From Dehalococcoidia bacterium (GTDB taxonomy: Bacteria; Chloroflexota; Dehalococcoidia; DSTF01; RBG-16-68-14): a stretch of DNA of 64,000 nucleotides. This document shows, one piece after another, positions 1 to 64,000 of this stretch. The position numbers were made by a program, and so were the translations under genes. The stretch is from contig JBBDXS010000019.1 of the NCBI GenBank assembly GCA_040902195.1, positions 213,969 to 277,968 on the forward strand, in the 5' to 3' direction. How positions within the stretch are numbered: position 1 is the first letter of the stretch; every line of letters begins with the position of its first letter. A model generated the notes under the pieces. It worked only from the letters and a program-made list of their open reading frames with translations, made no database searches and was not told the DNA's origin.

Positions 1-365
1 GGCGCGTACGTCCCGTTGTCCCACACGATGACCTGTCCAGCGCCGTAGCGCCCCTTCGGGATCACGCCCTCGAACGAGGCGTAGTCCATCGGGTGGTCCT
101 CGACCATGACGGCGAGATGCTTCTCTTGCGGATCGAGCGAGGGGCCCTTGGGGACAGACCAGGACTTGAGGACGCCATCGACCTCCAGCCGGAAGTCATA
201 GTGCAGGCGCGAGGCGTCGTGCTTCTGGATGACGAACGTCAGCGGCCCCTTGCCGCCGCGCTTCGTCGAGGGAGGCGGCTCAGGCGTCTGCTCGAAGTCG
301 CGCTTCTTGTCGTACTCTTCGAGCGGCTTCTTAGGGGAACGTGGCGATGCGTTGGCGCGGGGCAT
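1..365 (-). CDS. LigD 3'-phosphoesterase (PE) domain protein, N-terminal fragment; gene continues beyond window start
   Basis: Absent from the ORF track because there is no in-window stop. Reverse complement from the ATG at 365 reads [69 protein letters not shown], which contains the [15 protein letters not shown] / VLKSWAVPKGPS signature of LigD phosphoesterase modules. Lies 12 nt downstream of ku. Confidence 0.75.
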
Positions 366-377
366 TGCGCCGCGACG

Positions 378-1229
378 TTATCCCGCGGCGGCCTTGCGGC
401 GGCGCGTCGTGCTCGACTGGCCGTTGCTCGCAGCGCGCCGCGATCGTGTCGGGGCCTTCTGCTGCTTCTTCGCCGTCTCGACGCTCTTTTTGAGCGCCGA
501 CATGAGGTCGACGATTTTGCCGCGCGGCGCCGCCGGCGCTTCGACGATCTCCGCGCCCTGCAGCTTCGCCTCGATGACCTGCATCAGCGCCTCGCGGTAG
601 TCGTCGTGGTACTCCTCCGGCTGGAACTCCTCCAGCATGAGGTCGACCAGCGACGACGCCATGTCTTCTTCCTTGCTGGAGACCTTCACGTCGGGAAGGT
701 CGAGACCTTTCTGGACGCGGATCTCGTCCGGGAAGTAGAGCGTTTCGAGCATGAGCGTGCCATCGTAGGCGCGCAGCGCGCAGAGGCGCTCTTTGTTGCG
801 GATCGCGATCTTGGCTACCGCCGTGAGGCCGCGCTTGGTCAGGACGCGCATCAGCAAGACGAACGGCTTTAACCCCTTCTCGTCCGGCTCTAGGTAGTAG
901 CCCTTTTCGTAGAAGATCGGGTCGATGTCGTCCATCTTCACGAAGCCGGCTAGGTCAATGGTGTGCTTGCTGGGGAGCGGCAGGTTCTCGAAGTCCTCTT
1001 CCGAAAGGACAACGTACTCGTCCTTCGCGTATTCGTAGCCGCGCTGGATATCGTCGTAGGCCACCTCGCGCTCGTGCACGGGGCACCAGCGGAGCTGCTT
1101 GATCCGGCTGCCGCAGTCCTTATGGAGCTGGTTGAACGAGATGTCTTTGCTCTCGGTAGCCGTGTAGAGCTTCACCGGGATGCTCACCATCCCGAAGCTG
1201 ATGACACCGTTCCAGATCGACCTCGGCAT
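378..1229 (-). CDS. ku: Ku DNA end-binding protein (NHEJ)
   Basis: 283 aa. N-terminus MPRSIWNGVISFGMVSIPVKLYTA matches the bacterial Ku core; basic K/R-rich C-terminal tail. Confidence 0.93.
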   Translation of the reverse strand: MPRSIWNGVISFGMVSIPVKLYTATESKDISFNQLHKDCGSRIKQLRWCPVHEREVAYDDIQRGYEYAKDEYVVLSEEDFENLPLPSKHTIDLAGFVKMDDIDPIFYEKGYYLEPDEKGLKPFVLLMRVLTKRGLTAVAKIAIRNKERLCALRAYDGTLMLETLYFPDEIRVQKGLDLPDVKVSSKEEDMASSLVDLMLEEFQPEEYHDDYREALMQVIEAKLQGAEIVEAPAAPRGKIVDLMSALKKSVETAKKQQKAPTRSRRAASNGQSSTTRRRKAAAG

Positions 1230-1382
1230 GCCCTGCCATCCTTTCCGTTCGGGAACCCTTCAGGGACAGCCTTCACTCCGCTTGGAGGCCTGCACCGGCC
1301 CTCCCCAGGCCGCGGGGGTAAGGGAAAGGTTACCGATTATGCGATTACCGGTCAACAGAATGGTCGGCGGTGAGCGCGCCGC

Positions 1383-2459
1383 CTACAGCACAGGCGCAAG
1401 GGGCTCGCGCAAGCACTCCTCCGGCGGTACATCTGGCCTGGGCGCCACGAAGACGGGGAAGCGCAGCACGCCGGCTGGCGTCCACGCGCTGAAACGGACG
1501 TGGCAGGCCAGCTCAGGCTGGCACCAGTAGAAGAAGCGCTGGACTGCGGGCGGCGCGCCAAAGGGCGCGCGCTCGGTATGGAGGGGCGTGAGCATCTCGA
1601 GAAGCTGACGAGCCTCCTTGTCGCTGCAGCCGATACTGACCTCCCCTACGAAGTGAAGCTGGCCTCGATCGTATGCTCCGAGCAGGATCGTCGAGATCAG
1701 GTCCTTCTTGCGGAGCCCGCCTCCGAACGTATAGCCGCCGATCACGAAGTCATCGCTCTGGGCGGCCCGGATTTCCTGCCAGCTAATCGAACGCTCGCCG
1801 GGCAGGTAGTGGCTGTGCTTGTCCTTCGCGACGACGCCCTCAAGGCGATAGCTCGCAGCGGCTTCGAAAAAGGCTATGCCTTCCTCACGCACGAAGTCGG
1901 CTGCCTGAATGTAGCGATTCGGCCCGATCCGCTCGTGGAGCAGGTTGCGCCGCTCGTAGAGCGGACGCTTCAGCAGCCACGAGCGGTCCAGCTCCAGAAG
2001 GTCGAAGACCTGGTAGGTCACGGTCGAGCGCGGCGGCCGGCGGACCGCATCGTTGTCGGGCTGGAGGAGGCGGCCCCGCAGCAGCTCGACGTCCGGTAGC
2101 GCTTCGGCGCCCCACGCGATGATCTCGCCGTCGATGACGGCGTGCTTCGCGGTGACGCAGCGCGCGAGCGACTGCAGCTCGGGATAGTGAGCCGTAAGAT
2201 CGCGCAGGTTGCGTCCGTGCAGGCGCACGTCGTCGCCGTCGATGACGGCGATCGCGCGCACACCGCCCCACTTCACTTCGTAGATGTGGTCGGGCGAGTC
2301 GAACGGCTCATCGATGACGACGGGGAGCATCGGACGCAGCTCGTGGGGAGCAGGCTTCGCCTGCGTGGGCGGACGGTTGCTGCGTGCGGGCGACCTTCTG
2401 GTCATAACGCGTCCATGCGAGGACACGTAGAGCGTATGTCCGTCTGGTGCTGGCGTCAA
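1383..2459 (-). CDS. ATP-dependent DNA ligase (LigD/LigC-like ligase domain, stand-alone)
   Basis: 358 aa. Motif I region YEVKWGGVRA, motif III YQVFDLLELD, motif IV LEGVVAKD, C-terminal OB/motif VI VLRFPVFVAPRPD. The TTG at 2459 overlaps the DUF72 stop (TTGA); alternative ATG starts lie at 2405 and 2330. Confidence 0.82.
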   Translation of the reverse strand: MTPAPDGHTLYVSSHGRVMTRRSPARSNRPPTQAKPAPHELRPMLPVVIDEPFDSPDHIYEVKWGGVRAIAVIDGDDVRLHGRNLRDLTAHYPELQSLARCVTAKHAVIDGEIIAWGAEALPDVELLRGRLLQPDNDAVRRPPRSTVTYQVFDLLELDRSWLLKRPLYERRNLLHERIGPNRYIQAADFVREEGIAFFEAAASYRLEGVVAKDKHSHYLPGERSISWQEIRAAQSDDFVIGGYTFGGGLRKKDLISTILLGAYDRGQLHFVGEVSIGCSDKEARQLLEMLTPLHTERAPFGAPPAVQRFFYWCQPELACHVRFSAWTPAGVLRFPVFVAPRPDVPPEECLREPLAPVL

Positions 2460-3367
2460 GCGCCCTTCACACCGAGCAGCTTCTGCAGCCTCGCCGCGTT
2501 TACCACGCCCTGGTCTTCAAGCTTCGTGTTGAACATAAGAAAGACGTCGTCGGCCTCCGCGGCGAGCTGGCCGATGCGCGGCAGCCACTCCGATAGCTCG
2601 TCGTCCGTGTAGAGCCAGTTCAGCTTTTCTTGGGTCGATGCTGTCTTGTCGTCCCATCGTTCGGCGTTGCGCCCGCGAAAGCGCACCGACGCAACGGGCG
2701 CTGTTACGGCAACGATCGGCGGAAAGCTTGTCTTGAGCTCCTGCGGCTCATCGACGCAGACGAAGCCGCACTTCAACTCGCGCAGGAGATCGAACGTCGA
2801 TGCCGCGCTCTCATCGTCGGAGACCCAGAGAGCGTTCCGGAACTCGACGATGACCGGGTCGTCCGCCAGACGCTCGCGCGCGTGTGCGATGAACTCGCGA
2901 TTCGCCTTCGACGGCACGAACCACGGCGGGAAGTCGAGCAACACCGCGCCCAGCTTGTCCTCGTCGCGGAGCGGCTGCAGCGCGCGGCGGAAGATCTGCC
3001 ACAGCTCCTCGCTGACCTCTGGGGGGATGTCCTTGTAGTAGACGCGCGCCTTCTTTTGGACGTCCGGCGGCAGCGATTCGTGGAAGCTCTTGGGGATGGA
3101 GGAGAAGCGCGTCGGGTGCTGGCTGAACAGCGCGAACACCTTGACGTTGAATCGAAAGCCCTCGGGCACCGCGCTGCCCCAACGCTCCATGTTTTTGTGC
3201 GACGGCATCGCGTAGTACGTGCTGTCGATCTCGGCCGTGCTGTACCGCTCGCCGTAGAAGGCGAGGCGTTCGGGCGTGTCCTTGAGCTCGGGCGGGTAGA
3301 AGCGCCCGCAATTGACGAGCGACTTTTCAGCCCACGATGACGTGCCGATGAAGAAGCGCGCTGCCAT
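2456..3367 (-). CDS. DUF72 (UPF0759) family protein
   Basis: True start is the internal ATG at 3367 (MAARFFIGTSSWAEK...), the typical DUF72 N-terminus. The upstream part of the 439-aa track ORF is non-coding leader. Confidence 0.82.
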   Translation of the reverse strand: MAARFFIGTSSWAEKSLVNCGRFYPPELKDTPERLAFYGERYSTAEIDSTYYAMPSHKNMERWGSAVPEGFRFNVKVFALFSQHPTRFSSIPKSFHESLPPDVQKKARVYYKDIPPEVSEELWQIFRRALQPLRDEDKLGAVLLDFPPWFVPSKANREFIAHARERLADDPVIVEFRNALWVSDDESAASTFDLLRELKCGFVCVDEPQELKTSFPPIVAVTAPVASVRFRGRNAERWDDKTASTQEKLNWLYTDDELSEWLPRIGQLAAEADDVFLMFNTKLEDQGVVNAARLQKLLGVKGA

Positions 3368-3550
3368 GGCCAGAAGGGAAGCGCGCTTTGCATGCGCTGT
3401 CAACTGTGCAGCGGCGCAGCCAGCGTTCGTTCCATAATGCGTATGTGCAACGCCGAACATACGCGAGAAAAAGAGCGGGTTCGCCTTTCGGGACCGGCGG
3501 TCGAGTGAGTGTGGCGGCTGTGCCAAGCGTCGCGACGGAACCTGGTAGGT

Positions 3551-3579
3551 TTGACAATTCTTTGCGTCAGCGCTAGCCT
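3551..3579 (+). promoter_or_regulatory. candidate sigma70-type promoter (TTGACA-N17-TAGCCT) driving the riboswitch leader and GT20 gene
   Basis: Perfect -35 hexamer TTGACA is rare in this GC-rich DNA; a weak -10 follows after a 17-nt spacer, about 15 nt upstream of the structured leader. Confidence 0.3.
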
Positions 3580-3594
3580 TATAGCAAGAAATCG

Positions 3595-3730
3595 AATATG
3601 GCCGAGTCCCGAAAGGGAACGGGGGAACCACCCGAATTTGGGGTGCATCCTTCCGGAGCGGAAGGAAGGGCAGTTCTTTCAGCCCTAACCCGACAGCTAA
3701 CCCCGTAGGCCACTGGAAGAAGAGGTGATC
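3595..3730 (+). ncRNA. ydaO/kimA-class (c-di-AMP) riboswitch-like 5' leader
   Basis: Contains GAACGGGGGAACC ... GGGGUGCAUCC ... ACCCGACAGCUAACCCCGUAGGC. These closely resemble the conserved ydaO elements (CGGGGGA-CC, GGGGUGAAUCC, CCCGACAGCUAACCUCGUAAGC, recalled from B. subtilis ydaO). A 5' UCCCGAAAGGGA hairpin is also present. The leader sits in a 558-nt intergenic region about 195 nt upstream of the GT20 start. Confidence 0.5.
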
Positions 3731-3924
3731 GTGAGCACCATCGGGTCGGCGTAGCCGCGTCGGCCCCTTTGTCATCTTGCAGATGACGTTCCGCGGCTGT
3801 TCGCTGGCGAAGGCGGCAGTTCGCTCAACAATCGAAATCTAAACGACTAATGCGGTTCCCGGCCGGGAGGCAGCTTCGAGTCTGTATGGCAGCGCTTTGG
3901 GCTCATGAGAACCAGGAGGCTTAG

Positions 3925-5478
3925 GTGTCAGGACGAACGAACGACCGCGCTTCCGAGAACGCTTCCGCGAATCAGAAGCTGAGCGGCCCGCAATCCAGCC
4001 GCAGGCTGATCTTGGTCAGCAACCGCGGCCCTGTCGAGCATCGCACGAACGAGCGCGGCGACATAGAGCAAGTCTGTGCCAGCGGCGGCGTTGCGGCTGC
4101 GCTTAGCGCGCTCGCCCCGGGCCGGCCGATCACGTGGATAGCCGCCGCCACAGGCGCGCTCGATCGCGTGCTGGCGACGCAAGGGGAGCTACTTCCTCTC
4201 GATGACGGAAAGTACGTTCGCCTGATCGCTCCGCCGCGGGAGGTCTACGATCTCTTCTACGGCACATTCAGCAATCCGGTCCTCTGGTTTGTCCAACACG
4301 CGATGTACGATCGTTTGGAGATGGACGACGTTGATGCCGTCGCTGTCGACGCGTGGCAGCGCGGTTATTTGCCGGTGAACCAGATCTTCGCTGAGACCGT
4401 GATCGATGAGCTGGAGCGAAGCGGAAGCCGCGGGCGCGTCATGTTGCACGATTATCACCTGTACGCCGCGCCGCTCTTCATCCGGAACCGCCGGCCCGAC
4501 GCTGTGCTCCAGCACTTCGTGCACATTCCCTGGCCCCAGCCCGACGCATGGCGCGTCCTACGAACGCCCATCGTCCAGTCCATTTGCGAAGGCCTCCTCG
4601 CAAACGACAGCGTGGCGTTCCAGACACAAGCCTTCGCGCGCAATTTCATCGATACGTGCCGCGCGTACCTCACGGATTGTGAGGCGACGGCGGATCGGAT
4701 CACGCACGCCGGCCGCTCGACGCGCGTCTGGGCGAATCCTGTGTCCGTTGACATCTGGGACCTGCGCCGTCAGCTCGCGTTGCCTGAGGCAGAAGCATAT
4801 CGCTCCAAGCTCGCCGCACCGCCGGAGATGCGCACGATCGTCCGCGTCGACCGGCTCGATCCGAGCAAGAACGTAGCGACAGGCTTCCGTGCCTTCGGCC
4901 GGCTGCTCGAATCGCACCCGGAGTGGGTGGGCAAGGTGCGCTTCCTGTCGTTCCTCGTGCCGTCGCGCACCGGCGTCGCGGAGTATCGCCGGTACAAGGA
5001 CGAAGTCTTCGCCGCTGCCGGGGAAGTAAACGCACGTTTTGCCACGCCGGATTGGCAGCCGGTCGCCATCTATTACGAACACAACCGCCTCCAAGCGCTC
5101 GTCGCCATGAGTCTCTACGACGTGCTGCTTGTCAATCCTCTCATCGATGGCATGAATCTGGTCTCCAAGGAAGGCCCGGCCGTGAACGCCAGGAACGGCG
5201 CCCTCGTGCTGTCCGAGACAACCGGTGCGTTCGAGGAGCTGCGTGCGGGAGCGATCCCGGTGCTGCCGCACGATATCGCCGGCACCGCCGCCGCGCTCGA
5301 TCGCGCACTCAGGCTTCCGGCGGAGGAGCGGCGCGAGTGCACGCGACTGCTGCGTGAGGCTATCGTGCGCCACGATCTGCGTCGCTGGTTCCGTCTGCTG
5401 CTCGAGGACCTCGACGCCATGTCGGAAGATGAGCCGCAAGCGAGCGGCCCCGCTCGCGAGGCGCTGCGCACGGGCTAG
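3925..5478 (+). CDS. otsA: GT20 family alpha,alpha-trehalose-phosphate synthase (OtsA-like; glucosylglycerol-phosphate synthase not excluded)
   Basis: 517 aa. LILVSNRGP, MLHDYHLY and a C-terminal UDP-binding region typical of GT20. GTG start preceded by AGGAGG with a 6-nt spacer. Confidence 0.85.
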   Translation: MSGRTNDRASENASANQKLSGPQSSRRLILVSNRGPVEHRTNERGDIEQVCASGGVAAALSALAPGRPITWIAAATGALDRVLATQGELLPLDDGKYVRLIAPPREVYDLFYGTFSNPVLWFVQHAMYDRLEMDDVDAVAVDAWQRGYLPVNQIFAETVIDELERSGSRGRVMLHDYHLYAAPLFIRNRRPDAVLQHFVHIPWPQPDAWRVLRTPIVQSICEGLLANDSVAFQTQAFARNFIDTCRAYLTDCEATADRITHAGRSTRVWANPVSVDIWDLRRQLALPEAEAYRSKLAAPPEMRTIVRVDRLDPSKNVATGFRAFGRLLESHPEWVGKVRFLSFLVPSRTGVAEYRRYKDEVFAAAGEVNARFATPDWQPVAIYYEHNRLQALVAMSLYDVLLVNPLIDGMNLVSKEGPAVNARNGALVLSETTGAFEELRAGAIPVLPHDIAGTAAALDRALRLPAEERRECTRLLREAIVRHDLRRWFRLLLEDLDAMSEDEPQASGPAREALRTG

Positions 5479-5498
5479 GCCCAACCTCCGGCATCTCC

Positions 5499-5529
5499 AG
5501 GGCTGCGGGCGATGGACGTCTGCAGCCCT
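5499..5529 (+). terminator. stem-loop (AGGGCTGC...GCAGCCCT, 8-bp stem) 20 nt after the otsA stop
   Basis: Perfect 8-bp inverted repeat with a 15-nt loop followed by TCTTCGTG; the loop is long for an intrinsic terminator. Confidence 0.3.
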
Positions 5530-5970
5530 TCTTCGTGCCCAAAGTTATCGCTCCGTTAACGAGCGTCAATCTTGCCTTAACGTCGCCTGTGTACCTTGGA
5601 ACTGTGAGGAGCCTCGTCGACCGTACGTCACGCAGAGGGTCCGCGGTCGATCCACGACACAGCATCGGGCTGAGCGCCGGAACACGAGCGGGTATTGTCT
5701 GGGGAACGCAGGACCGTCACCTCGTTGCTAACCTCCGTTCTGGCGCTCTGCCGGATGCTGCGGACTCATCGTTGATTGGCGCTCGACCTTGGGCGCGCCT
5801 CCTCAACCGCTTCGGCCGGGCGATGGAATGGCTGGCCCGCTACCCCCTCTACAGCATCGATGGTGAGATGCCACTTCCCGTCCGGCCGCACGACGAGCAC
5901 GTAGTGGAGCGTTAGATCCACATCCCGTATAGTCTGCACAGTGCCGTGAGGGCAGGCAGATATACGTTAG

Positions 5971-6813
5971 ATGGCGCTCGATCTCCTTAAGGCCGCAATT
6001 CTCGGCATCGTGCAAGGGCTGACCGAGTTCCTGCCGGTGTCGTCCACCGGACACCTCATTCTCGTCGAGAAGCTGTTGCGCGTCGATCAGGACCGCTACG
6101 GTCTCTCGTTCGATGCGGCATTGCACCTCGGCACGCTGGCGGCGCTACTTGTCTACTTCGGTCGTTCGTGGCTGGAGCTCATTGCCGGCTGGTTTCGCAC
6201 GATCGCCCAACGGTCGCTCGCCGACCCCGACGGGCGTATCGCATGGCTCATCATCCTCGGGACGATCCCGGCCGCTGCGATCGGTTTCGTGTTCGAAAGC
6301 CAGGTTGAGCACGCGTTTCGGAAGCCGGCGCTGGTCGGCGCGATGCTCATCGCCTTTAGCGCCGTGTTCTTCCTCGCCGAGGCAGCGGGCCGCCGAACGC
6401 GCAGCCGCGCCGGCCTGACCCCCGTCGATGCGCTCCTTATTGGGGGCGCGCAAGCGATCGCGCTCGTGCCCGGCGTCTCGCGATCCGGCGCGACGATCAG
6501 CATGGGCCTCTTTCGTAATTTCGAACGCGTTGAGGCGGCATCGTTCGCGTTCCTGCTCTCTGCGCCGATTATTGCCGGCGCGGGGCTGAAGAAAGCCTAT
6601 GACGTTGTCGGTGAGTTTCGCGATGGCACGTTGGGTGGCGCGGACGCGGCGTTCTTCGCCGTAGGCGCCGCGTGCGCCGCCATCGTCGGCTATATCAGCA
6701 TTGCGTTCCTGTTGCGCTTCCTCTCGACGAACAGCCTGCGGCCGTTCGCCTACTACCGTATCGCTTTGGGCGTGGGCGTGCTCGCGGTTGTTGGTGGGCA
6801 GGCGCTGTTCTAG
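5971..6813 (+). CDS. uppP: undecaprenyl-diphosphatase UppP (BacA)
   Basis: 280 aa polytopic membrane protein; GLTEFLPVSSTGHL and PGVSRSGATI signatures. Confidence 0.9.
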   Translation: MALDLLKAAILGIVQGLTEFLPVSSTGHLILVEKLLRVDQDRYGLSFDAALHLGTLAALLVYFGRSWLELIAGWFRTIAQRSLADPDGRIAWLIILGTIPAAAIGFVFESQVEHAFRKPALVGAMLIAFSAVFFLAEAAGRRTRSRAGLTPVDALLIGGAQAIALVPGVSRSGATISMGLFRNFERVEAASFAFLLSAPIIAGAGLKKAYDVVGEFRDGTLGGADAAFFAVGAACAAIVGYISIAFLLRFLSTNSLRPFAYYRIALGVGVLAVVGGQALF

Positions 6814-9131
6814 CGAAAGCGGACGGTCAGCGTCTTCGTTGCATCGAGCGTGAACGCGAAGCGGAGTACGCGCCCGTTTCGCTTCGGCGCTATCGACTCG
6901 CCATCGAGCGTCGCGCCGGCGAGTCGATAGGCCGCAGGCGCGTGTACGAAGACCGCACCGTCCTTCTTCGCGACCGGAGTGAGCGCCACACGCAGCGTCT
7001 TGCGTCGCGCGTCGTACGAGACGCGTTCGATCTCGCGGCCGCCCATCGATACGTGGAACGTCGTTGCGATGAGCTGCGGGCGGGCGACCGCGCGTCGCAG
7101 CGCGAGCAGCCGTGCGCCGTGCGACGGCATGTCCTGTAAGTTGACGTGTTGCTCGCGCACGCCGTAGTGGCGCTCCTCCCATAGCTCGAAGACGTGCCAG
7201 CGGCCGCGCGGCAGCGGCACGCGCATCGATTGCCGCCGTCCTGTCCAGTTGAATGCGCCGAGGAGCCGCCACGAACCGAACGGCCGCGAGAGATCGACCT
7301 CCATCCGCGCCGGCATCGATACGTCCATCAGGTCCGGTACGACGGGCGCGTCGCCGATCGGCGGCAGCAGAAGCGAGACGATGTCGAGCCGCTTCGCTGA
7401 GAGTGTCGTGACGTTGTCGCTGAGCAGCACCATGCCGCCGGACAGGCCGATCGCCGTCGCCAGCGATTGTACTTCGGGCAGCGTGAGCTTCGTGCGGTCC
7501 TCGCGTACGAGCAGGCAGTCGGGGTCGTTGGCCCACAGGCGCCCGTGCATCCAGGAGCGCGTGAACACGTTGCGCAGCGCATTCTCCATGCTCGGTTCGC
7601 CGCCTGCGCGCGGTCGTCCGGGGCGTTTCGGCGGCAGCGGGCGGTTGAATCGCCACCACGGTGCGACGTCCGGGCCGATGCGCTGTCCGTCGACGATGCC
7701 GGCCGATGCCCCCATCAGCGCGCCGCAGCCAAGCACGAACCGCTTGCCAACCGACGCGCGGATCGCGCGCAAGCCGCGTCGATACGCTTCGATGCGGGAC
7801 GCTGACGCGTCGCACCGCCGTCCCGCGAGCGCGCCGCCGTAGAGGAAATCGATCTTCACGTAGTCGTACGTCCAGTCACGCGTCACTGTGCGGAACAGGT
7901 CGCGCAGCCACGCCTCGGCGTCGGGATGCGTGCAATCGAGTCCGTAGCAATCCGAACCCCAGTTATGCAGCGCGAGGGCCGGCCCGCCCTGCTCGCTGTG
8001 GACCATCCAGTCGGGATGCTCGGCGTAGAGCTGTGACGTTTTGCTGGCGATGAACGGCGCGAGCCAGAGGCCGGGTTTGAATCCGGCATCGCGGATCGCT
8101 TCCGCAAGTGAGCGCATGCCGTTCGGGAACTTCTCGTTGGTCGTCGTCCAGTCGCCGATGTCCGCCTGGTAGCCGTCATCGATCTGCACGTAGTCGAATG
8201 GTAAGCGGTCGCGCAGCCCGCGCAGCCGGTCAAGGTTCGCGAGGATGTCGGCTTCCGTAACGTTCGTGAAGTAGTAGTACCAGGAGCACCAGCCTGTCGG
8301 GACCTCGCGCGGCACGCGAGCGCCCATCTCGCGGCCGAGCGCGCCGGCATAGCGCGCGAGCGCGGCCGGTACGTCGTCAGTCAGCTCAATGAGCAATCGC
8401 TCCGACCACAACGTCTCGCCGGGCGCGACCGTCGCGCCGTCCGCGAACGCGACGGCATCGAGCGCCTGGCGGGACGCGTCGACCCGCACCTGTGTCCACT
8501 GTCGATGCGCCGTTACGAAGCCGAGGACGGCGGAGCGGCCTGTGACGGGATCGCTGATCGCGGTGAACTCCTCCGACGCGAACGCCCCGCGGCCGTCCGG
8601 CACGTCGGCGGGCGCGTGCACGGGCGGCCGCACGTCGATGTCGCGTTGCGCGCCCGCAAGCGAAAGCGTCGGCGTCCACGACTGCCAGCCGTGCCGTAAG
8701 AAGCGCAATTGCGCCGGCGGCGACTCGAACGCGAGCGAATGCGTCGTGAGCGGCACGAACCGTCGAATGCGCCGCGCCGTACGGCCCGTGTTCTCCACGC
8801 CGACGCGCAACAGCACGAACGGCTGCTCGTCGTATGCGCACACGTCGAGATGTAGTCGCGCGCCCTCGATTGCGTCCGTCGCCAGAAAGACGCGAGTGCC
8901 GCGGCCGTGTGCGTCATCGACAAGCCTCGGACGGTCCTCCGCCCTCCAACCAGACGCAGCGGACGAGACCGTAGCGCCGCCCTCGAACTCCACCAGCGCC
9001 GTCGCTTTCGCGATCGGACGCCAGCGGCCCCACGAAACGTCTGCCGCGCCGTCGCGGAGCGACACGCGCACGCGCGTGCGGCCGGCCGCGACCGTGACCT
9101 CGTCCGAAGAAAGATCGACCTCTGCGCGCAC
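6810..9131 (-). CDS. alpha-galactosidase, GH36 family
   Basis: 773 aa. GWCSWYYYF, DYVQIDDGYQ, YVKIDFLY catalytic-region motifs. GTG start 1 nt after the galK stop. Confidence 0.85.
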   Translation of the reverse strand: MRAEVDLSSDEVTVAAGRTRVRVSLRDGAADVSWGRWRPIAKATALVEFEGGATVSSAASGWRAEDRPRLVDDAHGRGTRVFLATDAIEGARLHLDVCAYDEQPFVLLRVGVENTGRTARRIRRFVPLTTHSLAFESPPAQLRFLRHGWQSWTPTLSLAGAQRDIDVRPPVHAPADVPDGRGAFASEEFTAISDPVTGRSAVLGFVTAHRQWTQVRVDASRQALDAVAFADGATVAPGETLWSERLLIELTDDVPAALARYAGALGREMGARVPREVPTGWCSWYYYFTNVTEADILANLDRLRGLRDRLPFDYVQIDDGYQADIGDWTTTNEKFPNGMRSLAEAIRDAGFKPGLWLAPFIASKTSQLYAEHPDWMVHSEQGGPALALHNWGSDCYGLDCTHPDAEAWLRDLFRTVTRDWTYDYVKIDFLYGGALAGRRCDASASRIEAYRRGLRAIRASVGKRFVLGCGALMGASAGIVDGQRIGPDVAPWWRFNRPLPPKRPGRPRAGGEPSMENALRNVFTRSWMHGRLWANDPDCLLVREDRTKLTLPEVQSLATAIGLSGGMVLLSDNVTTLSAKRLDIVSLLLPPIGDAPVVPDLMDVSMPARMEVDLSRPFGSWRLLGAFNWTGRRQSMRVPLPRGRWHVFELWEERHYGVREQHVNLQDMPSHGARLLALRRAVARPQLIATTFHVSMGGREIERVSYDARRKTLRVALTPVAKKDGAVFVHAPAAYRLAGATLDGESIAPKRNGRVLRFAFTLDATKTLTVRFR

Positions 9132-9132
9132 G

Positions 9133-10335
9133 CTAGGTACTCGCTCTGTGCATACGCAGGCCGTCCGCGGCGCGGCAGACGACCATGCGCGCCTCGTGCT
9201 TCGTCTGCATCGCGTACCGTTCGACGACGTCAGCGCGAAACGAGGCGAGCGCTTCGCTGCGCACGAGATTCACCGTGCAGCCGCCGAAGCCCGCGCCCGT
9301 CAGCCGCGCCCCGAACACGCCGGCCGCACCTTGCGCCAGCGCGACCAGGCAGTCCAGCTCCGGAGCGCTCACCTCGAAGTCGTCGCGCAGGCTGGCGTGC
9401 GAAGCATTCATCATCGCGCCGAACGACTCGAGGTCGCCGCCGCGCAGCGCCTCTACCGCCGACACGACGCGCCGCTGCTCGCTTGCGACGTGTCGCGCGC
9501 GGCGCAGCAGCGTCTCGGGCAGCGCCGGGCCGTGCTGAGCGAGATCGTCCAGCGTGACATCGCACAGCGATGTGAGATCGCGGCCTGGCTGGGCGTCTCG
9601 GAGCGCGTCGAGCGCCTCGCCGCATTCCTCCCGCCGCGCGTTGTACGCAGAGTCCTCGAGCTGCCGGCGCACGCCCGAATCGACCACCACGATCGCAACG
9701 CCCTGATCCTCGAGCCGGAGCGGAACGGGTTCGTGCGCGAGCGAGCGGCAGTCGATCAGCAGCGCGTGGTCGCGGACGCCGAACGTTGCGGCGAGCTGGT
9801 CCATGACGCCGCAGTGCACGCCGACGAAGTCGTTCTCCGCGCGCTGCGCGAGCAGGGCGACGCGCAGGTCGTCGAGTTCGAGACGCCATGCGGCCCGCAG
9901 CGCGCCCAGCGTCGCGACTGCGAGCGCCGCGGAGGATGATAGCCCGGCGCCGATCGGTACGTTGCCTGCGATCGTGAGATCGACGCCCGGCGTAGCGAAG
10001 CCCTCGCCGCGCAGCACGTCCAGCACGCCTCGAACGTAGTTGCTCCACGAACGCGTGTCGTCGCGCGCGATCGGCGCGTCCAGCGCCAGCGAGGACTCCT
10101 CGTCGTAGTCGAGGGAGTAGCAGCGCGCGAGCGCATCGTCGCGCGCCGCGTACGCGACGAGCACGGAGCGGTCGATTGCCATCGGCAGGACGAGGCCGCC
10201 ATTGTAATCGAGGTGCTCGCCGATCAGGTTGACGCGTCCGGGCGCCTCCGCAACGCCGTCCGCCGTGCGGCCGAACCGCCTGCGGAACGCATCGCTTACC
10301 TTCGCAACGCGCCGCTCGATGGCCTCATCCTCCAT
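9133..10335 (-). CDS. galK: galactokinase
   Basis: 400 aa. APGRVNLIGEHLDYNGG (GHMP kinase/galactokinase signature) and PIGAGLSSSAA motif. Confidence 0.9.
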   Translation of the reverse strand: MEDEAIERRVAKVSDAFRRRFGRTADGVAEAPGRVNLIGEHLDYNGGLVLPMAIDRSVLVAYAARDDALARCYSLDYDEESSLALDAPIARDDTRSWSNYVRGVLDVLRGEGFATPGVDLTIAGNVPIGAGLSSSAALAVATLGALRAAWRLELDDLRVALLAQRAENDFVGVHCGVMDQLAATFGVRDHALLIDCRSLAHEPVPLRLEDQGVAIVVVDSGVRRQLEDSAYNARREECGEALDALRDAQPGRDLTSLCDVTLDDLAQHGPALPETLLRRARHVASEQRRVVSAVEALRGGDLESFGAMMNASHASLRDDFEVSAPELDCLVALAQGAAGVFGARLTGAGFGGCTVNLVRSEALASFRADVVERYAMQTKHEARMVVCRAADGLRMHRAST

Positions 10336-10339
10336 CGCG

Positions 10340-11470
10340 CTACGTCCGCGGAGCGACAGAGCGCAGACGGCGCGCTGTGTCCTCAGCCTTCGCGTCGAGG
10401 ATGTACGTGCCTGCGCCCGTCTCGCAGCCGGCGAGGAACTTCAGCTTGTCGGGTGTGCGGTGCGGCGGCGTGAACTCGATGTGGAAGTGACAGCCGGGAT
10501 GGCGGCCGCCGTCTGTAGGACGCTGGTGCATGACCATGATGTAGGGAAGGGGGAAGTCCCACAGGCCGTCGTACTTCTGCGTGATGATCTTCATCACCCG
10601 GGCCAGCCCTTCGCGCTCCGCCGCCGTCAGCTCCAGCAGGGACGGCCTGTGCGCCTTGCTAGCAACGTGTACTTCGTACGGAAAGCGCGCGTAATGCGGC
10701 ACGAACGCCACGAACGTCTCGTTCTGCGCGACGATGCGCTGCTTGTCGCGCAGCTCCGCCGCGACGATGTCGCAGTGCAGGCAACGGCCGTGCTCGCGCC
10801 GGTAGCGACGGGCCACCGCCAGCTCGCGCGCGGGCTCCGGCGGAAGGTACGAGAAGCCGTAGATCTGGCCGTGCGGGTGTGTCAGCGTTACGCCGATCTC
10901 CTTCCCGCGGTTCTCGAAGATCAGCACGTACGCGATCTCGCGCCGGGCCGCCAGATCGCGATAGCGGTCCGTCCACACCTCGACGAGGCGCGTGATGTGC
11001 TCGACCGGCAGTTGCGCCAGCGTCGTATCGTGCGCCGAAGTGTAGAGCGTGACCTCGCAGGTGCCGAGCGCGCGTGACGTCTCGAACGGCCGCCGCGTCT
11101 TCGATGGCGCAGGCGGGTCGCTACGTAGACTCGGAAAGCGGTTCTCGAACACGGCGATCTCGTAGTCGCGCGACGGCACCTCCGTCGGCGACTTCGCGTT
11201 GCGCGTTGGGCAGAGCGGGCAGTAGCGCGCGGGCGGCAAGAACGTCCGCCCTTGCCGTTCCGGTGCGACGATGACCCATTCGTCCAGCACGGGATGGCGG
11301 CGCAGCTCGAGTCCCTCCGACTCCAGCTTGTGCGCTCTCGATGGCTGTGCAACCTCCGGAAGCGGGCGGTCCCAGGCGTAGTACCAGAGGTGGCGGCCGT
11401 CAGGCTTGGTGACGCGGGCTTTGCGTAGGGGCATCGCTGCCAGTCTAGGCATGCCCCCGGCGGGCGGCAA
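10340..11470 (-). CDS. galT: galactose-1-phosphate uridylyltransferase
   Basis: 376 aa. CPLCP zinc motif and HPHGQIYG active-site His-Pro-His. Start ambiguous (TTG 11470, ATG 11452 or 11434). Confidence 0.88.
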   Translation of the reverse strand: MPPAGGMPRLAAMPLRKARVTKPDGRHLWYYAWDRPLPEVAQPSRAHKLESEGLELRRHPVLDEWVIVAPERQGRTFLPPARYCPLCPTRNAKSPTEVPSRDYEIAVFENRFPSLRSDPPAPSKTRRPFETSRALGTCEVTLYTSAHDTTLAQLPVEHITRLVEVWTDRYRDLAARREIAYVLIFENRGKEIGVTLTHPHGQIYGFSYLPPEPARELAVARRYRREHGRCLHCDIVAAELRDKQRIVAQNETFVAFVPHYARFPYEVHVASKAHRPSLLELTAAEREGLARVMKIITQKYDGLWDFPLPYIMVMHQRPTDGGRHPGCHFHIEFTPPHRTPDKLKFLAGCETGAGTYILDAKAEDTARRLRSVAPRT

Positions 11471-11472
11471 GA

Positions 11473-12729
11473 CTAGGTCGCGGCCGCCTCCGCGCTCACG
11501 TCGTCGCCGTAGGTCGCCGCCTTCGCGCTCGCGCCCGCGTGGTGCTCGACGGCGTAACGCAGGTCCGAAACGAACTCGTCCACTACGAGGTGATGTCGTG
11601 GACTCGCCATCAGGTGTAGCGCCCGGGGGGAGTCCTGCCGGTCGAAGAACCAGCCGCGCTCGTTCAGGATGTCGCCGATTGCGAAGATATCGTGCTCGCG
11701 CGAGCCGGCCGCGACGACCGTCATGTCGGGTTCACCCCAGATGTGGATGCCGTCGATCGATTCGATCCCCTGCTTCAGCCGTCGCGTCGCGTCGACAGTC
11801 TGCTCGGCGAGGCGGAGGTAGCCGTCCTCGCCGAGGAACTGCATCACCGCCCACGCCGCGCCGATCGGCGCGGCTGGCTTCGTGCCCTGGAACGCCTGCG
11901 TGCCGTAGATGCCGCCGGGCCAGTCGCTGAACTGGAAGACCTGGTAACGCAAGTTCGTCTTCGGCTTGTGCAGTACGACCGACGCCCCTTTGACGCCGTA
12001 GCCGTACTTGTGCACGTCCGCAGAGATCGAGGTGACGCCGGGCACGCGAAAGTCCCACGGCGGCATCTCATGCCCGAGCCGTTCGAGGAACGGCAGCATC
12101 AGTCCGCCCAAACACGCGTCGACATGGAACGGAATGCCCGCGTCCAGCGCGACGGCCGCCAGCTCCGGGATCGGGTCGATCATGCCGAAGGGGAAGGCAG
12201 GCGCGCTGCCCACGATCAGCACCGTGTTCTCCGTCACGAGGCCGTCGATCGCGCTCGCGTGCGTGCGCAGGTCGTCGCCGAACGGCATCTGGACGAACTC
12301 AACGTCGAGCAGGTGCGCTGCCTTGGCGAACGCCGGGTGCGCCGTCTTTGGCACGACAAGCCGGCCCTTCTCGATGCCGCGTTCCGCACGCGCCTTATCG
12401 CGCGCCGTCGCGACCGCCATGAAGATCGACTCCGTCCCACCCGATGTCATCGAGCCGCTCGTCTCCTCGTCGCCGTGCAGCAAGTCAGCCACGATCGCGA
12501 CGACGTCGCGCTGCATCTCCTTCAGGCTCGGGAAGGCGAAGGGGTTGAGCGCGTTTTCGAGCAGGACATGGCCGGCCGCGGCCTGAAGCATCCCGTCGAC
12601 CTCGGGGCCGGCGTTATAGATCAGGGACCAGGTGCGCGCGTTGTGGTAATCGGCGTCATGCACCTCCATGGCGCGGAGCCGCGCCATGACCTCTTCGACC
12701 GACGATCCGTGTTCGGGCAGGCGGCGCAC
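11473..12729 (-). CDS. PLP-dependent group II decarboxylase (sphingosine-1-phosphate-lyase-like family)
   Basis: 418 aa. MTSGGTESI ... DVHKYGYG with the PLP-lysine context of the DDC/GAD/SPL family. Confidence 0.75.
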   Translation of the reverse strand: MRRLPEHGSSVEEVMARLRAMEVHDADYHNARTWSLIYNAGPEVDGMLQAAAGHVLLENALNPFAFPSLKEMQRDVVAIVADLLHGDEETSGSMTSGGTESIFMAVATARDKARAERGIEKGRLVVPKTAHPAFAKAAHLLDVEFVQMPFGDDLRTHASAIDGLVTENTVLIVGSAPAFPFGMIDPIPELAAVALDAGIPFHVDACLGGLMLPFLERLGHEMPPWDFRVPGVTSISADVHKYGYGVKGASVVLHKPKTNLRYQVFQFSDWPGGIYGTQAFQGTKPAAPIGAAWAVMQFLGEDGYLRLAEQTVDATRRLKQGIESIDGIHIWGEPDMTVVAAGSREHDIFAIGDILNERGWFFDRQDSPRALHLMASPRHHLVVDEFVSDLRYAVEHHAGASAKAATYGDDVSAEAAAT

Positions 12730-13163
12730 GGTGTCCTCCGGGGCGGCAGTATAGCACGCCCCGCGTCGCGGCTTGCCGTCTTCCTATCCGGGAACGTATG
12801 ACTGCGCAACGGACGGCGCGGGCGGCTCTACCCGCTACTGCTTCGCGACGGCGCAAACGGCTCGGATGGCTTACAAGAACATCGGCCTGTTGAACGACAC
12901 CTTCGGTGTCGCATTTACGTGCGGTTTGAAATCGTCGTCGCCGGGGTATCTGATGGTTTAGGACCGCGGGCCGCAGCTTGCACCCAACGCCTGGAATCTG
13001 AGCCCGGCTGACGGCCAATCGACCTCTTCAGCGATTTCTTCGGAGTGGCCTTCCAGTTCGGGCACCACCCCAATGAGGACCCCCGCGGCTCTGAGCTAGC
13101 TGGTAGATGCAGGGAGAGCCTAAACAGGCCGATATTCCCTCTAGGCGTTGATTGGAGGGCTGC

Positions 13164-15017
13164 GTGCCTCACAGGAGCACCGGCAAACGGGCCTGGCTCT
13201 CGACTGGAACTCGCTCAGTTGTTGCGTGGACGGTCGTGGCTGGAGCTGCGGCATTCCTGAAGCAACGCCTTGATCGCGAGGCTGTACATCGGGATGGTGA
13301 GGGAGACATCGACCGTCTCTATCGCGACAGCCTGAACGAAAATGCTCAGCTCGAGAAGGCGCTAGAGCGCGAGCGAGAGCTCGCCCGGCGCGATCCGCTC
13401 ACCGGCTGCCTAAACCACGCCGTCGTCCTAGAAGAATTACGACGAGCTCTGGGCCAAGAGGGCGTCCTGGCGCTGTCCGTTGCGTTGGTAGACGTCGATG
13501 GGCTGAAGGCGACCAACGATCTCTATGGACACCAGGTTGGCGATGCGGCGCTGATCAGCGTTGCGAACGCGCTCCAGCAGGGCGGCGCGATCGTTGGGCG
13601 CTATGGCGGCGACGAGTTCGTCGTCGTGCTGCCGGGCGTCGATCGCGATCAGGCCGAACGTTATCGCGAGCTTGTCCAGGGTCTGCTCGCCGCTGCGCAG
13701 CTCACGTCGCCAGACGGACCTGTCGATGTGCCCGTCATTGCGAGTATGGGTCTTGCCACGTACCCGGAAGAAGGCCACGCTGCAGAAGAGCTGCTCAAGC
13801 TCGCAGACAACGCGATGTACGCAGAGCGGCGCCGTCCTGCTCCCGGCCGCGTCGCCGCGCTACGATTCGATAGCGAGCGCGTCGCGAAGCTCCTCGGAGA
13901 CATCGTGCCGCTTCTTACGTCGAAGGGCACGCGCGAAGAGAAGCTGGAGACGCTTGCGCAGCACCTCTCCGTTGGCACCGGCTACGACGCCGTGAACATC
14001 GAGGTCGCAGGCATCCGCTCGGGACAAGCGGCCGAGTGGGAGAACACGTTTGCCCGCGCTCCGCGTGAGGTGCTCGATGCGTGGCAGGAAGAACAGCATC
14101 GCGAAGCGGAGCACCCGCTGAGCACGTTCCTTGAGGAAACGCGACAGCCGCACTTTGTCGCGGACGTCACGACGGAAGAGCGACTCACGGATAACGAACG
14201 ACAGATCCTGATGGCGTCCGGCATCAAGTCGGCCCTCGTCGTCCCCATGATCTGGCAGGACCAGTTCGTGGGTATGCTTTCAGTCGTCAGCAAGACACAC
14301 GGTACCTTCGGCGCGTGGGACGCACAGTTCCTGACCGCGGTCACGATGCACGTGACGGCTATCGTCTTCATGACCGATCTCGTCGAAGACCTTCAGGAAG
14401 CGTCCAAGTATCTCTCGGAGGCGCACGCCGAGACCGTCCTCATGCTCGCCGCCGCCGCCGAGGCCTACGACGACGGTACCGGCTCGCACCTCATGCGCGT
14501 GCGGACGATTACGGAGGCGCTGGCGAAGGAGCTGGGCTACAGCGATCACGACATCTGGCGCCTCGGCCTTGCCGCCGTGCTGCACGACGTGGGTAAGATC
14601 CGGGTACCGATCGCTGTCCTCACCAGCCCGCAGGGACTCACACAGGCCGAATGGGGCGAGATGCGCCGGCACACCGTGTGGGGCGCGGAGCTCCTGCGCG
14701 GACGGCGCGGGTTCGAGCTCGCATCGCAGGTTGCGCACTGCCATCACGAGCGCTGGGACGGGAAGGGCTACCCCGACGGCCTCGCCGGCGACGAGATCCC
14801 GGAAGCAGCCGCCATCGTCTCTGTCGCCGACAGCTTCGACGCGATGACGAGCGACCGGCCGTATCGAGTCTCGCGCCCGGCCGCCGAGGCGCTCGCCGAG
14901 ATCAACGCCTGCTCGGGCGTGCAGTTCAATCCGCACGTCGTCGCAGCGCTCAACAGGCTCGCCGAGCGAGGCGCGCTACCTGAGCACGAGCATCATGAGG
15001 AGGCGGCGGCCGCCTAG
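13164..15017 (+). CDS. GGDEF-GAF-HD-GYP multidomain c-di-GMP signalling protein
   Basis: RDPLTGCLNH ... GRYGGDEFVVVL (GGDEF with RYGGDEF A-site); central GAF (LVVPMIWQDQFVGML); C-terminal HD-GYP (HLMRV, LHDVGKI, HHERWDGKGYPDGL). Start moved to the GTG at 13164, preceded by GGAGGG (track ORF opens at TTG 13152). Confidence 0.85.
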   Translation: MPHRSTGKRAWLSTGTRSVVAWTVVAGAAAFLKQRLDREAVHRDGEGDIDRLYRDSLNENAQLEKALERERELARRDPLTGCLNHAVVLEELRRALGQEGVLALSVALVDVDGLKATNDLYGHQVGDAALISVANALQQGGAIVGRYGGDEFVVVLPGVDRDQAERYRELVQGLLAAAQLTSPDGPVDVPVIASMGLATYPEEGHAAEELLKLADNAMYAERRRPAPGRVAALRFDSERVAKLLGDIVPLLTSKGTREEKLETLAQHLSVGTGYDAVNIEVAGIRSGQAAEWENTFARAPREVLDAWQEEQHREAEHPLSTFLEETRQPHFVADVTTEERLTDNERQILMASGIKSALVVPMIWQDQFVGMLSVVSKTHGTFGAWDAQFLTAVTMHVTAIVFMTDLVEDLQEASKYLSEAHAETVLMLAAAAEAYDDGTGSHLMRVRTITEALAKELGYSDHDIWRLGLAAVLHDVGKIRVPIAVLTSPQGLTQAEWGEMRRHTVWGAELLRGRRGFELASQVAHCHHERWDGKGYPDGLAGDEIPEAAAIVSVADSFDAMTSDRPYRVSRPAAEALAEINACSGVQFNPHVVAALNRLAERGALPEHEHHEEAAAA

Positions 15018-16603
15018 TCGGGCTTCACTGAGCCGGCGTCCACAGCTCCGACCTCGACGGCGTCAGCGGCACCGATCGGTTCGGCTGGTCGCCCGCCGTC
15101 TGCCTGCAGGAACGCTGGTACGCGTTCTGTTGCTCGCCGGCGCTCGAAGCTCGCTCGGATGCGAGCACGCCGCTGTTCAAGATCGCGGCCGGCTTCGCGC
15201 CGAATGCGGTTGGCCAGCCAGCTCCGCGCAAATGGCAGGAGTCGAAGCGGGCGGGGCAGGGGATTAGCCAAGCCCATGAGCACGCCGTAGTTCGCACTCG
15301 CCGGGTCCTCGTAGTACTCGGGAACCGCGCGCAAGATATGGGCGCCGGGCACCGCCATGTAGCCGCGAACGTTGGAGCAGACGTAGTCGGCCGCTTCGTC
15401 ATCGGGAAGCTGCACCTCACCGCGTTCAGCGCGTATCGCCTGCACATGCTGGAAGTACTCGCCGTCTGGCAGGGGAGCGAGGCCGTTCTCAGCCCGCTCC
15501 TCGTTTAGCCGGTAGCCTCGGATCTCCCGGAGCATGACGTACTCCTCCGCCGAAAACATGCGCTTCCCCTCCGCGCGCCGGCGCTCGTTAAATGAGACGT
15601 AGCCGTTCATGCGGCTTCCGCCGATCATCCGGTTCTTGTTCCACTCAACGAGCGACGCGAGGATCTCGCCAAACATCGTGACTGTTGCGCCTTCTGTCAC
15701 CGATGTCAGGTTGACGCCGACGATCACGTCGCCGTCAGGGTCCGCGTTCGCGATCGTGCCGTTCGCCGTGACTTCGTCCCACGAGCGCACGTCTCCGATC
15801 TGCTGGTCGCGTAGCACGGAGATCGTGGACCAAGCGACGACCTTCTCTCGCACCCGCTGGCCGTCCATCTCCGTGACGTGGACGCAGGCGATCTGTCCCT
15901 GTGGAAACGCTGCGAGGCGCGAGTAGAACTGTTCGGCGGTGACGGCCTGTTCCTTCCACTTGATCTGCTCGATCTCCAGAATGCGGTCGAGGTCGCTGTC
16001 TCGCACGCGGCGTGTCTCGTAGTACGAGCGCTTCTCTGTCGCCGCGGCCGCCTCGGGTCGCACCATGATCACTTCCATGAATCCCCAGACCACCATCGTG
16101 ATCACGATGTCGAACAACGCCGAGCCGCGTAGCCCCAAAGGCGCGCCGCCGGCGCTGGCGATGAGCGCGTAGCAAAGCGGCACGAGCGCAGCAATGCGGT
16201 TGATGCGTCCCAGCGCGATGGCTTTCGTCGTGCGCAGGCGCAGGTCGAGGATCGGGAGGTCCCACGCGCCGATTGCGATCTGGCGCACACCGGACAGCAC
16301 GTTGCCGCGGCGCACCGCCTGCCAGCCCTTCGCGATCGCATCCGGCCAGATGCCGGCGTCCTCGCGGAAGATCCACACTCCCGTCGCGGCAACGATGATC
16401 TCGGAGCCGACGACGAGCGCGATGAACACGGGTACGTTGACGCCGTAGGGCGCCCACTTGCTCGCGCCCATAACCGCCTCGGCCACCAAATAGCCGACGA
16501 CCACCAGGTACGCCAGGATGCTGAGAACGAACGCCCTGTTCAGCCACCGCCGGACCGTTGGCGCGTCCGGCATAATGCCGCGGGCGAATCCGATGTGCTC
16601 CAT
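15014..16603 (-). CDS. integral membrane protein with unrecognised ~330-aa C-terminal soluble domain
   Basis: Hydrophobic N-terminal third (4-5 predicted helices); C-terminal part has no motif I recognise. ATG at 16603; TTG and GTG alternatives just upstream. Confidence 0.55.
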   Translation of the reverse strand: MEHIGFARGIMPDAPTVRRWLNRAFVLSILAYLVVVGYLVAEAVMGASKWAPYGVNVPVFIALVVGSEIIVAATGVWIFREDAGIWPDAIAKGWQAVRRGNVLSGVRQIAIGAWDLPILDLRLRTTKAIALGRINRIAALVPLCYALIASAGGAPLGLRGSALFDIVITMVVWGFMEVIMVRPEAAAATEKRSYYETRRVRDSDLDRILEIEQIKWKEQAVTAEQFYSRLAAFPQGQIACVHVTEMDGQRVREKVVAWSTISVLRDQQIGDVRSWDEVTANGTIANADPDGDVIVGVNLTSVTEGATVTMFGEILASLVEWNKNRMIGGSRMNGYVSFNERRRAEGKRMFSAEEYVMLREIRGYRLNEERAENGLAPLPDGEYFQHVQAIRAERGEVQLPDDEAADYVCSNVRGYMAVPGAHILRAVPEYYEDPASANYGVLMGLANPLPRPLRLLPFARSWLANRIRREAGRDLEQRRARIRASFERRRATERVPAFLQADGGRPAEPIGAADAVEVGAVDAGSVKPD

Positions 16604-16770
16604 CACTACAGATTCCAATCGTTGGCGGGGCTAGTAGAATGGCGGAGCTAGATCGCCTTATTTGTCCGCATCCACCTCGTACGGACCGTCAACCAGCCTA
16701 TACACGATCATGTACACCTGAGCGTTTCAGTTGTCAAGTTATCGTACGTTTACAGTTTTGTTAGAAATAG

Positions 16771-19221
16771 TCAGTCCGCGAGCGCCGGTTGCTCCTGCAA
16801 GGAAATCACGTGTATCTGCTGATCGGCCCACACGAGAAGCGACGGCAGGAGCAGGAGCGTTGTGAGCAGCGCAATGCCGACGTCCATCGCGGTCACGATG
16901 CCGAAGCTCTCGAGAAGCGGGAAGCCCGAAAACGCGAGGACGCCGAAGCCGCCGACCATTGTCAGCCCGGACGCCATAATCGCCCGCCCGATGCGTTGGT
17001 TCGTATCATCGATCGCCTCGCGTGGCGTGCGGCCGCGTCCTCGTTCTTCGAGATAGCGCCCCATTAACAGCACCGAAAACTCGACGCTGATCGCGATCAC
17101 GAGCGGCCCCGATAGCGCCGTGAGCGGGTTGATCTCGATGTTGAACAGATAGATGAATGTCGACGCCGCGCTGACCGCGATCACAACCGGGAAGAGAACC
17201 AGTAGCGTCCTTGCCAGACTTCGGTACACGATCAGAAACCAGGCGAACTTCACCGCGAGCGCCAGGTAGACCATGAGCGACCGGTTCGCGCTCAGGGCGT
17301 TCACCGTCTCGATCCCGATCACAGCCAGTCCGGCAGGCCGAACGCGAACGCCGGCCGGTGCGTCTAAGTCCGCTGCGATCTGGTCCGTCAGCCGCTCGCG
17401 CTCCTTTAGCGACACGTCGCCGATCGCGAAAATGATGTTCGCATGCTTACGGTCCTCGCTTACGAACGATCCCTTGAGCGATTCCGGCATCGTCGGGAGC
17501 ACCGCGTTCGCATCCGACTGCACCGGCGTCGCGCGCACGACCGAGTTCAGCGCCGACGCGATGCTGCCTGAGGTGACGATGTCGTGCGGATGGTTGTCGA
17601 TCGCGCGTTGCTGGAAGCCGGCCATCCAAGCGAGCATCTCGTCGCTCGTCACGTCGTCCGCATCGACGAGCAGGTTCAGCTCGGCCGATGAGCCGGCGGC
17701 GTCGCGGATCGTGAAGAGGTCCTGCAGGATAGGGCTGTCCTGCGGCACCCAGCGCTCCGGGTCGGTCTGCACGGTCACCCGGTGGTCGACCCAGAAGCCG
17801 GCTCCGATCAGCAGCAGACCAATCAAGATCCCTGGCAGCACGCGCGCATCGGCAGGGGAGGCGACTGTGCGCACCACGCGCTCGATCGGCAGGCGGCTCT
17901 TGCCAGAAGCGAAGCGCTCGGTAACGCCGCGATCACGGCAGTACAGCACGCTGCCCATGAACACGATTGATGCGATCAGGATCAGCACCGAGCCGACCGA
18001 CAGCATCGAACCGAAGTCCTGCACCATCGGCACTGCGGAGATCTGCAGCACCATGAAGCCACTGCTCGCCGCAATGACGGCGATCGTCAGCGGCGGCCCC
18101 AGGTGGGTCAACGTCTCGCTCAGAGCGGCATGTGCGTTCCCTGAGCGTTCGATCTCCTCTTCGTAGCGGCTGTGCACCTGGATCGCGAAGTCAACGCCGA
18201 GGCCGATCAGGACGGGCAGGGCGGAGATCGTCACCATCGTAAGCGGGATGCCCAGGTAGCCGATCAATCCGAACGCCCACACAGTGCTCATCAGCACGGC
18301 GCCCAGCGATAGTAGGCGCCACCGTGCGCGGAACATGACCGCGAGGACGATGGTCATCACACCCACCGCCAGCGCGCCCATCACGAGCACGCTGCCGCGC
18401 ATCGTTTCGTTGATCTCCGACAGCAGTACGGCAGGGCCCGAAGGCGTCACGGTGACGTTCTCGAAGTTACGCGAGTGGACGATGTCGACGACGTCCTGCG
18501 CCGCTGCCGACTGGTCGTCGAGCGAGAGGTTGCCGTTCAGCCGCACGACCATCAGCGCCGTCTTCTTGTTCATGAGGACGCCCTTCAGCTCCGGGCGGAC
18601 GTCGCCGTGCTCGTCGAACAGCACAAAGTCTACGAACTTCGGGTTGTCCAACGACAGCTCGCCCGCCTCCGCCAGCCGTCCTCCGTCGATGGCGTTGCGC
18701 TCGTTGATCGGGTCTGACGCGGCGTCAGCCGCTGCTGCGGCAGCGGCCTCTTGCTCCGCCGGCGTTGCTCCCGCGGCTGCGGCCTCCGCGCGCGCTTCCG
18801 CCGCGGCTTGCTCGCGCACCCGCTCGATCACCCCACCGACGAGGCTCGCCGCGGTCGGGATCGAGTCGCGGAAGTACGACGCTACCAGGAGAGGGCTGAT
18901 GATCGCGTGGTACTTGCCCGTCGCTCCCAGCTCGCGGTCGAGCGCGGCCATCTCCTCCATGTTGTGCGCGCTGAACAGATCGCGGATGTCGTTCGCCTGG
19001 AAGAGGACGAGCATCGGTTCGCCACCGAAAAGGCGCTGGTACTCCAAGTTGTCCTTGTAGATCTGCGTGTTGGGCGAAATGAGCGTGTCCTGGCTCGTCT
19101 TGAACTCGAGCCGCGTGATTCCGAAGCCGAGGGCAATTGTCACGACGCCGGAGATCGCGAGTAGCCAGACATACCGGCGCGCGATCAGCGTTGCGCAGCC
19201 CGCGAAGAGCGCCTGCACCAT
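16771..19221 (-). CDS. MMPL/RND superfamily membrane transporter
   Basis: 817 aa; two 6-TM bundles with periplasmic loops, MMPL-like. ATG at 19221 preceded by GGAGG at 6 nt. Ala-rich low-complexity segment in a loop. Confidence 0.82.
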   Translation of the reverse strand: MVQALFAGCATLIARRYVWLLAISGVVTIALGFGITRLEFKTSQDTLISPNTQIYKDNLEYQRLFGGEPMLVLFQANDIRDLFSAHNMEEMAALDRELGATGKYHAIISPLLVASYFRDSIPTAASLVGGVIERVREQAAAEARAEAAAAGATPAEQEAAAAAAADAASDPINERNAIDGGRLAEAGELSLDNPKFVDFVLFDEHGDVRPELKGVLMNKKTALMVVRLNGNLSLDDQSAAAQDVVDIVHSRNFENVTVTPSGPAVLLSEINETMRGSVLVMGALAVGVMTIVLAVMFRARWRLLSLGAVLMSTVWAFGLIGYLGIPLTMVTISALPVLIGLGVDFAIQVHSRYEEEIERSGNAHAALSETLTHLGPPLTIAVIAASSGFMVLQISAVPMVQDFGSMLSVGSVLILIASIVFMGSVLYCRDRGVTERFASGKSRLPIERVVRTVASPADARVLPGILIGLLLIGAGFWVDHRVTVQTDPERWVPQDSPILQDLFTIRDAAGSSAELNLLVDADDVTSDEMLAWMAGFQQRAIDNHPHDIVTSGSIASALNSVVRATPVQSDANAVLPTMPESLKGSFVSEDRKHANIIFAIGDVSLKERERLTDQIAADLDAPAGVRVRPAGLAVIGIETVNALSANRSLMVYLALAVKFAWFLIVYRSLARTLLVLFPVVIAVSAASTFIYLFNIEINPLTALSGPLVIAISVEFSVLLMGRYLEERGRGRTPREAIDDTNQRIGRAIMASGLTMVGGFGVLAFSGFPLLESFGIVTAMDVGIALLTTLLLLPSLLVWADQQIHVISLQEQPALAD

Positions 19222-19237
19222 CCCCACCCTCCGACGG

Positions 19238-20350
19238 TTAACCGGACGCTGCCGTATGCAGCGCCCCCGCAGCTTCCCCGAAGCCTCTCACTAGCTCTGA
19301 CATCACGTCATCGACCGAGCGGACGCGGTTCATGCTGCCGACGATCTGGCCCACCGGCGACGTTACCAGCTCGCGCGCGCCTTCGCTCTCATCCGCGAAG
19401 CGATGCATGCGGCTCATTGCATCCGCGTTCAGAAGGAACTGTAGCGGCATGGGCAGCGCGCCCGGCGACTCGACGCCGTCCCAGGCGTCCGTCCAGGGCG
19501 TGCGCAGCAGCCGGGCCGTCTTGCCGGTCATCGCCCGGCTGCGGACGGTGTCGCTGGAACCCGCGTGCAGGAGTTTCTCGATCACGGCGGGAGGCGTGTC
19601 GCTCTCTTCTGTCGTCAGCCAGATCGATCCCGTCCACGCCGCCTCCGCTCCCAGCGCGAGCGCGGCCGCGACCTGCCGCCCTTCACCGATGCCGCCTGCC
19701 GCCGCGACCGGAACTGGATGCACCGCGTCGACAACTTGTGGGACGAGCACCATCGTGCTCACCGCGCCGGTGTGGCCGCCCGCCTCCGTCCCGACGGCCA
19801 CGATCATGTCGCAGCCCGCCTCGACGTGGCGTTTCGCGTGTTCCGGCGTGCCGGCCAGCGCCGCGACGAGCGCGCCCCGTCGATGCGCTTCCTCGACCGT
19901 CGCGCGCGGCGGCGGGCCGAGCGCGCTCGCGAGCAGCTTGATCGGGTGCGCGAACGCGATCTCGGCCTGGCGCGTCGCGTTCTCGAGCGTCCAGCCCAGC
20001 AGCCCTTCCGTCGCCGATTCGCCCTCCGGCAAGGCCGGGACGTTGTAGCGCCGAAGAACGTCCTGCACCCACTGTCGGTGGCCCTCCGGGATCATCGCTT
20101 CGAGATCGATCTTCTCCGCGCCGGCCGCCTTCTCGACCGCGGGCACGACGATATCGACGCCGTAGGGCTTGCCATCGATGTGCTCGTCAATCCAGGCCAG
20201 CTCATTCTCGAGCTCGTCGGCGGAGTAGCCGACGGCGCCGAATACGCCCAGCCCGCCGCACCTGCTCACAGCGGCGACGACGTCGCGGCTGTGGCTGAAC
20301 GCGAAGATCGGGTACTCGATGCTAAACAGTTCGCAGACACGGGTTCGCAT
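19238..20350 (-). CDS. nitronate monooxygenase / 2-nitropropane dioxygenase family FMN oxidoreductase
   Basis: 371 aa from the ATG at 20350 (MRTRVCELFSIEYPIFAFSHS); NMO-like TIM barrel. Confidence 0.8.
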   Translation of the reverse strand: MRTRVCELFSIEYPIFAFSHSRDVVAAVSRCGGLGVFGAVGYSADELENELAWIDEHIDGKPYGVDIVVPAVEKAAGAEKIDLEAMIPEGHRQWVQDVLRRYNVPALPEGESATEGLLGWTLENATRQAEIAFAHPIKLLASALGPPPRATVEEAHRRGALVAALAGTPEHAKRHVEAGCDMIVAVGTEAGGHTGAVSTMVLVPQVVDAVHPVPVAAAGGIGEGRQVAAALALGAEAAWTGSIWLTTEESDTPPAVIEKLLHAGSSDTVRSRAMTGKTARLLRTPWTDAWDGVESPGALPMPLQFLLNADAMSRMHRFADESEGARELVTSPVGQIVGSMNRVRSVDDVMSELVRGFGEAAGALHTAASG

Positions 20351-20363
20351 ATTCGATCTCACC

Positions 20364-21572
20364 TCAGGCTGGAGTGATGCGCATCGGGATGTGCTTGACG
20401 CCGTTGATGAAGTTCGAGCGCAGCCGCGCAACGGGACCAGTCAGCTCGAACGAGGCGATGCTCTTCAGCAGCTCCTCGAAGATCAGGTTGATCTCCAGCC
20501 GGGCCAGGCTGTAGCCCAGGCAGAAGTGCGCGCCGCCGCCGCCGAACGTGATGTGCGGGTTCGGATTGCGCCGCACATCGAAGCGGTTGCTGTCCGGAAA
20601 CACCTCTTCGTCGCGGTTGCCAGAGATGTACCACAACGTAACGGGATCGCCCGCAGCAAGTTGCTGTCCGCGCAGCTCGATGTCTTGCGTCAGCGTCCGC
20701 CGGAAGTACATTACGGGCGTCACCCAGCGCAGCATCTCTTCGACCGTCGTCGGCAGTAGCGATGGGTCCCTCTGCACGTCCGAGAGCTGGTCGCCATGCT
20801 CGATCAGCGCCAGCATGCCGCCCGAGATGAGATTGCGCGTCGTCTCGTTGCCCGCAACGGCGAGCAACAAAAAGAAGACGTTGAACTCGATCGGCGTAAG
20901 CTTCTCGCCGTCGATCTCGGCCTCCATCAGCACGCTCACGAGATCATCTTGCGGCACGTCGCGACGCACCTGCGCGAGCTTGTCGGCGTACGCGAACATA
21001 TTGATCGCGGCCTGTTGCGCGTCGTCTTGCGTCAGGCCGTACTCGGGGTCTTCCACGCCGACCATGCGGTTGCTCCACTCGAAGATCGAGTGCCTGTCTT
21101 CCTGCGGGATGCCAATCATCTCGGCGATGACGCGCAGCGGCAGCTCGGCCGCGACCTCCGTCACGAAGTCGAACTCGCGCTTCTCCAGGGCGTCGCGCAC
21201 GATCGATTGCGCGATGCCGCGCACGTGCTGCTCCATCTGCCGGATCATCTTCGGCGTGAACCCCATGTTCACCAGCGTCCGAAGCTTCGTGTGCTGGGGC
21301 GGGTCCATGTTCAGCATCATCAGCTCGTAGCCGCCCTGGTTGATGTCGTCGCCGAGGATCACGCCCTTCGCGGACGAGAAGATGTCCGAGTGCTGGGAGG
21401 CATACACGATGTCGGCGTGCTTCGTGAGCACCCAGAACGGGCGGCCCCGCTCGGACTCTTGGCGGTAGACCGGCGCCTCCCGCCGCAGCCGCGCGAACGC
21501 CTCGTGCGGTACGCCGCCGACGAACGTGTCCGGGCTATCGAGTCGCGGGTTTGTGATCGTAGCGCTGGTCAT
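20364..21572 (-). CDS. cytochrome P450
   Basis: C-terminal FGGGGAHFCLG heme-cysteine loop. ATG at 21572 preceded by AGGAGG. Confidence 0.9.
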   Translation of the reverse strand: MTSATITNPRLDSPDTFVGGVPHEAFARLRREAPVYRQESERGRPFWVLTKHADIVYASQHSDIFSSAKGVILGDDINQGGYELMMLNMDPPQHTKLRTLVNMGFTPKMIRQMEQHVRGIAQSIVRDALEKREFDFVTEVAAELPLRVIAEMIGIPQEDRHSIFEWSNRMVGVEDPEYGLTQDDAQQAAINMFAYADKLAQVRRDVPQDDLVSVLMEAEIDGEKLTPIEFNVFFLLLAVAGNETTRNLISGGMLALIEHGDQLSDVQRDPSLLPTTVEEMLRWVTPVMYFRRTLTQDIELRGQQLAAGDPVTLWYISGNRDEEVFPDSNRFDVRRNPNPHITFGGGGAHFCLGYSLARLEINLIFEELLKSIASFELTGPVARLRSNFINGVKHIPMRITPA

Positions 21573-21582
21573 CGTGTCCCTC

Positions 21583-22779
21583 CTAGTACGAGCGTGGCAG
21601 GCCCAGGTCCTGCTCCGCAACGAAGTTCAGGATCATCTCGCGGCTCACCGGCGCCGTCTTCAGGATGCGCGCGCCGTTCCAGAGCTGGATCAGCCCGTAC
21701 TCGTCCGAGAAGCCGTTGCCGCCGTGCACCTCGATCGCGACGTCGGCCGCCCGGATCGCCAGGTCGGCCGCGAGGAACTTCGCCATGTTCGCCAGGCTCC
21801 CTACCTGCGCCGGATCGAGTCCCTGATCGTAGGCCCAGGCCGCCTTGTACGTCATCAGCTTCGCGGCTTCGAGGTTGATCTTCACCTCAGCCATCGGGTG
21901 CGCGATGCCCTGGTACGTGCCGATCGGTTTGTCGCCGAAGACGACGCGCTGCTTCGAGTACTCGACAGCCTTCGCGAGCGCTTGCTGCGCCATCCCCGTG
22001 CAGATGGCGCCCGTAAGGATGCGCTCCGGGTTGAGCGAGTTGAACATGACGAACGCGCCCTGGTCCTCCTCGCCCACGAGGTTGCACGCCGGCACTTCGA
22101 CGTCATCGAAGAAGAGCTGGAACTGCTTGTGCCCGTCGCTCGCCGGGATCGGGATCGGCTGCATCGAGATGCCCTTCGACTTCGTGTCGACGAGGAACAG
22201 CGATATGCCGAAGACTTTCGGCTTGCCTTGCTCCTTCAGCTCCTCGACCGACGTCGTCCGCGCGACGAGGAGCATGTAGTCGGACTGGTCGACGCCGGTA
22301 ATGAAGACTTTCTGTCCGTTGATCCGGTACGAGTCGCCGTTGCGCTTCGCGGACGTCTCGAGCCGGAACGTGTTCGTCCCGGCGTTCGGCTCCGTTACGG
22401 CGAAACAGAGCACCGTGGAGCCATCGACGACCGACGGCAGGATGCGGCGCTTCACGTCCTCCGACGCGTGCTTCACGAGGCACGCGCTGTCCATCGCCGT
22501 CACGAGCAGCAACCCGGGCGAGAACCCCTGCGCGACAATCTCCTCGAAGCCGTACGCGAGCGGGAGCAGCCCCGCGCCTGTGCCGCCGTACTCCGGGGGG
22601 ACGAGGCAGCCCATCAGCCCCACGTCCGCGAAGTCCTTCCACAGCTCTTCCGGGAAGACCCCCTCGGTGTTCATGATGCGCCGGATCTCTTGCCGTCTCG
22701 GCACGTATTTCTGCAGCATCGAACGCACGCTGTCGCGGATGAGACGTTCTTCTTCGGGCGGCGTGAAATCGAGTGACAT
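21583..22779 (-). CDS. acyl-CoA dehydrogenase
   Basis: 398 aa; ACAD fold with VTEPNAGTN, GQKVFITG and a C-terminal catalytic region. Confidence 0.9.
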   Translation of the reverse strand: MSLDFTPPEEERLIRDSVRSMLQKYVPRRQEIRRIMNTEGVFPEELWKDFADVGLMGCLVPPEYGGTGAGLLPLAYGFEEIVAQGFSPGLLLVTAMDSACLVKHASEDVKRRILPSVVDGSTVLCFAVTEPNAGTNTFRLETSAKRNGDSYRINGQKVFITGVDQSDYMLLVARTTSVEELKEQGKPKVFGISLFLVDTKSKGISMQPIPIPASDGHKQFQLFFDDVEVPACNLVGEEDQGAFVMFNSLNPERILTGAICTGMAQQALAKAVEYSKQRVVFGDKPIGTYQGIAHPMAEVKINLEAAKLMTYKAAWAYDQGLDPAQVGSLANMAKFLAADLAIRAADVAIEVHGGNGFSDEYGLIQLWNGARILKTAPVSREMILNFVAEQDLGLPRSY

Positions 22780-22781
22780 CG

Positions 22782-23603
22782 CTATCGTCCTTTGAACTGC
22801 GGCGTCCGCTTCTCTTTGAAGGCTCTCGGCCCTTCACGCGCGTCCTCCGTCGCGTAGACCTCCATGCCGATCCGGAACTCGATCTCGAGCGCCTGCTCTT
22901 CGGGCAACGCCTCGGTCTCCTGTACCGACTGCTTTACTTTCCCGACGGCGACCGGCCCGTTGGCGGCGATGCGCGCGGCGACCTCGCGCGCCACCGCTAG
23001 CGTTTCGCCGTCCGGCACGACGCGACCGATCAGGCCAATTCGGAGCGCCTCGTGCGCGGGGTAGTGGTCGCCAGTGAGAAGCATCTCCATCGCCTTGGTG
23101 TAGGAGATCTGACGCCTCAACCGCACGGTTGAGCCGCCCTGCGGGAACAGGCCCCAGCGCACCTCGGAGATGCCGAAGGTCGCACTCTCTCCGGCGATCC
23201 GGATGTCGGTCGTGAGCAGGACCTCGCTGCCGCCCGCGATACACGGGCCCTCGATCGCCGCGATGAGCGGCTTCGAGAGCCGGTAGCCGCGCAGCAGCCC
23301 CTGGAAGATCACGTTCGGGTCAGCGCGACAGCGCGCCTCGAACTCGTCCTCCGCCGGCACGTTCTTCATCATCCGCGTGACGAGCTGATCGAGGTCGGCG
23401 CCCGCGCAGAACGTCCCCTCCGCGCCCGTGAGGATCACGACACGCACGGCGTCGTCTTCGTTCGCCATCGTCCAGGCGTCCGCCATGCGACAGAGCATCT
23501 CGGGATTGAGCGCGTTTCTCGCGTACGGGCGGTTCATCGTCAGCGTGAGCACCGCGCCGTCGCGGTCGATGAGCAGGGCAGGGGCCTTCATCTCGGTTGC
23601 CAT
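22782..23603 (-). CDS. enoyl-CoA hydratase/isomerase (crotonase family)
   Basis: 273 aa; ILTGAEGTFCAGADL oxyanion-hole motif. Confidence 0.9.
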   Translation of the reverse strand: MATEMKAPALLIDRDGAVLTLTMNRPYARNALNPEMLCRMADAWTMANEDDAVRVVILTGAEGTFCAGADLDQLVTRMMKNVPAEDEFEARCRADPNVIFQGLLRGYRLSKPLIAAIEGPCIAGGSEVLLTTDIRIAGESATFGISEVRWGLFPQGGSTVRLRRQISYTKAMEMLLTGDHYPAHEALRIGLIGRVVPDGETLAVAREVAARIAANGPVAVGKVKQSVQETEALPEEQALEIEFRIGMEVYATEDAREGPRAFKEKRTPQFKGR

Positions 23604-23605
23604 CG

Positions 23606-25219
23606 TTACGCTGTCTCTCCTACCGCTTGCTCGGCGCTCAGCGCCTGCTCTTTCGCCCAGCGATAGTCCGCTTTACCGCTCGGCTGCCGCATCATCTCGT
23701 CGACGACGCACAGCAGTCGAGGGACCTTGTAGCCCGCGATGTGTTGTCGCGCGTGCGCATCGACGTCCTCGAGCGTGAGCGCCTGCCCGTCGCGCAGTTG
23801 CACAACAGCCGCGACCCGCTCGCCCCAGCGCTCGTCCGGCAAGCCGACGACGACGGCGTCGAACACGGCGGGGTGCTTTCTCAGCGCCGCCTCGACTTCT
23901 TCCGGGAAGACCTTCTCGCCGCCACTGTTGATGCACTGCGAGCCGCGGCCCAGCAGCGTGATCGCGCCGTCCGCCTCGATTATTGCCATGTCGCCGGGGA
24001 TCACCCAGCGCGTCCCGTCGATGTCGAGGAACGTCTTCGCCGTCTTCTCAGGGTCCTTGTAGTAGCCGAGCGGAATGTGCCCTCGACGCGCCAGCATGCC
24101 GGCGATTCCCGAGCCGGGCGCGATCGGCCGGTGGTGTTCGTCCAGTACCGCCGTGTGATCGTGTCCTTGGAAGCGCGGCCCCTGCGCTCCCGGGTCGCGC
24201 TCGACGCCGTGGCCCTGATTACCGCCCTCGCTGCCGCCAAACGTATCGAGCAGGATCGTGTTCGGCAGCTTGGCGCGCAGTTGCTCCTTCACGGCGTCCG
24301 AGAACGTCGCGCCGCCGGAGCCGATCACCATCAGCGACGACGTGTCGTAGCTTTCGTCGAGCGCTTCCGCCAGCGGCCGCCCGATCGCGTCGCCGACGAT
24401 CGAGAGCGCCTGCACCTTCTCGTCCTCCACAAGACGCCACACCTGCGCGGGATCAAATCGTTTTCCCGGCGCGAGGATCGTCTTGCCGCCCGCGTAGAGG
24501 AAGATCATTGCTGCCCACTGCGCGGCGCCGTGCATCAGCGGCGCGACCGGGAACGACGTCACGTCCGCGCTGCTCTTCGCGTTCTCGGCGACTTGCTCCG
24601 GCCGCTCCGGCGGCGCGCCGTACGGGTTGCCGCCCGAGAGCGCTGCGAAGAACAAGTCCTCGTGGCGCCACATCACGCCCTTGGGCATGCCGGTCGTGCC
24701 GCCCGTGTACAGGATATAGAGGTCGTCCGCCGATCGCGGCGGGAAATCGCGTGTCGATGGCGACGCCGCGATCGCTTCCTCGTAGTCGCTCGATCCGATC
24801 GTGGAGCAGTCGGCGTCGCTGCCGTCCTCGACGGCGAGGAACGTACGCAGCTTCGGTAAGTCGCTGGCGATCGCGGCGATGCGCGGCGCGAACTCCCGGT
24901 GGTGGATGACGCCGGCGAGGTCCGCGTTGTCGAACAGGTAGCGCAGCTCTTCTTCGACGTAGCGATAGTTGATGTTGATCGGCACCGCGCGGATCTTGTA
25001 CGCCGCCAGCGATGCCTCCATGTACTCTGAGCCGTTATACAGGTAGAGACCGATGTGGTCTCCCTTGCCGAGCCCTTGCGCGCGCAGCCAGTGCGCGAGG
25101 CGCGTCGCGCGCTCGTCGAGCTGCGCGAACGTCAGGCGGCGGTTGCCGCACACGATCGCCTCGCGCTCCGGCACGGCGTCCGCGACGTCTTCGAACAGGT
25201 CGGCCAGGTTGAACTCCAT
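23606..25219 (-). CDS. AMP-dependent acyl-CoA synthetase/ligase (FadD-like)
   Basis: 537 aa; YTGGTTGMPKGV AMP-binding motif; AGGAGG Shine-Dalgarno. Confidence 0.9.
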   Translation of the reverse strand: MEFNLADLFEDVADAVPEREAIVCGNRRLTFAQLDERATRLAHWLRAQGLGKGDHIGLYLYNGSEYMEASLAAYKIRAVPININYRYVEEELRYLFDNADLAGVIHHREFAPRIAAIASDLPKLRTFLAVEDGSDADCSTIGSSDYEEAIAASPSTRDFPPRSADDLYILYTGGTTGMPKGVMWRHEDLFFAALSGGNPYGAPPERPEQVAENAKSSADVTSFPVAPLMHGAAQWAAMIFLYAGGKTILAPGKRFDPAQVWRLVEDEKVQALSIVGDAIGRPLAEALDESYDTSSLMVIGSGGATFSDAVKEQLRAKLPNTILLDTFGGSEGGNQGHGVERDPGAQGPRFQGHDHTAVLDEHHRPIAPGSGIAGMLARRGHIPLGYYKDPEKTAKTFLDIDGTRWVIPGDMAIIEADGAITLLGRGSQCINSGGEKVFPEEVEAALRKHPAVFDAVVVGLPDERWGERVAAVVQLRDGQALTLEDVDAHARQHIAGYKVPRLLCVVDEMMRQPSGKADYRWAKEQALSAEQAVGETA

Positions 25220-25228
25220 GCCCGCCTC

Positions 25229-26386
25229 CTACGGCTTCTCGCTCCCGACGATCCACATCGAGAAGAACTGTGACCCGCCCCCGTACGCGTGCCCGAGCGC
25301 CTTGCGCGCGCCGTCGATCTGGTGCTCGCCCGCGAGGCCGCGCACTTGCAACGCCGCCTCGGCGAAACGGAGCATCCCGGACGCGCCGATCGGGTTCGAT
25401 GACAGCACGCCGCCCGACGCGTTTACCGGCAGCTCGCCGTCGAGCGCCGTCGCGCCGCCGAGTGTCATCTTCCAGCCTTCGCCTTCTTCCGCGAAGCCGA
25501 GGTTCTCGAGCCACATCGGCTCGAACCAGCTAAACGGCACGTAGATCTCCGCCGCGTCGATCTCCCCGCGCGGGTTCTCGATGCCGGCTTCCGCATAGAC
25601 GGCGGCGGCGCACTCGCGTCCGGCGCGCGGGCTCACTTCGTCGCGCCCGGGGAACATGATCGGCTCGCTGCGCATCGCGGTCGCGTGTACCCACGCCGGC
25701 GCCTTCGCTGCGCGGTCGCCGCCCGCTTCGTTCGTGAGCACCATCGCGCAGGCGCCGTCGGATGAGGGACACGTTTCGTGGAATCGAACGGGCTCCCACA
25801 ACATCGGCGACTCCGCGATCGTGTCGTAGGTCAGCGACTCGTCGCGGATGTGCGCGTAGGGGTTCTTCAACGCGTTCTGCCGGTCCTTCAGCGCGACGCG
25901 TATGCCAACGTCGTCCGGCGCGTTCGACCGCTCGATGTACGCGCGGATGTGCGGCGCGAAGTATCCGCCCGCGCCCGCGACGACGGGCGGCTGGAACGGG
26001 ATCTTCGGCGTAAGCGCCCACATCGCATTGCTCTCCGACTGTTTCTCGAACGCGACGGTTAGCACGCGCTCGTGGATGCCGCCTTGTATCAGGCTCGACG
26101 CGGCGATCGCCGTCGAACCGCCGACGCTGCCCGCCGTGTGCACACGCATCATCGGTTTGCCGCTCGCCCCCAGCGCGTCGGCGAGGTAGAGCTCGGGCAT
26201 CATCACGCCCTCGAACAGGTCGGGCGCCTTGCCGATCACGACAGCGTCGATGTCGCCCCACGACATGTCCGCGTCCTCGAGCGCGCGCGACGCCGCCTCG
26301 CGCACAAGTCCGGCGATCGAAACGTCGTCGCGCCGCGAGGCGTGCTTTGTCTGTCCGATGCCCACCACGGCGCAGCGCTCCGCCAT
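25229..26386 (-). CDS. SCP-x-type thiolase-like protein (lipid-transfer-protein family)
   Basis: Start at internal ATG 26386 (MAERCAVVGIGQTKH...), which forms an ATGA overlap with the upstream stop; nsLTP-thiolase-like. Confidence 0.82.
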   Translation of the reverse strand: MAERCAVVGIGQTKHASRRDDVSIAGLVREAASRALEDADMSWGDIDAVVIGKAPDLFEGVMMPELYLADALGASGKPMMRVHTAGSVGGSTAIAASSLIQGGIHERVLTVAFEKQSESNAMWALTPKIPFQPPVVAGAGGYFAPHIRAYIERSNAPDDVGIRVALKDRQNALKNPYAHIRDESLTYDTIAESPMLWEPVRFHETCPSSDGACAMVLTNEAGGDRAAKAPAWVHATAMRSEPIMFPGRDEVSPRAGRECAAAVYAEAGIENPRGEIDAAEIYVPFSWFEPMWLENLGFAEEGEGWKMTLGGATALDGELPVNASGGVLSSNPIGASGMLRFAEAALQVRGLAGEHQIDGARKALGHAYGGGSQFFSMWIVGSEKP

Positions 26387-27405
26387 CACGCCGCCTCCAT
26401 CACGCAGACGAGGTTCTGTTGCAGGCACGGCCCCGCGCTCGCGTGGGCCAGCGCGCGCTTCGCCTCGCCGCTCATGATGCGCGAGGCCGCCTCACCGATG
26501 CGGATCAGCCCGGTGACCATCACGGGATCGGCCGCCAGCGCGCCGCCCGATGGGTTGATCGCCACGCCCGCGCCGAGGCCCATCGCTTCGCGCAAGATCA
26601 GCTCCTGGTGTGTGTACGACGCGTGCAGCTCCGCGACATCGATCGGTCCGTTGCCCGCTCCGACGTGGCGCGCCGCCAGCGCCGCTGATGTCGAGCGCGC
26701 TAGGTCGCGCAAGCCAAGCCCCTGCGGCTCGATGCGGTGGTCGATGCCCCGGATCCACGCCGGCCGCTCGCATATCTCGCGTGCGAGATTGCCCGCCGCC
26801 AGCACGACCGCGGCCGCCCCGTCTGAGACGGGTGGGCAGTCGTGCTCGCGCAAGGGCGAGGCGACGTACGGTAGGGTGAGCAGCTCGTCGATTGTCGCGT
26901 CGCGCCGGCCGCGCGCGGCCACGGCGGCCATATCGCGCTCGGTGTAGTCCGAGCCCTCCAGCAGCGCGCGCGCCTGGAGCGCGGCGATCGCGTGCGTGTC
27001 CGGCCACAACGGCGCGACGTAGTAGGGATCGAGCTGGAGCGTCAGCACGTCGCGGATGCTGCCGAGCGAAGACTTGCCGAACGCGTAGACCAGCGCGGAA
27101 TCGATCTCGTCGTGCTGCATCCGCACCCACGCCTCGTAGAGCGCCCACGCACCGTCCTGCTCCACGTGCGACTCCTGCTTCGGCGGCCACAGCCCGACGG
27201 CGTCCAGCGCCGTCACGAAGGCGAACGGCTGCCCGGCCAGATAGTCGCACGAGCCGGACATCACGAAGCCGATCTCTTGGATCGACAACCCCGCGCGGTC
27301 GAGCGCCTCGCGAACGACCGGGGCGAGCATCTCCACCTCGTTCCGTTCGGCGTCAGGAGAGAAGCTCGGCGCCTGCGCGAACGCGACAACGGCGACTTCA
27401 CGCAT
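26386..27405 (-). CDS. second SCP-x-type thiolase-like protein (paralogous partner subunit)
   Basis: Start at ATG 27405 (MREVAVVAFAQAPSF...), 8 nt inside the end of the upstream gene; thiolase-like fold. Confidence 0.78.
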   Translation of the reverse strand: MREVAVVAFAQAPSFSPDAERNEVEMLAPVVREALDRAGLSIQEIGFVMSGSCDYLAGQPFAFVTALDAVGLWPPKQESHVEQDGAWALYEAWVRMQHDEIDSALVYAFGKSSLGSIRDVLTLQLDPYYVAPLWPDTHAIAALQARALLEGSDYTERDMAAVAARGRRDATIDELLTLPYVASPLREHDCPPVSDGAAAVVLAAGNLAREICERPAWIRGIDHRIEPQGLGLRDLARSTSAALAARHVGAGNGPIDVAELHASYTHQELILREAMGLGAGVAINPSGGALAADPVMVTGLIRIGEAASRIMSGEAKRALAHASAGPCLQQNLVCVMEAA

Positions 27406-27853
27406 GGTCGCCCCCGACGGGCCGGAAATAGCGCACGCTCTCCATCGACGGCCGCCGCTCGTTTTCCCAGACCGGCTCAACGCGCAGACCCGTGCGCACT
27501 TCGTTGGCGGAGATCTCCTGCACGAGGTGGAACAGCGCGACATCCGCGCCGTCCAGCATGATCGACGCGCAGGCGTAGGGCGGCTCGACCTGCTGGCCGG
27601 CGAACGGCACGTTCACGATGCAGAACATCGTGACGGTGCCCTGCGGTCCAACGTCGACCTCCTCGTCCGTCGCGATGCCGCAGATCGCGCACGAGCCACG
27701 CCCCGGCACATAGACGCCCTGACACTTTCCGCACCGCTGCCCGACAAAGCGCCGCTCCATCAGCCCGCGCAAAAATCGCGATTGCGCCCGGCCTGCGCTG
27801 AACGTGTACTCCAGTCGTACCGGCGAGACCACACCCAGGACCGGATCGCTCAC
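27398..27853 (-). CDS. DUF35 OB-fold/zinc-ribbon protein (ChsH2-C-terminal-like thiolase partner)
   Basis: 151 aa from the GTG at 27853, which overlaps the upstream stop (GTGA) and is preceded by GGAGGAGG. Rubredoxin-like CGKC...CAIC plus an OB region. Confidence 0.75.
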   Translation of the reverse strand: MSDPVLGVVSPVRLEYTFSAGRAQSRFLRGLMERRFVGQRCGKCQGVYVPGRGSCAICGIATDEEVDVGPQGTVTMFCIVNVPFAGQQVEPPYACASIMLDGADVALFHLVQEISANEVRTGLRVEPVWENERRPSMESVRYFRPVGGDHA

Positions 27854-28314
27854 GACTCCTCCTCCGGCTCGAAGCACTCGAGGTCGCTTAGGTCGCCCTT
27901 GCGCTCGGCTCGCCAGCGAGCCCGCACGCGCATGCCGGTCGCCATCCGTGACTCGTCGCTGGCATCGACGGCCTGCAGCATCGCGGTGTCCGCGCCGTCG
28001 AGCTTGATCAGCGCCCAGGCAAACGGCCTGTCCAGCGGCTGGTGCGGCCGAGGCTCGCTCGCCCACGTCCACGTCGTCACGACGCCGCTCTGACCCACCT
28101 CGACGAGCTCGTCCAGCCCGTCGCCCGTGTCCGGGTCGTATTCCAGCGGCGGCACGATCACCCGGCCGGCGTTCGTCTTGATGCCGAGCAGCTTGCCGGC
28201 GCGCAGCCCTGCGAGAAAACGCCCGACGACCGGCCCGACGCTGCGTGTGTACGCGTACTCGAGGACGTGCGGCGCCGTCAGCGCGGCCTCGGCGGCGACG
28301 GGCGTTTCGCTCAC
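27850..28314 (-). CDS. DUF35-like OB-fold protein (cysteine-less paralog)
   Basis: 154 aa from the GTG at 28314 overlapping the amidohydrolase stop (GTGA). DUF35-like C-terminal OB region, no zinc-ribbon cysteines. Confidence 0.65.
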   Translation of the reverse strand: MSETPVAAEAALTAPHVLEYAYTRSVGPVVGRFLAGLRAGKLLGIKTNAGRVIVPPLEYDPDTGDGLDELVEVGQSGVVTTWTWASEPRPHQPLDRPFAWALIKLDGADTAMLQAVDASDESRMATGMRVRARWRAERKGDLSDLECFEPEEES

Positions 28315-29129
28315 GCTTCGTTCTCTTTGCTGAACAGCAATCGCTGCGCGTTTGCGTAGAGGAACTTGTCGAGCACGCCCTCGCGCAGATCGAGTGCCTC
28401 CGCCTCCGGCACGCACCGCTCGAACGACAGTACCGGGTGGTCCGACGCGAACAGGATCTTGTCCTGCCCGCGCGTGTTCATGAAGTGGATCAGCTCGGGC
28501 GGGAAGTATTTCGGCGCATACGCCGAAGTCTGCAGATAAAGGTTGCGGTACTTGATCATCAGCCGTATCGCGACGTCCCACCACGGGTCCGCTCCGTGCG
28601 CCATCACGATCTTCAGCTCTGGGAAGAAGTAACAGACCTCATCAAGGTGCATCGGGTCCTGCATCTTGCCAGGCACGGGCGGCCCCGGCAGCCCGGTGTT
28701 GATCGCGATCGGCAGGTCCATCTCGATGCATTTCGCGTAGATCGGGTAGTATGCGCGGTCGTCCGGCGGCAGGCCCACCATGAACGGCACGGCACGCGCC
28801 AGCACGACCGGATGCTCGCGTACCAGCCGCTCGAGCGCGCGCACAGCTTTCATGCCCTGCTTCGGCTCGACCTGCACGCTCAGCGCGAAGCGCTCCGGGT
28901 GCTTCTCCGGAAACGACAGCACGTGCGGCGAGGGCGCGTCCGCCGTCGTCGTGAGGACCGCCTTCTCCATGCCGACGCGGTCCATCGCCTCGATCAGCTC
29001 CGGGATCTCGATGTTGCGAAACGTCTCGCTCGCGCGCTTGAAGTAGTCTTCAGCGACGCGCACCAGCCAGTCGGGCGGCGTCGACTCGCCCATATTCACG
29101 TTGACGAAGGTATCGATGCAGCGTGGCAT
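28311..29129 (-). CDS. amidohydrolase-2 (ACMSD/LigJ-like metal-dependent TIM-barrel hydrolase/decarboxylase)
   Basis: 272 aa from the ATG at 29129 (MPRCIDTFVNVNMGE...), 2 nt after the Rieske stop. Amidohydrolase_2-like HxH...D pattern. Confidence 0.75.
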   Translation of the reverse strand: MPRCIDTFVNVNMGESTPPDWLVRVAEDYFKRASETFRNIEIPELIEAMDRVGMEKAVLTTTADAPSPHVLSFPEKHPERFALSVQVEPKQGMKAVRALERLVREHPVVLARAVPFMVGLPPDDRAYYPIYAKCIEMDLPIAINTGLPGPPVPGKMQDPMHLDEVCYFFPELKIVMAHGADPWWDVAIRLMIKYRNLYLQTSAYAPKYFPPELIHFMNTRGQDKILFASDHPVLSFERCVPEAEALDLREGVLDKFLYANAQRLLFSKENEA

Positions 29130-29131
29130 GG

Positions 29132-30130
29132 CTATGCGTCCTGCGGCGGATCGATGTAGAACTGCCTGCACCAGCGCCGGAAGATGCCGATTGGACCATC
29201 GCCGTCGCAGAGCATCGGGCGCTCGACCATCTGCTTATGCTCCCAGATCGGGATGTCCTGCCCGAGCTGCCGCTCGATCTCCGCAATGAACGCCTTGCTC
29301 ACGTTCTCCGTCAGCGATTCGTTGCCGACCTTCTTCGCCATGAACGAGAAGCGCACATCGACGTACTCGCCGTCGATCGGCGTCACGGACGAGACGAGCA
29401 GCGTCTCGACGATGCCGGTGAACCGCACCAGCCCGAAGCCGAAGCCGTGCGAATCGGAAGCGATCTGCCCCTCGATCTCGCCCTGCGGCGTCGAGTACTG
29501 AACCGGCGATCGCACGCGCAAGATGTGCCCGTCGATCTCCGCGCGCGTTGCCGGCATCTCCGGCGTGCCGTGGACGTACTTGAAATGCGCTGCATCGACC
29601 GCGTTCTCCGCCATCTCCTGGTTGTGCGTGCGTATCCTCCAGCGCCCGCGGTGGTACGGTGTCCAGTTGTCGGAGCCATACTCAGGCACGACGGGCAGTT
29701 CGTAACGCGGCGGGTCGCCATGCATGTGGTGATGCACCATGATCAGGCCGTTGATCTCGTTCACCGGCCATGCGCCCAGCTTCGCAAGCGGCGGGATTTT
29801 GGTCGCGTAGGGCACTTCGACGCACGTCCCCTCGCCGTCGAAACGCCAGGCGTGGAACGGACAGCGGATCGTTGATCCTTCGATCGTGCCGCCGTACCCG
29901 AGATGCGCGCCGAGGTGCGGGCAGAACGCGTCCAGGACGCGCGCGGTGCCGTCGTCGCCGCGAAACATCACGAGCTGCCGCCCGAAGTACTGCAGCGGTA
30001 CCACGTCGCCCTGCGTTAGCTCGTCGCTGTAGGCAACTTGGAACCAGCCGTTGGGGTAGGGCGGTACCGGGAATCGATAGTCCGGCGTCACTTCCGCGCC
30101 GTTCGTTGTCGGCTCCGCAAGTTGCGTCAT
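29132..30130 (-). CDS. Rieske [2Fe-2S] non-heme iron oxygenase, KshA-like
   Basis: CPHLGAHL...CPFHAW Rieske motif; NQEMAENAVDAAHFKYVHG matches the KshA-type N..EN..D..H....H iron site. ATGA overlap with the tetR stop. Confidence 0.85.
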   Translation of the reverse strand: MTQLAEPTTNGAEVTPDYRFPVPPYPNGWFQVAYSDELTQGDVVPLQYFGRQLVMFRGDDGTARVLDAFCPHLGAHLGYGGTIEGSTIRCPFHAWRFDGEGTCVEVPYATKIPPLAKLGAWPVNEINGLIMVHHHMHGDPPRYELPVVPEYGSDNWTPYHRGRWRIRTHNQEMAENAVDAAHFKYVHGTPEMPATRAEIDGHILRVRSPVQYSTPQGEIEGQIASDSHGFGFGLVRFTGIVETLLVSSVTPIDGEYVDVRFSFMAKKVGNESLTENVSKAFIAEIERQLGQDIPIWEHKQMVERPMLCDGDGPIGIFRRWCRQFYIDPPQDA

Positions 30131-30807
30131 GGCGTACCTCCCTCTGCGCCCTCAGTGCCGGCGCCAAGCCGGAAGTCCTCCAAGGGGCCGAACTGGCGAA
30201 AGATCTGATCGACAAGGTAATCGCGCCGCTGGATCAGCGCGTCGATCGTGAACGGGTCCGAGTGGCGCAGCCGCTCCAGCAGCGGCCGGTGGCAGAAGTA
30301 GCCGATGAGCTGCACGTGGATGTCGTGGATGAAGAGCGCCGGATCGAGGCGCCGGATCAGGCCTGCATCCATCGCCCGCGTGAGCGTTTCGACGGCCGGC
30401 ACGTAGATCGGCTCGACGAAGCGGCTCAGGTACGCCTCGGGATCGGTCGACTCCAGCAGCTCCCGCTCGAGGAGGCGCGCCAGCGCAATGTGCTCGACGA
30501 AGAACGCCTGGATCTGATCGAGCAGGTACGCGACACGCTCCTTCGAGAACTCACCGCCCAGGAACTCGCGCATGACCTCGGAGATGCGGCCGAGCGCCTC
30601 GTCCAGGACGGCCTCGTGCAGCGCCTCCTTGCTCGGGAAGTGGTAGAGCAGGGTCGTCTTGTGCGTCTTCGCCGCGTCCGCGATGTCCTGGACCGTCACG
30701 CCCGAGAAGCCCCGCTCCGCGAACAGGAGCGTCCCGGCATCGATCACGGCGCGCCGCCTATCAGCGCGCGTCACCGACCGGCGGGTATGAGTAGGTTTTG
30801 CTACCAT
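30127..30807 (-). CDS. TetR family transcriptional regulator (first gene of the catabolic operon)
   Basis: 226 aa; N-terminal HTH (RRAVIDAGTLLFAERGFSGVTVQDIADAA). Confidence 0.9.
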   Translation of the reverse strand: MVAKPTHTRRSVTRADRRRAVIDAGTLLFAERGFSGVTVQDIADAAKTHKTTLLYHFPSKEALHEAVLDEALGRISEVMREFLGGEFSKERVAYLLDQIQAFFVEHIALARLLERELLESTDPEAYLSRFVEPIYVPAVETLTRAMDAGLIRRLDPALFIHDIHVQLIGYFCHRPLLERLRHSDPFTIDALIQRRDYLVDQIFRQFGPLEDFRLGAGTEGAEGGTP

Positions 30808-30949
30808 TTAGTCGGATATTGCTCCCAACTGGACGATTTGTCAAACGGGCCTAACGGCGTTGGCAGACGTTGAGCGCCAAGTAGGGCCATTCTCGGTGAA
30901 ATGCCGCAAGACCTGCGACACGGGAGATTAGCGTTCTGGAGCTAGCGGG

Positions 30950-31157
30950 AGCCATTCGACCCCGAAGGCCAGGCCTCGCCCCGGAGGCCAGGCCTTCAGG
31001 CTGGCGGAGCTCACGCAGGGATGGAAGACTAGGAGGTCCCGGTCTGTAGCGTTACGCCATGGCCCGAAGGCCAGGCTTTTCATAGAGTCGCCTCAGGCGA
31101 CAGCCTGGCGGAGCCCGCCTCAAGCGACAGCATGGCGCTGGCGCAGGTCTCGCGCGT
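30950..31157. repeat. degenerate ~103-bp tandem duplication in the tetR upstream region
   Basis: CCCGAAGGCCAGGC at ~30961 and ~31063; CTGGCGGAGC at ~31001 and ~31105; CCTCA(G/A)GCGACAGC twice; GTCGCC-TCA-GGCGAC hairpin. Confidence 0.5.
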
Positions 31158-31159
31158 TC

Positions 31160-32215
31160 TTACGCCCCGCGCAGCGTCTCGAGCAGCTCCCGCACGAGCC
31201 TCTCGTCGCTCCGCATTCCCGGCGCCAGCCCGAGGAACAGCGTCGACGCGATGCCGCCCCAGCGCTCTTTGAGCTGCGGGCCGACTTCGTCATAGGTCCC
31301 GATCACCGCGAATTCGGCAAGCATCTCGTCCGTGATGAGGCGGCCCATCTCGCCCCACTTTCCCTCTATCGAGTAGGCGTGGAGCGTCTGCCCGGCCTCC
31401 GTCCAGCCGTGATGGTCCAGCACCGCGTGGTACGTCCGCGTTGATGCGTAGAACGCGATGTGCTGCCGTACGCCCGGCTTCGCCGCCTCGACTTCGTCAC
31501 GCGTCTCGCCGGTGATCACGAACGGCGTCGCGACGAGATCGACGTCGCTCGCGAGGCGGCCGGTCTTCTGCGCGCCCGCCTCGATGGCTGGCCGCAGCAC
31601 ATCGGCCGTGTACTTCGCTGTGACGAGCGGATGGACGCGGACGCCTTCGCAGATTTCGCCCGCCAGTTTCGCCATGTAGGGGTTCAGCGCCGAGATGTAG
31701 ATCGGCACGTTCGGATGCTCGATCGGCCCCGGGTTGAAGAACGGCGTCATGAGCGTGTAGGTGTAATACTTGCCCTGGAAGCTGGGCCGCGTGCCGTTTT
31801 GGAACGAGTCGAAGATCGCGCGCAGGCATTCGACGTACTCGCGCATGCGCGGCCCCGCCGGTCCCGACCACGGCGTCGAGTAGCGCCGCTCGTTGTGGCC
31901 CTTTACCTGCGTGCCGATGCCCAGCTCGAACCGCCCGTTCGACCAGCGCTGCAGGTCCCACGCGATCTGCGCCGTCACCATCGGGCTGCGCGGGAACGCG
32001 ATCGCCACGTTCGTACCGAGGTGGAGGCGCTGCGTATGCTCCGCCGCGATCATGAGCGGCAGGAACGGGTCGTGCCCCGTCTCCGGTGTGCTCGCTGCGT
32101 CGAACCCCAGCGCCTCAATCTCACGCGCCGCCTCCGCGATCCCGTCGAGCGGGTTCGTCAGCGCCGCGCCCCCCGGCCCTGCCCCCGCGCCCGCCAGTAT
32201 CGTCTCTACGCGCAT
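31160..32215 (-). CDS. LLM-class (luciferase-like) flavin/F420-dependent oxidoreductase
   Basis: 351 aa from the ATG at 32215 (MRVETILAG...), preceded by GGGAGGA. The longer 542-aa track ORF runs through the tRNA-Pro and is not coding there. Confidence 0.85.
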   Translation of the reverse strand: MRVETILAGAGAGPGGAALTNPLDGIAEAAREIEALGFDAASTPETGHDPFLPLMIAAEHTQRLHLGTNVAIAFPRSPMVTAQIAWDLQRWSNGRFELGIGTQVKGHNERRYSTPWSGPAGPRMREYVECLRAIFDSFQNGTRPSFQGKYYTYTLMTPFFNPGPIEHPNVPIYISALNPYMAKLAGEICEGVRVHPLVTAKYTADVLRPAIEAGAQKTGRLASDVDLVATPFVITGETRDEVEAAKPGVRQHIAFYASTRTYHAVLDHHGWTEAGQTLHAYSIEGKWGEMGRLITDEMLAEFAVIGTYDEVGPQLKERWGGIASTLFLGLAPGMRSDERLVRELLETLRGA

Positions 32216-32240
32216 ATGCGTCCTCCCGAAGTCATGGAGT

Positions 32241-32257
32241 TGGATTGGATTGGATTG
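32241..32257. repeat. (GGATT)3 microsatellite between the LLM start and tRNA-Pro
   Basis: ggattggattggattgg read directly. Confidence 0.6.
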
Positions 32258-32270
32258 GAGAGGGGAGAGT

Positions 32271-32347
32271 TGGTCGGGGCGACTGGACTCGAACCAGCGA
32301 CCTCCTGACCCCCAGTCAGGTGCCCTACCAAGCTGGGCCACGCCCCG
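32271..32347 (-). tRNA. tRNA-Pro(GGG): tRNA-Pro (anticodon GGG), CCA encoded
   Basis: Reverse complement folds as CGGGGCG/CGCCCCG acceptor, GCCC/GGGC D-stem, CCUGA/UCAGG anticodon stem with loop CUGGGGG (U33, G37), GCUGG-UUCGAGU-CCAGU T-arm, discriminator A, CCA. Confidence 0.88.
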
Positions 32348-32421
32348 GACCTTGGCTCCAGGGTATCCGCGCGCCGTGCTGTCCGTCAAACGATGCCGCC
32401 AGCTCTCATCACACGCTCGCG

Positions 32422-33288
32422 CTAGCGAATAGCCGCCAGCCACGCCGTCGCCAGGACCGCCGTCGCCATGCCGATCAGGCCGAAGCCGATCTGGTGCGCC
32501 GCCTGCCCCGGACGCACGACGTGCGCGCCGATGGCGCCCCCAAGCAGCGCCGCCGCTAGCGCGGCACCGGTTGCGAAGGGTCGCCAGTCGTAGTCCAGGC
32601 GGAATCCGAGGGCTACCGCGAGCACCAGCGCGAGCGCGAAGCTGCCCCAGGCGAGCCGCCGCGTCGCGTCCGCGCCGATCGTGTGGGCAAGCCCGCGGAC
32701 CCCGGCCCTCCTGTCGGCCGCGATGTCCGGAAGGGTGTTGGAGAGGTGAACAGCCAGGCCCGCCAGGGGTGCGAACGGGATCAGCCACCAGAGTTCGCTT
32801 GAGAACCGGTCAAGCGACACCCAGACCCAAAAGGGCAGCGCCGGCAACGCGATCATGAAGGGGACCGGGCTCAAGATGCTTCGCTTAAGACGGACGTTGT
32901 ACGCCAGTCCCGCGGCCAGCCCAATGGCTCCAACGGCCAGCGATAACGGGCCGAACGTGGCGGCGAGCACGCCTGCTACCAGCGCCGCACCGCCGGCGAG
33001 CAGCAGCGCCGTCCTCGGCTCGAGCAGCCCCTGAACGATCGGCTTGTACGGCTTCGTTTCGGCGTCCAGATCTCGGTCGCAGTAGTCGTTCGAGGCGCCG
33101 ATGGCCGCCTGCGCGCAGAACATTGCGCCTGCGAGGCGGACGAGCGTCGAGCCCGCGGGGATGCCCTCATTGGCGATGGTTGCCAGGCCTATCGTCGCGG
33201 CAACGTTCAGCGCGACCGGGAAGGGGTGGATTACGCGTGCCGCCCGGATAACGCGGCCGAGAGATCGTTCGGCGCCTCGTCCCTCCAT
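32422..33288 (-). CDS. UbiA family aromatic prenyltransferase
   Basis: NDYCDRDLD (first Asp-rich UbiA motif); polytopic membrane protein. ATG at 33288. Confidence 0.85.
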   Translation of the reverse strand: MEGRGAERSLGRVIRAARVIHPFPVALNVAATIGLATIANEGIPAGSTLVRLAGAMFCAQAAIGASNDYCDRDLDAETKPYKPIVQGLLEPRTALLLAGGAALVAGVLAATFGPLSLAVGAIGLAAGLAYNVRLKRSILSPVPFMIALPALPFWVWVSLDRFSSELWWLIPFAPLAGLAVHLSNTLPDIAADRRAGVRGLAHTIGADATRRLAWGSFALALVLAVALGFRLDYDWRPFATGAALAAALLGGAIGAHVVRPGQAAHQIGFGLIGMATAVLATAWLAAIR

Positions 33289-33412
33289 CACGTGTCCATC
33301 ATGATCGGTCAGCTGTCCTGGATCGGGCTAACAATAGCGGTAACCGCACCGCCGCCGTCGAACGCAGATGTGTAAAGGTGGAGGCGAGCTGGGGTGTCCG
33401 CCCGGCTGGCCG

Positions 33413-34321
33413 CTAGCCGAGCACGCGGCCGAGAACGACGATCAGTACGCCGGCCGCCGTTACGAGCGTAAACTCCCCGGCGATGCGCCGGTCCAGGTCA
33501 CCCGTTAAGTGGTGCTGCACGAGGCCGGTCGAGAGGTAGAAGCCAAGTAGGAGCACAATTGCCGAGAGGAACTCCTCGAGGGGGATGAAGTAAAGCGCCC
33601 AGCGCGCTTCCGCCACGACAAGTCCGATCACGCCCGCGAACACGAGCGCGCGGTAGGCGTCCGCCTCAGCCTCGCGGAACAGCTCGATGGCGAGCAGCAT
33701 GCTGAACAGTCCGGTCGCAAACGCCGCAGGCAGCAGGTCGACGTCGAACTCGAAGACAACAGCGTAGAACCCGAACGCCGCGACGTACGTGAGGACGTGC
33801 AGCGCCAGCCGCCCGAACGCGAACGAAGGCCCGTGGCTTACCGACGCGTACTCGCCGTAGAGCGCCCCGGCGAACAGGACCGACGCGCCCAGCACTGCGG
33901 GTACCGTCTGGTAGCCGTCGACGACCTCCTCCAGGAAGAGGCCGCTCGCCAGCGCGAAGAGCACCGGGATGAACAGGAAGGGCGCCGTATCGGCCAGGCC
34001 GCGCAGCTCGACGCGCGGGTGCGTGCGCAGGATGCCGTCGGTGCCGAGGCCAACGAGCGCGACCATCGCGAGCAGGATCCAGGGCTGCGTCGGCTCCACC
34101 GCCAGGTACAGCGCGAGACCAATGCCGTAGACGGCCGCCAGCAGCGGGATCGGCGCAGAGCGCGGCAGCCCGCTCAGGTCGAACGTCGCGTAGTCATCGT
34201 GCGGCCAGCTCGTGCGGTCGAGCGTCGTCTGTGCCATGAGTGCATCTTGAGGGTCTTTGAGCTTACATAAGCCCAGCCACCAAGCTTCGGCCATTCTAGG
34301 CGGCAGGGCCCTCTCGGTCAA
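33413..34321 (-). CDS. hypothetical integral membrane protein
   Basis: 302 aa, about 8 hydrophobic helices, no recognisable motif; GC3-rich codon usage. Confidence 0.6.
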   Translation of the reverse strand: MTERALPPRMAEAWWLGLCKLKDPQDALMAQTTLDRTSWPHDDYATFDLSGLPRSAPIPLLAAVYGIGLALYLAVEPTQPWILLAMVALVGLGTDGILRTHPRVELRGLADTAPFLFIPVLFALASGLFLEEVVDGYQTVPAVLGASVLFAGALYGEYASVSHGPSFAFGRLALHVLTYVAAFGFYAVVFEFDVDLLPAAFATGLFSMLLAIELFREAEADAYRALVFAGVIGLVVAEARWALYFIPLEEFLSAIVLLLGFYLSTGLVQHHLTGDLDRRIAGEFTLVTAAGVLIVVLGRVLG

Positions 34322-34379
34322 ACGAAGAGGCTGGCTGCGAGTCGCGAGCGAGTTCCACGCCCGGTCGTTTGGGCTTCGC

Positions 34380-37300
34380 TTAGGTATTTACGGAAGCTAA
34401 GGAGGCCTCTTGCGCCAGTTTCGTCATCACACGTTCGAGCGCGTCCTGCCAACCCTCGCCCAGCGCGCCGAGGTCGAGCCGGGCCTGCGACGCTCCTGCC
34501 TTCAGGCCGGGTATACGTGCGCCAGCGAACACCTCGCGCGGCACGAGGCCGTCCTCGATGCGAACGACGAGCTCGTCGCCTTCCCGCTGTACGGCTGAGG
34601 CGTTCGCCTTCTTCGCCAGCGCCCGGATGCGGACGACGAACAGGAGGTTGCGCGCCGGCGCCGGGGCCGGCCCGAAGCGGTCGTCCAGCTCCTGCGCGAC
34701 CGACTCCGCTTCTTCCGGCGACTCGACTTCGGCCATGCGCTGGTAGAGCGCCAGGCGCACGTTCAGGTCGCCGACATACGCCGACGGGAGGTGCGCCGAG
34801 AACGGCAGGTCGATCGTCAGCGAGGGCTGCTGCGTCTTCGGCACGGGCGGGGTGCGCCCCTCGCGTAGCGCCTTCAGCCGCTCGACGGCGTCGGAGAGCA
34901 AACGCACGTACAGGTCGAAGCCGACAGCGCCGATGTGCCCGCTCTGCTCCGCCCCGAGCAGGTTGCCGGCGCCCCGGATTTCCAGGTCGCGCAGCGCGAT
35001 CTGGAAGCCAGACCCCAGTTCCGTCGCCTGGAAGATCGCCTGGAGCCGCTTCTGCGCCTGCTCCGAAAGCGATCGGTACTTGTCGAACAGCAGGTACGCG
35101 TATGCGCGCGCCGCGCCGCGCCCGACGCGCCCGCGTAGCTGATAGAGCTGCGCCAGCCCGAGCCGGTCCGCGCGGTCGATGATGATCGTGTTCACGTTCG
35201 GGATGTCCAGCCCGGACTCGATGATCGTCGTGCATACCAGGACGTCGACCCGTCCGTCTACGAAATCGACCATCACGCGTTCGAGCTGCTCCTCCGGCTG
35301 CTGTCCGTGCCCGATGCTGATCGCCGCTTCCGGCACGAGGTCGCTCAGCTTGCGCGCTACGGCCTCGATGTCCTGCACGCGGTTATGCACGAAGTAGACC
35401 TGCCCGCCGCGCTCCAGCTCGCGCACGATCGCGTCGCGCACCAGCTTGTCGTCCGACTCCGAGACGTAGGTCTTGATCGGCAGGCGCTGCTCGGGTGGCG
35501 TCTCCATCGTCGACATGTCCCGGATACCCGTCAGCGACATGTGCAGCGTTCGCGGGATCGGCGTCGCCGAGAGCGTCAGCACGTCGACCTCGCGGCGCAT
35601 CTGCTTCAGCCGCTCCTTGTGCGCCACGCCGAAGCGCTGCTCCTCATCGATGATCGCGAGGCCCAGGTTTTTGATCGCGACGTCCTTCTGCAGCAGACGG
35701 TGCGTGCCGATCACGATGTCGACCGAGCCGTCCTTCAGCCCCTCGATCGTCTCGCGCTGCTCCTTGTCCGACCGGAAGCGCGACAGCATGTCGACCCGCG
35801 CCGGAAATCCCGACAGCCGCTCGCGGAACGTGTTGTAGTGTTGCTGCGCCAGCACCGTCGTCGGCACAAGCATCGCCACCTGGCGGCCGTCCGTGATCGC
35901 CTTGAACGCCGCGCGCACAGCGACCTCCGTCTTGCCGTAGCCGACATCGCCGCAAACGACGCGGTCCATCGGGCGGTCGTGCTCCATATCGGCCTTCACG
36001 GCGCACACCGCCGCGAGCTGGTCCGGCGTCTCCACATAGGGGAACGACGCCTCCAGCTCCTGCTGCCACGGCGAGTCCTGCGGAAACGCGTGCCCTTCGA
36101 TGAGCTGGCGTGACGCGTACAGCTCGAGCAGCTCCTTCGCGAGGTCGGCGACGGCGCGGCGTACGCGTGCCTTGGCGCGTGTCCACTCCTGGCTGCCCAG
36201 CCGCGTCAGGTGCGGCGTCGCGTCGCCCGGCCCGACGTAGCGGCTCACACGGTCGACCTGCTCCGCCGGCACGAAGAGCTTGTCTCCCTGCGCGTACCGC
36301 AGGTCGAGGTACTCGTGCTCGATTTCGTCGACGCGCCGCCGGATCAGTCCCGCGAACCGCGCGATGCCGTGCTCCGTGTGCACGACGTAGTCGCCCGGCG
36401 AGAGGTCTGCGAGGAACGCCTCGCGCCCTGCCCCCGCCCGTCGCGGCAGCCGGCGGCGTTGCTTCACGAAGCCGAAGACCTCGGCGTCCGTCAACAGCGT
36501 CAGCGGCGGCTGCGATGTCGTCAGACGCCAGCCCTGCGGCAGCGAGCCATGTACCAGGACGATCGCGCCCGCCTCCGGCATCGATGGTGTCTCTGCCAGC
36601 GACGCCGGGACGCCTTGCTCTGCGAACACCTCCGCCAGCCGCTCCGCTTGCTGCGACACGATGACGATCGCGCGGCCGCGGGCCGTCGCTTCTGCGCCGT
36701 CCGAGACCAGGTTGCGCAGCCGCCCGCCATACGCATCGGGCGGCGCGAACGGCAGCCGCGCGCCCGTCCCCGAAGGCGTCTCGACCGCGACGCCGTCCTC
36801 ACGCGTGTCTACGGCCCAGCGCGAGAAGTGGACCCTCCGCGCGACGCCGTCAAGCGCGGCGCGCACGTCGCTCTCGGAAAAATGCGGCGAAGGCAGCCCT
36901 TCCGGCAGCTCGCCGCGCGATTGTAGGTCGATGCGCGCCTCCGCGCTCTGCGTGTCGTGCTCCTCGAGCGCCTTCGCCACGTCCGCCGGCTCATCGATGA
37001 GGAGCAGCGCGCCGGCAGGTACGTGGTCGAGCAAAGACCCCGACGCGAGCAGCGGTACGTAGAAGCCTTCCTCTGCGAACGCCGCGTCCTCCTCCAGCTT
37101 TACGAGCTCTTCCTCGAACCGCTCGCGTCCCTCCGGCGACAGCGTCGACAGGTCGATGCGTTGCGCCAGCTCTCGCGCGGCGCTCGCCATGTCGAGCACC
37201 TCGCGCGCGGGCCCAAGCGTCACTGCGTCGACCAGGCCGCCCGATCGCTGCGTCGCGACATCGAACCGGCGCATGCTCTCGATGCGGTCGCCGGCGAACT

Positions 37301-37883
37301 CGATGCGCAGCGGCGCGTCACCTGTCGACGGCAACACGTCGATGATCCCGCCGCGCCGCGCCGCCTCGCCCGGCTCCGCGACGACAGGCGCGGTTCGATA
37401 GCCCAGCCGCAGCAGGGACATCAGCAGCGCGTCGGGCGTCATCTGCGCGCCGACCGCGAGATCGACCATCGCATCTTCGTCGCGCGCCAGGGTGCGTTGC
37501 GCCAGCGCCGCCGCCGGCGCGACCATGATGCAGGGCTGCCTGCTGTGCAGCGTCTCGAGCGCGCGCAGCCTGTCCATGACGGCATCGATATCGGTCGCGA
37601 GCCGCTCGTAGGGGAGGGCATCGCGCTCCGGGAACGGAAGGACGGGTAGGGTGTCGCCCAGCCAGAGCTGCAACTCCTCGATCAGCGCCAGCGCGCGCGG
37701 GGGTTTCGGCACGACAACGATCACCGGCGCTCGCCCGACATCTGCCAGCCCGGCAATCAGCGCGCCCTTCGCCGCGTCCGTAATGCCCAGCACGACGGGC
37801 TCGCGCGCACCGAGGCGGCCGCTCAGCGCGCGCAGTCCGCAGGCATCCTCGATGGCCGCTAGTAGATTTCGTAAGTCACTCAT
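34380..37883 (-). CDS. mfd: transcription-repair coupling factor Mfd
   Basis: 1167 aa; UvrB-homology N-terminus, RecG-like SF2 helicase motifs (GDVGYGKTEVAVRAAF, DEEQRFG), TRG motif and C-terminal domain. Confidence 0.95.
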   Translation of the reverse strand: MSDLRNLLAAIEDACGLRALSGRLGAREPVVLGITDAAKGALIAGLADVGRAPVIVVVPKPPRALALIEELQLWLGDTLPVLPFPERDALPYERLATDIDAVMDRLRALETLHSRQPCIMVAPAAALAQRTLARDEDAMVDLAVGAQMTPDALLMSLLRLGYRTAPVVAEPGEAARRGGIIDVLPSTGDAPLRIEFAGDRIESMRRFDVATQRSGGLVDAVTLGPAREVLDMASAARELAQRIDLSTLSPEGRERFEEELVKLEEDAAFAEEGFYVPLLASGSLLDHVPAGALLLIDEPADVAKALEEHDTQSAEARIDLQSRGELPEGLPSPHFSESDVRAALDGVARRVHFSRWAVDTREDGVAVETPSGTGARLPFAPPDAYGGRLRNLVSDGAEATARGRAIVIVSQQAERLAEVFAEQGVPASLAETPSMPEAGAIVLVHGSLPQGWRLTTSQPPLTLLTDAEVFGFVKQRRRLPRRAGAGREAFLADLSPGDYVVHTEHGIARFAGLIRRRVDEIEHEYLDLRYAQGDKLFVPAEQVDRVSRYVGPGDATPHLTRLGSQEWTRAKARVRRAVADLAKELLELYASRQLIEGHAFPQDSPWQQELEASFPYVETPDQLAAVCAVKADMEHDRPMDRVVCGDVGYGKTEVAVRAAFKAITDGRQVAMLVPTTVLAQQHYNTFRERLSGFPARVDMLSRFRSDKEQRETIEGLKDGSVDIVIGTHRLLQKDVAIKNLGLAIIDEEQRFGVAHKERLKQMRREVDVLTLSATPIPRTLHMSLTGIRDMSTMETPPEQRLPIKTYVSESDDKLVRDAIVRELERGGQVYFVHNRVQDIEAVARKLSDLVPEAAISIGHGQQPEEQLERVMVDFVDGRVDVLVCTTIIESGLDIPNVNTIIIDRADRLGLAQLYQLRGRVGRGAARAYAYLLFDKYRSLSEQAQKRLQAIFQATELGSGFQIALRDLEIRGAGNLLGAEQSGHIGAVGFDLYVRLLSDAVERLKALREGRTPPVPKTQQPSLTIDLPFSAHLPSAYVGDLNVRLALYQRMAEVESPEEAESVAQELDDRFGPAPAPARNLLFVVRIRALAKKANASAVQREGDELVVRIEDGLVPREVFAGARIPGLKAGASQARLDLGALGEGWQDALERVMTKLAQEASLASVNT

Positions 37884-37956
37884 GTTCGGTACACGCGAAA
37901 ACGGGCTGGCCGCTCAGCGACCACCCCTCACACATCTATTGTACCGCAGCGCCTAT

Positions 37957-38613
37957 CTACGTGTTGTAGCGCCCCATCGCGACCGCGATGCCGTCCGTCA
38001 CCGCACACTCGATCGCCTCCATTGCGCGCTCGACGGCGGCGTCTAGCAGCGCGCGTTCGTCCGGCGGTGGGTCGGAAAGCACGTAGTTCGCCACGTGCTC
38101 GGGGTCCCACGACGGCTCGCCGTTCACGACCGGCCTGCCGATACCGATGCGCAGCCGCGCGAACTCGTCCGTCCCCGTCGCGTCGATGATCGACTTCAAC
38201 CCCTTGTAGCCGCCCGAGCCGCCGCGCGCGCGCAGCCGTACCTTCCCCACCGGCAGATCGAGCTCGTCATACACCACCAGCAGCTCCCGCGCGTCGTCCA
38301 GCCCGAGGCGCTTGATCAGGTTCCAGATGACATCGCCGCTCTTGTTGACGAACGTGCGTGGCTTCGCCAGCGCCACCTCGTGCCCGCCGATGCGTCCCTT
38401 GCCTAGCGCTGCCTGTCCACTGACCGACAGCTCGATACCGTGCCGTTTCGCGAGGCGGTTGATCGTCCAGAAGCCGACGTTGTGCCGGTTGCCCGCGTAC
38501 TCGCTGCTGGGGTTTCCTAGCCCGGCGATTAGCCGGATGCGATACTCGCGCGGCTCCTCGTCTGCGAACTTCTCCTTGCGCCCGAAGAAGCGTCGCAGCA
38601 ACCCGCCACTCAC
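37957..38613 (-). CDS. pth: peptidyl-tRNA hydrolase
   Basis: IRLIAGLGNPSSEYAGNRHNVGF, the classic Pth N-terminal motif. Start placed at the GTG at 38613 overlapping the upstream stop (GTGA); no in-frame ATG exists upstream of the conserved core. Confidence 0.8.
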   Translation of the reverse strand: MSGGLLRRFFGRKEKFADEEPREYRIRLIAGLGNPSSEYAGNRHNVGFWTINRLAKRHGIELSVSGQAALGKGRIGGHEVALAKPRTFVNKSGDVIWNLIKRLGLDDARELLVVYDELDLPVGKVRLRARGGSGGYKGLKSIIDATGTDEFARLRIGIGRPVVNGEPSWDPEHVANYVLSDPPPDERALLDAAVERAMEAIECAVTDGIAVAMGRYNT

Positions 38614-40121
38614 GTCGATTCGTTGGCGAGACGTACCTCGCCCTGTGAGGTTGCCCGCTCCGTTAGCAGCGTGCGCATCGTTTCCACCGCGGCATCGACG
38701 TCGTCCGGGCGCACGACCGGATGCGCGCGCGCGAACGCATCGATCAGGTGTACCGCGTCGGTTGTGATCGATACCGGCTGCTCGAGTAGGTCCTGCACGA
38801 ACGCGATCAGCTCGTCGTCCAGCACGCGTACCAGCCCCGCCTGGTCGGACGCTTGCACGATCTGGAGGAACTGCTCGATGCGCTCGCCACCGCGCGCCAG
38901 GATGCGCCGGATCGTCTCGGTCGCCAGCCGCGCCTGCTGCCGTTCGAGCGCGCGCCGTAGCCGCCGCACGACGTCCTGCGCCTGCTCTCGCGGCGTCTCG
39001 TCGTCCAGCGCGACGTTGCAGTCGGCACAGCGAGGCGTGTGGTGGAGGAACTCGCGGAGGTCCGCGCGCGTGCACGGCGCGATCTCGCGGCCAAGCGACG
39101 CGTACTCTCGCAGCGCCGCAACGCCGGCCGGCCTGCCCAGGCCACGGAGCACATTCAGCCGCTCCAGCGCGACAGCAAACGGCTTCGCGTCGTCGATCGC
39201 GCGCTGCAGCTGCGCCGTCGCCCGCACGTACGAAGCGTGGTGCTCCACGTAGGCGCGCGCGTATGCCGCCCGGAACGACTCGAACGCCGCGCGCATCCCG
39301 CCCAGGCTATGCGGCTCCGATAACAGCGCCACGAACGACAGCCGCTCGCGCGTCGAGGCGTGGTCGACGATCAGCTCGTGCTGCTGCGTCCCCGGCTGCG
39401 CGCCGGCAAGATACGCGCGCAGGCTGGCAAGCTCTCGCGCCCCTTCGGCGTGCTCGATGACGCAGCGGGCCAGCGCGGCGTCTTCTGCCAGCGAGCCGGG
39501 CGTTTCGACAATGTTCGGTTCCGCGCCGTCCGCGATCGCACGTAGCCGCTCGATCGCGGACGCGGCGTACGCCGGTGTGCTGTCGATTTCCTTAAGCAGC
39601 CGTCGCAACCGCACACGCAGCGCGTCGGGCCTCGCCAGCTTCGATGACTCGTTGGGGAACGAGAGCACCGCGTCGAGCGCGCGCCAGGAGCGGTCCGCTG
39701 TACGCCCATCGATCAGCAGCGCGCGCGCCAGCGATTCGAGATCGGCCTTGCCGTTGCTGGCGAACACTTCGCGAGCCGTAAGGGTCAACGGATGGGCCGT
39801 CAGCACCACACCGACGGCGTAGGAGTCGAGCGCTCGGCGTGGCAGCCGTATCGGCGGCGGGTCGCCGTTCGTTGCGTACGCGACGCGGCTCTCGCCGATC
39901 GCCGGGCCCAAACGCGTCGGCTCGGCCGGGGCGCAGAGCGCTAGTCCGGGCGTGCGAATCCGCGTGCCGTTGTTCAGCGGCCGTTCAGAGAGGACGATGG
40001 TGAAGGCGGCGTCCGGGCTGGTCGCAACGTCGTCCCGCCACGCGGGCACGATGACCACCTCGCCCCGGCGCGAAACGCCTTCGTCATCCTGGACGGCGAA
40101 GGGCAGGCGTCGCTCGGCCAC
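38610..40121 (-). CDS. hypothetical protein (503 aa, mostly alpha-helical, Ala/Arg/Leu-rich, with a C-x(n)-HH-x3-C-x2-C cluster)
   Basis: Long ORF with genome-typical GC3 usage, translationally coupled to pth. No Walker, nuclease or other motif I recognise. IAPCTRADLREFLHHTPRCADCN is a possible metal site. Confidence 0.6.
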   Translation of the reverse strand: MAERRLPFAVQDDEGVSRRGEVVIVPAWRDDVATSPDAAFTIVLSERPLNNGTRIRTPGLALCAPAEPTRLGPAIGESRVAYATNGDPPPIRLPRRALDSYAVGVVLTAHPLTLTAREVFASNGKADLESLARALLIDGRTADRSWRALDAVLSFPNESSKLARPDALRVRLRRLLKEIDSTPAYAASAIERLRAIADGAEPNIVETPGSLAEDAALARCVIEHAEGARELASLRAYLAGAQPGTQQHELIVDHASTRERLSFVALLSEPHSLGGMRAAFESFRAAYARAYVEHHASYVRATAQLQRAIDDAKPFAVALERLNVLRGLGRPAGVAALREYASLGREIAPCTRADLREFLHHTPRCADCNVALDDETPREQAQDVVRRLRRALERQQARLATETIRRILARGGERIEQFLQIVQASDQAGLVRVLDDELIAFVQDLLEQPVSITTDAVHLIDAFARAHPVVRPDDVDAAVETMRTLLTERATSQGEVRLANEST

Positions 40122-40156
40122 GCAGCGATGATAGCACAGGTGTCGAGGTGGTAAGC

Positions 40157-41344
40157 CTAGCTTGCCGCCACGCCTGCGCTGGCCTGTGCGCGCTCGACGA
40201 TGTCCGGCAGTACGTCCAGCAGCCTATCGATGTCGTCCGCCGATGTCGCCGGGCTCACGGTGAACCGCAGCGTGCCGGCCGCGCGGTTGAGCGGCACGTC
40301 CATCGCCAGCAGCACGTGTGAAGGCTCCAGCGTCTCTTCGTTGCACGCCGAGCCCGCGCTCGCGGCGAAGCCCGCCTCATCGAGCAGGCGCAGGAGGATG
40401 CGCGCATCGGCTCCCGCAAAGCTCACGTTAACGTTGTTCGGCACGCGGCGCTCGCGGTCGCCGTTCAGCGTCGCGCCGGGTACGCGCGCCGTGATGCCGT
40501 CGAGCAGCCGGTCGCGGGTCGCTCGACACGTTGCGCTGTACGCCTCTCGATTCGCCTGCGCCAGCTCGAACGCGCGCGCCGTCCCCACGATGCCCGCGAC
40601 GTTCTCGGTGCCCGCGCGGCGCTGTCGCTCCTGCCCGCCGCCCGACTGCTGCGCCAGAAACGGCGTGCCCCGTCGTAAATAGAGGATGCCGGCGCCCTTC
40701 GGCCCGCCGAATTTGTGCGACGAGAGGCTGAGCGCGTCGACCCCCAGCGCGTCTACATTCAGATCGAACGCGTTCGCTCCCTGCACGGCGTCCGTGTGCA
40801 ACGGTACCTCACGCCCGATCGATTTCGCCCGCTCGCGCACGGCCCGCGCGATGTCGGCTACTGGCTGTACGATGCCGGTCTCGTTGTTCGCCAGCATCAC
40901 GCTGACCAGCACTGTCCGCTCGTGTACTGCCCGCGCCGCCTCCTCCGGATCGACGAGGCCATCCCGGCTCACGCGCAGGTACGTCACTTCGAAGCCGAAC
41001 TTCTCCAGATACTGGCAGCTATGCAGCACCGCGTGGTGCTCGATCGACGACGTGACGATGTGGTTGCCGACGCGCGCAAGCTGTTGTGCGAACGCTACGC
41101 CCTTGATCGCCGCGTTGATCGATTCGGTGCCGCCGCTCGTAAAGATGATCTCCTGCGGCCGGGCGCCCAGTAGTCGTGCGACGGTCTCGCGTGCCGCATC
41201 GACGGCGTCACGGGCCGTTCGCGCCGGCGCATACGTCGCGGACGGGTTGCCGAAGCTTTCGTCCAGATAGGGCGTCATCGCGTCGCGCACCTCCGCCCGG
41301 AGAGGCGTCGTCGCCGCGTAGTCGAGATAGATGGAGTCGTTCAC
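40157..41344 (-). CDS. cysteine desulfurase (class V aminotransferase, IscS/NifS-like)
   Basis: 395 aa; IYLDYAATTP, SSHKFGGPKG (PLP lysine), C-terminal catalytic Cys region (SAGSACN). Confidence 0.9.
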   Translation of the reverse strand: MNDSIYLDYAATTPLRAEVRDAMTPYLDESFGNPSATYAPARTARDAVDAARETVARLLGARPQEIIFTSGGTESINAAIKGVAFAQQLARVGNHIVTSSIEHHAVLHSCQYLEKFGFEVTYLRVSRDGLVDPEEAARAVHERTVLVSVMLANNETGIVQPVADIARAVRERAKSIGREVPLHTDAVQGANAFDLNVDALGVDALSLSSHKFGGPKGAGILYLRRGTPFLAQQSGGGQERQRRAGTENVAGIVGTARAFELAQANREAYSATCRATRDRLLDGITARVPGATLNGDRERRVPNNVNVSFAGADARILLRLLDEAGFAASAGSACNEETLEPSHVLLAMDVPLNRAAGTLRFTVSPATSADDIDRLLDVLPDIVERAQASAGVAAS

Positions 41345-41417
41345 AGCAGTTGCGCTGTATCGAGTACAGCGCCCTGATCGTACCCCCAGCAGGTCTGTCG
41401 CGTCAAACGTCTTCGCG

Positions 41418-42125
41418 CTAGCAGAAGCCTTCCGGATCGAATCGGCAGTAGAGCATGTCGATGAACTCCTGCAGCCTGTCCAGATCGAGCTCGGTCGCGG
41501 GCATCAGGTCGCGTCGGCCCCAGACGGTGATCGCGACGGTCTCCATAGCCATGTTGGGGTAGGGGGCCAGCACCAGCGTAACGTCGTCGTTCAGGTTTTC
41601 CGTCGCAAACGTCTCCAGCTGGTCGATGACGTCTTCGTCCGCCGTGTTGTACCAGACGATCACCCCGGCGTGCTCCATATTGTGCACAAGCGTCTCGGCC
41701 GGCCAGGGCTCGCGGTAGATGCCCCACGGTGCCGGGCCGCACAAGGGCGGTGATGATGAGGGGTCCTGGCCGCACGCCGCGCTTCCCCAGTGCGGCCCGC
41801 CCGCCGGCGGCAGTCCCTGCGGCGAGTAGTCCATCGCGTAAGTAACGTGCGCTGAGGTGCCGGGACGTGTGCCGTACGCTCCGCCGTAGATTGCGGCCAG
41901 GTCGACGTATTCCCCGGGCAACGATGCGTCGTCATCCGCTTCCGCCGTCTGTTCGGGCGAGAGGCGGTCCACTGTCGTTGGCTGTGCGGTCGGCGTCGTT
42001 TCGGTGCTTTCGCCGCCACCACCTCCGAGTGCAGTCACGACCACAGTGGCGGCGAGCGCCACAGCCAGCACGACGATGGCGACGAGCATCGCCCCAATCA
42101 GGCGTCTAGTCGAAGACGATGACAC
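41418..42125 (-). CDS. DUF3105 domain membrane-anchored protein
   Basis: N-terminal signal-anchor; VHNMEHAGVIVWY core typical of DUF3105; Cys-rich C-terminus. Alternative start at 42089 would remove the 20-nt overlap with the ADH gene. Confidence 0.7.
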   Translation of the reverse strand: MSSSSTRRLIGAMLVAIVVLAVALAATVVVTALGGGGGESTETTPTAQPTTVDRLSPEQTAEADDDASLPGEYVDLAAIYGGAYGTRPGTSAHVTYAMDYSPQGLPPAGGPHWGSAACGQDPSSSPPLCGPAPWGIYREPWPAETLVHNMEHAGVIVWYNTADEDVIDQLETFATENLNDDVTLVLAPYPNMAMETVAITVWGRRDLMPATELDLDRLQEFIDMLYCRFDPEGFC

Positions 42126-43179
42126 TCCGTGCCACTTCGCCGTTCTTCATCGCTGCGAAGGCGTCGTTGATGCCTTCGAGCGGGTAAGTGCGCGACACGA
42201 GCTCGTCCAGCTTCAGCTTGCCGGCCATGTACAGGTCCAGGATGCGCGGCATGTCGTAGCGCGGCCTAGTCGAGCCGTAGACGCAGCCTCGCAACACCTT
42301 CTCAGCCAGGAACGCCGGGGCGCTGATCGCCGCCTCGGAGCCGACCGGCGCCATCCCCACCACGATAGCCTCGCCGCCGCGGCGGACCATGTTGAACGCC
42401 TGCGTGATCGCCGCCGGCAGGCCGATCACCTCGAACGCGTAGTCCGCGCCGGCGCCGCCCGTCAGTTCCTGCACCTTCGCGACCGGGTCTTCTTTCGACG
42501 CGTCGACGAAATGCGTCGCGCCGAACTCGCGCGCCATCTCGAGTTTGTTCGTGTTCACATCGATTGCGATGATCTTCTCCGCGCCCGCGAGCGCGCAGCC
42601 CTGGATCACGTTCAGCCCGACGCCGCCCGCGCCGATCACGGCGCAGCTTGCGCCCGGTTCCACCTTCGCGGTGTTGATCGCCGCGCCGACGCCTGTCATT
42701 ACGCTACAACCGACGAGCGCGGCCACGTTCATCGGCACGTCCTCGCGGATCTTCACGACGCCGCCCTGCGGCACGACCATGTACTCAGCAAACGACGACA
42801 TCGACAAGAACGGCGCGACGGCCCGGTCGCCGATCTTCAGCGTTGGGGTGCTCGCGCGTCCTTCGCCACAGAGGTTCGGCCGGCCCGTTGTGCAGTAGCG
42901 GCACACGCCGCAGAACGGCGTGAACAGCATCACGACGTGGTCGCCCGGCTTTACGTACGTCACGCCGTCGCCGACCTTCTCGACGATGCCCGAGGCCTCG
43001 TGCCCGAGGATCGCCGGCGTCGGGATGGGCCACGACCCCTCGATGAAGTGGAGGTCACTGTGACATACGCCGCTCGCGCTTGTCTTGACCAGGACAAGTC
43101 CCGGCCCCGGGTTCTTGTCGATGCCGACGTCCTCGATAACAAGCGGCTTCTTCGCTTCGCGTAGGACTGCTGCCTTCAT
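42106..43179 (-). CDS. zinc-dependent alcohol dehydrogenase (MDR family)
   Basis: 357 aa from the ATG at 43179 (MKAAVLREAKK). GVCHSDLH catalytic zinc, CGVCRYCTTGRPNLC structural zinc, GAGGVG Rossmann. Confidence 0.85.
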   Translation of the reverse strand: MKAAVLREAKKPLVIEDVGIDKNPGPGLVLVKTSASGVCHSDLHFIEGSWPIPTPAILGHEASGIVEKVGDGVTYVKPGDHVVMLFTPFCGVCRYCTTGRPNLCGEGRASTPTLKIGDRAVAPFLSMSSFAEYMVVPQGGVVKIREDVPMNVAALVGCSVMTGVGAAINTAKVEPGASCAVIGAGGVGLNVIQGCALAGAEKIIAIDVNTNKLEMAREFGATHFVDASKEDPVAKVQELTGGAGADYAFEVIGLPAAITQAFNMVRRGGEAIVVGMAPVGSEAAISAPAFLAEKVLRGCVYGSTRPRYDMPRILDLYMAGKLKLDELVSRTYPLEGINDAFAAMKNGEVARSVIVFD

Positions 43180-43325
43180 GGGGCTCCTTTCGTGTCGGTA
43201 CGATGGCGCCCGCTGCGGGGCGCGGACTGCATTGTACACATTGCGCCTGATCTATAGGGGCGCACGCCTGTGCGCCCCCGAGGTCAGTCGCCGCATGCCG
43301 CACCGTTCATGGTGCGGGGGTGTTA

Positions 43326-44537
43326 TCAATAGGCAGCACACGTGACCGACAGCACCGGCGGTAGCGTGCCGGGCAGGCGCTGCCAGCTTTCTCCGCGGTC
43401 GGCGCTGGCGTAGACCTCGCCGTTGCTCGTGCCGACGTAGACGCCCTCCGGATCGAGACCGTCCGTGTCGAGTCCTTCTCGATACACGCTCTGGTAGTCG
43501 TGCGGGCCCGGCAGGCCGTTCGTCAGCGGCTCCCACGTCTTCGCGCCGTCTTGCGTTCGGTACACCGTGAACTGGCCGAGGGATACGCGGAAGTTGTCCT
43601 GGCCGTAGTCCAGCGGGACCACGTAGACCGCGTCCGGCTGGCGGCGCGTGACGGCGATGGGGAAGCCGTGGAATGAGGGGAGGCCCTCCGTGACGTCCTG
43701 CCAGTTAGCGCCGCTGTCGTCGGAGCGGAAGACGCCCCAGTGCGCCTGACCCCAGATGCGCTCGGGGTTCTTCGTGTCCACCCGCATCTTGTGCATCTCG
43801 TTGAGCCCGGCCGGGTCCTTGTCCCACGGCCCGCGGTCGATTGACGGGTCCATGCCCTCGACCATGAACTGTTGGACCAGCTTCTTCGCCTCTGGATTCG
43901 TCGCGACCGCGTTGTGCGAGAAGAGATCCCAGCTTGCTCCGCCGTCCTTCGACTCGTACGAACCCCCTGCGCCGACGCATAGGAAGACGTGCTTCGCATC
44001 GCGCGGGTCGACCTGGACCGAATGGATGCAGGAGTCACCACCGCCCGTGCCCGACCAGTACTTGCGATAGGGGTGCCGGTTCATCGACTCTACCGGTGTC
44101 CACGACTGGCCCCAGTCCTCGCTGCGGAAGAGGCCGGCGGGCTGCGTTCCGGCGTACACGACACCCGGCTCGCTCTCGTGCCCCGGCGCGACGTTCCAGA
44201 TGTTGCCTATCGCGCCCGGCGGGGTGTTCTGCCACTCGCCGGGCGCGCCGGGCGGTGGCACGGAAGGGCTCTTCATGTCGGGCGGGAACTTGAGCCCCTC
44301 GCTGCGATAGTCCCACGTCTTGCCCAGGTCCGTGCTCTTTGCAACCGAGGGGCCCCACGCCCAGTGGTTTGCGGCCGCATAGAACCTCGGTGGATCGCTC
44401 CGCAGGTCGGCCGCCATGTGGAAGAACGACCAGCCGGGCAGGATCGGCTCGGAGACCTCCCACTTCTGTCGCTTCCCGTCCGAGGAATAGATAAACGCGC
44501 CCTTCTTTGTACCCACCAGCAATCGTGTTTCGCTCAT
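43326..44537 (-). CDS. BNR/Asp-box repeat beta-propeller protein (sialidase/glycosidase-like)
   Basis: Six S/T-x-D-x-G-x-x-W Asp-boxes (STDLGKTW, SEDWGQSW, SKDGGASW, SDDSGANW, TQDGAKTW, ADRGESW). Confidence 0.75.
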   Translation of the reverse strand: MSETRLLVGTKKGAFIYSSDGKRQKWEVSEPILPGWSFFHMAADLRSDPPRFYAAANHWAWGPSVAKSTDLGKTWDYRSEGLKFPPDMKSPSVPPPGAPGEWQNTPPGAIGNIWNVAPGHESEPGVVYAGTQPAGLFRSEDWGQSWTPVESMNRHPYRKYWSGTGGGDSCIHSVQVDPRDAKHVFLCVGAGGSYESKDGGASWDLFSHNAVATNPEAKKLVQQFMVEGMDPSIDRGPWDKDPAGLNEMHKMRVDTKNPERIWGQAHWGVFRSDDSGANWQDVTEGLPSFHGFPIAVTRRQPDAVYVVPLDYGQDNFRVSLGQFTVYRTQDGAKTWEPLTNGLPGPHDYQSVYREGLDTDGLDPEGVYVGTSNGEVYASADRGESWQRLPGTLPPVLSVTCAAY

Positions 44538-44589
44538 GCGGCCTTCCTTTCGCTAGGACGACGAATTTCCCGCCTTGAGTTCGACAGCC

Positions 44590-46023
44590 TTAGTCCAACC
44601 CTTCGACCGATCGCCAGTATCTTATCGCACGGCTCAGCGCCACTGCCGCGCGCTCGAACGAATGGAACGCCGGGATCCCGCGCTCGATGACCTTCGTACG
44701 CGCATGGAAGGTCACGTCTTCGACGTGGCCCGGGTGCAGGATCGTGAGGAACGGCTTGTCCGAGCGCTCTTTGTGCGCCGTTAGCAGGTCGAGCATGCGG
44801 TCCAGGCTCAATGGGTCAGCCTGCCACTGCCGCGCCATGAAGCCCGACGCGAGCTCCATCGCGATCGCGTCGACGTGCTTGTCCTCATTTAGGATCGTCA
44901 GCAGCCGCTCGAGCGCGCCCTGCTGCCCGCCGAAGCCGATCGTCCCGCCCATGTCGAGTGGATTGCGGTAGCTCCCGCCGATGATGTTGAAAAAGCTCGC
45001 GAGCGTCTCGTAGCTCGATTCCGTCAGCAGCGGCACGTCCAGTCCCGCGCGCACGAACGCGTCCGTGATCACGACGGACTGCCCGCCCGTCATCGCCATC
45101 AGCCCCATCCCGCGGCCCGTGCCGGGCTTGCAGTAGAGCAGCGCCTTCAGCACGTCGATCGTGTCGTCGACGGTGTCCGTAGCGATCGCGCCGCACTGCC
45201 GCACGACGGCGTCCCACACGTGCTGCGACGTCGCCAGCGCCGCCGTGTGCGATGCCGTCGCGCGCGCGCCCGCCTCCGTCACGCCGCCTTTCCAGACCAC
45301 GACGGGCTTCTCGTCCGCCGCGCGCTTGAGCGCCTCGAACAGCCGCCGGCCGTCCTTTGTCCCTTCGATATACATCGCGATGACCTTTGTGTCGCGGTCC
45401 GCAGCGAGGTAGTCGAGATAGTCCGGTGCATCCAGCACCTCGGCATTGCCCATACTGATCGCTGTGCTGATCCGCACGCCCTGCGCCGCGCCGACCTGGC
45501 TGAAGTTGATCGCGTGCGTGCCCGATTGCGAGATGAAACCGACCGGCCCGCCTTCGCCTGCCGGCTGCTCAGCAGACTGGCGCACGCCCAGGCCGGGGTT
45601 GTACACGCCCATGCAGTTCGGTCCGATCAGCGCGAGTCCGGCCTCGCGCGCGATGCGTCCGATCTCGTGTTGGAGGCGTACGCCCTCATCTTCGCCCGTC
45701 TCGGCGAACCCCGAAGTGAACAGCGCGACGCCGCCCACACCTTTCGCTGCGCAGTCCGCGATGATCCGCGGCGCGATCGTCCGCGGTACTGCGCACATCA
45801 CGTAATCGATATCGTCCGGAATGTCCGCCAGCGATGCGAAGTTGGGTACGCCCAACTCTTCGATGCCCGGGATCTCATTCGGGTCGACCTGGACGGAGTA
45901 CACCTTCCCCTGGAAGGTGCTCATGTTGCGTAGCCAGAGGTACGCGTTCGCCCGCTTGTCGCCTACGACGGCGACCGTGCGCGGACGCAACGCGCGGGCG
46001 AGGCCGTCTCGTGGCTCCGGCAC
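44590..46023 (-). CDS. acetyl-CoA synthetase (ADP-forming) alpha subunit (CoA-binding + CoA-ligase domains)
   Basis: 477 aa; LRPRTVAVVGD CoA-binding Rossmann, LIGPNCMG, ISQSG, active-site His context (ATASHTAA). GTG start. Confidence 0.8.
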   Translation of the reverse strand: MPEPRDGLARALRPRTVAVVGDKRANAYLWLRNMSTFQGKVYSVQVDPNEIPGIEELGVPNFASLADIPDDIDYVMCAVPRTIAPRIIADCAAKGVGGVALFTSGFAETGEDEGVRLQHEIGRIAREAGLALIGPNCMGVYNPGLGVRQSAEQPAGEGGPVGFISQSGTHAINFSQVGAAQGVRISTAISMGNAEVLDAPDYLDYLAADRDTKVIAMYIEGTKDGRRLFEALKRAADEKPVVVWKGGVTEAGARATASHTAALATSQHVWDAVVRQCGAIATDTVDDTIDVLKALLYCKPGTGRGMGLMAMTGGQSVVITDAFVRAGLDVPLLTESSYETLASFFNIIGGSYRNPLDMGGTIGFGGQQGALERLLTILNEDKHVDAIAMELASGFMARQWQADPLSLDRMLDLLTAHKERSDKPFLTILHPGHVEDVTFHARTKVIERGIPAFHSFERAAVALSRAIRYWRSVEGLD

Positions 46024-46034
46024 GATAGCGTCCG

Positions 46035-46133
46035 CTAGCGCGCCGGCGTCTTCGCCTGCGCTTTGCGCTTGTCTTTCGCCTTGCGTTCCTTCACGCGGCG
46101 TTTGTTCAGTGCGACTTTCCTCGATTTGTTCAT
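46035..46133 (-). CDS. candidate small basic protein (32 aa: [32 protein letters not shown])
   Basis: ATG overlaps the stop of the upstream beta-subunit gene (ATGA); AGGA Shine-Dalgarno 6 nt upstream; stop 11 nt before the alpha-subunit GTG; 78% GC3 like genuine genes; 14 of 32 residues Lys/Arg. Confidence 0.4.
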   Translation of the reverse strand: MNKSRKVALNKRRVKERKAKDKRKAQAKTPAR

Positions 46134-46867
46134 GGCACGTCCTTTAGTGTGATGCGCGCGTCGACAGCGATGGCGCCGTCTGGGTAGGCGAACACCGGGT
46201 TCAGGTCGAGCTCGTCGAGCTCGGGATGCGCTTGCGCGAAGCTCGAGAGCTTGAGCAAGATGTCTTGCAGCGCGTCGAGGTCCGCCGGCTCCTGTCCTCG
46301 ATACCCTTCCAGCAGCGGGAAGCCCTGGAGCTCGCGTATCATCTGCGATGCGTCTCGTTTCGTGATCGGCACGACGCGGAACGCGACGTCCTTCAGCACC
46401 TCGACAAGCACGCCGCCCAATCCGAACATCAACACCGGGCCAAACTGCGCGTCGGTCGTCATACCGGCAATTACCTCTACGCCTGGCTTGGCCATGCGTT
46501 GCACGGAGACGCCATCGATCGCTGCGTTCGGCTCGGCGCGCTTCGCCGCCGCGACGATATCGTCGTACGCGCTCGACACGCCGTCTGCCGATGTGAGCCC
46601 GAGCTTTACGCCGCCGGCGTCGCTTTTGTGCGTAATCTGCGGCGATACGATTTTGAGCGCGACCGGATAGCCCAGCTCGCCCGCGATCGAGACCGCCTCG
46701 TCCTTGGTCTTCGCGAGCCGCGTCTCGACCACAGGAATGCCCGCTTCTCTGAGGAGCTGCTTCGCCTCGACCTCATTGAGAAGCGTCCGTCCCTGCGCCC
46801 GGGCCTGCTCGATCACCGCAGCAGTCATACGATGACGTATCTTACGCAAGCCCGCGTAACGCGTCAA
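46130..46867 (-). CDS. acetyl-CoA synthetase (ADP-forming) beta subunit (ATP-grasp domain)
   Basis: ATP-grasp ([17 protein letters not shown] ... [22 protein letters not shown]). TTG 46867 preceded by AGAGGGAG; internal ATG at 46828 is an alternative start. Confidence 0.8.
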
Positions 46868-46919
46868 ACGGCGCTCCCTCTTGCAATCCTCTCGACGCTC
46901 GCTATACTAAGAGCTACGA

Positions 46920-46994
<75 letters not shown>

Positions 46995-47087
46995 CAACGC
47001 ACATTAGGCGCACGGCTCGAATCTAGAATTGCCCCGTTCCGGTTCGCAGGTTCGAGTTCTGCCGAGGATACCAGACACGTGACAACA

Positions 47088-47119
47088 CCACGGCGCCCCG
47101 TAGATGCGGGGCGCCGTGG
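47088..47119. terminator. 13-bp perfect GC-rich hairpin (CCACGGCGCCCCG-TAGATG-CGGGGCGCCGTGG) between convergent tRNA-Gly and the SDR gene
   Basis: Perfect inverted repeat read directly. No U-tract, as often seen in high-GC genomes. Positioned to terminate both convergent transcripts. Confidence 0.45.
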
Positions 47120-47149
47120 CATATCGAGGACGTTTGTTGGCGGTCAAAC

Positions 47150-47908
47150 CTAGCGCGCAACGAACCCGCCATCGACCGGGATCACGGCGCCTGTGATGAA
47201 TGACGAGCGGTCGGACGCGAGGAAGAGCGCAAGCTGCGCTACCTCCTTCGGCGTGCCGAAGCGTCCCACAGGCTCCAGCGCCTCCATTTGCGCAACTGCT
47301 GCGGGATCGTCGTGCGTGAACCGGCCGACCATAGGCGTGTCGATCACGCCCGGACAGAGGCAGTTCACGCGGACGCCCTGCTCGGCGTACTCCAGCGCTG
47401 CGGTTCGGGTGAGTTGGACGACTCCACCCTTGGAGGCGCAGTACGCCGGGATGCCCGGGAAGCCAACGAGCCCGGCGACAGAGGCGTTGTTGATCACCGA
47501 GCCGCCGCCGCCGCGCAGCATCGCGTCGATGCCGAACTTCAGGCCAAGGAACACGCTCTTCAGGTTGCAATCGATGACGCGCTGCCAGTTGTCAACTGTC
47601 GCTTGCGCCGTCGGCGCCTGCTCACCCTCAATGCCGGCGTTGTTGAAGAGCACGTCCAACCGCCCGTACTGGCTCAGCGCCAGATGGATCATCGCTTCAA
47701 CATCGCCCTCGCGTGACACGTCGGCGTGGACGTAGGCGCAGGTCGAACCCGTTCGCGCCAACTCGTCCGCAAGCTGCTGCCCCGCCTCGTCCTGGACGTC
47801 CGCCGCGATGACGACCGCACCCTCCGAGGCAAAGAGTTCAACGCTCGCCCGGCCGATACCGGACGCCGCCCCCGTGACAATGGCGACTTTGTTCTCTAGC
47901 TCGCCCAT
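47150..47908 (-). CDS. short-chain dehydrogenase/reductase (SDR)
   Basis: TGAASGIGRA cofactor motif, NNAG, YCASKGG catalytic Tyr-x3-Lys. ATG at 47908 preceded by GGGAGA. Confidence 0.85.
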   Translation of the reverse strand: MGELENKVAIVTGAASGIGRASVELFASEGAVVIAADVQDEAGQQLADELARTGSTCAYVHADVSREGDVEAMIHLALSQYGRLDVLFNNAGIEGEQAPTAQATVDNWQRVIDCNLKSVFLGLKFGIDAMLRGGGGSVINNASVAGLVGFPGIPAYCASKGGVVQLTRTAALEYAEQGVRVNCLCPGVIDTPMVGRFTHDDPAAVAQMEALEPVGRFGTPKEVAQLALFLASDRSSFITGAVIPVDGGFVAR

Positions 47909-48028
47909 CACTGTCTCTCCCTTTTCTGCATCGCTGGCTGCGCGGATATTTCGCGGTTTCTATCTTCTCGTAATGCTCGTCCGTCTGGCACGGCCAAGAG
48001 GCCCCTAGCTGCGAGCCATTCGGCACAT

Positions 48029-49300
48029 ATGCAGCGTCGTCCTTCCGATGTGAACGGCAAAAAGTCCTATACTGCTTTAGTGACTCAGGAAGGGCAGTCG
48101 GAGCATCCGCCAGAAGACGGCAGGCCAGAGCGCAGAGCTCGCGAGCTCTTGAACCTGCGGGCGGAGAACGAACGCCTGCGAACGCGCCTCATTTTGCTGA
48201 GCCGGCTCGGCCAGCAGATCGCCTCGTCACTCGACCTGACAACTGTGTTTCAGCAGGTCGTCGACAGCGCTTGCGAGCTGACGAGTGCTCGCTACGGCGC
48301 GCTTGGCATCTTCGATCGGCACGGACAGATCGAACAGTTCATTACGCATGGCCTGACGGACGAAGAACAGGACCGCATCGGCAGGCTGCCGGAGGGGCTC
48401 GGGGTCCTGGGCTGGCTCCGAGATCTTCAGGAGCCGCTTCGCTTGGGCGACCTGACGAAGCACCCGCGTTCCGCCGGCTTTCCCTCGAACCACCCAGCAA
48501 TGAAGACGTTTCTGGGTGCGCCCATCCGGCATGGCGCAGTGTCTCTCGGCAACCTCTATCTGACCGAGAAGGCTGAAGAACAGGACTTCACGCCGGAAGA
48601 CGAGAACCTGCTCGTCCTGTTTGCGGCGCAGGCGGCAATGGCGATCCGTAACGCGCAACTACACCGCCAAGTGCAGGACCTAGCCATACTGGAGGAGCGC
48701 GACCGGATCGGCATGGACCTACATGACGGCGTGATCCAGTCGCTCTACGCGACAGGGCTGAAGCTCGAAAGCGTATTGGACGACATGGCGAAGAACCCGC
48801 AGGAGGTCGCGTCCGAAGTTGGGCGCGCAATCGATCAGCTCAACCAGGTCATTGGCGACATCAGGAGCTACATCTTTCACCTCCGCCCCACCGCTCTCTC
48901 AGAGACCGACCTTGCCGGGGCGGTGGGTGGGCTGCTGCGTGAGCTCAAGGTCAACACGTTGATAGACGTTGAAATGCTGGAGGCGCCTGGTGCTTGTCGT
49001 GGGCTGGACCAGGAGCTTGCCGGAGGGTTGTTCCTGGTCGCCAAGGAGGCAATCGCGAACGCTCAGAAGCACGCAAAAGCGAAGCGCGTGTCCGCTTCAC
49101 TCGAGCGGTACAACGGCACCCTCAAGATGATCATTGCGGACGACGGCTCAGGATTCGATCCAGCCCTACCGAGCAGCGGCCTAGGCCTGCATAATGTCCG
49201 CGAGCGCATCGAGCGGCTTGGCGGAACGTTGTCGTTGGAGTCCAGTCCCCGGGATGGGACGCGCATCGTCGTAGAGGTCCCAGTCGCGGCTGGAAACTGA
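48029..49300 (+). CDS. GAF-domain sensor histidine kinase (HisKA_3/NarL-partner type, DevS/DosT-like architecture)
   Basis: GAF (TSARYGALGIFDRHGQI...), H-box RDRIGMDLHDGVIQSL, HATPase (ADDGSGFD, GLGLHNVRERI). Confidence 0.85.
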   Translation: MQRRPSDVNGKKSYTALVTQEGQSEHPPEDGRPERRARELLNLRAENERLRTRLILLSRLGQQIASSLDLTTVFQQVVDSACELTSARYGALGIFDRHGQIEQFITHGLTDEEQDRIGRLPEGLGVLGWLRDLQEPLRLGDLTKHPRSAGFPSNHPAMKTFLGAPIRHGAVSLGNLYLTEKAEEQDFTPEDENLLVLFAAQAAMAIRNAQLHRQVQDLAILEERDRIGMDLHDGVIQSLYATGLKLESVLDDMAKNPQEVASEVGRAIDQLNQVIGDIRSYIFHLRPTALSETDLAGAVGGLLRELKVNTLIDVEMLEAPGACRGLDQELAGGLFLVAKEAIANAQKHAKAKRVSASLERYNGTLKMIIADDGSGFDPALPSSGLGLHNVRERIERLGGTLSLESSPRDGTRIVVEVPVAAGN

Positions 49301-49956
49301 TGGTTGAGCAGGCGCGTGTGCTTCTCGTAGACGACCATGACGTCGTTCGCGAAGGCCTGCGCGCGCTGCTGCGTAGGCGCGATGAGTTGGTCGTGGTCGG
49401 CGAGGCGGACTCCGTCGCCTCCGCCATCGAGGCCGCGCGCGCCAGCCAGCCGGACGTCGTCGTTATGGACGTCCGCCTCCCTGATGGTACCGGCGTTCAG
49501 GCGTGCCGGGCGATCAGGGCCGAGCGGCCGGATACGAAGGTCATCATGCTCACGTCATACGCAGACGATGAGGCCGTCTTGGCATCGATCATGGCCGGCG
49601 CGAGCGGCTATCTCCTCAAGCAGACGCGCGGTCAGGACCTGCTCGACGCCATCGGGCGGGTCCTGCGCGGCGAGTCTCTCCTCGACCCCGTCGTGACGAG
49701 CCGGGTGCTCGAACGCGTGCGCAGTGCCGGACAAGGGAAACCTGACGAGCTCTCGCTCCTGTCGGAGCAAGAGCGCAAGATCCTCGACCTGATCGCAGAG
49801 GGCAAGACGAATAAGGAGATAGCGGAAGATGTCTTCCTCAGCGACAAGACGGTCAAGAACTACGTTAGTAGCATCCTGAGCAAGCTCGACCTGCGGCGTC
49901 GCTCCGAAGCCGCCGCGTTCATAGCCCGGCGTCAGACGCCTCCCCCGCAAGACTAG
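49300..49956 (+). CDS. NarL/LuxR-family response regulator (DevR/DosR-like)
   Basis: REC domain (LLVDDHDVVREG, VVMDVRLPDG, KVIMLTSY) plus C-terminal LuxR HTH (LSEQERKILDLIAEGKTNKEIA). TGATG overlap with the kinase gene. Confidence 0.9.
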   Translation: MVEQARVLLVDDHDVVREGLRALLRRRDELVVVGEADSVASAIEAARASQPDVVVMDVRLPDGTGVQACRAIRAERPDTKVIMLTSYADDEAVLASIMAGASGYLLKQTRGQDLLDAIGRVLRGESLLDPVVTSRVLERVRSAGQGKPDELSLLSEQERKILDLIAEGKTNKEIAEDVFLSDKTVKNYVSSILSKLDLRRRSEAAAFIARRQTPPPQD

Positions 49957-49965
49957 ACCTCCTCG

Positions 49966-49999
49966 CAGGGGCCATTCGGCCCCCCGGAAACGGGATTTT
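49966..49999 (+). terminator. GGGGCC-ATTC-GGCCCC hairpin followed by CCGG-AAA-CGGG-ATTTTC immediately after the regulator stop
   Basis: Inverted repeats read directly, 12 nt after the TAG of the regulator and about 35 nt before the orphan receiver gene; short T-run present. Confidence 0.3.
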
Positions 50000-50032
50000 C
50001 GGTTCTGGGGTCGTTGCCTCGGTCGTCGTACC

Positions 50033-50467
50033 TTGGCTACGGAGGGTACGATGTCTGAAACGGTGCCGCTTCCGGCAATCCGGGTCTTGCTCGTCGATGA
50101 AGATAGCAAGACGCGCGCAGCCATCGCAGACCGGATCGGACGAATGGAAGGTATGGAGCTTGCGGGGGCGGCCGGGGACGTGCAAGGCGTACGCGATCTC
50201 CTTCACAGCGCGCAGACGGACGTCATCCTCCTCGACCTACACCAGTACGACGGGCAGGACGGCGGCGTCTGTCGCAGCATCCGGGCGCTGACGGATCTGC
50301 CGGTTATCGTCCTCGCCTCGTTCATGACAGTAGAGCGCTGGCAGGAGGCAAGCGCCGCCGGCGCGACAGCGTATGTCCTCAAGAACATCGATACCGAGCA
50401 GCTTAGCCGCGAGATCAAAGAGCTCACGGCGAAGGCTGGACGCGGCAGCGGAGGAGGAGAAGAATGA
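50033..50467 (+). CDS. single-domain response regulator (CheY-like receiver)
   Basis: IRVLLVDED, DVILLDLHQYDG, VIVLASF, K at position 117. TTG start; ATG at 50051 is an alternative. Gly-rich acidic tail. Confidence 0.7.
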   Translation: MATEGTMSETVPLPAIRVLLVDEDSKTRAAIADRIGRMEGMELAGAAGDVQGVRDLLHSAQTDVILLDLHQYDGQDGGVCRSIRALTDLPVIVLASFMTVERWQEASAAGATAYVLKNIDTEQLSREIKELTAKAGRGSGGGEE

Positions 50468-50985
50468 TCAAGCGAATTCTCGTTCCACTCGATGGGTCAG
50501 CGCTCGCGGAGCGTGTACTGGATGAGGCGAGGCCTCTTGCGCAGAGCCTTGGCAGCACTCTTGTCCTTATCCGCGTCGTGCCGGCGCAGGAGGACGCGGT
50601 ACTGTACGTGCCCCAGCTTGTCGATGAGCTCCGAGAAGCCCACGTTCGAGCAGCGGAGGAGTATCTCACGACGATCGCAGCGCACATCGCCACAGATCAG
50701 CTGCCGACCGAGACGTACGTCTGTGTCGGCGCTGTCGCCCCCACGCTGGCCGACAAGGCAACGGAACTCCATTGCGACCTGATTGCGCTCACCTCACACG
50801 GGATGGGTGGCCTTGGCGCGGCCGTGTTCGGCAGCATTGCGCTGAAGTTGTTGCACAGCGCGCCGTGTCCCGTTCTCGTCATTCGTTCAACGGCGGGACA
50901 GCTCGAGGGCGAAGAGGAAGCGGAAGAGAGTGCGGCCGACCAAGCACTCCTGCGAGAGCTATCGAGTACGCCGGCCGCGCGATAG
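50464..50985 (+). CDS. universal stress protein (UspA family)
   Basis: ILVPLDGS ... LIALTSHGMGG ... GSIALKLLHSAPCPVLVI. ATGA overlap with the receiver gene. Confidence 0.9.
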   Translation: MIKRILVPLDGSALAERVLDEARPLAQSLGSTLVLIRVVPAQEDAVLYVPQLVDELREAHVRAAEEYLTTIAAHIATDQLPTETYVCVGAVAPTLADKATELHCDLIALTSHGMGGLGAAVFGSIALKLLHSAPCPVLVIRSTAGQLEGEEEAEESAADQALLRELSSTPAAR

Positions 50986-50997
50986 GGAGCTTCAACC

Positions 50998-52179
50998 ATG
51001 GATACGCCAACGATTCTCGTACCGCTGGATGGCTCGGAACTGGCCGAGGCAGCCCTTGACGTCGCTGAAGCGTTCGCAAAGGCCATCGGCGCTCGCATAC
51101 TGCTCTTCGCCGCGTTCGAAGACGTGGCCCAGGGGCCGCTCGCGGAGAACTCACGGGCTGCGGAGTACCAACAGCGCGGGATCGACGAGCTCCGTGCTTA
51201 CATTGCGAAGATGGCGAGTGAGCTTGGCCGCGACGGCATCCACGTCGACACAAAGGTTGTCCACGGTGCAGCGTCGGATGAGATTCTCCGCGTCATCGGA
51301 GACGAGGACCCGAGCTTCGTCGTTCTGACGACGCATGGGCGTTCCGGTATCAGTCGTTGGCGCTACGGGAGCGTCGCGTCCAGGCTGGTCCACGAATCGT
51401 CGGCCGCCACCGTCGTCGTCGGGCCTAACGCCCGTCATCCCAGAGGCGCGCACGCAAAACCTGTTCGCCACATCCTCGTCCCGCTCGATGGCTCCGCCCA
51501 GGCCGAGGTCGCGCTGGGGCCGGCAACGGAACTAGCCAAGGCGTTCGGCGCCGAGCTGGTTCTTGCGCAGGTCGTCCAATGGCCCGGAAGCGCGTATATC
51601 GCCGGCGCTCCAGAGCTCGACTTCGCTCAGATAGAGATTGAGCTCACCGAAGCGGCGGCCGAACATCTTCGCATGGTGCGCGACCGCCTCGCCGGCCGTG
51701 TCGCCGGCCGGACCGTTAGAACGTTCGTGCAACGCGGCCCGGCGGTGGACGCGTTGACCTCGCTCGTGGACGGGGAGGGCATCGACCTCGTCGTGATGAC
51801 CTCTCACTGTCGTACCGGTTTCGCTCGCGCCGTCCTCGGTAGCGTCGCCGACCGGATGCTGCAATGCAACGTGCCGGTGGTTCTCATCCGGCCGGAAGGC
51901 GCCGTTCCGACGGTGCACCGGCCTCGTGGGCGCTACTGCCACAACTGCGGCCGCTCGTCACCGTACGCGAACGTGCTGGAAGACGACGTCTGCCTGCGCT
52001 GCGGGCAGCACCTGCACACGTGCGGGAACTGCGCGTACTTTGACGGCGTAGCTTGCATCATGCAGCGTCCGGAAGCTCATAGCCTGCTGCCCGGCAGCGA
52101 CTGCCCGTACTTCCAGTTTCGCGAGAGCGAAGCGCCGCCTGTGCATTCGGCCATCGCTGCTAAACGCGACGACCGCTAG
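50998..52179 (+). CDS. tandem universal stress protein fused to a C-terminal Cys-rich zinc-ribbon region
   Basis: Two USP repeats (ILVPLDGSELAEAAL... and ILVPLDGSAQAEVAL...) followed by CHNCGR...CLRCGQHLHTCGNCAYFDGVACIMQ...CPYF. Confidence 0.85.
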   Translation: MDTPTILVPLDGSELAEAALDVAEAFAKAIGARILLFAAFEDVAQGPLAENSRAAEYQQRGIDELRAYIAKMASELGRDGIHVDTKVVHGAASDEILRVIGDEDPSFVVLTTHGRSGISRWRYGSVASRLVHESSAATVVVGPNARHPRGAHAKPVRHILVPLDGSAQAEVALGPATELAKAFGAELVLAQVVQWPGSAYIAGAPELDFAQIEIELTEAAAEHLRMVRDRLAGRVAGRTVRTFVQRGPAVDALTSLVDGEGIDLVVMTSHCRTGFARAVLGSVADRMLQCNVPVVLIRPEGAVPTVHRPRGRYCHNCGRSSPYANVLEDDVCLRCGQHLHTCGNCAYFDGVACIMQRPEAHSLLPGSDCPYFQFRESEAPPVHSAIAAKRDDR

Positions 52180-53561
52180 TGCGCCCCAGCGATAGCCGTC
52201 TCCTCCAGGTACTTGGTGTACTGGCACATTGCGGCCAAGGCCTGCACCGCTCGCTCCGGGTAAGCGTAGACTGGAACGCGCGCTTCGTCGAGGAGCTTGC
52301 GGCCACGGTCGACCGCTTCGCCGCCCATGAACACGGCGATGAGCGGCTTCGCAAATTCCCGCGCAAGGTATGAGATCACACGCGCGGTGCGTTCCGGCTC
52401 CGTCACTCGTTGCGGGGTAAGGAGCACGAGGAGGGAATCAACCGTGTCGTCCGCGGCGAGCGCCTCCAGGGCCAACTGGTAGCGGTCCGCGCCAGCGTCT
52501 CCAAGCAGATCGACAGGGTTGGTTGTCGCCGCTGCCGCCGGAAGCCGCTCCTTGAGGGCAAGCATCGTATCGCGGGATAGCGGCGCAAGCTTGAGACCAA
52601 CCCGCTCGATGGCATCCGACGCCATGACCGCAGGACCGCCCGCGTTCGTCACGACACCGACCCGCGGTCCTCTCGGCAATGTGGAGAACGAGAAGCAGAG
52701 CGTGTAATCGAACAGCTCCGCCATCGTCGCCGCGCGAACGATCCCGGCCTGCCGGAAGGCCCCGTCGACGATTGCGTCGGAGCTCGCGAGCGCGCCCGTG
52801 TGCGAGCTAGCCGCTCGTGCGCCGCCGCCCGTCGTGCCGACCTTGATCAAGATGACCGGCTTCGATGCGGTCACGCGTCTCGCTACATCCATGAAGCGTC
52901 TGCCGTCCGTTATGCCCTCGAGATAGCCGATGATGATCTTCGTCTGCGGGTCGTCGCCAAGGTAGTCGAGACAGTCGACGTCATTGAGGTCCGCCATGTT
53001 GCCTAGTGAGACGAACTTCGCGAAGCCGAGATCGATCGAGCGCGCCCAGTCAAGGATCGCCGTTGCCACGGCGCCGGACTGCGAGAGCATACTCACATCG
53101 AACTGGAGCGGCGTCGTCTCAGCGAAGGTAGCGTTCATCCCGATCGCCGCATTGATGATCCCGACGGAGTTCGGCCCGATAAGCCGCATGCCGTACCGCC
53201 GCGCGCACTCCACGAGCTCTCGCTCGACAGCAGCCCCCTCCGGTCCGGTTTCGCGGAAGCCTGCCGTTATCACAACCGCAGCGCGGACGCCCTTCCGGCC
53301 GCATTCGTCCAGCGCCGAGAGCACGGCCGCTGCCGGAACGGCAAGAATCGCTAAGTCGGGGACTTCATCGATATCTAGGACGCTGGCGTAGGAGTGCAAG
53401 CCGAGAACTCGCTCAATGTTCGGATTCACGGCGTACAGACAGCCCTGGTAGCGTGCTCGCTGGAGGTTGTCGAGCACCACGTACCCGATCTTTTGCGGGC
53501 TGCGCGATGCGCCGATCACGGCGATGCTTCGCGGATTGAAGAATCGATTGAGATCAATCAC
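52176..53561 (-). CDS. acetyl-CoA synthetase (ADP-forming) alpha-subunit paralog / CoA-binding acyl-CoA synthetase
   Basis: 461 aa; FNPRSIAVIGASRSPQKIG, LIGPNSVGI, SQSGA, HTGALAS. Confidence 0.8.
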   Translation of the reverse strand: MIDLNRFFNPRSIAVIGASRSPQKIGYVVLDNLQRARYQGCLYAVNPNIERVLGLHSYASVLDIDEVPDLAILAVPAAAVLSALDECGRKGVRAAVVITAGFRETGPEGAAVERELVECARRYGMRLIGPNSVGIINAAIGMNATFAETTPLQFDVSMLSQSGAVATAILDWARSIDLGFAKFVSLGNMADLNDVDCLDYLGDDPQTKIIIGYLEGITDGRRFMDVARRVTASKPVILIKVGTTGGGARAASSHTGALASSDAIVDGAFRQAGIVRAATMAELFDYTLCFSFSTLPRGPRVGVVTNAGGPAVMASDAIERVGLKLAPLSRDTMLALKERLPAAAATTNPVDLLGDAGADRYQLALEALAADDTVDSLLVLLTPQRVTEPERTARVISYLAREFAKPLIAVFMGGEAVDRGRKLLDEARVPVYAYPERAVQALAAMCQYTKYLEETAIAGAH

Positions 53562-53632
53562 GACGTACGGCCACGGTTGTCAGCGGCAGTGGTGGCCATG
53601 TGGAGCGTAGCACACGAGCCGTCGGCTGGCTG

Positions 53633-54790
53633 TCAGTAGCGAAGCACGGCGGCGATGCAGGCCTCTTCGAGGAGCGCGGCCTCGGCGTCTTGGTGGACGG
53701 TCTCGATGAGCGCGCCGGTTTGCAGCGCTCGTTCGATGGCCCATTCAGCGAGATCGGCCACCGGCTCAAGCGTCTGGCCACACACAGGGCACTCGCCCAG
53801 GGTTTCGATAGCGGCAAAGTCGCCGGCGGGGCATGCGCTGCCCTTGATGTTGCGCTGTGTCGCTACAACCAGTTTATGGACCCGCCCCTCACCCAGCGCC
53901 TGCAGCGTGTCGTCCCAGCCGACAGTCCCCAGCGCTCCGGAACGAGCCGCGTCAAGAACGTCGGAAACGATCTGGCGCTCGGCTTCGCTTTCGGCGGCGG
54001 CTTCGACCTCTTCGACGCGCTCGACAATCTGCTCGTCGGAGAGGAACTCTTCTGCCGCGAACGTACCGGCCACGCGCGTCCGCAGACCCCGAGGTAGCAC
54101 GGAGAGGAAGGCTGCGCGCGCCTCGTCCGGGCCCCCGACAATCAACCGATCGAATGAACGACGCTTAGCCTCAACCTGCAACTGCTTGGCGGCGCGCACG
54201 AGGTGACTGTGGAGGTGGGCATCGCGGTGCCGCGAGTAGCCGGGCTGGGCCCACCCGCCCCTCTTGCTGCGGCCAGGGTACTTGTCAACGACGTCTACCG
54301 CGTGCTCGACTCGCCCCAGGTACACGTGCAGCAGACGGGCGTGGTCTTTATCGACAAGAGCGACGGCGTACCGCTCGTAGTCGTCTAGAATGGCTGCGAG
54401 CGGCGCAAGGACCGGCCGCTCGGCAAAACGGGCGAGCGGCTGGACCGGTACCTGCAACTGAAACAGGTCCCACAACCCGCGCGGCTGGCAAGAAAAGAGC
54501 GCAACACCGCGGCCGGCCAGCTCGAAGTCATCGCGGAGGAATTCGATCACGCGGCGTCGCTCGTCGTCCACGCGGCCCTGGAGAAGGCCGCGCGCAGTGC
54601 CGCCGAGCGTATGGAGGACGTTCGTGGCTACACCGTGAATATCGCGCCGCTCGCCTCCCGACGTCTCGAAGGAAAGGTACACAGAGAGCACCCCGTGCGG
54701 ACTGCGAAAGCGCCCCAACCGGCGCAGGTCCCCTTCGGTTGGCGCTCGGAGCTGGTTGATTGTTGCCCGGTTTCGTGTTGGCATAGTCAT
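53633..54790 (-). CDS. eRF1/Pelota-like (bacterial baeRF family) protein with C-terminal zinc ribbon
   Basis: Central PGRSKRGGWAQPGYSRHRDAH parallels eRF1 domain-2 HGRGGQSALRFARLR (GGQ replaced by GGW-AQ). C-terminal CPAGD...CPVCGQ zinc ribbon. From memory it resembles M. tuberculosis Rv2629 (recalled as eRF1-like). Confidence 0.65.
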   Translation of the reverse strand: MTMPTRNRATINQLRAPTEGDLRRLGRFRSPHGVLSVYLSFETSGGERRDIHGVATNVLHTLGGTARGLLQGRVDDERRRVIEFLRDDFELAGRGVALFSCQPRGLWDLFQLQVPVQPLARFAERPVLAPLAAILDDYERYAVALVDKDHARLLHVYLGRVEHAVDVVDKYPGRSKRGGWAQPGYSRHRDAHLHSHLVRAAKQLQVEAKRRSFDRLIVGGPDEARAAFLSVLPRGLRTRVAGTFAAEEFLSDEQIVERVEEVEAAAESEAERQIVSDVLDAARSGALGTVGWDDTLQALGEGRVHKLVVATQRNIKGSACPAGDFAAIETLGECPVCGQTLEPVADLAEWAIERALQTGALIETVHQDAEAALLEEACIAAVLRY

Positions 54791-55215
54791 GGGCCCTTCT
54801 GTGAATGATGGCCGGCGACGGCGAGGAACGCATCGAGGTACTGCTTGACGTCATGCGCGACGTCGTCCAACGACAGCACGCCGATGACTCGGCCGCCGCT
54901 GATCGTGACCGGCATACGCCGCGCGCCGGCATTCCTCATCATCTCCACAGCCTTCTCCAGATCGACACCGCCATACACCGTCGTCGGGTGGAGCTCCATG
55001 CATGCACCGACGGGGCGCTTGGCGGGATCGCCACCGAGCGCCATACAGCGCACGACGAGATCGCGATCCGTGATCACCCCCTCAATGATGCGGCCCTCTT
55101 TCGTCGCGACAAGCATCCCAACGTGGTGGTCGCGCATGAGCTGGGCCGCGCGTTGGCAACTATCGACGGCTGACACTTCGACAAGGGCGAAGTTCATCAC
55201 GTCGTTGACCTTCAT
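54787..55215 (-). CDS. CBS-domain pair protein (Hrp1/Rv2626c-like)
   Basis: 142 aa, two CBS repeats (VGMLVATKEGRIIEGVITDRDLV; RRMPVTISGGRVIGVLSLDDV). ATGA overlap with the eRF1-like gene. Confidence 0.85.
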   Translation of the reverse strand: MKVNDVMNFALVEVSAVDSCQRAAQLMRDHHVGMLVATKEGRIIEGVITDRDLVVRCMALGGDPAKRPVGACMELHPTTVYGGVDLEKAVEMMRNAGARRMPVTISGGRVIGVLSLDDVAHDVKQYLDAFLAVAGHHSQKGP

Positions 55216-55233
55216 GCCGGTCCCTCCATTCGT

Positions 55234-55707
55234 TTAGGCGGTGGCAAGTTGGGCCACCTTCGGCTCGGCCACGCGCGTGTAATCTGCGAACGCCAAGCTA
55301 ATGGTGTCCGTATGCGTACCGGCCTGAAATCGGATCGTCTCGCCTGCTGCCAGTCCGGAGTCGATATACAACGGAATGTCATACAGTTTGCCGATCGGTG
55401 GCATCGCGCCGACGTCACAGTCGGGGAAGCGGGCAGCGAACTCCTCCTCTGTCGCCAGACGGACATCCGTCGCTCCAAGCAGCGCCTTCAGGTTCGTGAG
55501 GTTGACGTGCTCAGGCGCGGGCAGCGCTAGCATGATGAGCTTGCCGTCCCCCAGCACCATCACGACCTTCGCGAACTGTTTCCCGGACACATGCTCGCTC
55601 GCAGCAACCTCCTGAGCGGTGAACACTTCCGGATGATGCTGCACCTGAAACGGCACGTGCTGCTCGCGCAGGTATTGCTCAAGCCTCACTTTGCAGTCCA
55701 TGGCCAT
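55234..55707 (-). CDS. YbaK/ProX-like aminoacyl-tRNA deacylase domain protein
   Basis: 157 aa; fits the free-standing ProX/YbaK pattern (VPFQVQHHPEVFTAQEVAA ... KVVMVLGDGKLIMLALPAPEHVNLTNLKALLG ... GAMPPIG ... PLYIDSGL ... IRFQAGTHTDTISL). Confidence 0.72.
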   Translation of the reverse strand: MAMDCKVRLEQYLREQHVPFQVQHHPEVFTAQEVAASEHVSGKQFAKVVMVLGDGKLIMLALPAPEHVNLTNLKALLGATDVRLATEEEFAARFPDCDVGAMPPIGKLYDIPLYIDSGLAAGETIRFQAGTHTDTISLAFADYTRVAEPKVAQLATA

Positions 55708-55855
55708 CCTCCTCTGACTCCAGCCTAACGGGCTACGGACGGGCCGATGAGTGTCAAACAGCCCGTTCCTGGCGGGCTGTTTGGCCTGTAGGACGCAAGA
55801 CGGGGGCTACTGGTGGGCTGAGCCGAGAATGCGCGCCTTGGAGGTCTCCGCGGTC

Positions 55856-56794
55856 CTACTTGTAGTCGATCAGTCCTACCAACGAGCGGGACGCGTGCAG
55901 TCGTTGAATCGCCTCAGACAGGAGCTGTCGCAGACTGATCACCTGGACTGGTAGGCCGGTCTCTGCAGGCGATTTGACGCTGTCGGTAACGATGACGTGC
56001 TTCACAGGCAACGAGCGCAGTCGCTCAACAGCCTGGCCGGCAAACAGCCCGTGTGTGGCTGCGACGATCAACTCTGTGCTTGAACCAGCGTCCAGAACGG
56101 CCCGGTATGCCGCCTCAATGGTCCCGCCGGTGCTAATCATGTCATCCACGATGACCGGAGAGCGCCCGCGTACTTCCCCGCTGACGCGGGAGACCCGGAC
56201 TTCCGCGCCGGAAATACGGGTCTTGTGCACAACAGCCATCGGAACGCCCAAGGCGTCCGCAAATCGTTCGGCAAGGTGGGCTGCACCGAGGTCCGGTGCG
56301 ACGATGACGCTTGTCTCACCGCACAGAGGGCGGGCACTCTCGATCAGCGACTGGACAGCACTGAGGTGGGCGACGGGGATGCTGGTGAGAGCCTCGATGG
56401 CCGGCGTGTGAACGTCGACAGCGACTATCTGCTCGATGCCGCTTGCCTGGATGAGATCGGCTGCAAGCCGGGCGGCGATCGCCTCCCGTCCGCGCGCGCG
56501 TCGATCCTGTCGCGCATAGCCGAAATACGGGATGACCGCGGTGGTGCGCCCCGCCCCGGCGCGGCGGCAGGCATCGGCAAGCAAGAGCAGTTCCACTAGA
56601 TGCTGATCCGGCGGCGGGCTTGTCGCCTGAATGATGAAGACGTCGCGGCCGCGAACGGAGTCAACGAGTTCGACCTGAAGCTCTCCGTCAGGGAATCGCT
56701 CCACTCGGCGATTCGTCAGATCAATCGCAATGTCCGTCGCGACATGTTGGGCGAGCTCCAGGCTCGCCGTGCCAGCTATCAGCGAGAGTTCCAC
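55856..56794 (-). CDS. prs: ribose-phosphate pyrophosphokinase (PRPP synthetase)
   Basis: 312 aa; DGELQVELVDSVRGRDVFIIQ, PYFGYARQDRR, VIVDDMISTGGT PRPP-binding loop. Confidence 0.9.
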   Translation of the reverse strand: MELSLIAGTASLELAQHVATDIAIDLTNRRVERFPDGELQVELVDSVRGRDVFIIQATSPPPDQHLVELLLLADACRRAGAGRTTAVIPYFGYARQDRRARGREAIAARLAADLIQASGIEQIVAVDVHTPAIEALTSIPVAHLSAVQSLIESARPLCGETSVIVAPDLGAAHLAERFADALGVPMAVVHKTRISGAEVRVSRVSGEVRGRSPVIVDDMISTGGTIEAAYRAVLDAGSSTELIVAATHGLFAGQAVERLRSLPVKHVIVTDSVKSPAETGLPVQVISLRQLLSEAIQRLHASRSLVGLIDYK

Positions 56795-56865
56795 CGGCTA
56801 GCGCCTTCCGAGCCCTGCATTCCAATCCCCGATGGCGAACGGGCCGCGACCGTGCGCTCCCTGTG

Positions 56866-58239
56866 TCAATGGCTAGCCCGCGCTCGAACGGGCCGCCGCA
56901 TGTGCGCGTCCGTCAAGATCTGCTGTACTTCTGCGTCCTCGGTCTGTCCGAATTGCTCGTAATAGTAGCCAACGGCCAAGAACGGCTCGGGTTGGTATAG
57001 GCACACAACATCGTCGACCTCGTCGCCAAGAGCTGAGCAGGCCTCTGTGGATCCGACTGGTACAGCAACCACGATCTTCAAGGGACCTCCGGCCCGAACC
57101 GAGCGCACTGACGCTCGCATCGTCGCGCCGGTCGCAAGTCCATCGTCTGCGATAATCACAACGCGTCCGGAGAACACTCCCGCCGGCCGGCCCTTGCGGA
57201 ACTGTGTCTCGCGACGACGGGCCTCTTCTCGTTGCTCCGCGGTCTCCTCCTCCAGATATCTTTTGCTCACCGCGAGCTCGCGGATGACGTTCTCGTTGAG
57301 GAACCGTCCGCCGTTCGCGGTCACGGCCCCGATCGCCAGCTCCGGGTAGCCTGGAGCGCCAAGCTTGCGGGCGACGACGACATCGAGGTCAGCGTCCAGC
57401 CGCTTGGCGATCTCGTCCGCGACTGGTACGCCTCCTCGCGGAATACCCAGCACAATAACGTCCTGACCGCCGTACGCCTCAACGAGGCGCTCACCCAACT
57501 GCCGGCCGGCGTCGCGCCGGTCGCGAAAGTGCGGGCCATAGTCCGGCGCCCGCCGCGCGACCGGTGCCACCGGCTCCCCCCAAGGCGGATCTTCCTTCAG
57601 CCCAAGCTTCACGAGGAACCATTCGACCGTCCGATCGAGGGCTTGCTCCAGCGTCCCCGGCTCTTCGAAGAGGTGCCCGGCTCCCTCGACGATCGAAGTC
57701 GTCGCGAAGGAACATTGAGCGGCTCCATCGCGGATCTCGGAGAGCAGCGGGTCGGCGGAGCCAACGAGGACGAGCGACGGGACATCGAGCGCCTTCCAGC
57801 TGTCGGAGCTGAGCGGAGGCGCTCGCAACACCATCGTGGCCGGGCGAACGCGCCCGCGCCGAACAGCCTCGGTGGCCACGACGGCGCCGAAGCTCGAGCC
57901 GGCGATGGCGAGCCGCGCGGGGTCGAGCTGCGGATGCGCCAGGGCCCACTGGAAAACGGCCACAAGATCGTCGAGGAACGCCTCCTGGCCGCGCGGATCG
58001 TCAGAGGACTCGCCGTGGCCGCTGAGATCGAAGAGAATCGCCGCGATACCGGCGTCGAGCAGGTGCGCTGCAATTACGCTGTTGCGTGGCGACGCCTTAC
58101 TGCTTCCTAGCCCGTGGACAAAGATTACGCCCGGCACGCGGCCTGCAGTGGCCGGGGCCAGTAGACGTGCCGAGAGACGGGCGCCGTTTCGCGTGATAGT
58201 AACGTCCTTACATGTACCAACCATTTGCTTCCTCCACAT
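56866..58239 (-). CDS. alpha/beta-hydrolase (dienelactone-hydrolase-like) - phosphoribosyltransferase fusion protein (M. tuberculosis Rv0571c-like architecture)
   Basis: N-terminal GVIFVHGLGSSKAS ... AGSSFGA hydrolase motifs; C-terminal type I PRTase (VVIIADDGLATGATM). Confidence 0.8.
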   Translation of the reverse strand: MWRKQMVGTCKDVTITRNGARLSARLLAPATAGRVPGVIFVHGLGSSKASPRNSVIAAHLLDAGIAAILFDLSGHGESSDDPRGQEAFLDDLVAVFQWALAHPQLDPARLAIAGSSFGAVVATEAVRRGRVRPATMVLRAPPLSSDSWKALDVPSLVLVGSADPLLSEIRDGAAQCSFATTSIVEGAGHLFEEPGTLEQALDRTVEWFLVKLGLKEDPPWGEPVAPVARRAPDYGPHFRDRRDAGRQLGERLVEAYGGQDVIVLGIPRGGVPVADEIAKRLDADLDVVVARKLGAPGYPELAIGAVTANGGRFLNENVIRELAVSKRYLEEETAEQREEARRRETQFRKGRPAGVFSGRVVIIADDGLATGATMRASVRSVRAGGPLKIVVAVPVGSTEACSALGDEVDDVVCLYQPEPFLAVGYYYEQFGQTEDAEVQQILTDAHMRRPVRARASH

Positions 58240-58255
58240 GCTGCTTCACCTCGCG

Positions 58256-58558
58256 TCACTTCCGAAGGCTGGTGGCCTGTCCGAGGAAACGCTCCCAAGA
58301 AGTGGCGAGCCAGGTTTCGGTGGTAGCATGCCCAAGCGATCGCACGAGTAAGGCCACCTTGTTCGCGGAATCGCTATCGGGCGCCTCGTAGATATCGAGG
58401 TAGTCATAGGGACCAAGCAGGGCGTAGTTCGCTAGCCACTTGACGTTCGGGCATTGTTCCTTGATGCGGCTTTCCACCTCACGGTTCAGCGTTTCAACAG
58501 CGTCAGGACGGTTCAGCGCTTCAGGCGACAGGCGTGTGAGAAGGACATACGTTGGCAT
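58256..58558 (-). CDS. GYD domain protein
   Basis: 100 aa; LLGPYDYLDIYEAPD matches the GYD-family core. Confidence 0.8.
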   Translation of the reverse strand: MPTYVLLTRLSPEALNRPDAVETLNREVESRIKEQCPNVKWLANYALLGPYDYLDIYEAPDSDSANKVALLVRSLGHATTETWLATSWERFLGQATSLRK

Positions 58559-58866
58559 TGGTAGACTCCTTCATTACGCAGCGCGCGTTCGTTTGGTAGC
58601 GCTGCCTCTCCGTGTCGTCGTTAGCCGTCTCGGTAAGCTGATGGCCGCACTGGATACGATCCACGGCCCGTAGGAACGAGGGCTCGCGGTACAAGAGTGG
58701 GCCACGGCGCGACCGCCGGGGAGGGCGGACTTCCGACCGCTCTGGTGACTCCGCCTGGTGGGCTTTCGCCGTCCTTAGGCTCTGCCTCCGGGGAGGTCTT
58801 CCGTCCGTCCTCCACATACAACCCTACGACGAATGCCAGCTCGTGCTGAGTGCCGTATAGCCCTTC

Positions 58867-61812
58867 TTGGTCGAGCCGATCGTCCTAACCATCCGCGATG
58901 TTGGATGCGATATACGACTCGTATGCGGCGCGTTGCAGGAAGGGCCTGTTGACCTGCGAAACGGGGGCCGGATGCGGGTATGCTTCCGCGTCTCCGATCG
59001 CCTTTACTTACGTCGCGAGGTACCTGCGATTGTAAGGGACGTTCCGACCACAGCAGCGCCGAGCGTACAGAACACCAACGACCTCGTCGGCGCGGCGGCG
59101 GACGGCGTGTATGGCGTCCTCGGTACCTCTCCTGCGGGTCTGAGCAGCGAGGAGGCGCGGAACCGGCTGCTCCAGCATGGGCCGAACGAGTTGCCGCGCC
59201 CGCGACCCGCAAATCCAGCACGGCTGCTCTTTGAGCAGGTCAGCCACACGCTCGCGCTGCTGCTCTGGGCCGGGGCTGGACTTGCTTTCCTTGCGGGCCT
59301 GCCGCAGTTGGGTTGGGCGATCCTTGCCATCGTGGTCATCAACGCCGCATTTAGCTTCTGGCAGGAATACAGGGCAAGCCGGCTCATCGAGACATTGAAC
59401 CGGCGCCTGCCCGCGGTCGTTCGCGTTCGACGTGACGGCGTGGAGCATCGCGTACACACAGACGACCTGGTGCCGGGCGACTTGCTCATCGTCCGCCGAG
59501 GAGATCGCGTTCCAGCGGATGCCCGGCTCGTCCGCGCCGTAGACCTTCGCCTCGACTACAGCAGCCTCACGGGAGAATCGGAGCCGGTCGAGCGTGAAGC
59601 GCCGTCCGCGCCGCCCGCGCCCCTTGCCGATGCGCCCAATTGCGTTCTTGCCGGAACGACGGTCGTCGATGGAAGCGGCGAGGCCGTGGTGTTTGCGACG
59701 GGTAAGAGCACCGCTTTCGGCCAGGTGGCCGGGCTGACTGAGCGCGTCTACCTGGAGCCGAGCCCGCTCCAGCGCGAGCTCGCGCGCACTGCCCGCGCGA
59801 TCGCCGCGGTTGCGGTGATCACCGGGCTCTTTTTCTTTCTGGCGGGAGATGCGACCGGCCGTCTCACTGCCAGAGAAAGCTTCATCTTTGGCGTAGGCAT
59901 CCTCGTCGCGATCGTTCCCGAAGGGCTTCTTCCAACCGTGACGCTTGCGCTCGCGCTGACGGTGCAACGGATGGGACACCACAACGCGATCGTGAAGCGG
60001 CTTTCTTCGGCGGAGGCTTTGGGTTGCACGACGGTCATCTGCACCGACAAGACGGGCACGATCACAATGAACGAGATGACAGCCCGCCAGGTCTGGGCCG
60101 GCGAAGCCCACTATGGTATCAGCGGACAAGGATATGGATTGGGTGGCAAGCTGCGAGAGGCGGACGACAGCGGCAGGGACGAGGTCGCGTCGCTAGAACT
60201 ACTGCTGCGCTGCGCCGTCCTCTGCAACAACGGCATTCCTCCGCGCTCGGACACTCGCGTCGCTGAGCTGGGCGACCCGCTGGATGAAGCGCTGCTCGTT
60301 CTGGCGATCAAGGGAGGTCTGGATCCGGACGCGATTCGCCGCCAGTGGCGTCGACTTCGGGAGTACCCTTTTCACGCCGAGCGTCGCAGTATGGCCACGC
60401 TGCATGAGCGTGACGGCGAGTTGAAGGTCTTTGCCAAAGGCGGGCCGCTGGAGATACTCGAGCGGTGTACGGGCGAACTGCGAGCCGGCACTCCGCGCGT
60501 CCTCGACGACGCGAGACGGATAGAACTGCAACGGCGCGTCGAAGACATGTCGGATCGCGGACTGCGCGTCCTCGGCTTCGCCTATCGCGACGCACGGGAC
60601 GAGAACGATGTGAAGGACATCGATCGAGTAGAGAGGGACCTGGTCTTCCTGGGACTGGTCGGTCTCGATAATCCGCTCCGGTCCGAAGTCCCGGAGGCTG
60701 TCGAGCGCTGCCACAGCGCGGGCATCCAGGTCGTGATGCTCACAGGTGACTACGCGCACACGGCGCTCGCGGTGGCGCGCGAAGCTCGCATTGCGTCTAG
60801 CGCCGATGACGCGGTAACGGGAGCAGAACTCGATGCACTAAGCGACGATGCGCTCGGGAAACTGCTGGCGGACCGGCAACCCACCGTCTTCGCTCGCGTC
60901 ACACCGGAACACAAGCTCCGGCTGGTCGAAGCGTATCAGCGTCTGGGGCACATCGTGGCGGTCACGGGAGATGGCGTGAACGACGCGCCCGCGCTCAAGG
61001 CAGCCGAAGTGGGCATCGCGATGGGGCGTACCGGAACGGACGTCGCGCGCGAAGCGGCAGACATGGTGCTCATGGACGACAACTTTGCCACGATCGTCCG
61101 CGCCGTCGAAGAAGGACGAACGGTGTTCGCCAACATCAAGAAGTTTCTGACCTATGTCTTAACCAGCAACGTCGCGGAGGCCGCCCCCTTTGTTCTCTTT
61201 GTACTTGTCGGCGTGCCGTTGCCGCTGACGATCTTGCAAGTGCTGCTTGTCGACGTGGGAACGGACATGTTCCCGGCGATCGCGCTGGGGATCGATCCGC
61301 CCGATCCCGGCGTGATGCAGCGACCACCCCGCGCTAGGAACGAGCGCATCGTTTCGGCCGGCTTGCTGCTGAGGGCGCTGGGCTTCCTCGGGATGCTAGC
61401 CGCAGCGCTTAGCCTGGCCGCCTATTTCTACGTCCAGTGGGACATGACGGGACACGTTTTCCACGGCCTCGCCGATGAGGGCGCGCAGTACCGCGCAGCA
61501 ACGACCGTCACGATGGCGGCTATCGTCGCTTGCCAGGTAGCCAATGCGTTCGCGTGCCGGAGCGAACACGGTTCGGCGCTGGGCCGCGAGATGCTGGCGA
61601 ATCGCGCCCTCCTAATCGGTATCGCGGCGGAGATCTTACTGCTGACTGCGCTGATCGGCCTGCCGCCTCTGCGTCACATCTTCGATCTGGAGCCAATCGA
61701 CCGCACGTACTGGCCGGTGCTGGCCTCGTTTCCGATCGTCTTTCTGGCGGTGGAGGAGGTCCGGAAATCCATTGTGCGAGCGATGTCGCGAAGTGCTGGG
61801 GCGAAAGCGTGA
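58867..61812 (+). CDS. P-type cation-transporting ATPase (P2-type, Ca2+/CtpF-like)
   Basis: N-terminal cation-ATPase domain (LGTSPAGLSSEEARNRLLQHGPNEL), TGES, DKTGTITMN phosphorylation motif, TGD, GDGVNDAPAL. True start is probably downstream of 58867 (first ATG 58972; GTG 59107) because the first ~35 codons have atypical low GC3. Confidence 0.82.
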   Translation: MVEPIVLTIRDVGCDIRLVCGALQEGPVDLRNGGRMRVCFRVSDRLYLRREVPAIVRDVPTTAAPSVQNTNDLVGAAADGVYGVLGTSPAGLSSEEARNRLLQHGPNELPRPRPANPARLLFEQVSHTLALLLWAGAGLAFLAGLPQLGWAILAIVVINAAFSFWQEYRASRLIETLNRRLPAVVRVRRDGVEHRVHTDDLVPGDLLIVRRGDRVPADARLVRAVDLRLDYSSLTGESEPVEREAPSAPPAPLADAPNCVLAGTTVVDGSGEAVVFATGKSTAFGQVAGLTERVYLEPSPLQRELARTARAIAAVAVITGLFFFLAGDATGRLTARESFIFGVGILVAIVPEGLLPTVTLALALTVQRMGHHNAIVKRLSSAEALGCTTVICTDKTGTITMNEMTARQVWAGEAHYGISGQGYGLGGKLREADDSGRDEVASLELLLRCAVLCNNGIPPRSDTRVAELGDPLDEALLVLAIKGGLDPDAIRRQWRRLREYPFHAERRSMATLHERDGELKVFAKGGPLEILERCTGELRAGTPRVLDDARRIELQRRVEDMSDRGLRVLGFAYRDARDENDVKDIDRVERDLVFLGLVGLDNPLRSEVPEAVERCHSAGIQVVMLTGDYAHTALAVAREARIASSADDAVTGAELDALSDDALGKLLADRQPTVFARVTPEHKLRLVEAYQRLGHIVAVTGDGVNDAPALKAAEVGIAMGRTGTDVAREAADMVLMDDNFATIVRAVEEGRTVFANIKKFLTYVLTSNVAEAAPFVLFVLVGVPLPLTILQVLLVDVGTDMFPAIALGIDPPDPGVMQRPPRARNERIVSAGLLLRALGFLGMLAAALSLAAYFYVQWDMTGHVFHGLADEGAQYRAATTVTMAAIVACQVANAFACRSEHGSALGREMLANRALLIGIAAEILLLTALIGLPPLRHIFDLEPIDRTYWPVLASFPIVFLAVEEVRKSIVRAMSRSAGAKA

Positions 61813-64000
61813 GGGTTCCCGCACACCAATCTTCGGAGGACAAGCGGCCCGCTGGCCCGCGCCGCTCGCGCTCAGACGCATCGCTTCGTGACAGGGCAAA
61901 CCCCGCCTGGCACGCCGGACCGTCCTCGGTTGTCTGCGAAAAGCTGGGGGTAGACCCCGGCGAAGGTTTGTCTGAACACGAGGCGCAGCGCCGGCTTCAG
62001 CAATGGGGTCCCAACCGGCTGCCGGAAGAGCGGGGTCCCGGCTGGCTGGATTTGCTGCGGCGGCAGTTCGCACAGTTCCTCATCGCCGTCTTGGTCGTCG
62101 CTGCGGCCCTCGCCCTCGCGCTCGGGGAACGGCTTGACGCCGCAGCTATTCTCGGCATCATCGTCATCAACGCGGCGCTCGGCTTTGCTCAGGAGTACCG
62201 GGCCGAGCGAGCGCTGGCGTCGCTCCGCTCGCTGTCGGCGCCGACGGCTACCGTGCTGCGTAGCGGCGCCTTCGCCGTCTCGCCGGCGGCACAGGTGGCG
62301 CCGGGGGACATCCTCCGCTTGGAGGCTGGCGACATCGTTCCTGCGGATGCGCGGCTTCTTGAGGTCGCGGCGCTTCGGCTGAACGAGGCGCTCCTGACGG
62401 GCGAGTCCATCCCCGTCGACAAGAGCGTTTCGCCGGTTCCTGCCGAGGCGGACCTGGCCGAACGAACCTCCATGGTCTACCAGGGTGGTCTCGTCGTCAA
62501 CGGTCGCGCGCTGGCCGTCGTCGTTGCAACCGGCGAACGGACGGAGATGGGCGGCATCGCTGCCTCACTGCAAGGCCAGGCGCCGCGCAGCACTCCGCTC
62601 CAGCGGCGCTTGGCGGAGATGGGCCGCTGGCTGGTGTACGGTGCGGGCGGTCTTTGTGCCCTTGTCTTCATCGTCGGACTCTTGCGCGGCATTGACGTCA
62701 GCGAGATGGTCCTCACGTCAGCGAGCCTCGCCGTGGCGGCCATTCCAGAGGGCCTCCCCGCGGCCACGACGATCGTGCTCGCGCTGGCCGTCCAGCGCAT
62801 GGTGCGCCGGAATGCGATTGTTCGGCGGCTCGCCGCGGTGGAAGCGCTCGGCTCGGTCACAGTGATCTGCGTCGACAAGACCGGGACGCTCACCGAGAAC
62901 CGGATGAATGCTCAGGAGCTCTGGATCGAGGGCCATCCCGTGGTATTGGTCGAAGGCGGAAGCAGCTTAAGTGGCCGGAGCGACACGCTCACCCGCCTGC
63001 TGATCGCCGGCGTGCTGTGCAACGACGCGAGCCCGCAGGATGGCGCGGGCCTTGTCCGGGCGGTCGGCGATCCCACCGAGGGCGCTCTGCTCGATCTCGC
63101 CAGGCGGTTTGGCATGGACGCGAAGGAGGTGCGCGCAAAGGCCCCCCGGCTGCATGAGCTGCCGTTTGACGCCGAGCGCAGCCGCATGGCGGTAGTCTCC
63201 CAGACGACGAGCGGCGTCATGGCGTTTACGAAGGGAGCTCCGGAGGTTATCCTTCCGCTGGCGGCGGCCGTGCTGTTGGACGGCCGAGAGCGCGAGATCG
63301 ACGACCCTGCTCGCGAAGACCTCCTGCAGGCAGCCAGGAGTATGGCCGGCAGGGGCATGCGCGTCCTCGCGTTTGCCCAGCGCCTCCTGCGGTCTGGGAA
63401 CGATGAAGCGATCGAGGAGCAGCTCGTCCTGCTCGGGCTCGTGGGCCTCGCCGATCCTCTGCGCCCCGACGCCAAGGCTTCGATCGCGCGCGCGCGCGCC
63501 GCTGGCATCCGGACCGTCATGCTGACGGGCGACCATCCCAGCACGGCCCGCGCTGTGGCGAGACAGCTCGACTTGCCTGCCGGCGAGGTCGTCCTCGGGC
63601 GGCAAGTCGAGGAGCTCACGGACACCGAGCTCGACAGAGCGGTCGCACAGGCGAACGTCTTCGCCCGGGTCTCGAGCAGACACAAGCTTAGGCTGATCGA
63701 GTCGCTCCGTCGGCTCGGCCACATCATCGCCATGACCGGCGACGGCGTGAACGATGCTCCCGCGCTGCGCGCCGCGGACGTCGGCGTCGCCATGGGGCAG
63801 GGCGGGACGGACATCGCCCGCGACGCCTCGGATATCGTCCTCGTCGACAACAGCCTTCACTCCATCGTGGCCGCGATCGAGGACGGACGGACCATCTACG
63901 ACAACATCCGGAAGTTCGTCCACTATCTCGTCACCTGCAACCTGGCGGAGCTGGCGGTCGTCTTCTTAGTCCTGACCGTCGACGGAACGACTCCGCTCTT
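61809..64000 (+). CDS. second P-type cation-transporting ATPase, 5' portion (continues beyond window end)
   Basis: Not in the ORF track (no in-window stop). From the GTG at 61809 (GTGA overlap with the first ATPase stop) the frame reads ...VCEKLGVDPGEGLSEHEAQRRLQQWGPNRL ... TGESIPVDKS ... CVDKTGTLTENRM ... MLTGDHPSTA ... GDGVNDAPAL to the window end. Confidence 0.8.
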   Translation, partial: MRVPAHQSSEDKRPAGPRRSRSDASLRDRANPAWHAGPSSVVCEKLGVDPGEGLSEHEAQRRLQQWGPNRLPEERGPGWLDLLRRQFAQFLIAVLVVAAALALALGERLDAAAILGIIVINAALGFAQEYRAERALASLRSLSAPTATVLRSGAFAVSPAAQVAPGDILRLEAGDIVPADARLLEVAALRLNEALLTGESIPVDKSVSPVPAEADLAERTSMVYQGGLVVNGRALAVVVATGERTEMGGIAASLQGQAPRSTPLQRRLAEMGRWLVYGAGGLCALVFIVGLLRGIDVSEMVLTSASLAVAAIPEGLPAATTIVLALAVQRMVRRNAIVRRLAAVEALGSVTVICVDKTGTLTENRMNAQELWIEGHPVVLVEGGSSLSGRSDTLTRLLIAGVLCNDASPQDGAGLVRAVGDPTEGALLDLARRFGMDAKEVRAKAPRLHELPFDAERSRMAVVSQTTSGVMAFTKGAPEVILPLAAAVLLDGREREIDDPAREDLLQAARSMAGRGMRVLAFAQRLLRSGNDEAIEEQLVLLGLVGLADPLRPDAKASIARARAAGIRTVMLTGDHPSTARAVARQLDLPAGEVVLGRQVEELTDTELDRAVAQANVFARVSSRHKLRLIESLRRLGHIIAMTGDGVNDAPALRAADVGVAMGQGGTDIARDASDIVLVDNSLHSIVAAIEDGRTIYDNIRKFVHYLVTCNLAELAVVFLVLTVDGTTPL

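Follow-up and report, generated by a model that had tools for sequence, protein, structure and literature searches.

A gene beside ku in a Dehalococcoidia bacterium, lying in the 64,000-nucleotide stretch of DNA that was analysed (the window), probably encodes a pseudoenzyme derived from a ligase, or at most a ligase that is severely crippled, which assists Ku as an accessory partner in the bacterial pathway of non-homologous end joining (NHEJ); we give this reading a probability of about 0.6. The product, here called LigX, has lost several residues needed for the chemistry of ligation and shares its operon with a normal LigD, and for these two reasons it is probably a non-catalytic helper and not the sealing enzyme. 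Ku and LigD are commonly presented as the two proteins that make up NHEJ in bacteria. If the present reading is true, a widespread and selectively maintained structural component would be added to this system, and it would parallel in nature the non-catalytic part that ligase IV/Dnl4 has been shown to play in eukaryotes.

The only domains found in LigX are the nucleotidyltransferase (NTase, adenylation) domain PF01068 and the C-terminal OB domain PF04679, both above the gathering score (103 bits for a cutoff of 26.2 and 74.7 bits for a cutoff of 27.5, respectively). There is no fusion to a phosphoesterase (PE) or polymerase (POL) domain and consequently the architecture is not that of LigD. 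A stand-alone ligase next to ku is what the preliminary description of this DNA had reported, and the reading frame with these two domains, 153 nt from ku, corresponds to it. Against the NCBIfam equivalog domain TIGR02779 (NHEJ_ligase_lig) the protein scores 219.2 bits, below the curated cutoff of 227.75. Since homologues of 333-340 aa start at the equivalent of Met19, translation probably begins at the ATG at 2405 and not at the TTG at 2459 that opens the maximal reading frame (Table 1). The extension from this TTG abuts the stop codon of the upstream DUF72 gene, one base away, and the methionine of 'PML' (residue 44) is an internal conserved ligase residue. An AF2 model made from a 29-sequence alignment reached a mean pLDDT of 91.5 and a pTM of 0.88. 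The top Foldseek matches of this model are the structures of the ligase domain of Mycobacterium tuberculosis (Mtu) LigD (6nhx, 6nhz and 1vs0, with E values from 1e-27 to 1e-29), and further matches are closed archaeal ligases. As modelled, the fold of LigX is that of an intact two-domain ATP-dependent ligase core.

Table 1. Features at the left end of the window, with their positions and main attributes
Feature	Position	Strand	Remarks
ligD, 5' part	1..365	-	Phosphoesterase N-terminus, 121 residues; PF13298, 125.8 bits; truncated at the left edge of the window
ku	378..1229	-	PF02735, 174.8 bits; TIGR02772, 306 bits (above cutoff of 150)
LigX gene, probable start	1383..2405	-	Stand-alone ligase-like gene; NTase and OB domains; 340 aa from ATG 2405
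LigX, maximal reading frame	1383..2459	-	358 codons, TTG start
Motif VI	1428..1439	-	RPDV (canonical RxDK); Lys to Val
Motif V	1767..1781	-	WQEIR (canonical WxKxK); first Lys to Glu, second to Arg
Motif IV	1824..1841	-	EGVVAK; intact
Motif IIIa	1995..2006	-	FDLL; intact
Motif III	2118..2132	-	DGEII; intact
Motif I	2256..2273	-	KWGGVR (canonical KxDGxR); AAG TGG GGC GGT GTG CGC
DUF72 gene	2456..3367	-	PF01904, 177 bits; immediately upstream of LigX, same orientation
Riboswitch	3590..3726	opposite	

The register of the motifs was established with phmmer against PDB sequences and with a profile from 29 homologues, both aligned to Mtu LigD (1vs0/6nhz), and in both alignments the stretch EVKWGGVR of LigX falls on EGKWDGYR of the Mtu enzyme. 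The motif I given in the preliminary description is thereby confirmed in register, and its codons agree with the DNA: the nucleophile Lys45 is present and the Asp (Mtu D483) is Gly47. In motif V, S-W-Q-E-I-R aligns with S-W-V-K-D-K, K635 thus being Glu and K637 Arg. Both lysines are indeed replaced, as had been proposed, but the earlier assignment to Gln and Arg was off by one, the Gln being the variable position after Trp. In the same way the FDLL formerly named motif III is intact but constitutes motif IIIa, whose Phe stacks on adenine (PMC6698739), while the true motif III, DGEII, is equally intact. Motif IV is preserved as first stated. The end of the OB domain (LRFPVFVAPRPDV), which had been regarded as kept, is present as motif VI but without its Lys. 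This absence is weak evidence, because the motif VI Lys varies among canonical LigDs too: of the remaining canonical LigD-type domains, just 56% have it. Further ATP contacts of Mtu LigD (R486, R501, E530, E613, K618 and R629) are conserved in LigX. LigX therefore has the Lys nucleophile and motifs III, IIIa and IV of a competent ligase, and departs from it in the motif I Asp, in motif V and in motif VI.

The roles of the altered residues are known from other ligases. K635 and K637 of Mtu LigD stabilise, together with the catalytic Mg, the transition state of adenylylation, and nick sealing is abolished in the K637A and E613A mutants (PMC8656161). The counterparts of these lysines in Chlorella virus ligase, K186 and K188, are essential for adenylylation and sealing, and the pyrophosphate leaving group is oriented by the motif VI Arg and Lys (PMC4609770). 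One of the waters that coordinate the catalytic metal is held by the motif I Asp, and the motif V Lys plays a part in steps 2-3 too (PMC6698739). In yeast Dnl4 the substitutions D284A (motif I) and K466A (motif V) each cause a severe defect in auto-adenylation; the crippled enzyme is still recruited to breaks and supports end joining performed by a second ligase (PMC3694833). In LigX the motif I Asp and the motif V Lys have both been changed in nature. To judge from its sequence, the LigX of the window has presumably lost adenylyltransferase activity even though it retains the nucleophile Lys.

On the minus strand at the left end of the window the genes follow each other in the order DUF72, LigX, Ku and LigD. 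The ku gene lies downstream of LigX in the same orientation, after a 153-nt gap in which a consensus scan found no sigma-70 promoter, and ligD starts 12 nt after the ku stop codon. By eye, a candidate promoter of the form TTGACC-17-TAACCT can be seen in the same gap. The 64-kb window contains no other ligase, POL or Ku gene. Four syntenic loci (L004, L007, L009 and L011) have the same gene order, the last gene encoding a PE-LIG-POL LigD of 928-940 aa with the canonical motifs KLDGxR, WLKIK and REDK/RDDK. The presence of a complete canonical LigD in these loci means that the stand-alone LigX is not the sole ligase of the module.

The altered residues are shared by a whole family. Among the best 120 database homologues, nearly all of them from Chloroflexota/Dehalococcoidia metagenomes, motif I reads KWGG in 68, MWGG in 19, LWGG in 4, KWAG or RWAG in 3, and QWGG and LWDG in 1 each; the canonical K-x-D-G is present in 23, and 2 are fragments without motif I. 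The remoter relatives found by an exhaustive search of 1.84 billion representatives are overwhelmingly KxDGxR and WxKxK. A neighbour-joining tree (a simple distance tree) was built from 353 ligase domains. It groups the degenerate proteins, 155 sequences, in a single clade that contains nothing canonical; the clade can be widened to 163 sequences, 2 of them canonical. The next group outward is made up of 23 stand-alone Dehalococcoidia ligases encoded adjacent to ku, and 22 of these have KWDGxR, WxKxK and RxDK, the sole exception being L040 (KWEG). The degenerate clade is nested among canonical ku-adjacent stand-alone ligases, and its basal members combine KLDG with WQTVK and RPDV.

Among independent homologues from the two nearest subclades, Gly is found at the D483 site in 87-98%, Glu at the K635 site in 73-98% and Arg at the K637 site in 92-100%, so that close homologues do share the changes, a check that had been suggested for them. 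The canonical relatives have D, K and K at the same three sites in 89-100%, with the motif I Asp in 95-98%. In the subclade of the window's own protein (A, 72 sequences) the nucleophile Lys is found in 97%, the Gly in 87%, the Glu in 98% and the Arg in 100%. The sister subclade (B, 56 sequences) has Met in place of the nucleophile in 53% and Leu in 14%, together 67%, and Lys in 30%. Moreover, the motif IV Glu is absent from 9-32% of the sequences across the degenerate groups and from about 15% in the subclade of the window. The residues of the adenosine pocket (Mtu E479, R486, D528/E530, the motif IIIa Phe and K618) are retained in 73-100% in every degenerate subclade. As read from the alignments, the adenosine pocket is kept in the degenerate clade, and the nucleophile, metal and phosphate contacts are not kept across it. 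A replacement nucleophile was looked for, and the clade has no specific conserved Lys; the only conserved ones, K194 and K196 of motif IV, are also conserved in the canonical sisters. The clade nevertheless has invariant residues of its own, namely R110 (Gln in canonical ligases), D170-F171, F227/G229, R290, R304, F316, P324 and a C-terminal Cys, along with a 7-residue insertion after motif III. The passage from enzyme to pseudoenzyme could be studied in this family, which forms a natural series graded from KxDG through KWGG to MWGG or LWGG.

The dN/dS of the window's LigX and its closest homologue (89% identity) is 0.16. Between L007 and L009 the values are 0.15 for LigX, 0.10 for Ku and 0.14 for LigD, and between L011 and L004 they are 0.11, 0.085 and 0.081, respectively. 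Over the same loci the ranges are 0.11-0.22 for LigX, 0.085-0.10 for Ku and 0.08-0.14 for LigD. By these estimates LigX is under purifying selection almost as strong as that acting on its neighbours.

Such conservation might also be expected if LigX were an active ligase with a rewired site, functioning as a second, specialised end-joining ligase alongside LigD, which we consider unlikely. The carboxylate for the metal would then be supplied by motif V (Lys to Glu) in place of motif I (Asp to Gly), and positive charge would be provided by Arg213 and by R110, the clade-specific change from Gln to Arg. The replacements by Gly, Glu and Arg are specific and conserved, not random, as might be expected if the active site were rewired and not dead; they are near-invariant in subclade A, and R110 is present in 100% of the 128-sequence KWGG/MWGG clade. 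In addition, residual or altered catalysis would be possible because subclade A largely keeps Lys45, the motif III and IV Glu and the motif IV Lys, and in LigX itself these residues are present together with the adenosine pocket. However, the same Gly/Glu/Arg set occurs in the sister subclade with Met or Leu as nucleophile, in which no replacement Lys is conserved. As the three residues are kept without the nucleophile Lys, they are not conserved for lysine adenylylation. The loss of the motif IV Glu in about 15% of the window's own subclade also speaks against an active enzyme. Moreover, according to the papers cited above, Dnl4, Mtu LigD and Chlorella virus ligase are crippled in adenylylation or sealing by a single Ala at the equivalent Asp or Lys, and K/D/K is kept in at least 98% of canonical relatives.

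Quite improbable, in our view, is a role confined to part of the reaction, in which LigX would bind 5'-adenylylated DNA (AppDNA) ends, intermediates of abortive ligation, through its adenosine pocket and would then carry step 3 to completion, or else protect or pass on an intermediate left by an inefficient LigD. A conserved adenosine pocket in a protein whose step 1 residues are gone would fit such a role, and nicks that are already adenylylated can still be sealed by Chlorella virus ligase and LigIV after mutation of the Lys to Ala (PMC6035275). The same paper, however, reports the Chlorella virus D29A mutant as nearly inactive on adenylylated substrate, and LigX is without that Asp; the motif V Lys, moreover, acts in steps 2-3 as well (PMC6698739). 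An artefact can be dismissed in all its three versions and has nothing in its favour beyond the unusual residues themselves, since Pfam, phmmer and profile alignments to 1vs0/6nhz agree on the register, the Gly/Glu/Arg set recurs in more than 100 independent assemblies (with Gly in 87-98% of independent homologues, which disposes of the sequencing error at GGC once considered), and a decaying pseudogene is incompatible with intact reading frames in more than 150 sequences and a dN/dS of 0.11-0.22.

The preliminary description had left the choice between a divergent active ligase and an inactivated paralog in an NHEJ module. The evidence favours the inactivated paralog, given the fixation of the changes across the clade, the loss of the nucleophile in the sister subclade, the purifying selection and the LigD gene two genes downstream, which that description had missed.

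The distribution of neighbouring genes indicates with which protein this paralog may work. In counts over all fetched loci, which include some near-duplicate contigs, Ku is encoded within 400 nt in 13 of the 14 degenerate loci that retain the Lys and in 38 of the 43 Lys-less loci, that is in 51/57 of the degenerate loci in subclades A and B; truncated contigs account for four of the five Lys-less loci without a nearby Ku. Parts of LigD, counted where a locus extends 5 kb or more to each side and with the flank searched to 10 kb, are present in 7/8 Lys-retaining degenerate loci versus 0/16 Lys-less loci. In the Lys-less loci ku lies immediately upstream of LigX, often overlapping it. As Ku is near both types of LigX and LigD is absent from the Lys-less loci, the constant partner of LigX is Ku and not LigD. 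The adjacency of the genes points to a putative interaction of LigX with Ku, in which LigX may be a scaffold or adaptor.

The accessory, ligase-derived LigX probably arose from a canonical stand-alone ligase of the LigC/LigD type encoded beside ku in Dehalococcoidia. In the simplest account this paralog became catalytically redundant with LigD, progressively lost the metal, the phosphate and finally the nucleophile residues, and was retained for a task that requires the fold of a ligase, the adenosine pocket and closeness to Ku. In the present-day organism LigX might attach to DNA ends or nicks carrying Ku, and perhaps to an adenine nucleotide, while not itself being adenylylated, and might stabilise or organise the end-joining complex or hand over to the sealing ligase. 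Sealing itself would be carried out by the canonical LigD two genes downstream. This picture of a helper of LigD is not simply transferable to the whole family, because none of the 16 Lys-less loci has LigD within 10 kb.

More tentatively, and somewhat short of what we would call probable, Chloroflexota may possess a third dedicated NHEJ component, a Ku-paired pseudoenzyme with a ligase fold and a preserved adenine pocket that could act as an end or nick sensor, a clamp or a synapsis factor and would not itself seal the break. The Lys-less ku-ligX pair would then be a self-contained module, independent of an adjacent LigD, that hands ends to another ligase or caps and protects them. Full-text searches for a bacterial inactive ligase beside Ku, or for NHEJ in Chloroflexi/Dehalococcoidia, returned only reviews and surveys without such proteins. 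We thus found no published description of the LigX family, which appears to be a pseudoenzyme offshoot of the LigC/LigD ligase family. Proteins of this type are annotated at source as 'non-homologous end-joining DNA ligase' or 'LigD', and with such labels genome surveys that count ligase domains would over-call the catalytic NHEJ capacity of Chloroflexota.

XRCC4, XLF and PAXX are non-enzymatic NHEJ factors that stabilise the complex of Ku, ligase and DNA end. LigX resembles them in its proposed role only; there is no relation in sequence or fold, LigX having the fold of a ligase. A closer functional analogy is provided by the dead mutants of DNA ligase IV/Dnl4 (K282R, D284A and K466A), whose defects fall on the motif I Asp and the motif V Lys that are also altered in LigX, and which still assemble with Ku at breaks (PMC3694833). 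By analogy, LigX may act like a catalytically dead Dnl4 that aids another ligase at breaks (PMC3694833). The Dnl4 proteins, however, were made in the laboratory by mutating a eukaryotic enzyme that has BRCT domains and XRCC4/Lif1 as its partner, whereas LigX is a naturally fixed bacterial paralog encoded by a separate gene.

The best match in sequence and fold is the Mtu LigD ligase domain (1VS0, 6NHZ and 6NHX), with NTase and OB domains and about 30% identity. Motifs III, IIIa and IV, the Lys, Gly and Arg of motif I and the residues R501 and R629 are kept in LigX. The differences are that LigX stands as a polypeptide of its own and lacks PE and POL domains, that it has the 7-residue insertion, and that, besides the exchanges at D483, K635, K637 and the motif VI Lys (Val in LigX), H465 is also replaced by Val. 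The structure 6NHZ is that of an engineered Mtu K481M protein used to trap ATP, and it mimics the natural Met of subclade B. Mycobacterial LigC resembles LigX in consisting of the ligase core without accessory domains, a likeness of architecture alone. It is described, in part by PMC8068969, as a stand-alone enzyme that acts with PrimC in base excision repair and as a back-up or auxiliary ligase beside LigD. LigC has canonical motifs and is catalytically active, whereas LigX is degenerate and linked to ku. The canonical ku-adjacent ligases of Dehalococcoidia, which are LigC-like (L027, L029, L033, L037 and L079), form the sister group of the LigX clade and have the same size and position, often with DUF72 and LigD nearby; they differ in keeping KWDGxR, WxKxK and RxDK.

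The DUF72 gene upstream of LigX is likewise part of the conserved neighbourhood, being syntenic in L004, L007, L009, L011 and L088. A longer DUF72 reading frame, extending to 3775, was considered and rejected as spurious. On the opposite strand, the riboswitch listed in Table 1 occupies part of the stretch that this longer frame would cover.

The LigD ligase domain carries a full motif VI (REDK or RDDK) in loci L004, L007, L009 and L011, where the stand-alone ligase LigX, the ligase-like protein encoded beside ku, is of the degenerate subclade A type. In contrast, the stand-alone ligases of L029, L033, L037, L038, L040 and L079 keep the motif V lysines and usually also the motif VI lysine, whereas the LigD motif VI of these loci is without its lysine (RSDL, RTDL, RSDV, HPEI, RGDQ). 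The pattern is reciprocal between the LigD motif VI and the stand-alone ligase, in a small sample of four versus six loci.

In the subclade of LigX lacking the catalytic lysine, the ku and ligX genes are tightly paired as a unit of two (L001, 9159..11029, where the two genes overlap by 4 nt; L091, L092, L094, L097, L100, L109, L111 and L115). For the 16 such loci with at least 5 kb on both sides of LigX, no LigD, PE or POL gene was found within 10 kb. Near two degenerate LigX genes (L010, 9088..10098; L028, 10001..11053) ku was not found in the available flanks of 5-10 kb per side; these are exceptions to a Ku linkage that is otherwise constant.

The spacer between LigX and ku contains a promoter-like pair (TTGACC-17 nt-TAACCT), a GC-rich hairpin (ggcctggggagggccggtgcaggcc) and a Shine-Dalgarno sequence 5' of ku (GGAAAGGA), and similar gaps of 100-290 nt occur in L004, L007 and L009. 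The pair was not called as a promoter in a consensus scan of the spacer. ku-ligD may have its own promoter.

Features of the window
Feature	Position	Strand	Remark
LigX-ku spacer	1230..1382	-	153 nt
DUF72 gene	2456..3367	-	syntenic with LigX-Ku-LigD
c-di-AMP riboswitch	3590..3726	+	RF00379, 103.5 bits, strong match
Terminator-like hairpin	3743..3766	+	3' of riboswitch
Glycosyltransferase family 20 gene	3925..5478	+	trehalose-6-phosphate-synthase-like
tRNA-Pro(GGG) gene	32271..32347	-	
tRNA-Gly(GCC) gene	46920..46994	+	

The synteny of DUF72 extends across Dehalococcoidia loci (L004, 8988..9893; L007, L009, L011, L012 and L088). As computational prediction makes the DUF72 protein Tm1631 a DNA repair enzyme resembling endonuclease IV (PMC3828134, PMC4939058), the syntenic DUF72 protein could by analogy be an end-cleaning component of the NHEJ operon of the window.

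The c-di-AMP riboswitch falls, on the opposite strand, within a stretch by which the DUF72 ORF is spuriously extended at its 5' end. The position of this riboswitch and its hairpin upstream of the glycosyltransferase gene suggests that compatible-solute synthesis is under c-di-AMP control.

The G+C content of the window is 66%. Among genome-derived relatives, the one closest to LigX is that of L007 (66% identity), from an uncultured Dehalococcoidia MAG.

Follow-up and report, generated by a model that had tools for sequence, protein, structure and literature searches.

What controls a GT20 glycosyltransferase gene that is separated from its divergently oriented neighbour by more than half a kilobase? 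For this locus, which lies in the 64-kb stretch of DNA analysed here (hereafter the window), a preliminary description had proposed a c-di-AMP riboswitch of the ydaO/kimA class on the plus strand, an element that protein-only annotation would overlook. Our analysis agrees that protein-only pipelines would miss it, and the class itself is borne out by a full-length match to RF00379 that scores nearly three times the gathering cut-off. The intergenic region between the GT20 gene and the minus-strand DUF72 gene, given before as 558 nt, measures 557 nt from the most plausible DUF72 start, an ATG at 3367 (MAARFFIGTSSW...). The span formerly assigned to the riboswitch (3540–3930) corresponds to a promoter plus the whole leader, the aptamer proper taking up only 3590–3726. 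The features referred to below are the following:

3551–3579, plus strand: putative sigma-70-type promoter, with −35 box TTGACA (3551–3556), a 17-nt spacer and −10 box TAGCCT (3574–3579)
3590–3726, plus strand: c-di-AMP riboswitch aptamer of the RF00379 ydaO/yuaA class, from covariance-model match and covariation
3601–3611, plus strand: candidate antiterminator from folding, in which the 5′ strands of aptamer P1/P2 (GCCGAGUCCCG) show complementarity to the 5′ arm of the terminator (3742–3750, CGGGUCGGC)
3743–3779, plus strand: terminator-like hairpin GGGUCGGCG-UAGC-CGCGUCGGCCC followed by an interrupted U-tract, CUUUGUCAUCUUG; presumed attenuator
3771–3787, plus strand: second hairpin in the MFE structure, GUCAUCU-UGC-AGAUGAC, whose 5′ arm overlaps the U-rich tail of the terminator
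3788–3913, plus strand: rest of the long leader (alignment, MFE), with a predicted long-range helix 3724–3740/3895–3913 and no Rfam family
3914–3927, plus strand: Shine-Dalgarno (SD) sequence AGGAGG (3914–3919) and GTG start (3925–3927) of the GT20 gene
3925–5478, plus strand: regulated gene, encoding a 517-aa GT20 glycosyltransferase that is, by profiles, a probable (NDP-glucose) trehalose-6-phosphate synthase, OtsA-like

The −35 box, noted before as near-consensus, is perfect. With a spacer of 17 nt, the best −10 box agrees with the consensus at three of six positions, and a consensus promoter scan made no promoter call here because of it. At this distance from the aptamer, orthologous leaders too carry TTGACA or TGGACA together with TAnnnT, or TATAAT. 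The transcript probably begins a few bases 5′ of the aptamer, from the TTGACA/TAGCCT promoter. The leader is about 340 nt long, with the aptamer as its 5′ part, and ends in the strong SD and GTG start that had been reported; relatives have a GGAGG-type SD at the equivalent place.

A c-di-AMP riboswitch aptamer in the GT20 leader

Searching with Infernal, we found that RF00379 (c-di-AMP/ydaO) matches 3590–3726 on the plus strand with 103.5 bits (gathering score 38) and an E-value of 1.6e-23, computed for 64 kb, both strands and 4227 families; the match covers model positions 1–134 of 134. A clade-specific covariance model (R1) scores the aptamer at 124 bits, and scans with both models show a single aptamer in the window. 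No better or rival family appeared: beyond RF00379, a permissive Rfam scan of 3367–3960 yielded only noise (13.6 and 13.5 bits, E 6–7), and a competing RNA family for the leader was rejected. The aptamer agrees with the Rfam consensus at nearly all upper-case positions, and the columns of its conserved core (e.g. CG.GGGA.CC, GGGGUG and CCCG.CAGCUAACC.CG.AGGC) are invariant across 14 homologues. The three motifs quoted in the preliminary description, CGGGGGAACC at 3620, GGGGTGCATCC at 3640 and ACCCGACAGCTAACCCCGTAGGC at 3688, are all there, at most one base away from the places given, and each occurs once in the 64-kb window. The segment 3590–3726 is a genuine c-di-AMP riboswitch aptamer of the ydaO class. 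By family membership, the window RNA would be expected to bind c-di-AMP selectively, the family taking up two molecules per aptamer.

The fold was assessed by covariation over 29 nested pairs and eight pseudoknot pairs in 14 distinct homologous aptamers. P1 joins 3600–3603 to 3708–3711, and the pseudoknot joins the hairpin loop 3674–3681 (UUCUUUCA) to the 3′ tail 3714–3721 (UGGAAGAA), a pairing that RNAalifold recovered independently. Altogether 97.3% of cells were paired, against 39–56% in controls with a slid register, and 14 pairs showed compensatory changes; the pseudoknot helix was 95.2% paired with two covarying pairs. At most five of 500 shuffles reached the observed values on any measure, and none did so on four of the five measures. 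The core helices are invariant and hence uninformative; it is the pseudoknot and the peripheral hairpins that covary. Covariation across the 14 homologous leaders thus backs the pseudo-two-fold architecture anticipated for this leader, including the pseudoknot.

Recurrence of the riboswitch–GT20 pairing

A same-strand RF00379 aptamer lies upstream of the GT20 orthologue in 14 of 80 Chloroflexota loci from GTDB (13 RF00379 matches and one aptamer truncated at the locus edge) and in five of 80 metagenome loci. It is also present in each of the three close relatives for which upstream DNA is available, and in the GT20 tree the genes that carry a riboswitch cluster together. In the proposed comparison of orthologous upstream regions, the pairing is thus seen to recur in related Chloroflexota. 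A metagenome scan for further leaders of the window's subtype returned only relatives of at most 54% identity.

At five riboswitch-bearing loci (L002, L003, L086, L010 and L024), an OtsB-type trehalose-phosphatase gene is found in the same apparent operon, and in L010 the Trehalose_PPase gene (PF02358, 92.7 bits) sits between the aptamer and GT20. Trehalose_PPase genes also adjoin many other members of the GT20 family. No OtsB homologue was found within the 64-kb window, and OtsB was accordingly dropped as a conserved operon partner there, as were UppP and a 126-aa ORF, for which tblastn gave no match in the GTDB loci. In the close relative L081, BacA does occur again near GT20, the two being separated by an MFS gene of opposite orientation.

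The conserved riboswitch link implies c-di-AMP signalling in these Chloroflexota, and production of c-di-AMP by the organism itself is assumed here. Within the 64-kb window we found no genes of c-di-AMP metabolism: none of the 39 larger ORFs has a diadenylate cyclase (DAC) domain by Pfam, and the DAC motif (RHR[AS] plus DGA) is absent from all ORFs of at least 100 aa.

Expression platform and proposed mechanism

The aptamer is followed by a hairpin of 10 pairs at 3743–3766 (about −17.7 kcal/mol), which is present in the MFE structure and is the only terminator-like site within 3350–4000. In most relatives a canonical intrinsic terminator lies 3′ of the aptamer; canonical terminators with a GC stem and U-run lie 8–19 nt past it in L001–L004, L008, L009, L018, L029, L035 and L050. 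The window hairpin is positionally homologous to these terminators and is kept in the closest relatives, L081–L085.

We favour, with considerable confidence, an OFF switch, in which the c-di-AMP riboswitch attenuates transcription of the probable trehalose-6-phosphate synthase gene when c-di-AMP is high. Transcription would start at the TTGACA/TAGCCT promoter just 5′ of the aptamer. With c-di-AMP abundant, the aptamer would be locked through P1, the core helices and the loop–tail pseudoknot, the hairpin 3743–3766 would form, and transcription would be attenuated, so that the synthase is not made. In studied bacteria, c-di-AMP falls under hyperosmotic stress. In that situation aptamer segment 3601–3611 would pair with the terminator 5′ arm 3742–3750, and sequestration of this arm would let RNA polymerase read through and induce trehalose synthesis. 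In the literature, c-di-AMP riboswitches are described as OFF switches that work via terminator formation (PMC9960051).

The antiterminator step is a candidate only. When the terminator 3′ arm is omitted from the fold, the MFE structure pairs 3742–3750 with aptamer positions 12–22, a long-range interaction (about 140 nt) that shows no consistent covariation. Duplex energies amount to −21.2 kcal/mol for the window and −26.9 kcal/mol for L081 but only −16.4 kcal/mol for L083, and other subclades offer only local linker pairings. A universal antiterminator was rejected on these folding results and duplex energies, the pairing being seen in the window and L081 but not in L083 or the other subclades. 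Aptamer and terminator coexist in the full-leader MFE structure without any ligand, and any switch must therefore be kinetic. In five of six close relatives, RNAalifold predicted an anti-aptamer helix in which the 3′ strand of the aptamer (CCUCGUAGGC) pairs with a block further downstream (GCUGGCGAGG). It was not adopted: in the window the helix is disrupted (CCCCGU versus CGAAGG) with no compensatory change.

The U-tract of the window terminator is poor (CUUUGUCAUCUU, three consecutive U) and its tail lies partly within the second hairpin; efficient intrinsic termination is therefore not assured. A weak U-tract would suit an OFF switch that has the same aptamer but acts on translation initiation, on RNA stability or by Rho-dependent termination through leader 3767–3913, a reading to which we assign a small but real share of the probability. 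The conserved spacer of about 200 nt that the window shares with its closest relatives between aptamer and SD speaks for it as well, as does the MFE long-range helix 3724–3740/3895–3913 directly beside the SD. Precedents exist, too: some actinobacterial c-di-AMP riboswitches have no canonical terminators and act differently. Those of rpfA in S. coelicolor and nlpC in C. glutamicum are examples, nlpC control being apparently translational (PMC9960051). Yet the hairpin 3743–3766 has, by position, homologues in more distantly related leaders that are unmistakable intrinsic terminators, no consistent anti-SD pairing partner was found in the window or across L081–L085, and the SD is not paired with leader sequence in the MFE structure. 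Attenuation at 3743–3766 is thus retained as the preferred mode of control.

The regulated gene and its likely product

The assignment of the downstream gene as GT20 and trehalose-phosphate-synthase-like holds: its protein matches PF00982 at 326.2 bits (cut-off 32.5) over profile positions 2–472 of 473. With TIGR02400 (OtsA) it scores 304.7 bits, under the equivalog cut-off of 564.85, with PRK14501 333.2 bits against a cut-off of 634, and with GgpS 180 bits. Since it stays below every NCBIfam equivalog cut-off, the terms OtsA-like and probable OtsA are used here in place of a certified equivalog name. Among solved structures the top match, at 264.9 bits, is the alpha,alpha-trehalose-phosphate synthase 5lqd, which we take to be Streptomyces venezuelae OtsA; VldE-type pseudo-glycosyltransferases reach 139.6 bits. 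The alignment with 5lqd retains SNRGP, HDYHL, RVDR..SKN and NP..DGMNLV.KE, presumably the acceptor- and donor-binding motifs of OtsA. In an NCBI Dehalococcoidia MAG, an identical protein carries the name trehalose-6-phosphate synthase.

Because the protein is much closer to OtsA than to GgpS, and because trehalose-phosphatase genes occur in orthologous operons, trehalose is the likely product, by way of trehalose-6-phosphate made from NDP-glucose and glucose-6-phosphate. Of the two solutes suggested earlier, trehalose is thereby favoured and glucosylglycerol is not. It is rather unlikely that, downstream of a real riboswitch, the enzyme makes some other glucosylated phosphate solute or a pseudo-sugar by GgpS- or VldE-like chemistry. 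Such a product would fit the sub-cut-off OtsA score, the missing OtsB within 64 kb, the matches to VldE-type enzymes and the separate clade formed by riboswitch-linked GT20 genes, but it has to be set against the wide lead of OtsA over GgpS (304.7 versus 180 bits) and VldE (264.9 versus 139.6 bits), the retained motifs, presumed to bind acceptor and donor in OtsA, and the co-operonic Trehalose_PPase genes of same-clade members. Taking trehalose as the probable product, the linkage in turn helps to assign a function to a divergent GT20 clade that lies below the OtsA equivalog threshold.

The leader downstream of the terminator hairpin

About 160 nt of conserved leader separate the terminator hairpin from the SD. 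The second hairpin is kept in L081–L085 as GUCUUC...GAAGAC. By eye, GUCAUC/GAUGAC in the window represents a compensatory A-U to U-A exchange relative to these loci; the alignment is out of register at this point and the exchange was left uncounted. Further downstream, 3788–3913 contains blocks common to the closest relatives (GCUGGCGA, GCAGUUCG, GCGGUUCCC.GCCG, GUCUGU and CGCUUUG). Among L081–L085 this segment is conserved above the level of four-fold sites, whereas conservation between the window and those loci is only at the saturation level.

Above-neutral conservation in the closest relatives and a conserved, possibly covarying hairpin are the grounds for considering the segment of about 150 nt at 3771–3913 as a second, undescribed regulatory RNA domain, an idea that we regard as improbable. 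If it were true, the GT20 leader would respond to two inputs, by analogy with the Na+/c-di-AMP logic gate, and would integrate c-di-AMP with another signal, for instance temperature, an ion or a sugar phosphate. A 24-codon ORF at 3850–3924, considered as a possible leader peptide or uORF, ends exactly at the GTG start, has no SD and was treated as chance.

Comparison with known c-di-AMP riboswitches

The RNA class and its logic are already known, the controlled gene being the only new example, and our understanding of the riboswitch class itself is unchanged. What is extended is the predicted c-di-AMP regulon of Chloroflexota, from transport and cell-wall genes to probable trehalose synthesis (GT20 with or without OtsB). 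Most Dehalococcoidia and SAR202-type Chloroflexota have yet to be cultured; hence the value of a conserved link in cis, from which a hypothesis on their handling of osmotic or desiccation stress can be drawn and tested.

Control of an osmolyte gene, as proposed before, is coherent but less unprecedented than had been implied. c-di-AMP riboswitches have already been tied to the synthesis and transport of osmoprotectants (PMC7288161), and in vitro a Dehalobacter c-di-AMP riboswitch terminates transcription ahead of an osmolyte biosynthesis gene, with <5% read-through, high c-di-AMP being interpreted as “not in osmotic distress” (PMC9337991). The opposite polarity, with c-di-AMP binding promoting GT20 expression, is very hard to sustain: nothing speaks for it directly beyond the fact that, with the antiterminator only a candidate, the sequence gives no proof of polarity, whereas a terminator immediately 3′ of the aptamer and without overlap is the usual OFF layout, all characterised members are OFF switches (PMC9960051, PMC9337991), and a compatible solute would be made while the cell signals no osmotic distress.

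As an expected OFF switch, the window element resembles the B. subtilis ydaO (kimA) riboswitch in RNA family, nested helices, pseudoknot and conserved core, and in the order of a 5′ UTR aptamer and a terminator-type hairpin. It differs in host and target, a cytoplasmic sugar-phosphate synthase in Chloroflexota (Dehalococcoidia) instead of a K+ transporter in Firmicutes, in its poor U-tract and in a leader that runs about 160 nt past the hairpin. The window element also resembles the Dehalobacter sp. riboswitch (PMC9337991), which likewise precedes a compatible-solute biosynthesis gene, not a transporter gene, and is a terminator-based OFF switch, so that the osmolyte is made only when c-di-AMP is low. 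In contrast to that system, the window has no Na+ aptamer or other Rfam family in its leader, its solute pathway would be trehalose via GT20/OtsB, and it belongs to another phylum. With S. coelicolor rpfA and C. glutamicum nlpC it shares a high-GC host, a canonical aptamer and the lack of a textbook U-rich terminator; these riboswitches control cell-wall hydrolases, however, and not a sugar-phosphate synthase, and the more distant orthologues of the window do have canonical terminators.

Tandem arrangements of the class are known as well, 77 c-di-AMP riboswitch doublets having been catalogued (Sherlock et al, 2022; PMC9481103). The window has one aptamer; metagenome locus L118, similar to the doublets in its consecutive same-strand aptamers, has three of them upstream of GT20. 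A 66-codon ORF lies between its second and third aptamers, which may therefore regulate separate cistrons rather than form one pseudo-cooperative unit.

A full-length c-di-AMP aptamer in the GT20 leader

The leader of the GT20 gene matches the c-di-AMP riboswitch family RF00379 (ydaO/yuaA) over model positions 1-134 of 134, scoring 103.5 bits where the gathering threshold is 38 (E = 1.6e-23), and this is the sole non-tRNA Rfam match in all 64 kb at gathering thresholds. In a permissive Rfam scan of 3367-3960 no other family matched better: everything else stayed at or below 13.6 bits, so the leader holds neither a competing family nor a second known element. The motifs singled out in the preliminary description recur at 3620 (CGGGGGAACC), 3640 (GGGGTGCATCC) and 3688 (ACCCGACAGCTAACCCCGTAGGC), each a single occurrence in the whole window, and its TTGACA, Shine-Dalgarno (SD) sequence and GTG start were all located. 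The region between the divergent DUF72 gene and the GT20 gene, given there as 558 nt, measures 557 nt.

Features of the leader (window positions)
3367, minus strand: most plausible DUF72 start, ATG (MAARFFIGTSSW...)
3551-3556, plus strand: TTGACA
3590-3726, plus strand: RF00379 aptamer
3743-3766, plus strand: terminator-type hairpin
3771-3787, plus strand: second conserved hairpin
3914-3919, plus strand: SD, AGGAGG
3925-5478, plus strand: GT20 gene, GTG start

The nested helices of the model are reproduced by a minimum free energy fold of the window sequence alone. For covariation, the window aptamer and 13 homologous aptamers from upstream of GT20 genes were realigned to a covariance model built on the Rfam architecture; the loop-tail pseudoknot, which RNAalifold had already recovered unprompted, was added afterwards. 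Across these 14 aptamers, standard pairs fill 97.3% of cells, and in 14 of the 37 pairs both sides have changed. On four of the five measures none of 500 shuffles matched the observed value, and on no measure did more than five; sliding the 3' partners as a control lowered pairing to 39-56%. Most of the covariation falls in the pseudoknot, in one additional stem and in the two variable hairpins; the core helices are invariant and hence uninformative. Window positions 3674-3681 (UUCUUUCA) and 3714-3721 (UGGAAGAA) form the pseudoknot, with a U-A pair where the relatives show C-G. RF00379 score, comparative structure and conserved pairing together support the riboswitch reading first made from sequence: this is a genuine c-di-AMP riboswitch and an ordinary RF00379 member.

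Riboswitch and GT20 are paired in a clade of Chloroflexota

A scan of GTDB species-representative genomes gave 80 GT20 loci, all from Chloroflexota. In 13 of them an RF00379 hit that reaches the gathering score precedes the gene on its own strand (L001-L004, L006-L010, L018, L029, L035 and L050). In a fourteenth, L024, the locus DNA breaks off within an aptamer and leaves its 3' half, so the riboswitch-bearing fraction is a lower bound. In a neighbour-joining GT20 tree the riboswitch-bearing genes group together: the window gene, L001-L004, L006-L010 and L018 form one clade, inside which only L005 and L012 are without the element, and L029, L035 and L050 occupy adjacent basal branches. The closest known relatives of the window GT20 are metagenome proteins (66-70% identity), and all three of their contigs that reach upstream carry the aptamer (L081, L083 and, in part, L082). 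An independent metagenome sample had aptamers in 5 of 80 loci.

The metagenome-assembled genome (MAG) MFD02416.bin.2.180 holds two GT20 paralogues, L018 with the riboswitch and L012 without, which suggests that constitutive and c-di-AMP-gated trehalose synthases stand side by side in one genome. At L012, otsB precedes GT20. Some Chloroflexota genomes hold two to three GT20 paralogues; L024, L026 and L080 share MAG MFD00709.bin.2.102.

One further locus, L118 (metagenome contig Ga0209640_10058864, 1-900), has three successive c-di-AMP aptamers ahead of GT20, all on the same strand. The contig end truncates the first (1-58); the second (232-370) scores 120.9 bits and the third (577-722) 123 bits. 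The catalogue for this class has doublets only (Sherlock et al. 2022, PMC9481103). An SD and a 66-codon ORF (372-572, containing CTACGE) directly follow the second aptamer, and the ORF had no match among the other loci retrieved.

The gene product is OtsA-like

The 517-aa GT20 protein has a full-length GT20 domain (PF00982, 326.2 bits).

NCBIfam scores of the GT20 protein
PRK14501, bifunctional OtsA/OtsB: 333.2 bits, equivalog cut-off 634
TIGR02400, OtsA: 304.7 bits, equivalog cut-off 564.85
TIGR02398, glucosylglycerol-phosphate synthase: 180 bits, equivalog cut-off 569

Because all three scores lie under their cut-offs, the protein is OtsA-like, not certified OtsA. Of the two activities initially considered, trehalose or glucosylglycerol synthesis, the former is favoured by the OtsA score and the latter reaches only the 180 bits of its model. 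Among solved structures the protein matches 5lqd best, an alpha,alpha-trehalose-phosphate synthase (264.9 bits); VldE-type enzymes reach about 139 bits. The identical protein is recorded as trehalose-6-phosphate synthase in NCBI ("MAG: Dehalococcoidia bacterium").

The 64-kb window contains no OtsB homologue. The next plus-strand genes are a 126-aa ORF without family and uppP/bacA (5971-6813); tblastn against the GTDB loci linked neither of them to GT20. Elsewhere OtsB is a neighbour: L010 has a 260-aa Trehalose_PPase (PF02358, 92.7 bits) between aptamer and GT20, its stop overlapping the GT20 start; L024 has an OtsB homologue in the same place; in L002, L003 and L086 it lies directly downstream of GT20; and it adjoins GT20 in many riboswitch-less family members. 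Given these neighbours, trehalose-6-phosphate is most likely the product of the clade, though the window gene travels alone.

Putative promoter, attenuator and switch polarity

TTGACA is followed by a 17-nt spacer and TAGCCT, from which transcription would begin a few bases ahead of the aptamer. The preliminary description named the TTGACA -35 box; TAGCCT is a weak -10 box, and a consensus scan called no promoter. Orthologous leaders have, at equal offset, TTGACA or TGGACA with TAnnnT, or a perfect TATAAT, and a putative riboswitch promoter in the window is plausible. Between DUF72 and this promoter lies a perfect 8-bp inverted repeat (3439-3464, GCGTATGT-N10-ACATACGC), possibly the operator of a DNA-binding protein or else a small hairpin.

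In most orthologous leaders a GC-rich hairpin begins 8-19 nt past the aptamer and is followed by a distinct run of U, as in L001 (GGCCGGAG...CUCCGGCC-UGUUUUUAUU), L002 (CCGACC...GGGUCGG-UUUUUUU) and L050 (GGGUCUGAGG...CCUCAGACCC-UUUUUGUG). The window hairpin at 3743-3766 is positionally equivalent (10 pairs, about -17.7 kcal/mol) and the only terminator-like site found by a scan of 3350-4000; it has a poor U-tract as its tail (CUUUGUCAUCUU), and L081-L085, the closest metagenome relatives, have the same hairpin with similarly interrupted U/C-rich tails. According to PMC9960051, c-di-AMP riboswitches are OFF switches acting through terminator formation, and read-through of a Dehalobacter example was below 5% with c-di-AMP in vitro (PMC9337991). 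From these precedents we infer that the window element, too, is very probably an OFF switch acting by attenuation, here of a probable trehalose-6-phosphate synthase. Control of translation or transcript stability instead is unlikely, and is kept in play because some high-GC c-di-AMP riboswitches are without canonical terminators (PMC9960051); G+C in the window is 66%.

Under attenuation, a candidate antiterminator would pair 3742-3750 with the complementary 5' strands of aptamer helices P1 and P2 (3601-3611, -21.2 kcal/mol). The equivalent pairing in L081 is stronger (-26.9 kcal/mol) and tracks its different P2 loop; leader folds and duplex energies gave no equivalent in L083 or other subclades. 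In L004, L006-L009 and L018 an anti-SD-like CCUCCUUGC is kept directly after the terminator U-run, about 40-70 nt past the aptamer, and the terminator 5' arm (CAGCCGG) occurs again farther downstream. This layout hints that read-through transcripts can pair in alternative ways, perhaps so that attenuation is tied to the accessibility of the SD.

High c-di-AMP would accordingly repress the synthase and falling c-di-AMP de-repress it, which would fit the known restraint of K+ and osmolyte accumulation by c-di-AMP; high c-di-AMP is read as "not in osmotic distress" (PMC9337991). The review PMC7288161, citing Block et al. 2010, already ties the class to osmoprotectant synthesis and transport, and for one c-di-AMP riboswitch, control of an osmolyte biosynthesis gene has been demonstrated (PMC9337991). 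The association with an otsA-like gene fits this established theme and will not surprise the specialist; among the papers searched we found none on a ydaO/c-di-AMP riboswitch with otsA or trehalose synthesis, a pairing that the surveys of Block 2010 and Nelson 2013 may list. Its use lies in annotation and in framing hypotheses on osmoadaptation in uncultured Chloroflexota.

A long downstream leader

Aptamer and start codon are about 200 nt apart in the window and its closest relatives, about 150 nt of which separate the terminator-type hairpin from the SD (window 3771-3913; L081 about 980-1140; also L082-L085). This segment matches no Rfam family. It opens with the second conserved hairpin and has several further invariant blocks. 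GUCAUC/GAUGAC in the window faces GUCUUC/GAAGAC in the relatives, by eye a compensatory A-U to U-A exchange, not counted as such because the position is out of register in the alignment. Among L081-L085 the segment is better conserved (0.57-0.83) than four-fold degenerate positions in the neighbouring gene (0.45-0.55), leaving out one closely related pair; the window against these relatives is at saturation level only (0.49-0.55 versus 0.47-0.53). A structural verdict would take more than these six sequences, and a metagenome scan added no closer relatives. That the segment is a second regulatory domain is very improbable. A 24-codon ATG ORF (3850-3924), its TAG directly abutting the GT20 GTG (TAG|GTG) and with no obvious SD, is probably due to chance.

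Other genes in the window

Just past DUF72, Ku (378-1229) and an ATP-dependent DNA ligase (1383-2459) form a bacterial NHEJ module (378-2459, minus strand). An alpha-galactosidase-like (Melibiase/GH31) gene, galK and galT (6810-11470, minus strand) converge on uppP, and a nearby GGDEF-GAF-HD domain protein (13152-15017, plus strand) points to c-di-GMP signalling. A 542-aa luciferase-like monooxygenase ORF (31160-32788, minus strand) overlaps a tRNA gene (32274-32347, minus strand) and matches Pfam only from residue 205 on, so translation probably begins well past the first start codon in frame. At 53633-54790 (minus strand) lies a baeRF_family10 (bacterial archaeo-eukaryotic release-factor-like) protein with weak acVLRF1 similarity, a member of an uncommon family.

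Follow-up and report, generated by a model that had tools for sequence, protein, structure and literature searches.

A thirteen-gene locus of a Dehalococcoidia bacterium as a candidate operon for sterol side-chain degradation

Background

The closest described counterparts of the locus reported here are the mycobacterial and rhodococcal genes of the C24-branched sterol route. The order of the Mycobacterium tuberculosis (Mtb) genes Rv3515c-Rv3523, as listed in PMC6429209, is the order of the mycobacterial core genes upstream of kshA. In M. smegmatis, fadD19 is needed for β-sitosterol but not for cholesterol (PMC6273163). The same split between sitosterol and cholesterol is described for fadD19, ltp3, and ltp4 of R. 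rhodochrous in the passages of PMC6273163 and PMC6593523 that cite Wilbrink et al. 2011/2012. Phytosterol induces ltp3, ltp4, echA19, and fadD19 69-98-fold (PMC6593523).

The present locus belongs to the MAG of an uncultured Dehalococcoidia bacterium (Chloroflexota), not to an actinobacterium; a Dehalococcoidia MAG in NCBI encodes a protein, MEX2159837.1, with 100% identity to the Rieske protein of the locus. We analyzed a stretch of 64,000 nucleotides (64 kb) of a 591 kb contig, called the window below. Judged by its sequence, the locus very probably serves to degrade a sterol-like or isoprenoid lipid. With moderate confidence we propose that 13 genes form a single TetR-repressed catabolic operon, as gene spacing and conserved synteny suggest, and that this operon trims a sterol-type lipid at its branched alkyl side chain by the mycobacterial/rhodococcal C24-branched sterol route. 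The substrate would most plausibly be a C24-alkylated phytosterol-like molecule. By homology, the side-chain module is the one known from mycobacteria, and the 13-gene build is, among the loci seen, confined to Dehalococcoidia.

Results and discussion

The 13 genes are all on the minus strand and run from position 30807 to position 16771 of the window. Their start codons were re-set by RBS-like GGAGG motifs. Neighboring genes either overlap by 1-8 nt or are separated by 2-16 nt. In gene order, with overlaps as negative values, the junctions are TetR/Rieske -4 (ATGA), Rieske/Amidohydro_2 +2, Amidohydro_2/DUF35a -4 (GTGA), DUF35a/DUF35b -4 (GTGA), DUF35b/Ltp4-like -8, Ltp4-like/Ltp3-like -1, Ltp3-like/FadD +9, FadD/ECH +2, ECH/ACAD +2, ACAD/P450 +10, P450/NMO +13, and NMO/RND +16 nt. 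These values bear out the preliminary description of the locus, which had claimed 13 packed same-strand genes with gaps of at most 16 nt and many ATGA/GTGA overlaps. The family call for every gene is backed by Pfam. GC3 of the 13 frames is 0.83-0.89, and the long ORFs antisense to them are shadows caused by high GC. A terminator scan detected only two minus-strand hairpins inside the operon, both weak. The flanking genes are unrelated and lie at a distance of 352 nt on the upstream and 152 nt on the downstream side.

The downstream neighbor (15014-16618, minus strand, 534 aa) is a possible gene 14. It encodes a membrane protein without a family (no Pfam match) and also comes after the RND gene in another locus, L087 (65% identity). 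The TTGACA of its own in an AT-rich upstream region suggests separate transcription, and its membership in the operon is uncertain.

The gene order is shared with other Dehalococcoidia contigs. From TetR to NMO it is found again in a second Dehalococcoidia MAG (L001) with 55-79% protein identity. Another locus, L002, repeats the first seven genes, and the NMO-RND pair is kept in L087 with 73% identity. Since the gene order recurs in these three loci, the arrangement is not a product of chance.

Four adjacent genes, DUF35a-DUF35b-Ltp4-Ltp3, are colinear with mycobacterial Rv3521-Ltp4-Ltp3. Together with the ECH gene, this cassette maps onto the Rv3521-ltp4-ltp3 and echA19 genes beside kshA in two mycobacteria (41-68% identity). 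DUF35a (27850-28314, 154 aa) is an OB-fold (ChsH2_C-type) scaffold protein (Pfam OB_ChsH2_C, 48 bits) and aligns with the mycobacterial Rv3521 ortholog, in the N-terminal half of the latter, at 49-50% identity; for DUF35b (27398-27853, 151 aa), a zinc-ribbon and OB-fold scaffold protein (Pfam zf-ChsH2 and OB_ChsH2_C), the match is with the C-terminal half (41-43% identity). The Ltp4-like degenerate thiolase-fold protein (26386-27405, 339 aa) scores 512 bits with NCBIfam PRK07937 (cutoff 419), a model that M. phlei ltp4 also matches, and is 51-53% identical to mycobacterial Ltp4. The Ltp3-like thiolase-fold protein (25229-26386, 385 aa) scores 681 bits with PRK08313 (cutoff 514) and is 66-68% identical to mycobacterial Ltp3. 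The loss of thiolase catalytic residues is common to these two proteins and mycobacterial Ltp3/Ltp4: the Ltp4-like protein, like Ltp4, has other residues in place of the thiolase Cys, HDCF, and GHP motifs, and the Ltp3-like protein has Gly86 for the Cys nucleophile, YVPF for HDCF, and SNP for GHP, identically to M. botniense Ltp3. Because of these missing motifs, the pair is predicted to act as an aldolase rather than a thiolase, with the Ltp3-like protein as the putative retro-aldolase. We know of no in vitro reconstitution of the Ltp3/Ltp4 reaction. Two DUF35 proteins and two SCP-x-type thiolases had earlier been likened to Ltp2-ChsH2. Their steroid-type character is supported, but Ltp2 (6ok1) gives just 59 bits and this identity is rejected: the set is that of Ltp3/Ltp4/Rv3521, the C24-branched sterol module.

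FadD (23606-25219, 537 aa; Pfam AMP-binding), a FadD19-like acyl/steroid-CoA ligase, scores 764 bits with NCBIfam PRK07798 (cutoff 543), with the runner-up model at 333. M. phlei fadD19, partial in its locus, matches the same model and is 45% identical to FadD over 336 aligned residues. The best PDB matches of the EchA19-like enoyl-CoA hydratase ECH (22782-23603, 273 aa) are Mtb EchA19 (6wyi, 280 bits) and M. marinum EchA19 (4f47, 272 bits), ordinary crotonases giving at most 170 bits. It is 56% identical to M. phlei EchA19 over the full length and passes PRK07799 (364 bits vs cutoff 316), while staying below the cutoff of the EchA19 equivalog model (352 vs 400). The core proteins of the operon and their M. 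phlei counterparts pass the same NCBIfam models. ACAD (21583-22779, 398 aa) has three of three Pfam acyl-CoA dehydrogenase domains; its NCBIfam matches are generic, each below cutoff. The P450 (20364-21572, 402 aa) is of the CYP125/CYP124 type. Its best PDB match is the reconstructed CYP125 ancestor CYP125MRCA (8vxi; 507 bits, 58% identity over 397 residues), compared with CYP124A1 (354 bits, 48%), Mtb CYP125A1 (about 329 bits), and CYP142 (252 bits). CYP125MRCA hydroxylates the side-chain terminus in cholesterol, in phytosterols, and in vitamin D3 (PMC12100521). The FadD-like ligase, crotonase, and P450 of the preliminary description can accordingly be specified as FadD19-like, EchA19-like, and CYP125-type. 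Its view of a steroid-like catabolic operon is also supported: the best characterized homologs are steroid side-chain enzymes, not those of aromatic or plain fatty-acid pathways.

The route proposed below takes its enzymes from these homologies, and its chemistry is inferred. The CYP125-type P450 would turn a terminal methyl group into a carboxylic acid, the FadD19-like ligase would form the CoA thioester, and ACAD would put in a 2,3-double bond. Addition of water by the EchA19-like hydratase would then give a tertiary alcohol at the alkyl-branched carbon. Such an alcohol is not oxidizable to the 3-keto stage, and therefore the Ltp3-like/Ltp4-like complex on the two DUF35 proteins would perform a retro-aldol C-C cleavage, releasing propionyl- or acetyl-CoA. 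NMO (19238-20350, 370 aa; Pfam NMO, 164.6 bits), an NMO/FabK-family FMN oxidoreductase whose best PDB matches are FabK enoyl-ACP reductases (about 129 bits), would probably serve to reduce an additional enoyl or dienoyl bond. Hydroxylation of an unactivated carbon of the substrate or product may be the task of the KshA-like Rieske oxygenase, and the HAE3 RND pump may be the membrane transporter of the hydrophobic substrate or of a leftover product.

Streptomyces, Acidimicrobiia, Myxococcota, and Chloroflexota share the DUF35-DUF35-Ltp4-Ltp3 cassette with 70-78% conservation, and Ltp3-like homologs with 70-78% identity were found in 80 genomes from several phyla. DUF35a is present in 76 of the 80 cassette-bearing loci, and NMO copies (54-60% identity) lie close to the cassette in 10. 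No ACAD copy with at least 40% identity was found in any of the 80 loci; the ortholog in L001 is 66% identical. The cassette is accompanied by fadD and echA in 31-32 of the 32 Streptomyces loci and also in Myxococcota, Acidimicrobiia, and Binatia; further steroid genes are absent from the neighborhood. In L031, the sole Streptomyces locus annotated in full, cassette, fadD, and echA make up a stand-alone five-gene island that includes neither a P450 nor any steroid gene; according to tblastn, the fadD/echA/cassette layout of the remaining Streptomyces loci is equal to that of L031. Judged by these loci, the cassette is not tied to steroid degraders.

Such a distribution is compatible with the same chemistry acting on a non-steroid isoprenoid substrate (phytanate/pristanate, hopanoid side chains, carotenoid/quinone tails, or methyl-branched fatty acids), which we regard as possible though rather unlikely. 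The similarity of the P450 to CYP124, the methyl-branched-lipid omega-hydroxylase of Mtb, points in this direction, as do the relatedness of the pump to a hopanoid transporter and the lack of ring-degradation genes in the window. No other part of a steroid pathway is encoded there either: 3β-HSD or cholesterol oxidase, KstD, KshB, HsaA-D, and Mce4 are all missing. However, the P450 is nearer to the CYP125 ancestor than to CYP124, the KshA_C domain is known to date from steroid hydroxylases, and the characterized FadD19, EchA19, Ltp3, and Ltp4 homologs are genetically linked to sterols only (PMC6273163, PMC6593523). We keep a sterol side chain as the preferred target.

The Rieske protein (29132-30130, 332 aa), a KshA-like non-heme-iron monooxygenase, has the Pfam domains Rieske (78.5 bits) and KshA_C (139 bits). 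Its strong PDB matches are KshA enzymes only (KshA5, KshA1, and Mtb KshA; 162-174 bits, 33% identity). All metal ligands are conserved, both those of the CxH...CxxH cluster and the His, His, Asp set for iron. The protein stops at residue 332; Mtb KshA has 386 residues. The earlier label "KshA-like" is therefore apt for the fold and the iron ligands, less so for the identity of just 33%. The operon might belong, as one branch, to a complete 9,10-seco steroid pathway, with the Rieske protein as a true 3-ketosteroid 9α-hydroxylase and kshB, kstD, and hsa elsewhere on the contig or in the genome. Besides the fold and the metal ligands, this is favored by the distance of only 3-4 kb between mycobacterial kshA and ltp3, and Mtb KshA is reported by Capyk et al. 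2011 to prefer CoA-thioester side-chain intermediates. We nevertheless consider it improbable, given the low identity to KshA (32-33%) and the window free of kshB, kstD, and hsa genes. MAGs of Myxococcota and Acidimicrobiia also pair a Rieske gene with the cassette, and the neighbors there are amidohydrolase, ligase, ACAD, and sulfotransferase genes, not ring genes. In a metagenome survey, none of the Chloroflexi had all ten pathway proteins, and hsaC was not found in the phylum (PMC5790920). The KshB reductase that had been suggested as a target of search outside the operon was not found within 64 kb, nor was a redox partner (ferredoxin or reductase) of the P450 or of the Rieske protein. Of the earlier analogy with side-chain and ring pathways, the side-chain half stands, and the ring half has the Rieske protein as its only evidence.

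The final gene of the operon encodes RND (16771-19221, 816 aa), with MMPL (162 bits) and Sterol-sensing (45.9 bits) Pfam domains. It passes the HAE3 model TIGR00921 (361 bits vs cutoff 351.9) and fails the MmpL model TIGR00833 (177 vs 874.7), so that the preliminary assignment as an MMPL exporter/importer holds for the Pfam domain but not for the MmpL family. The best PDB match is the hopanoid transporter HpnN (59 bits), and the nearest relatives are transporters of hopanoids, sterols, and lipids. RND/MMPL proteins are typically exporters, and the pump would be co-transcribed as the final gene, a linkage conserved in L087; yet it is very improbable that the enzymes tailor an endogenous lipid for export, as in mycobacterial MmpL systems, since the operon has no polyketide/fatty-acid synthase, acyltransferase, or glycosyltransferase, its ligase, ACAD, hydratase, and C-C lyase form a degradative β-oxidation-type set, and the pump is missing from all 80 other cassette loci.

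The Amidohydro_2 protein (PF04909; 28311-29129, 272 aa) scores 125.9 bits in Pfam and has no NCBIfam match; its one real PDB relative is the uncharacterized BB4693 (3irs, 69 bits). Its N-terminus reads IDTFVNVN where the HxH metal motif is expected, and this is kept in homologs. It had been called ACMSD-like, which is correct at the Pfam level only, the metal motif being absent. Amidohydro_2 proteins occur widely in pathways for aromatic compounds, and benzoylsuccinyl-CoA thiolase BbsAB and PhlABC also combine a DUF35 protein with a thiolase-fold subunit. Side-chain cleavage of an aromatic or alicyclic acid, BbsAB- or feruloyl-CoA hydratase/lyase-like and unrelated to sterols or isoprenoids, is still hardly credible: BbsB gives 95-99 bits against 681 for the Ltp3 family model, the Rieske protein stays below 30 bits on aromatic-ring dioxygenase models, and the metal motif of aromatic decarboxylases is missing from the amidohydrolase.

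The first gene of the operon encodes the TetR protein (30127-30807, 226 aa; Pfam TetR_N, 54.7 bits). Its earlier description as KstR-type found no support: the KstR equivalog model gives 36 bits (cutoff 280), no KstR box is present within the window, and the assignment is rejected. A putative operon promoter was placed at 30808-30850 (minus strand), with TTGACA at 30844-30839; the distance of 31 nt to the tetR ATG implies a short leader. A consensus scan revealed no canonical sigma-70 site here, and so we can only infer this promoter. In L001 and L002, too, the operon is headed by an ortholog of the TetR protein (68-74% identity), and TTGACA is located 29-37 nt ahead of the tetR ATG in both of these loci.

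Operon organization and host

Thirteen open reading frames on the minus strand fill positions 16771-30807 of the window. They encode, in order, a TetR protein, a Rieske protein, an Amidohydro_2 protein, two DUF35 proteins (DUF35a and DUF35b), two thiolase-fold proteins (designated Ltp4-like and Ltp3-like), a FadD ligase, an ECH protein, an ACAD, a P450, an NMO protein, and an RND pump. The third-position GC content of the 13 frames is 0.83-0.89; the long ORFs antisense to them are shadow frames of the kind usual in a genome with 66% GC. Start codons were set from RBS-like GGAGG motifs, i.e., from sequence features only. The successive junctions are -4 (ATGA), +2, -4 (GTGA), -4 (GTGA), -8, -1, +9, +2, +2, +10, +13, and +16 nt. 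The close packing with ATGA/GTGA overlaps noticed in the preliminary description is thus borne out, the largest gap being +16 nt. The operon is flanked by 352 nt upstream and 152 nt downstream. A terminator scan of the minus strand revealed nothing convincing; inside the operon it detected only two weak minus-strand hairpins.

Pfam confirmed all family names given in the preliminary description. The families are TetR_N, Rieske with KshA_C, Amidohydro_2, AMP-binding, ECH, ACAD, P450, NMO, and MMPL, together with two OB_ChsH2_C (DUF35) proteins, the second of which has a zinc ribbon, and two thiolase-fold proteins.

The Rieske protein (MEX2159837.1), the ACAD (MEX2159829.1), and the ligase (MEX2159831.1) have 100% matches among NCBI proteins labelled "MAG: Dehalococcoidia bacterium". 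Close homologs of the Rieske protein are also found in MAGs labelled Dehalococcoidia or Chloroflexota. Therefore, the host is a member of Chloroflexota and not an actinobacterium. The Dehalococcoidia label is that of the depositors and is backed by several independent MAGs with the same operon. We studied the genomic context of the operon through homologous loci. In another Dehalococcoidia MAG (GCA_040902505.1, locus L001) the genes from tetR through NMO follow in the same order with 55-79% protein identity, and the first seven operon genes recur in a JGI contig (L002).

The remaining genes of the window are housekeeping genes or belong to unrelated metabolism. They include Ku/LigD, BacA, a galactose operon, a GGDEF-HD protein, UbiA, Mfd, P-type ATPases, a luciferase-like monooxygenase, tRNA-Pro, pairs of ADP-forming acyl-CoA synthetase genes, and a GT20 gene behind a c-di-AMP riboswitch. 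A Pfam survey of the predicted genes elsewhere in the 64 kb revealed no kstD, kshB, hsaA-D, or mce4, and genes for a ferredoxin or a reductase are likewise absent from the 64-kb window.

The Ltp3/Ltp4 module

In Mycobacterium tuberculosis the genes follow in the order fadD19 (Rv3515c), echA19 (Rv3516), ..., Rv3520c, Rv3521, ltp4 (Rv3522), ltp3 (Rv3523), ..., kshA, where Rv3520c is an F420-type oxidoreductase (PMC6429209). The fadD19-echA19-Rv3521-ltp4-ltp3 module, which belongs to the actinobacterial cholesterol (KstR) regulon, is the known system closest to the window operon. We found the order given for M. tuberculosis also around kshA in Mycobacterium botniense (L086) and in Mycolicibacterium phlei (L088).

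The window proteins were compared with those encoded in these two loci. The Ltp3-like protein is 66-68% identical to mycobacterial Ltp3, and the Ltp4-like protein is 51-53% identical to Ltp4. DUF35a corresponds to the N-terminal half of the fused Rv3521 ortholog (49-50% identity) and DUF35b to its C-terminal half (41-43%). The Ltp3-like protein passes PRK08313 (681 bits, cutoff 514) and the Ltp4-like protein passes PRK07937 (512 bits, cutoff 419); M. phlei ltp3 and ltp4 match the same models. As in mycobacteria, ltp4 and ltp3 are adjacent in that order, with DUF35 directly upstream. We call these four genes, DUF35a-DUF35b-Ltp4-like-Ltp3-like, the cassette.

Active-site residues were read from an alignment with SCP2-thiolase (6hsj) and BbsB (7pxp). 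Gly86 takes the place of the nucleophilic Cys in the Ltp3-like protein, with YVPF in place of HDCF and SNP in place of GHP, exactly as in M. botniense Ltp3. The Ltp4-like protein has Glu at the Cys site, HASY at HDCF, and ADP at GHP, which parallels mycobacterial Ltp4. Since the thiolase catalytic residues are replaced, the alignment rules out a conventional thiolase for both proteins. Such predicted non-thiolase active sites fit the "aldol-lyase" role that PMC6593523 and PMC6273163 give to Ltp3/Ltp4 with reference to Wilbrink et al. 2012.

All five functions of the mycobacterial and rhodococcal module have a predicted counterpart in the window operon, the hydratase being EchA19-like. Its cassette is colinear with Rv3521-ltp4-ltp3, with 41-68% identity, the same NCBIfam families, and the same active-site substitutions. 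Judged by sequence, gene order, and active-site pattern, the operon belongs to the fadD19-echA19-Rv3521-ltp4-ltp3 module. There are also differences. Rv3521 is one fused protein in mycobacteria, whereas in the window it is represented by two separate genes. The window genes are all co-directional and are accompanied by the P450, ACAD, Rieske, amidohydrolase, NMO, and RND pump genes. The TetR is not KstR, the host belongs to Chloroflexota, and no Mce4 or ring genes are located nearby.

The preliminary description had likened the thiolase/DUF35 set to Ltp2-ChsH2. This identity was rejected: Ltp2 (6ok1) is a distant relative at only 59 bits, and the proteins match Ltp3/Ltp4/Rv3521 instead. The shared principle is a Cys-less thiolase fold bound to DUF35. 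Ltp2-ChsH2 of Thermomonospora curvata (6ok1) cleaves a tertiary 3-hydroxyacyl-CoA by a retro-aldol reaction. In contrast to that complex, the window has two thiolase-fold subunits that differ from each other, its two DUF35 proteins are free-standing, and there is no MaoC hydratase partner.

Ligase, hydratase, and redox enzymes

The proposed FadD-like CoA ligase proved to be of the FadD19 type. It passes PRK07798 (764 bits, cutoff 543), a model that is also matched by M. phlei fadD19, and is 45% identical to fadD19 over the partial fadD19 sequence present in the locus. The ECH protein is 56% identical to M. phlei EchA19 over the full length. Its top PDB matches are EchA19 of M. tuberculosis (280 bits) and M. 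marinum (272 bits), far above ordinary crotonases. Against the strict EchA19 equivalog model NF051848 (cutoff 400) it scores 352 bits, compared with 445 for the M. phlei protein. PRK07798, PRK07799, PRK07937, and PRK08313 are passed by the window and M. phlei proteins alike. The ACAD is a generic single-gene, three-domain enzyme according to Pfam and NCBIfam, and the nearest PDB relatives of the NMO protein are FabK-type enoyl reductases.

By the rule of P450 nomenclature, proteins with more than 40% identity belong to the same family. The best PDB match of the window P450 is CYP125MRCA (507 bits, 58% identity over 397 residues, full-length alignment), followed by CYP124A1 (48% identity), extant CYP125 (about 329 bits), and CYP142 (252 bits). 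The suggested likeness to CYP125 thus holds, and the 40% line is exceeded for CYP125MRCA and also for CYP124; the match to extant CYP125A1 is 329 bits. CYP125MRCA is itself about 54% identical to M. tuberculosis CYP125A1, and CYP125 is treated as actinobacterial in origin (PMC12100521). In contrast to known CYP125 and CYP124, the window P450 has a non-actinobacterial host and no adjoining ferredoxin gene.

The Rieske-amidohydrolase pair

The only strong structural relatives of the Rieske protein are KshA enzymes (162-174 bits). As in KshA (2zyl, 4qdc), there is a Rieske domain plus KshA_C, with every Cys/His cluster ligand and each of the three iron ligands (His, His, and Asp) conserved. The identity to KshA of M. 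tuberculosis, M. botniense, and M. phlei is 32-33%, and the chain has 332 residues compared with 386 in M. tuberculosis KshA, the C-terminal part being missing. Thus the KshA-like character expected earlier stands for the fold and the metal ligands but not for similarity at the ortholog level. A search for the KshB reductase, proposed as a check, found no such gene in the 64-kb window. We therefore do not call the protein KshA.

Unlike KshA, the window Rieske protein is paired with the Amidohydro_2 protein, which is the only operon protein without an assignable reaction. It has a single PDB relative, the uncharacterised 3irs, and no match among NCBIfam models. Its N-terminus is IDTFVNVN at the place of HxH (or ExH), and close homologs have ID[TC][FW]VN. 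Pfam agrees with the term "ACMSD-like" as far as Amidohydro_2 membership is concerned, but the HxH metal motif is absent; a decarboxylase function of the ACMSD/LigW type was rejected for this reason.

Four Acidimicrobiia loci (L010, L039, L046, and L053) have a more distant pair of Rieske (40-46% identity) and Amidohydro_2 (38-45%) genes, which lie together, a few kb away from the cassette and on the other strand. Therefore the pairing itself is a recurrent sub-module across phyla. These Acidimicrobiia copies have AGYFP in place of the ASDHP motif.

Regulation

The preliminary description suggested a KstR-type TetR. The protein scores 36 bits against the KstR model (cutoff 280), and no match to the KstR operator TnnAACnnGTTnnA occurs in the window; KstR identity was rejected. 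The operon is outside the KstR-regulated cholesterol cluster: it lacks both KstR and a KstR box, and neither Mce4 nor genes for ring degradation occur within 64 kb.

Inverted-repeat scans found no shared palindrome in the regions upstream of tetR in the window and in loci L001, L002, and L003. Only TTGACA, located 29-37 nt before the tetR ATG, is common to the upstream regions of the window, L001, and L002, and a promoter scan gave no canonical sigma-70 site.

The intergenic region upstream of tetR (30961-31076) contains three copies of the GC-rich hairpin-forming repeat GCCTGGCCTTCGGG and one inverted copy. The repeat has 5 matches in the window, compared with 1.1 expected, and 4 of them are in this region. 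The repeats could act as a binding site or as a terminator for the gene upstream, or they could represent a small repeat element.

The RND pump and the downstream gene

The last operon gene had been described as an MMPL transporter. This is correct for the Pfam MMPL domain, but the pump passes the HAE3 model (TIGR00921, 361 bits, cutoff 351.9) and fails the MmpL family model (TIGR00833, 177 bits, cutoff 874.7), so membership in the MmpL family was rejected. The nearest solved relative is the hopanoid transporter HpnN (59 bits); MmpL4 and MmpL5 score 52-55 bits, and the score against the sterol transporter BstA is 60 bits (cutoff 1400). Like the HAE3 lipid transporters and MmpL, the pump has an RND architecture that includes MMPL and sterol-sensing-like transmembrane domains. 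Similarity to the characterised members of these families is weak, and in distinction to them the window pump sits in a catabolic operon.

A metagenome scan with the RND protein revealed a single relative, in contig L087. That contig encodes NMO, RND (73% identity), the same membrane protein of no known family as the window, and then the same GGDEF gene. As the NMO-RND linkage is kept in L087, the RND gene is a stable operon member in this lineage.

The membrane protein that follows RND in both sequences has 534 aa and no Pfam family (15014-16618, minus strand, in the window; 2759-4375 in L087; 65% identity). Its gene has its own AT-rich upstream region with TTGACA, and the protein may be functionally linked to the pump.

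Distribution of the cassette

A scan in which each species was represented by one genome, with aligned Ltp3-like proteins as the query, gave more than 586 relatives. The best 80 of them have 70-78% identity, and the cassette is conserved at this level across at least four phyla among these 80. Streptomyces accounts for 32 of the 80 loci. The others are from other cultured actinomycetes (including Actinomadura, Nonomuraea, Microbispora, and Planobispora), Acidimicrobiia, MAGs of Myxococcota or "Deltaproteobacteria", Binatia, Spirochaetales, Opitutales, and Chloroflexi.

Neighbouring genes were counted in the same best 80 of more than 586 loci, with at least 40% identity required. The DUF35a-DUF35b-Ltp4-Ltp3 block is present in essentially all of them (71-80 per gene, with gaps at contig ends). 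The FadD19-like ligase is found in 58 and the EchA19-like hydratase in 46 of the 80 loci. The Rieske protein (11), NMO (10), the amidohydrolase (5), and the P450 (3) are less frequent, and the window TetR, the window ACAD, and the RND pump have no counterpart (0 of 80 each).

One Streptomyces locus (L031) was annotated in full. It is a five-gene island surrounded by unrelated genes: fadD occupies one strand, and echA, fused DUF35, ltp4, and ltp3 occupy the opposite one. In Streptomyces a single ORF encodes both DUF35 domains, as in mycobacteria, whereas they are split in the window. According to tblastn, the remaining Streptomyces loci have the same fadD/echA/cassette layout. A "delta proteobacterium" MAG has the order TetR-Rieske-DUF35-DUF35-Ltp4-Ltp3-FadD-FadD-ACAD-sulfotransferase. 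These counts and layouts show that the window operon is a widespread, highly conserved core with additions of the Dehalococcoidia lineage, namely the P450, the ACAD, the Rieske/amidohydrolase pair, NMO, the pump, and its own repressor.

The L031 island (5390-17414, Streptomyces sp. NBC_00984) is flanked on one side by polyketide cyclase and O-methyltransferase genes and on the other by a GH95 gene and a two-domain (geosmin-synthase-like) terpene synthase gene. The sulfotransferase gene of the "delta proteobacterium" MAG lies with the Rieske-cassette-ligase-ACAD cluster (L009, 7569-17133), and a sulfotransferase gene is also located just beyond kshA in the two mycobacteria (11697-12842 in L086 and 12485-13648 in L088). 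Such neighbours may hint at sulfated sterol or lipid substrates.

Proposed route and substrate

In mycobacteria and rhodococci, fadD19 is needed for β-sitosterol and not for cholesterol (PMC6273163), and phytosterol induces ltp3, ltp4, echA19, and fadD19 69-98-fold (PMC6593523). According to Wilbrink 2012, as cited in PMC6273163 and PMC6593523, ltp3 and ltp4 are needed only for C24-branched sterols. This mycobacterial and rhodococcal genetics suggests that normal β-oxidation is blocked at an alkyl-substituted carbon.

The homologies were computed in this work, and the chemistry of the route is what we infer from them. The P450 would carry out terminal oxidation first, and the FadD19-like ligase would then attach CoA. 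The ACAD would introduce a 2,3-double bond into the CoA ester. Hydration at the branched carbon by the EchA19-like enzyme would give a tertiary alcohol, which is not oxidisable. The Cys-less Ltp3/Ltp4 pair would cleave it in a retro-aldol reaction, the products being a ketone and propionyl- or acetyl-CoA. The DUF35 proteins would serve as a scaffold for this pair, as may be expected from Ltp2-ChsH2, BbsAB, and the thiolase complexes of archaea. The FabK-like flavoenzyme could reduce an extra double bond of dienoyl intermediates, e.g., those derived from Δ22 sterols. The Rieske enzyme is probably a hydroxylase that acts on an unactivated carbon, either in the substrate or in the product.

That these genes form a single catabolic operon working by such CoA-dependent aldolytic logic is highly probable. 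The assignment of the natural substrate to sterol-type lipids has, in our estimate, roughly even chances. The main rival is an acyclic or other isoprenoid lipid, which we regard as possible but rather unlikely. The grounds for this rival are that CYP124, too, is close to the P450 (48% identity) and that many organisms carry the core cassette with no steroid context around it.

A reading that combines two proposals seems improbable to us. Dehalococcoidia may only "crop" the sterol-type substrate: the branched side chain alone may be burnt, as propionyl- or acetyl-CoA released by Ltp3/Ltp4, and the hydroxylated polycyclic remainder may be expelled through the co-transcribed HAE3 pump, as the host would have no ring pathway of its own. 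The cassette, in turn, may be horizontally mobile and serve branched lipids in general as a "tertiary-alcohol C-C lyase" that is not specific to steroids. If the cropping is true, persistent alicyclic matter rich in carboxyl groups and oxygen would have a biological source in Dehalococcoidia.

Relation to previous work

To our knowledge, demonstrated cases of steroid catabolism are confined to Actinobacteria and Proteobacteria, and we know of no settled biochemistry of the cassette, even in M. tuberculosis. The searchable literature contained no description of this operon or of KshA-like genes in Dehalococcoidia, and the literature on steroid degradation in Chloroflexota yielded nothing relevant to this operon. 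CYP125-initiated sterol degradation was proposed for SAR202 genomes (PMC5395668). A metagenome survey reported Chloroflexi matches but no complete pathway and noted that experimental evidence was missing (PMC5790920).

The operon is a concrete, self-contained, cloneable set in which a P450, a ligase, a dehydrogenase, a hydratase, and a C-C lyase are physically linked, and this makes the Chloroflexi sterol hypothesis experimentally testable. It gives Chloroflexota a testable linked gene set for attack on sterol or isoprenoid side chains. The comparison also reveals the Rv3521-Ltp4-Ltp3 cassette as a unit of unusual conservation that has spread over several phyla. This spread bears on the attack on phytosterols and branched lipids by soil and sediment bacteria and on engineered cleavage of sterol side chains for steroid synthons.

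Other features of the window

Two sets of genes of the ADP-forming acyl-CoA synthetase type (44590-46906 and 52176-53579, both on the minus strand; CoA_binding_2/Succ_CoA_lig and ATP-grasp_5) adjoin SDR and zinc alcohol dehydrogenase genes. They represent further CoA-dependent acid metabolism with no spacing link to the operon. A tRNA-Pro(GGG) gene (32271-32347, minus strand) sits inside the mechanical ORF 31160-32788; therefore, the luciferase-like monooxygenase upstream of tetR is much shorter than the listed ORF. Its Pfam match begins at residue 205. A second tRNA gene, Gly(GCC), is located at 46920-46994 on the plus strand.

A c-di-AMP riboswitch (RF00379, 103.5 bits) is located at 3590-3726 on the plus strand and overlaps the 5' extension of the mechanical ORF 2456-3838 (minus strand). 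It lies about 200 nt upstream of a trehalose-6-phosphate-synthase-like GT20 gene (3925-5478, plus strand), which suggests c-di-AMP control of osmolyte synthesis.
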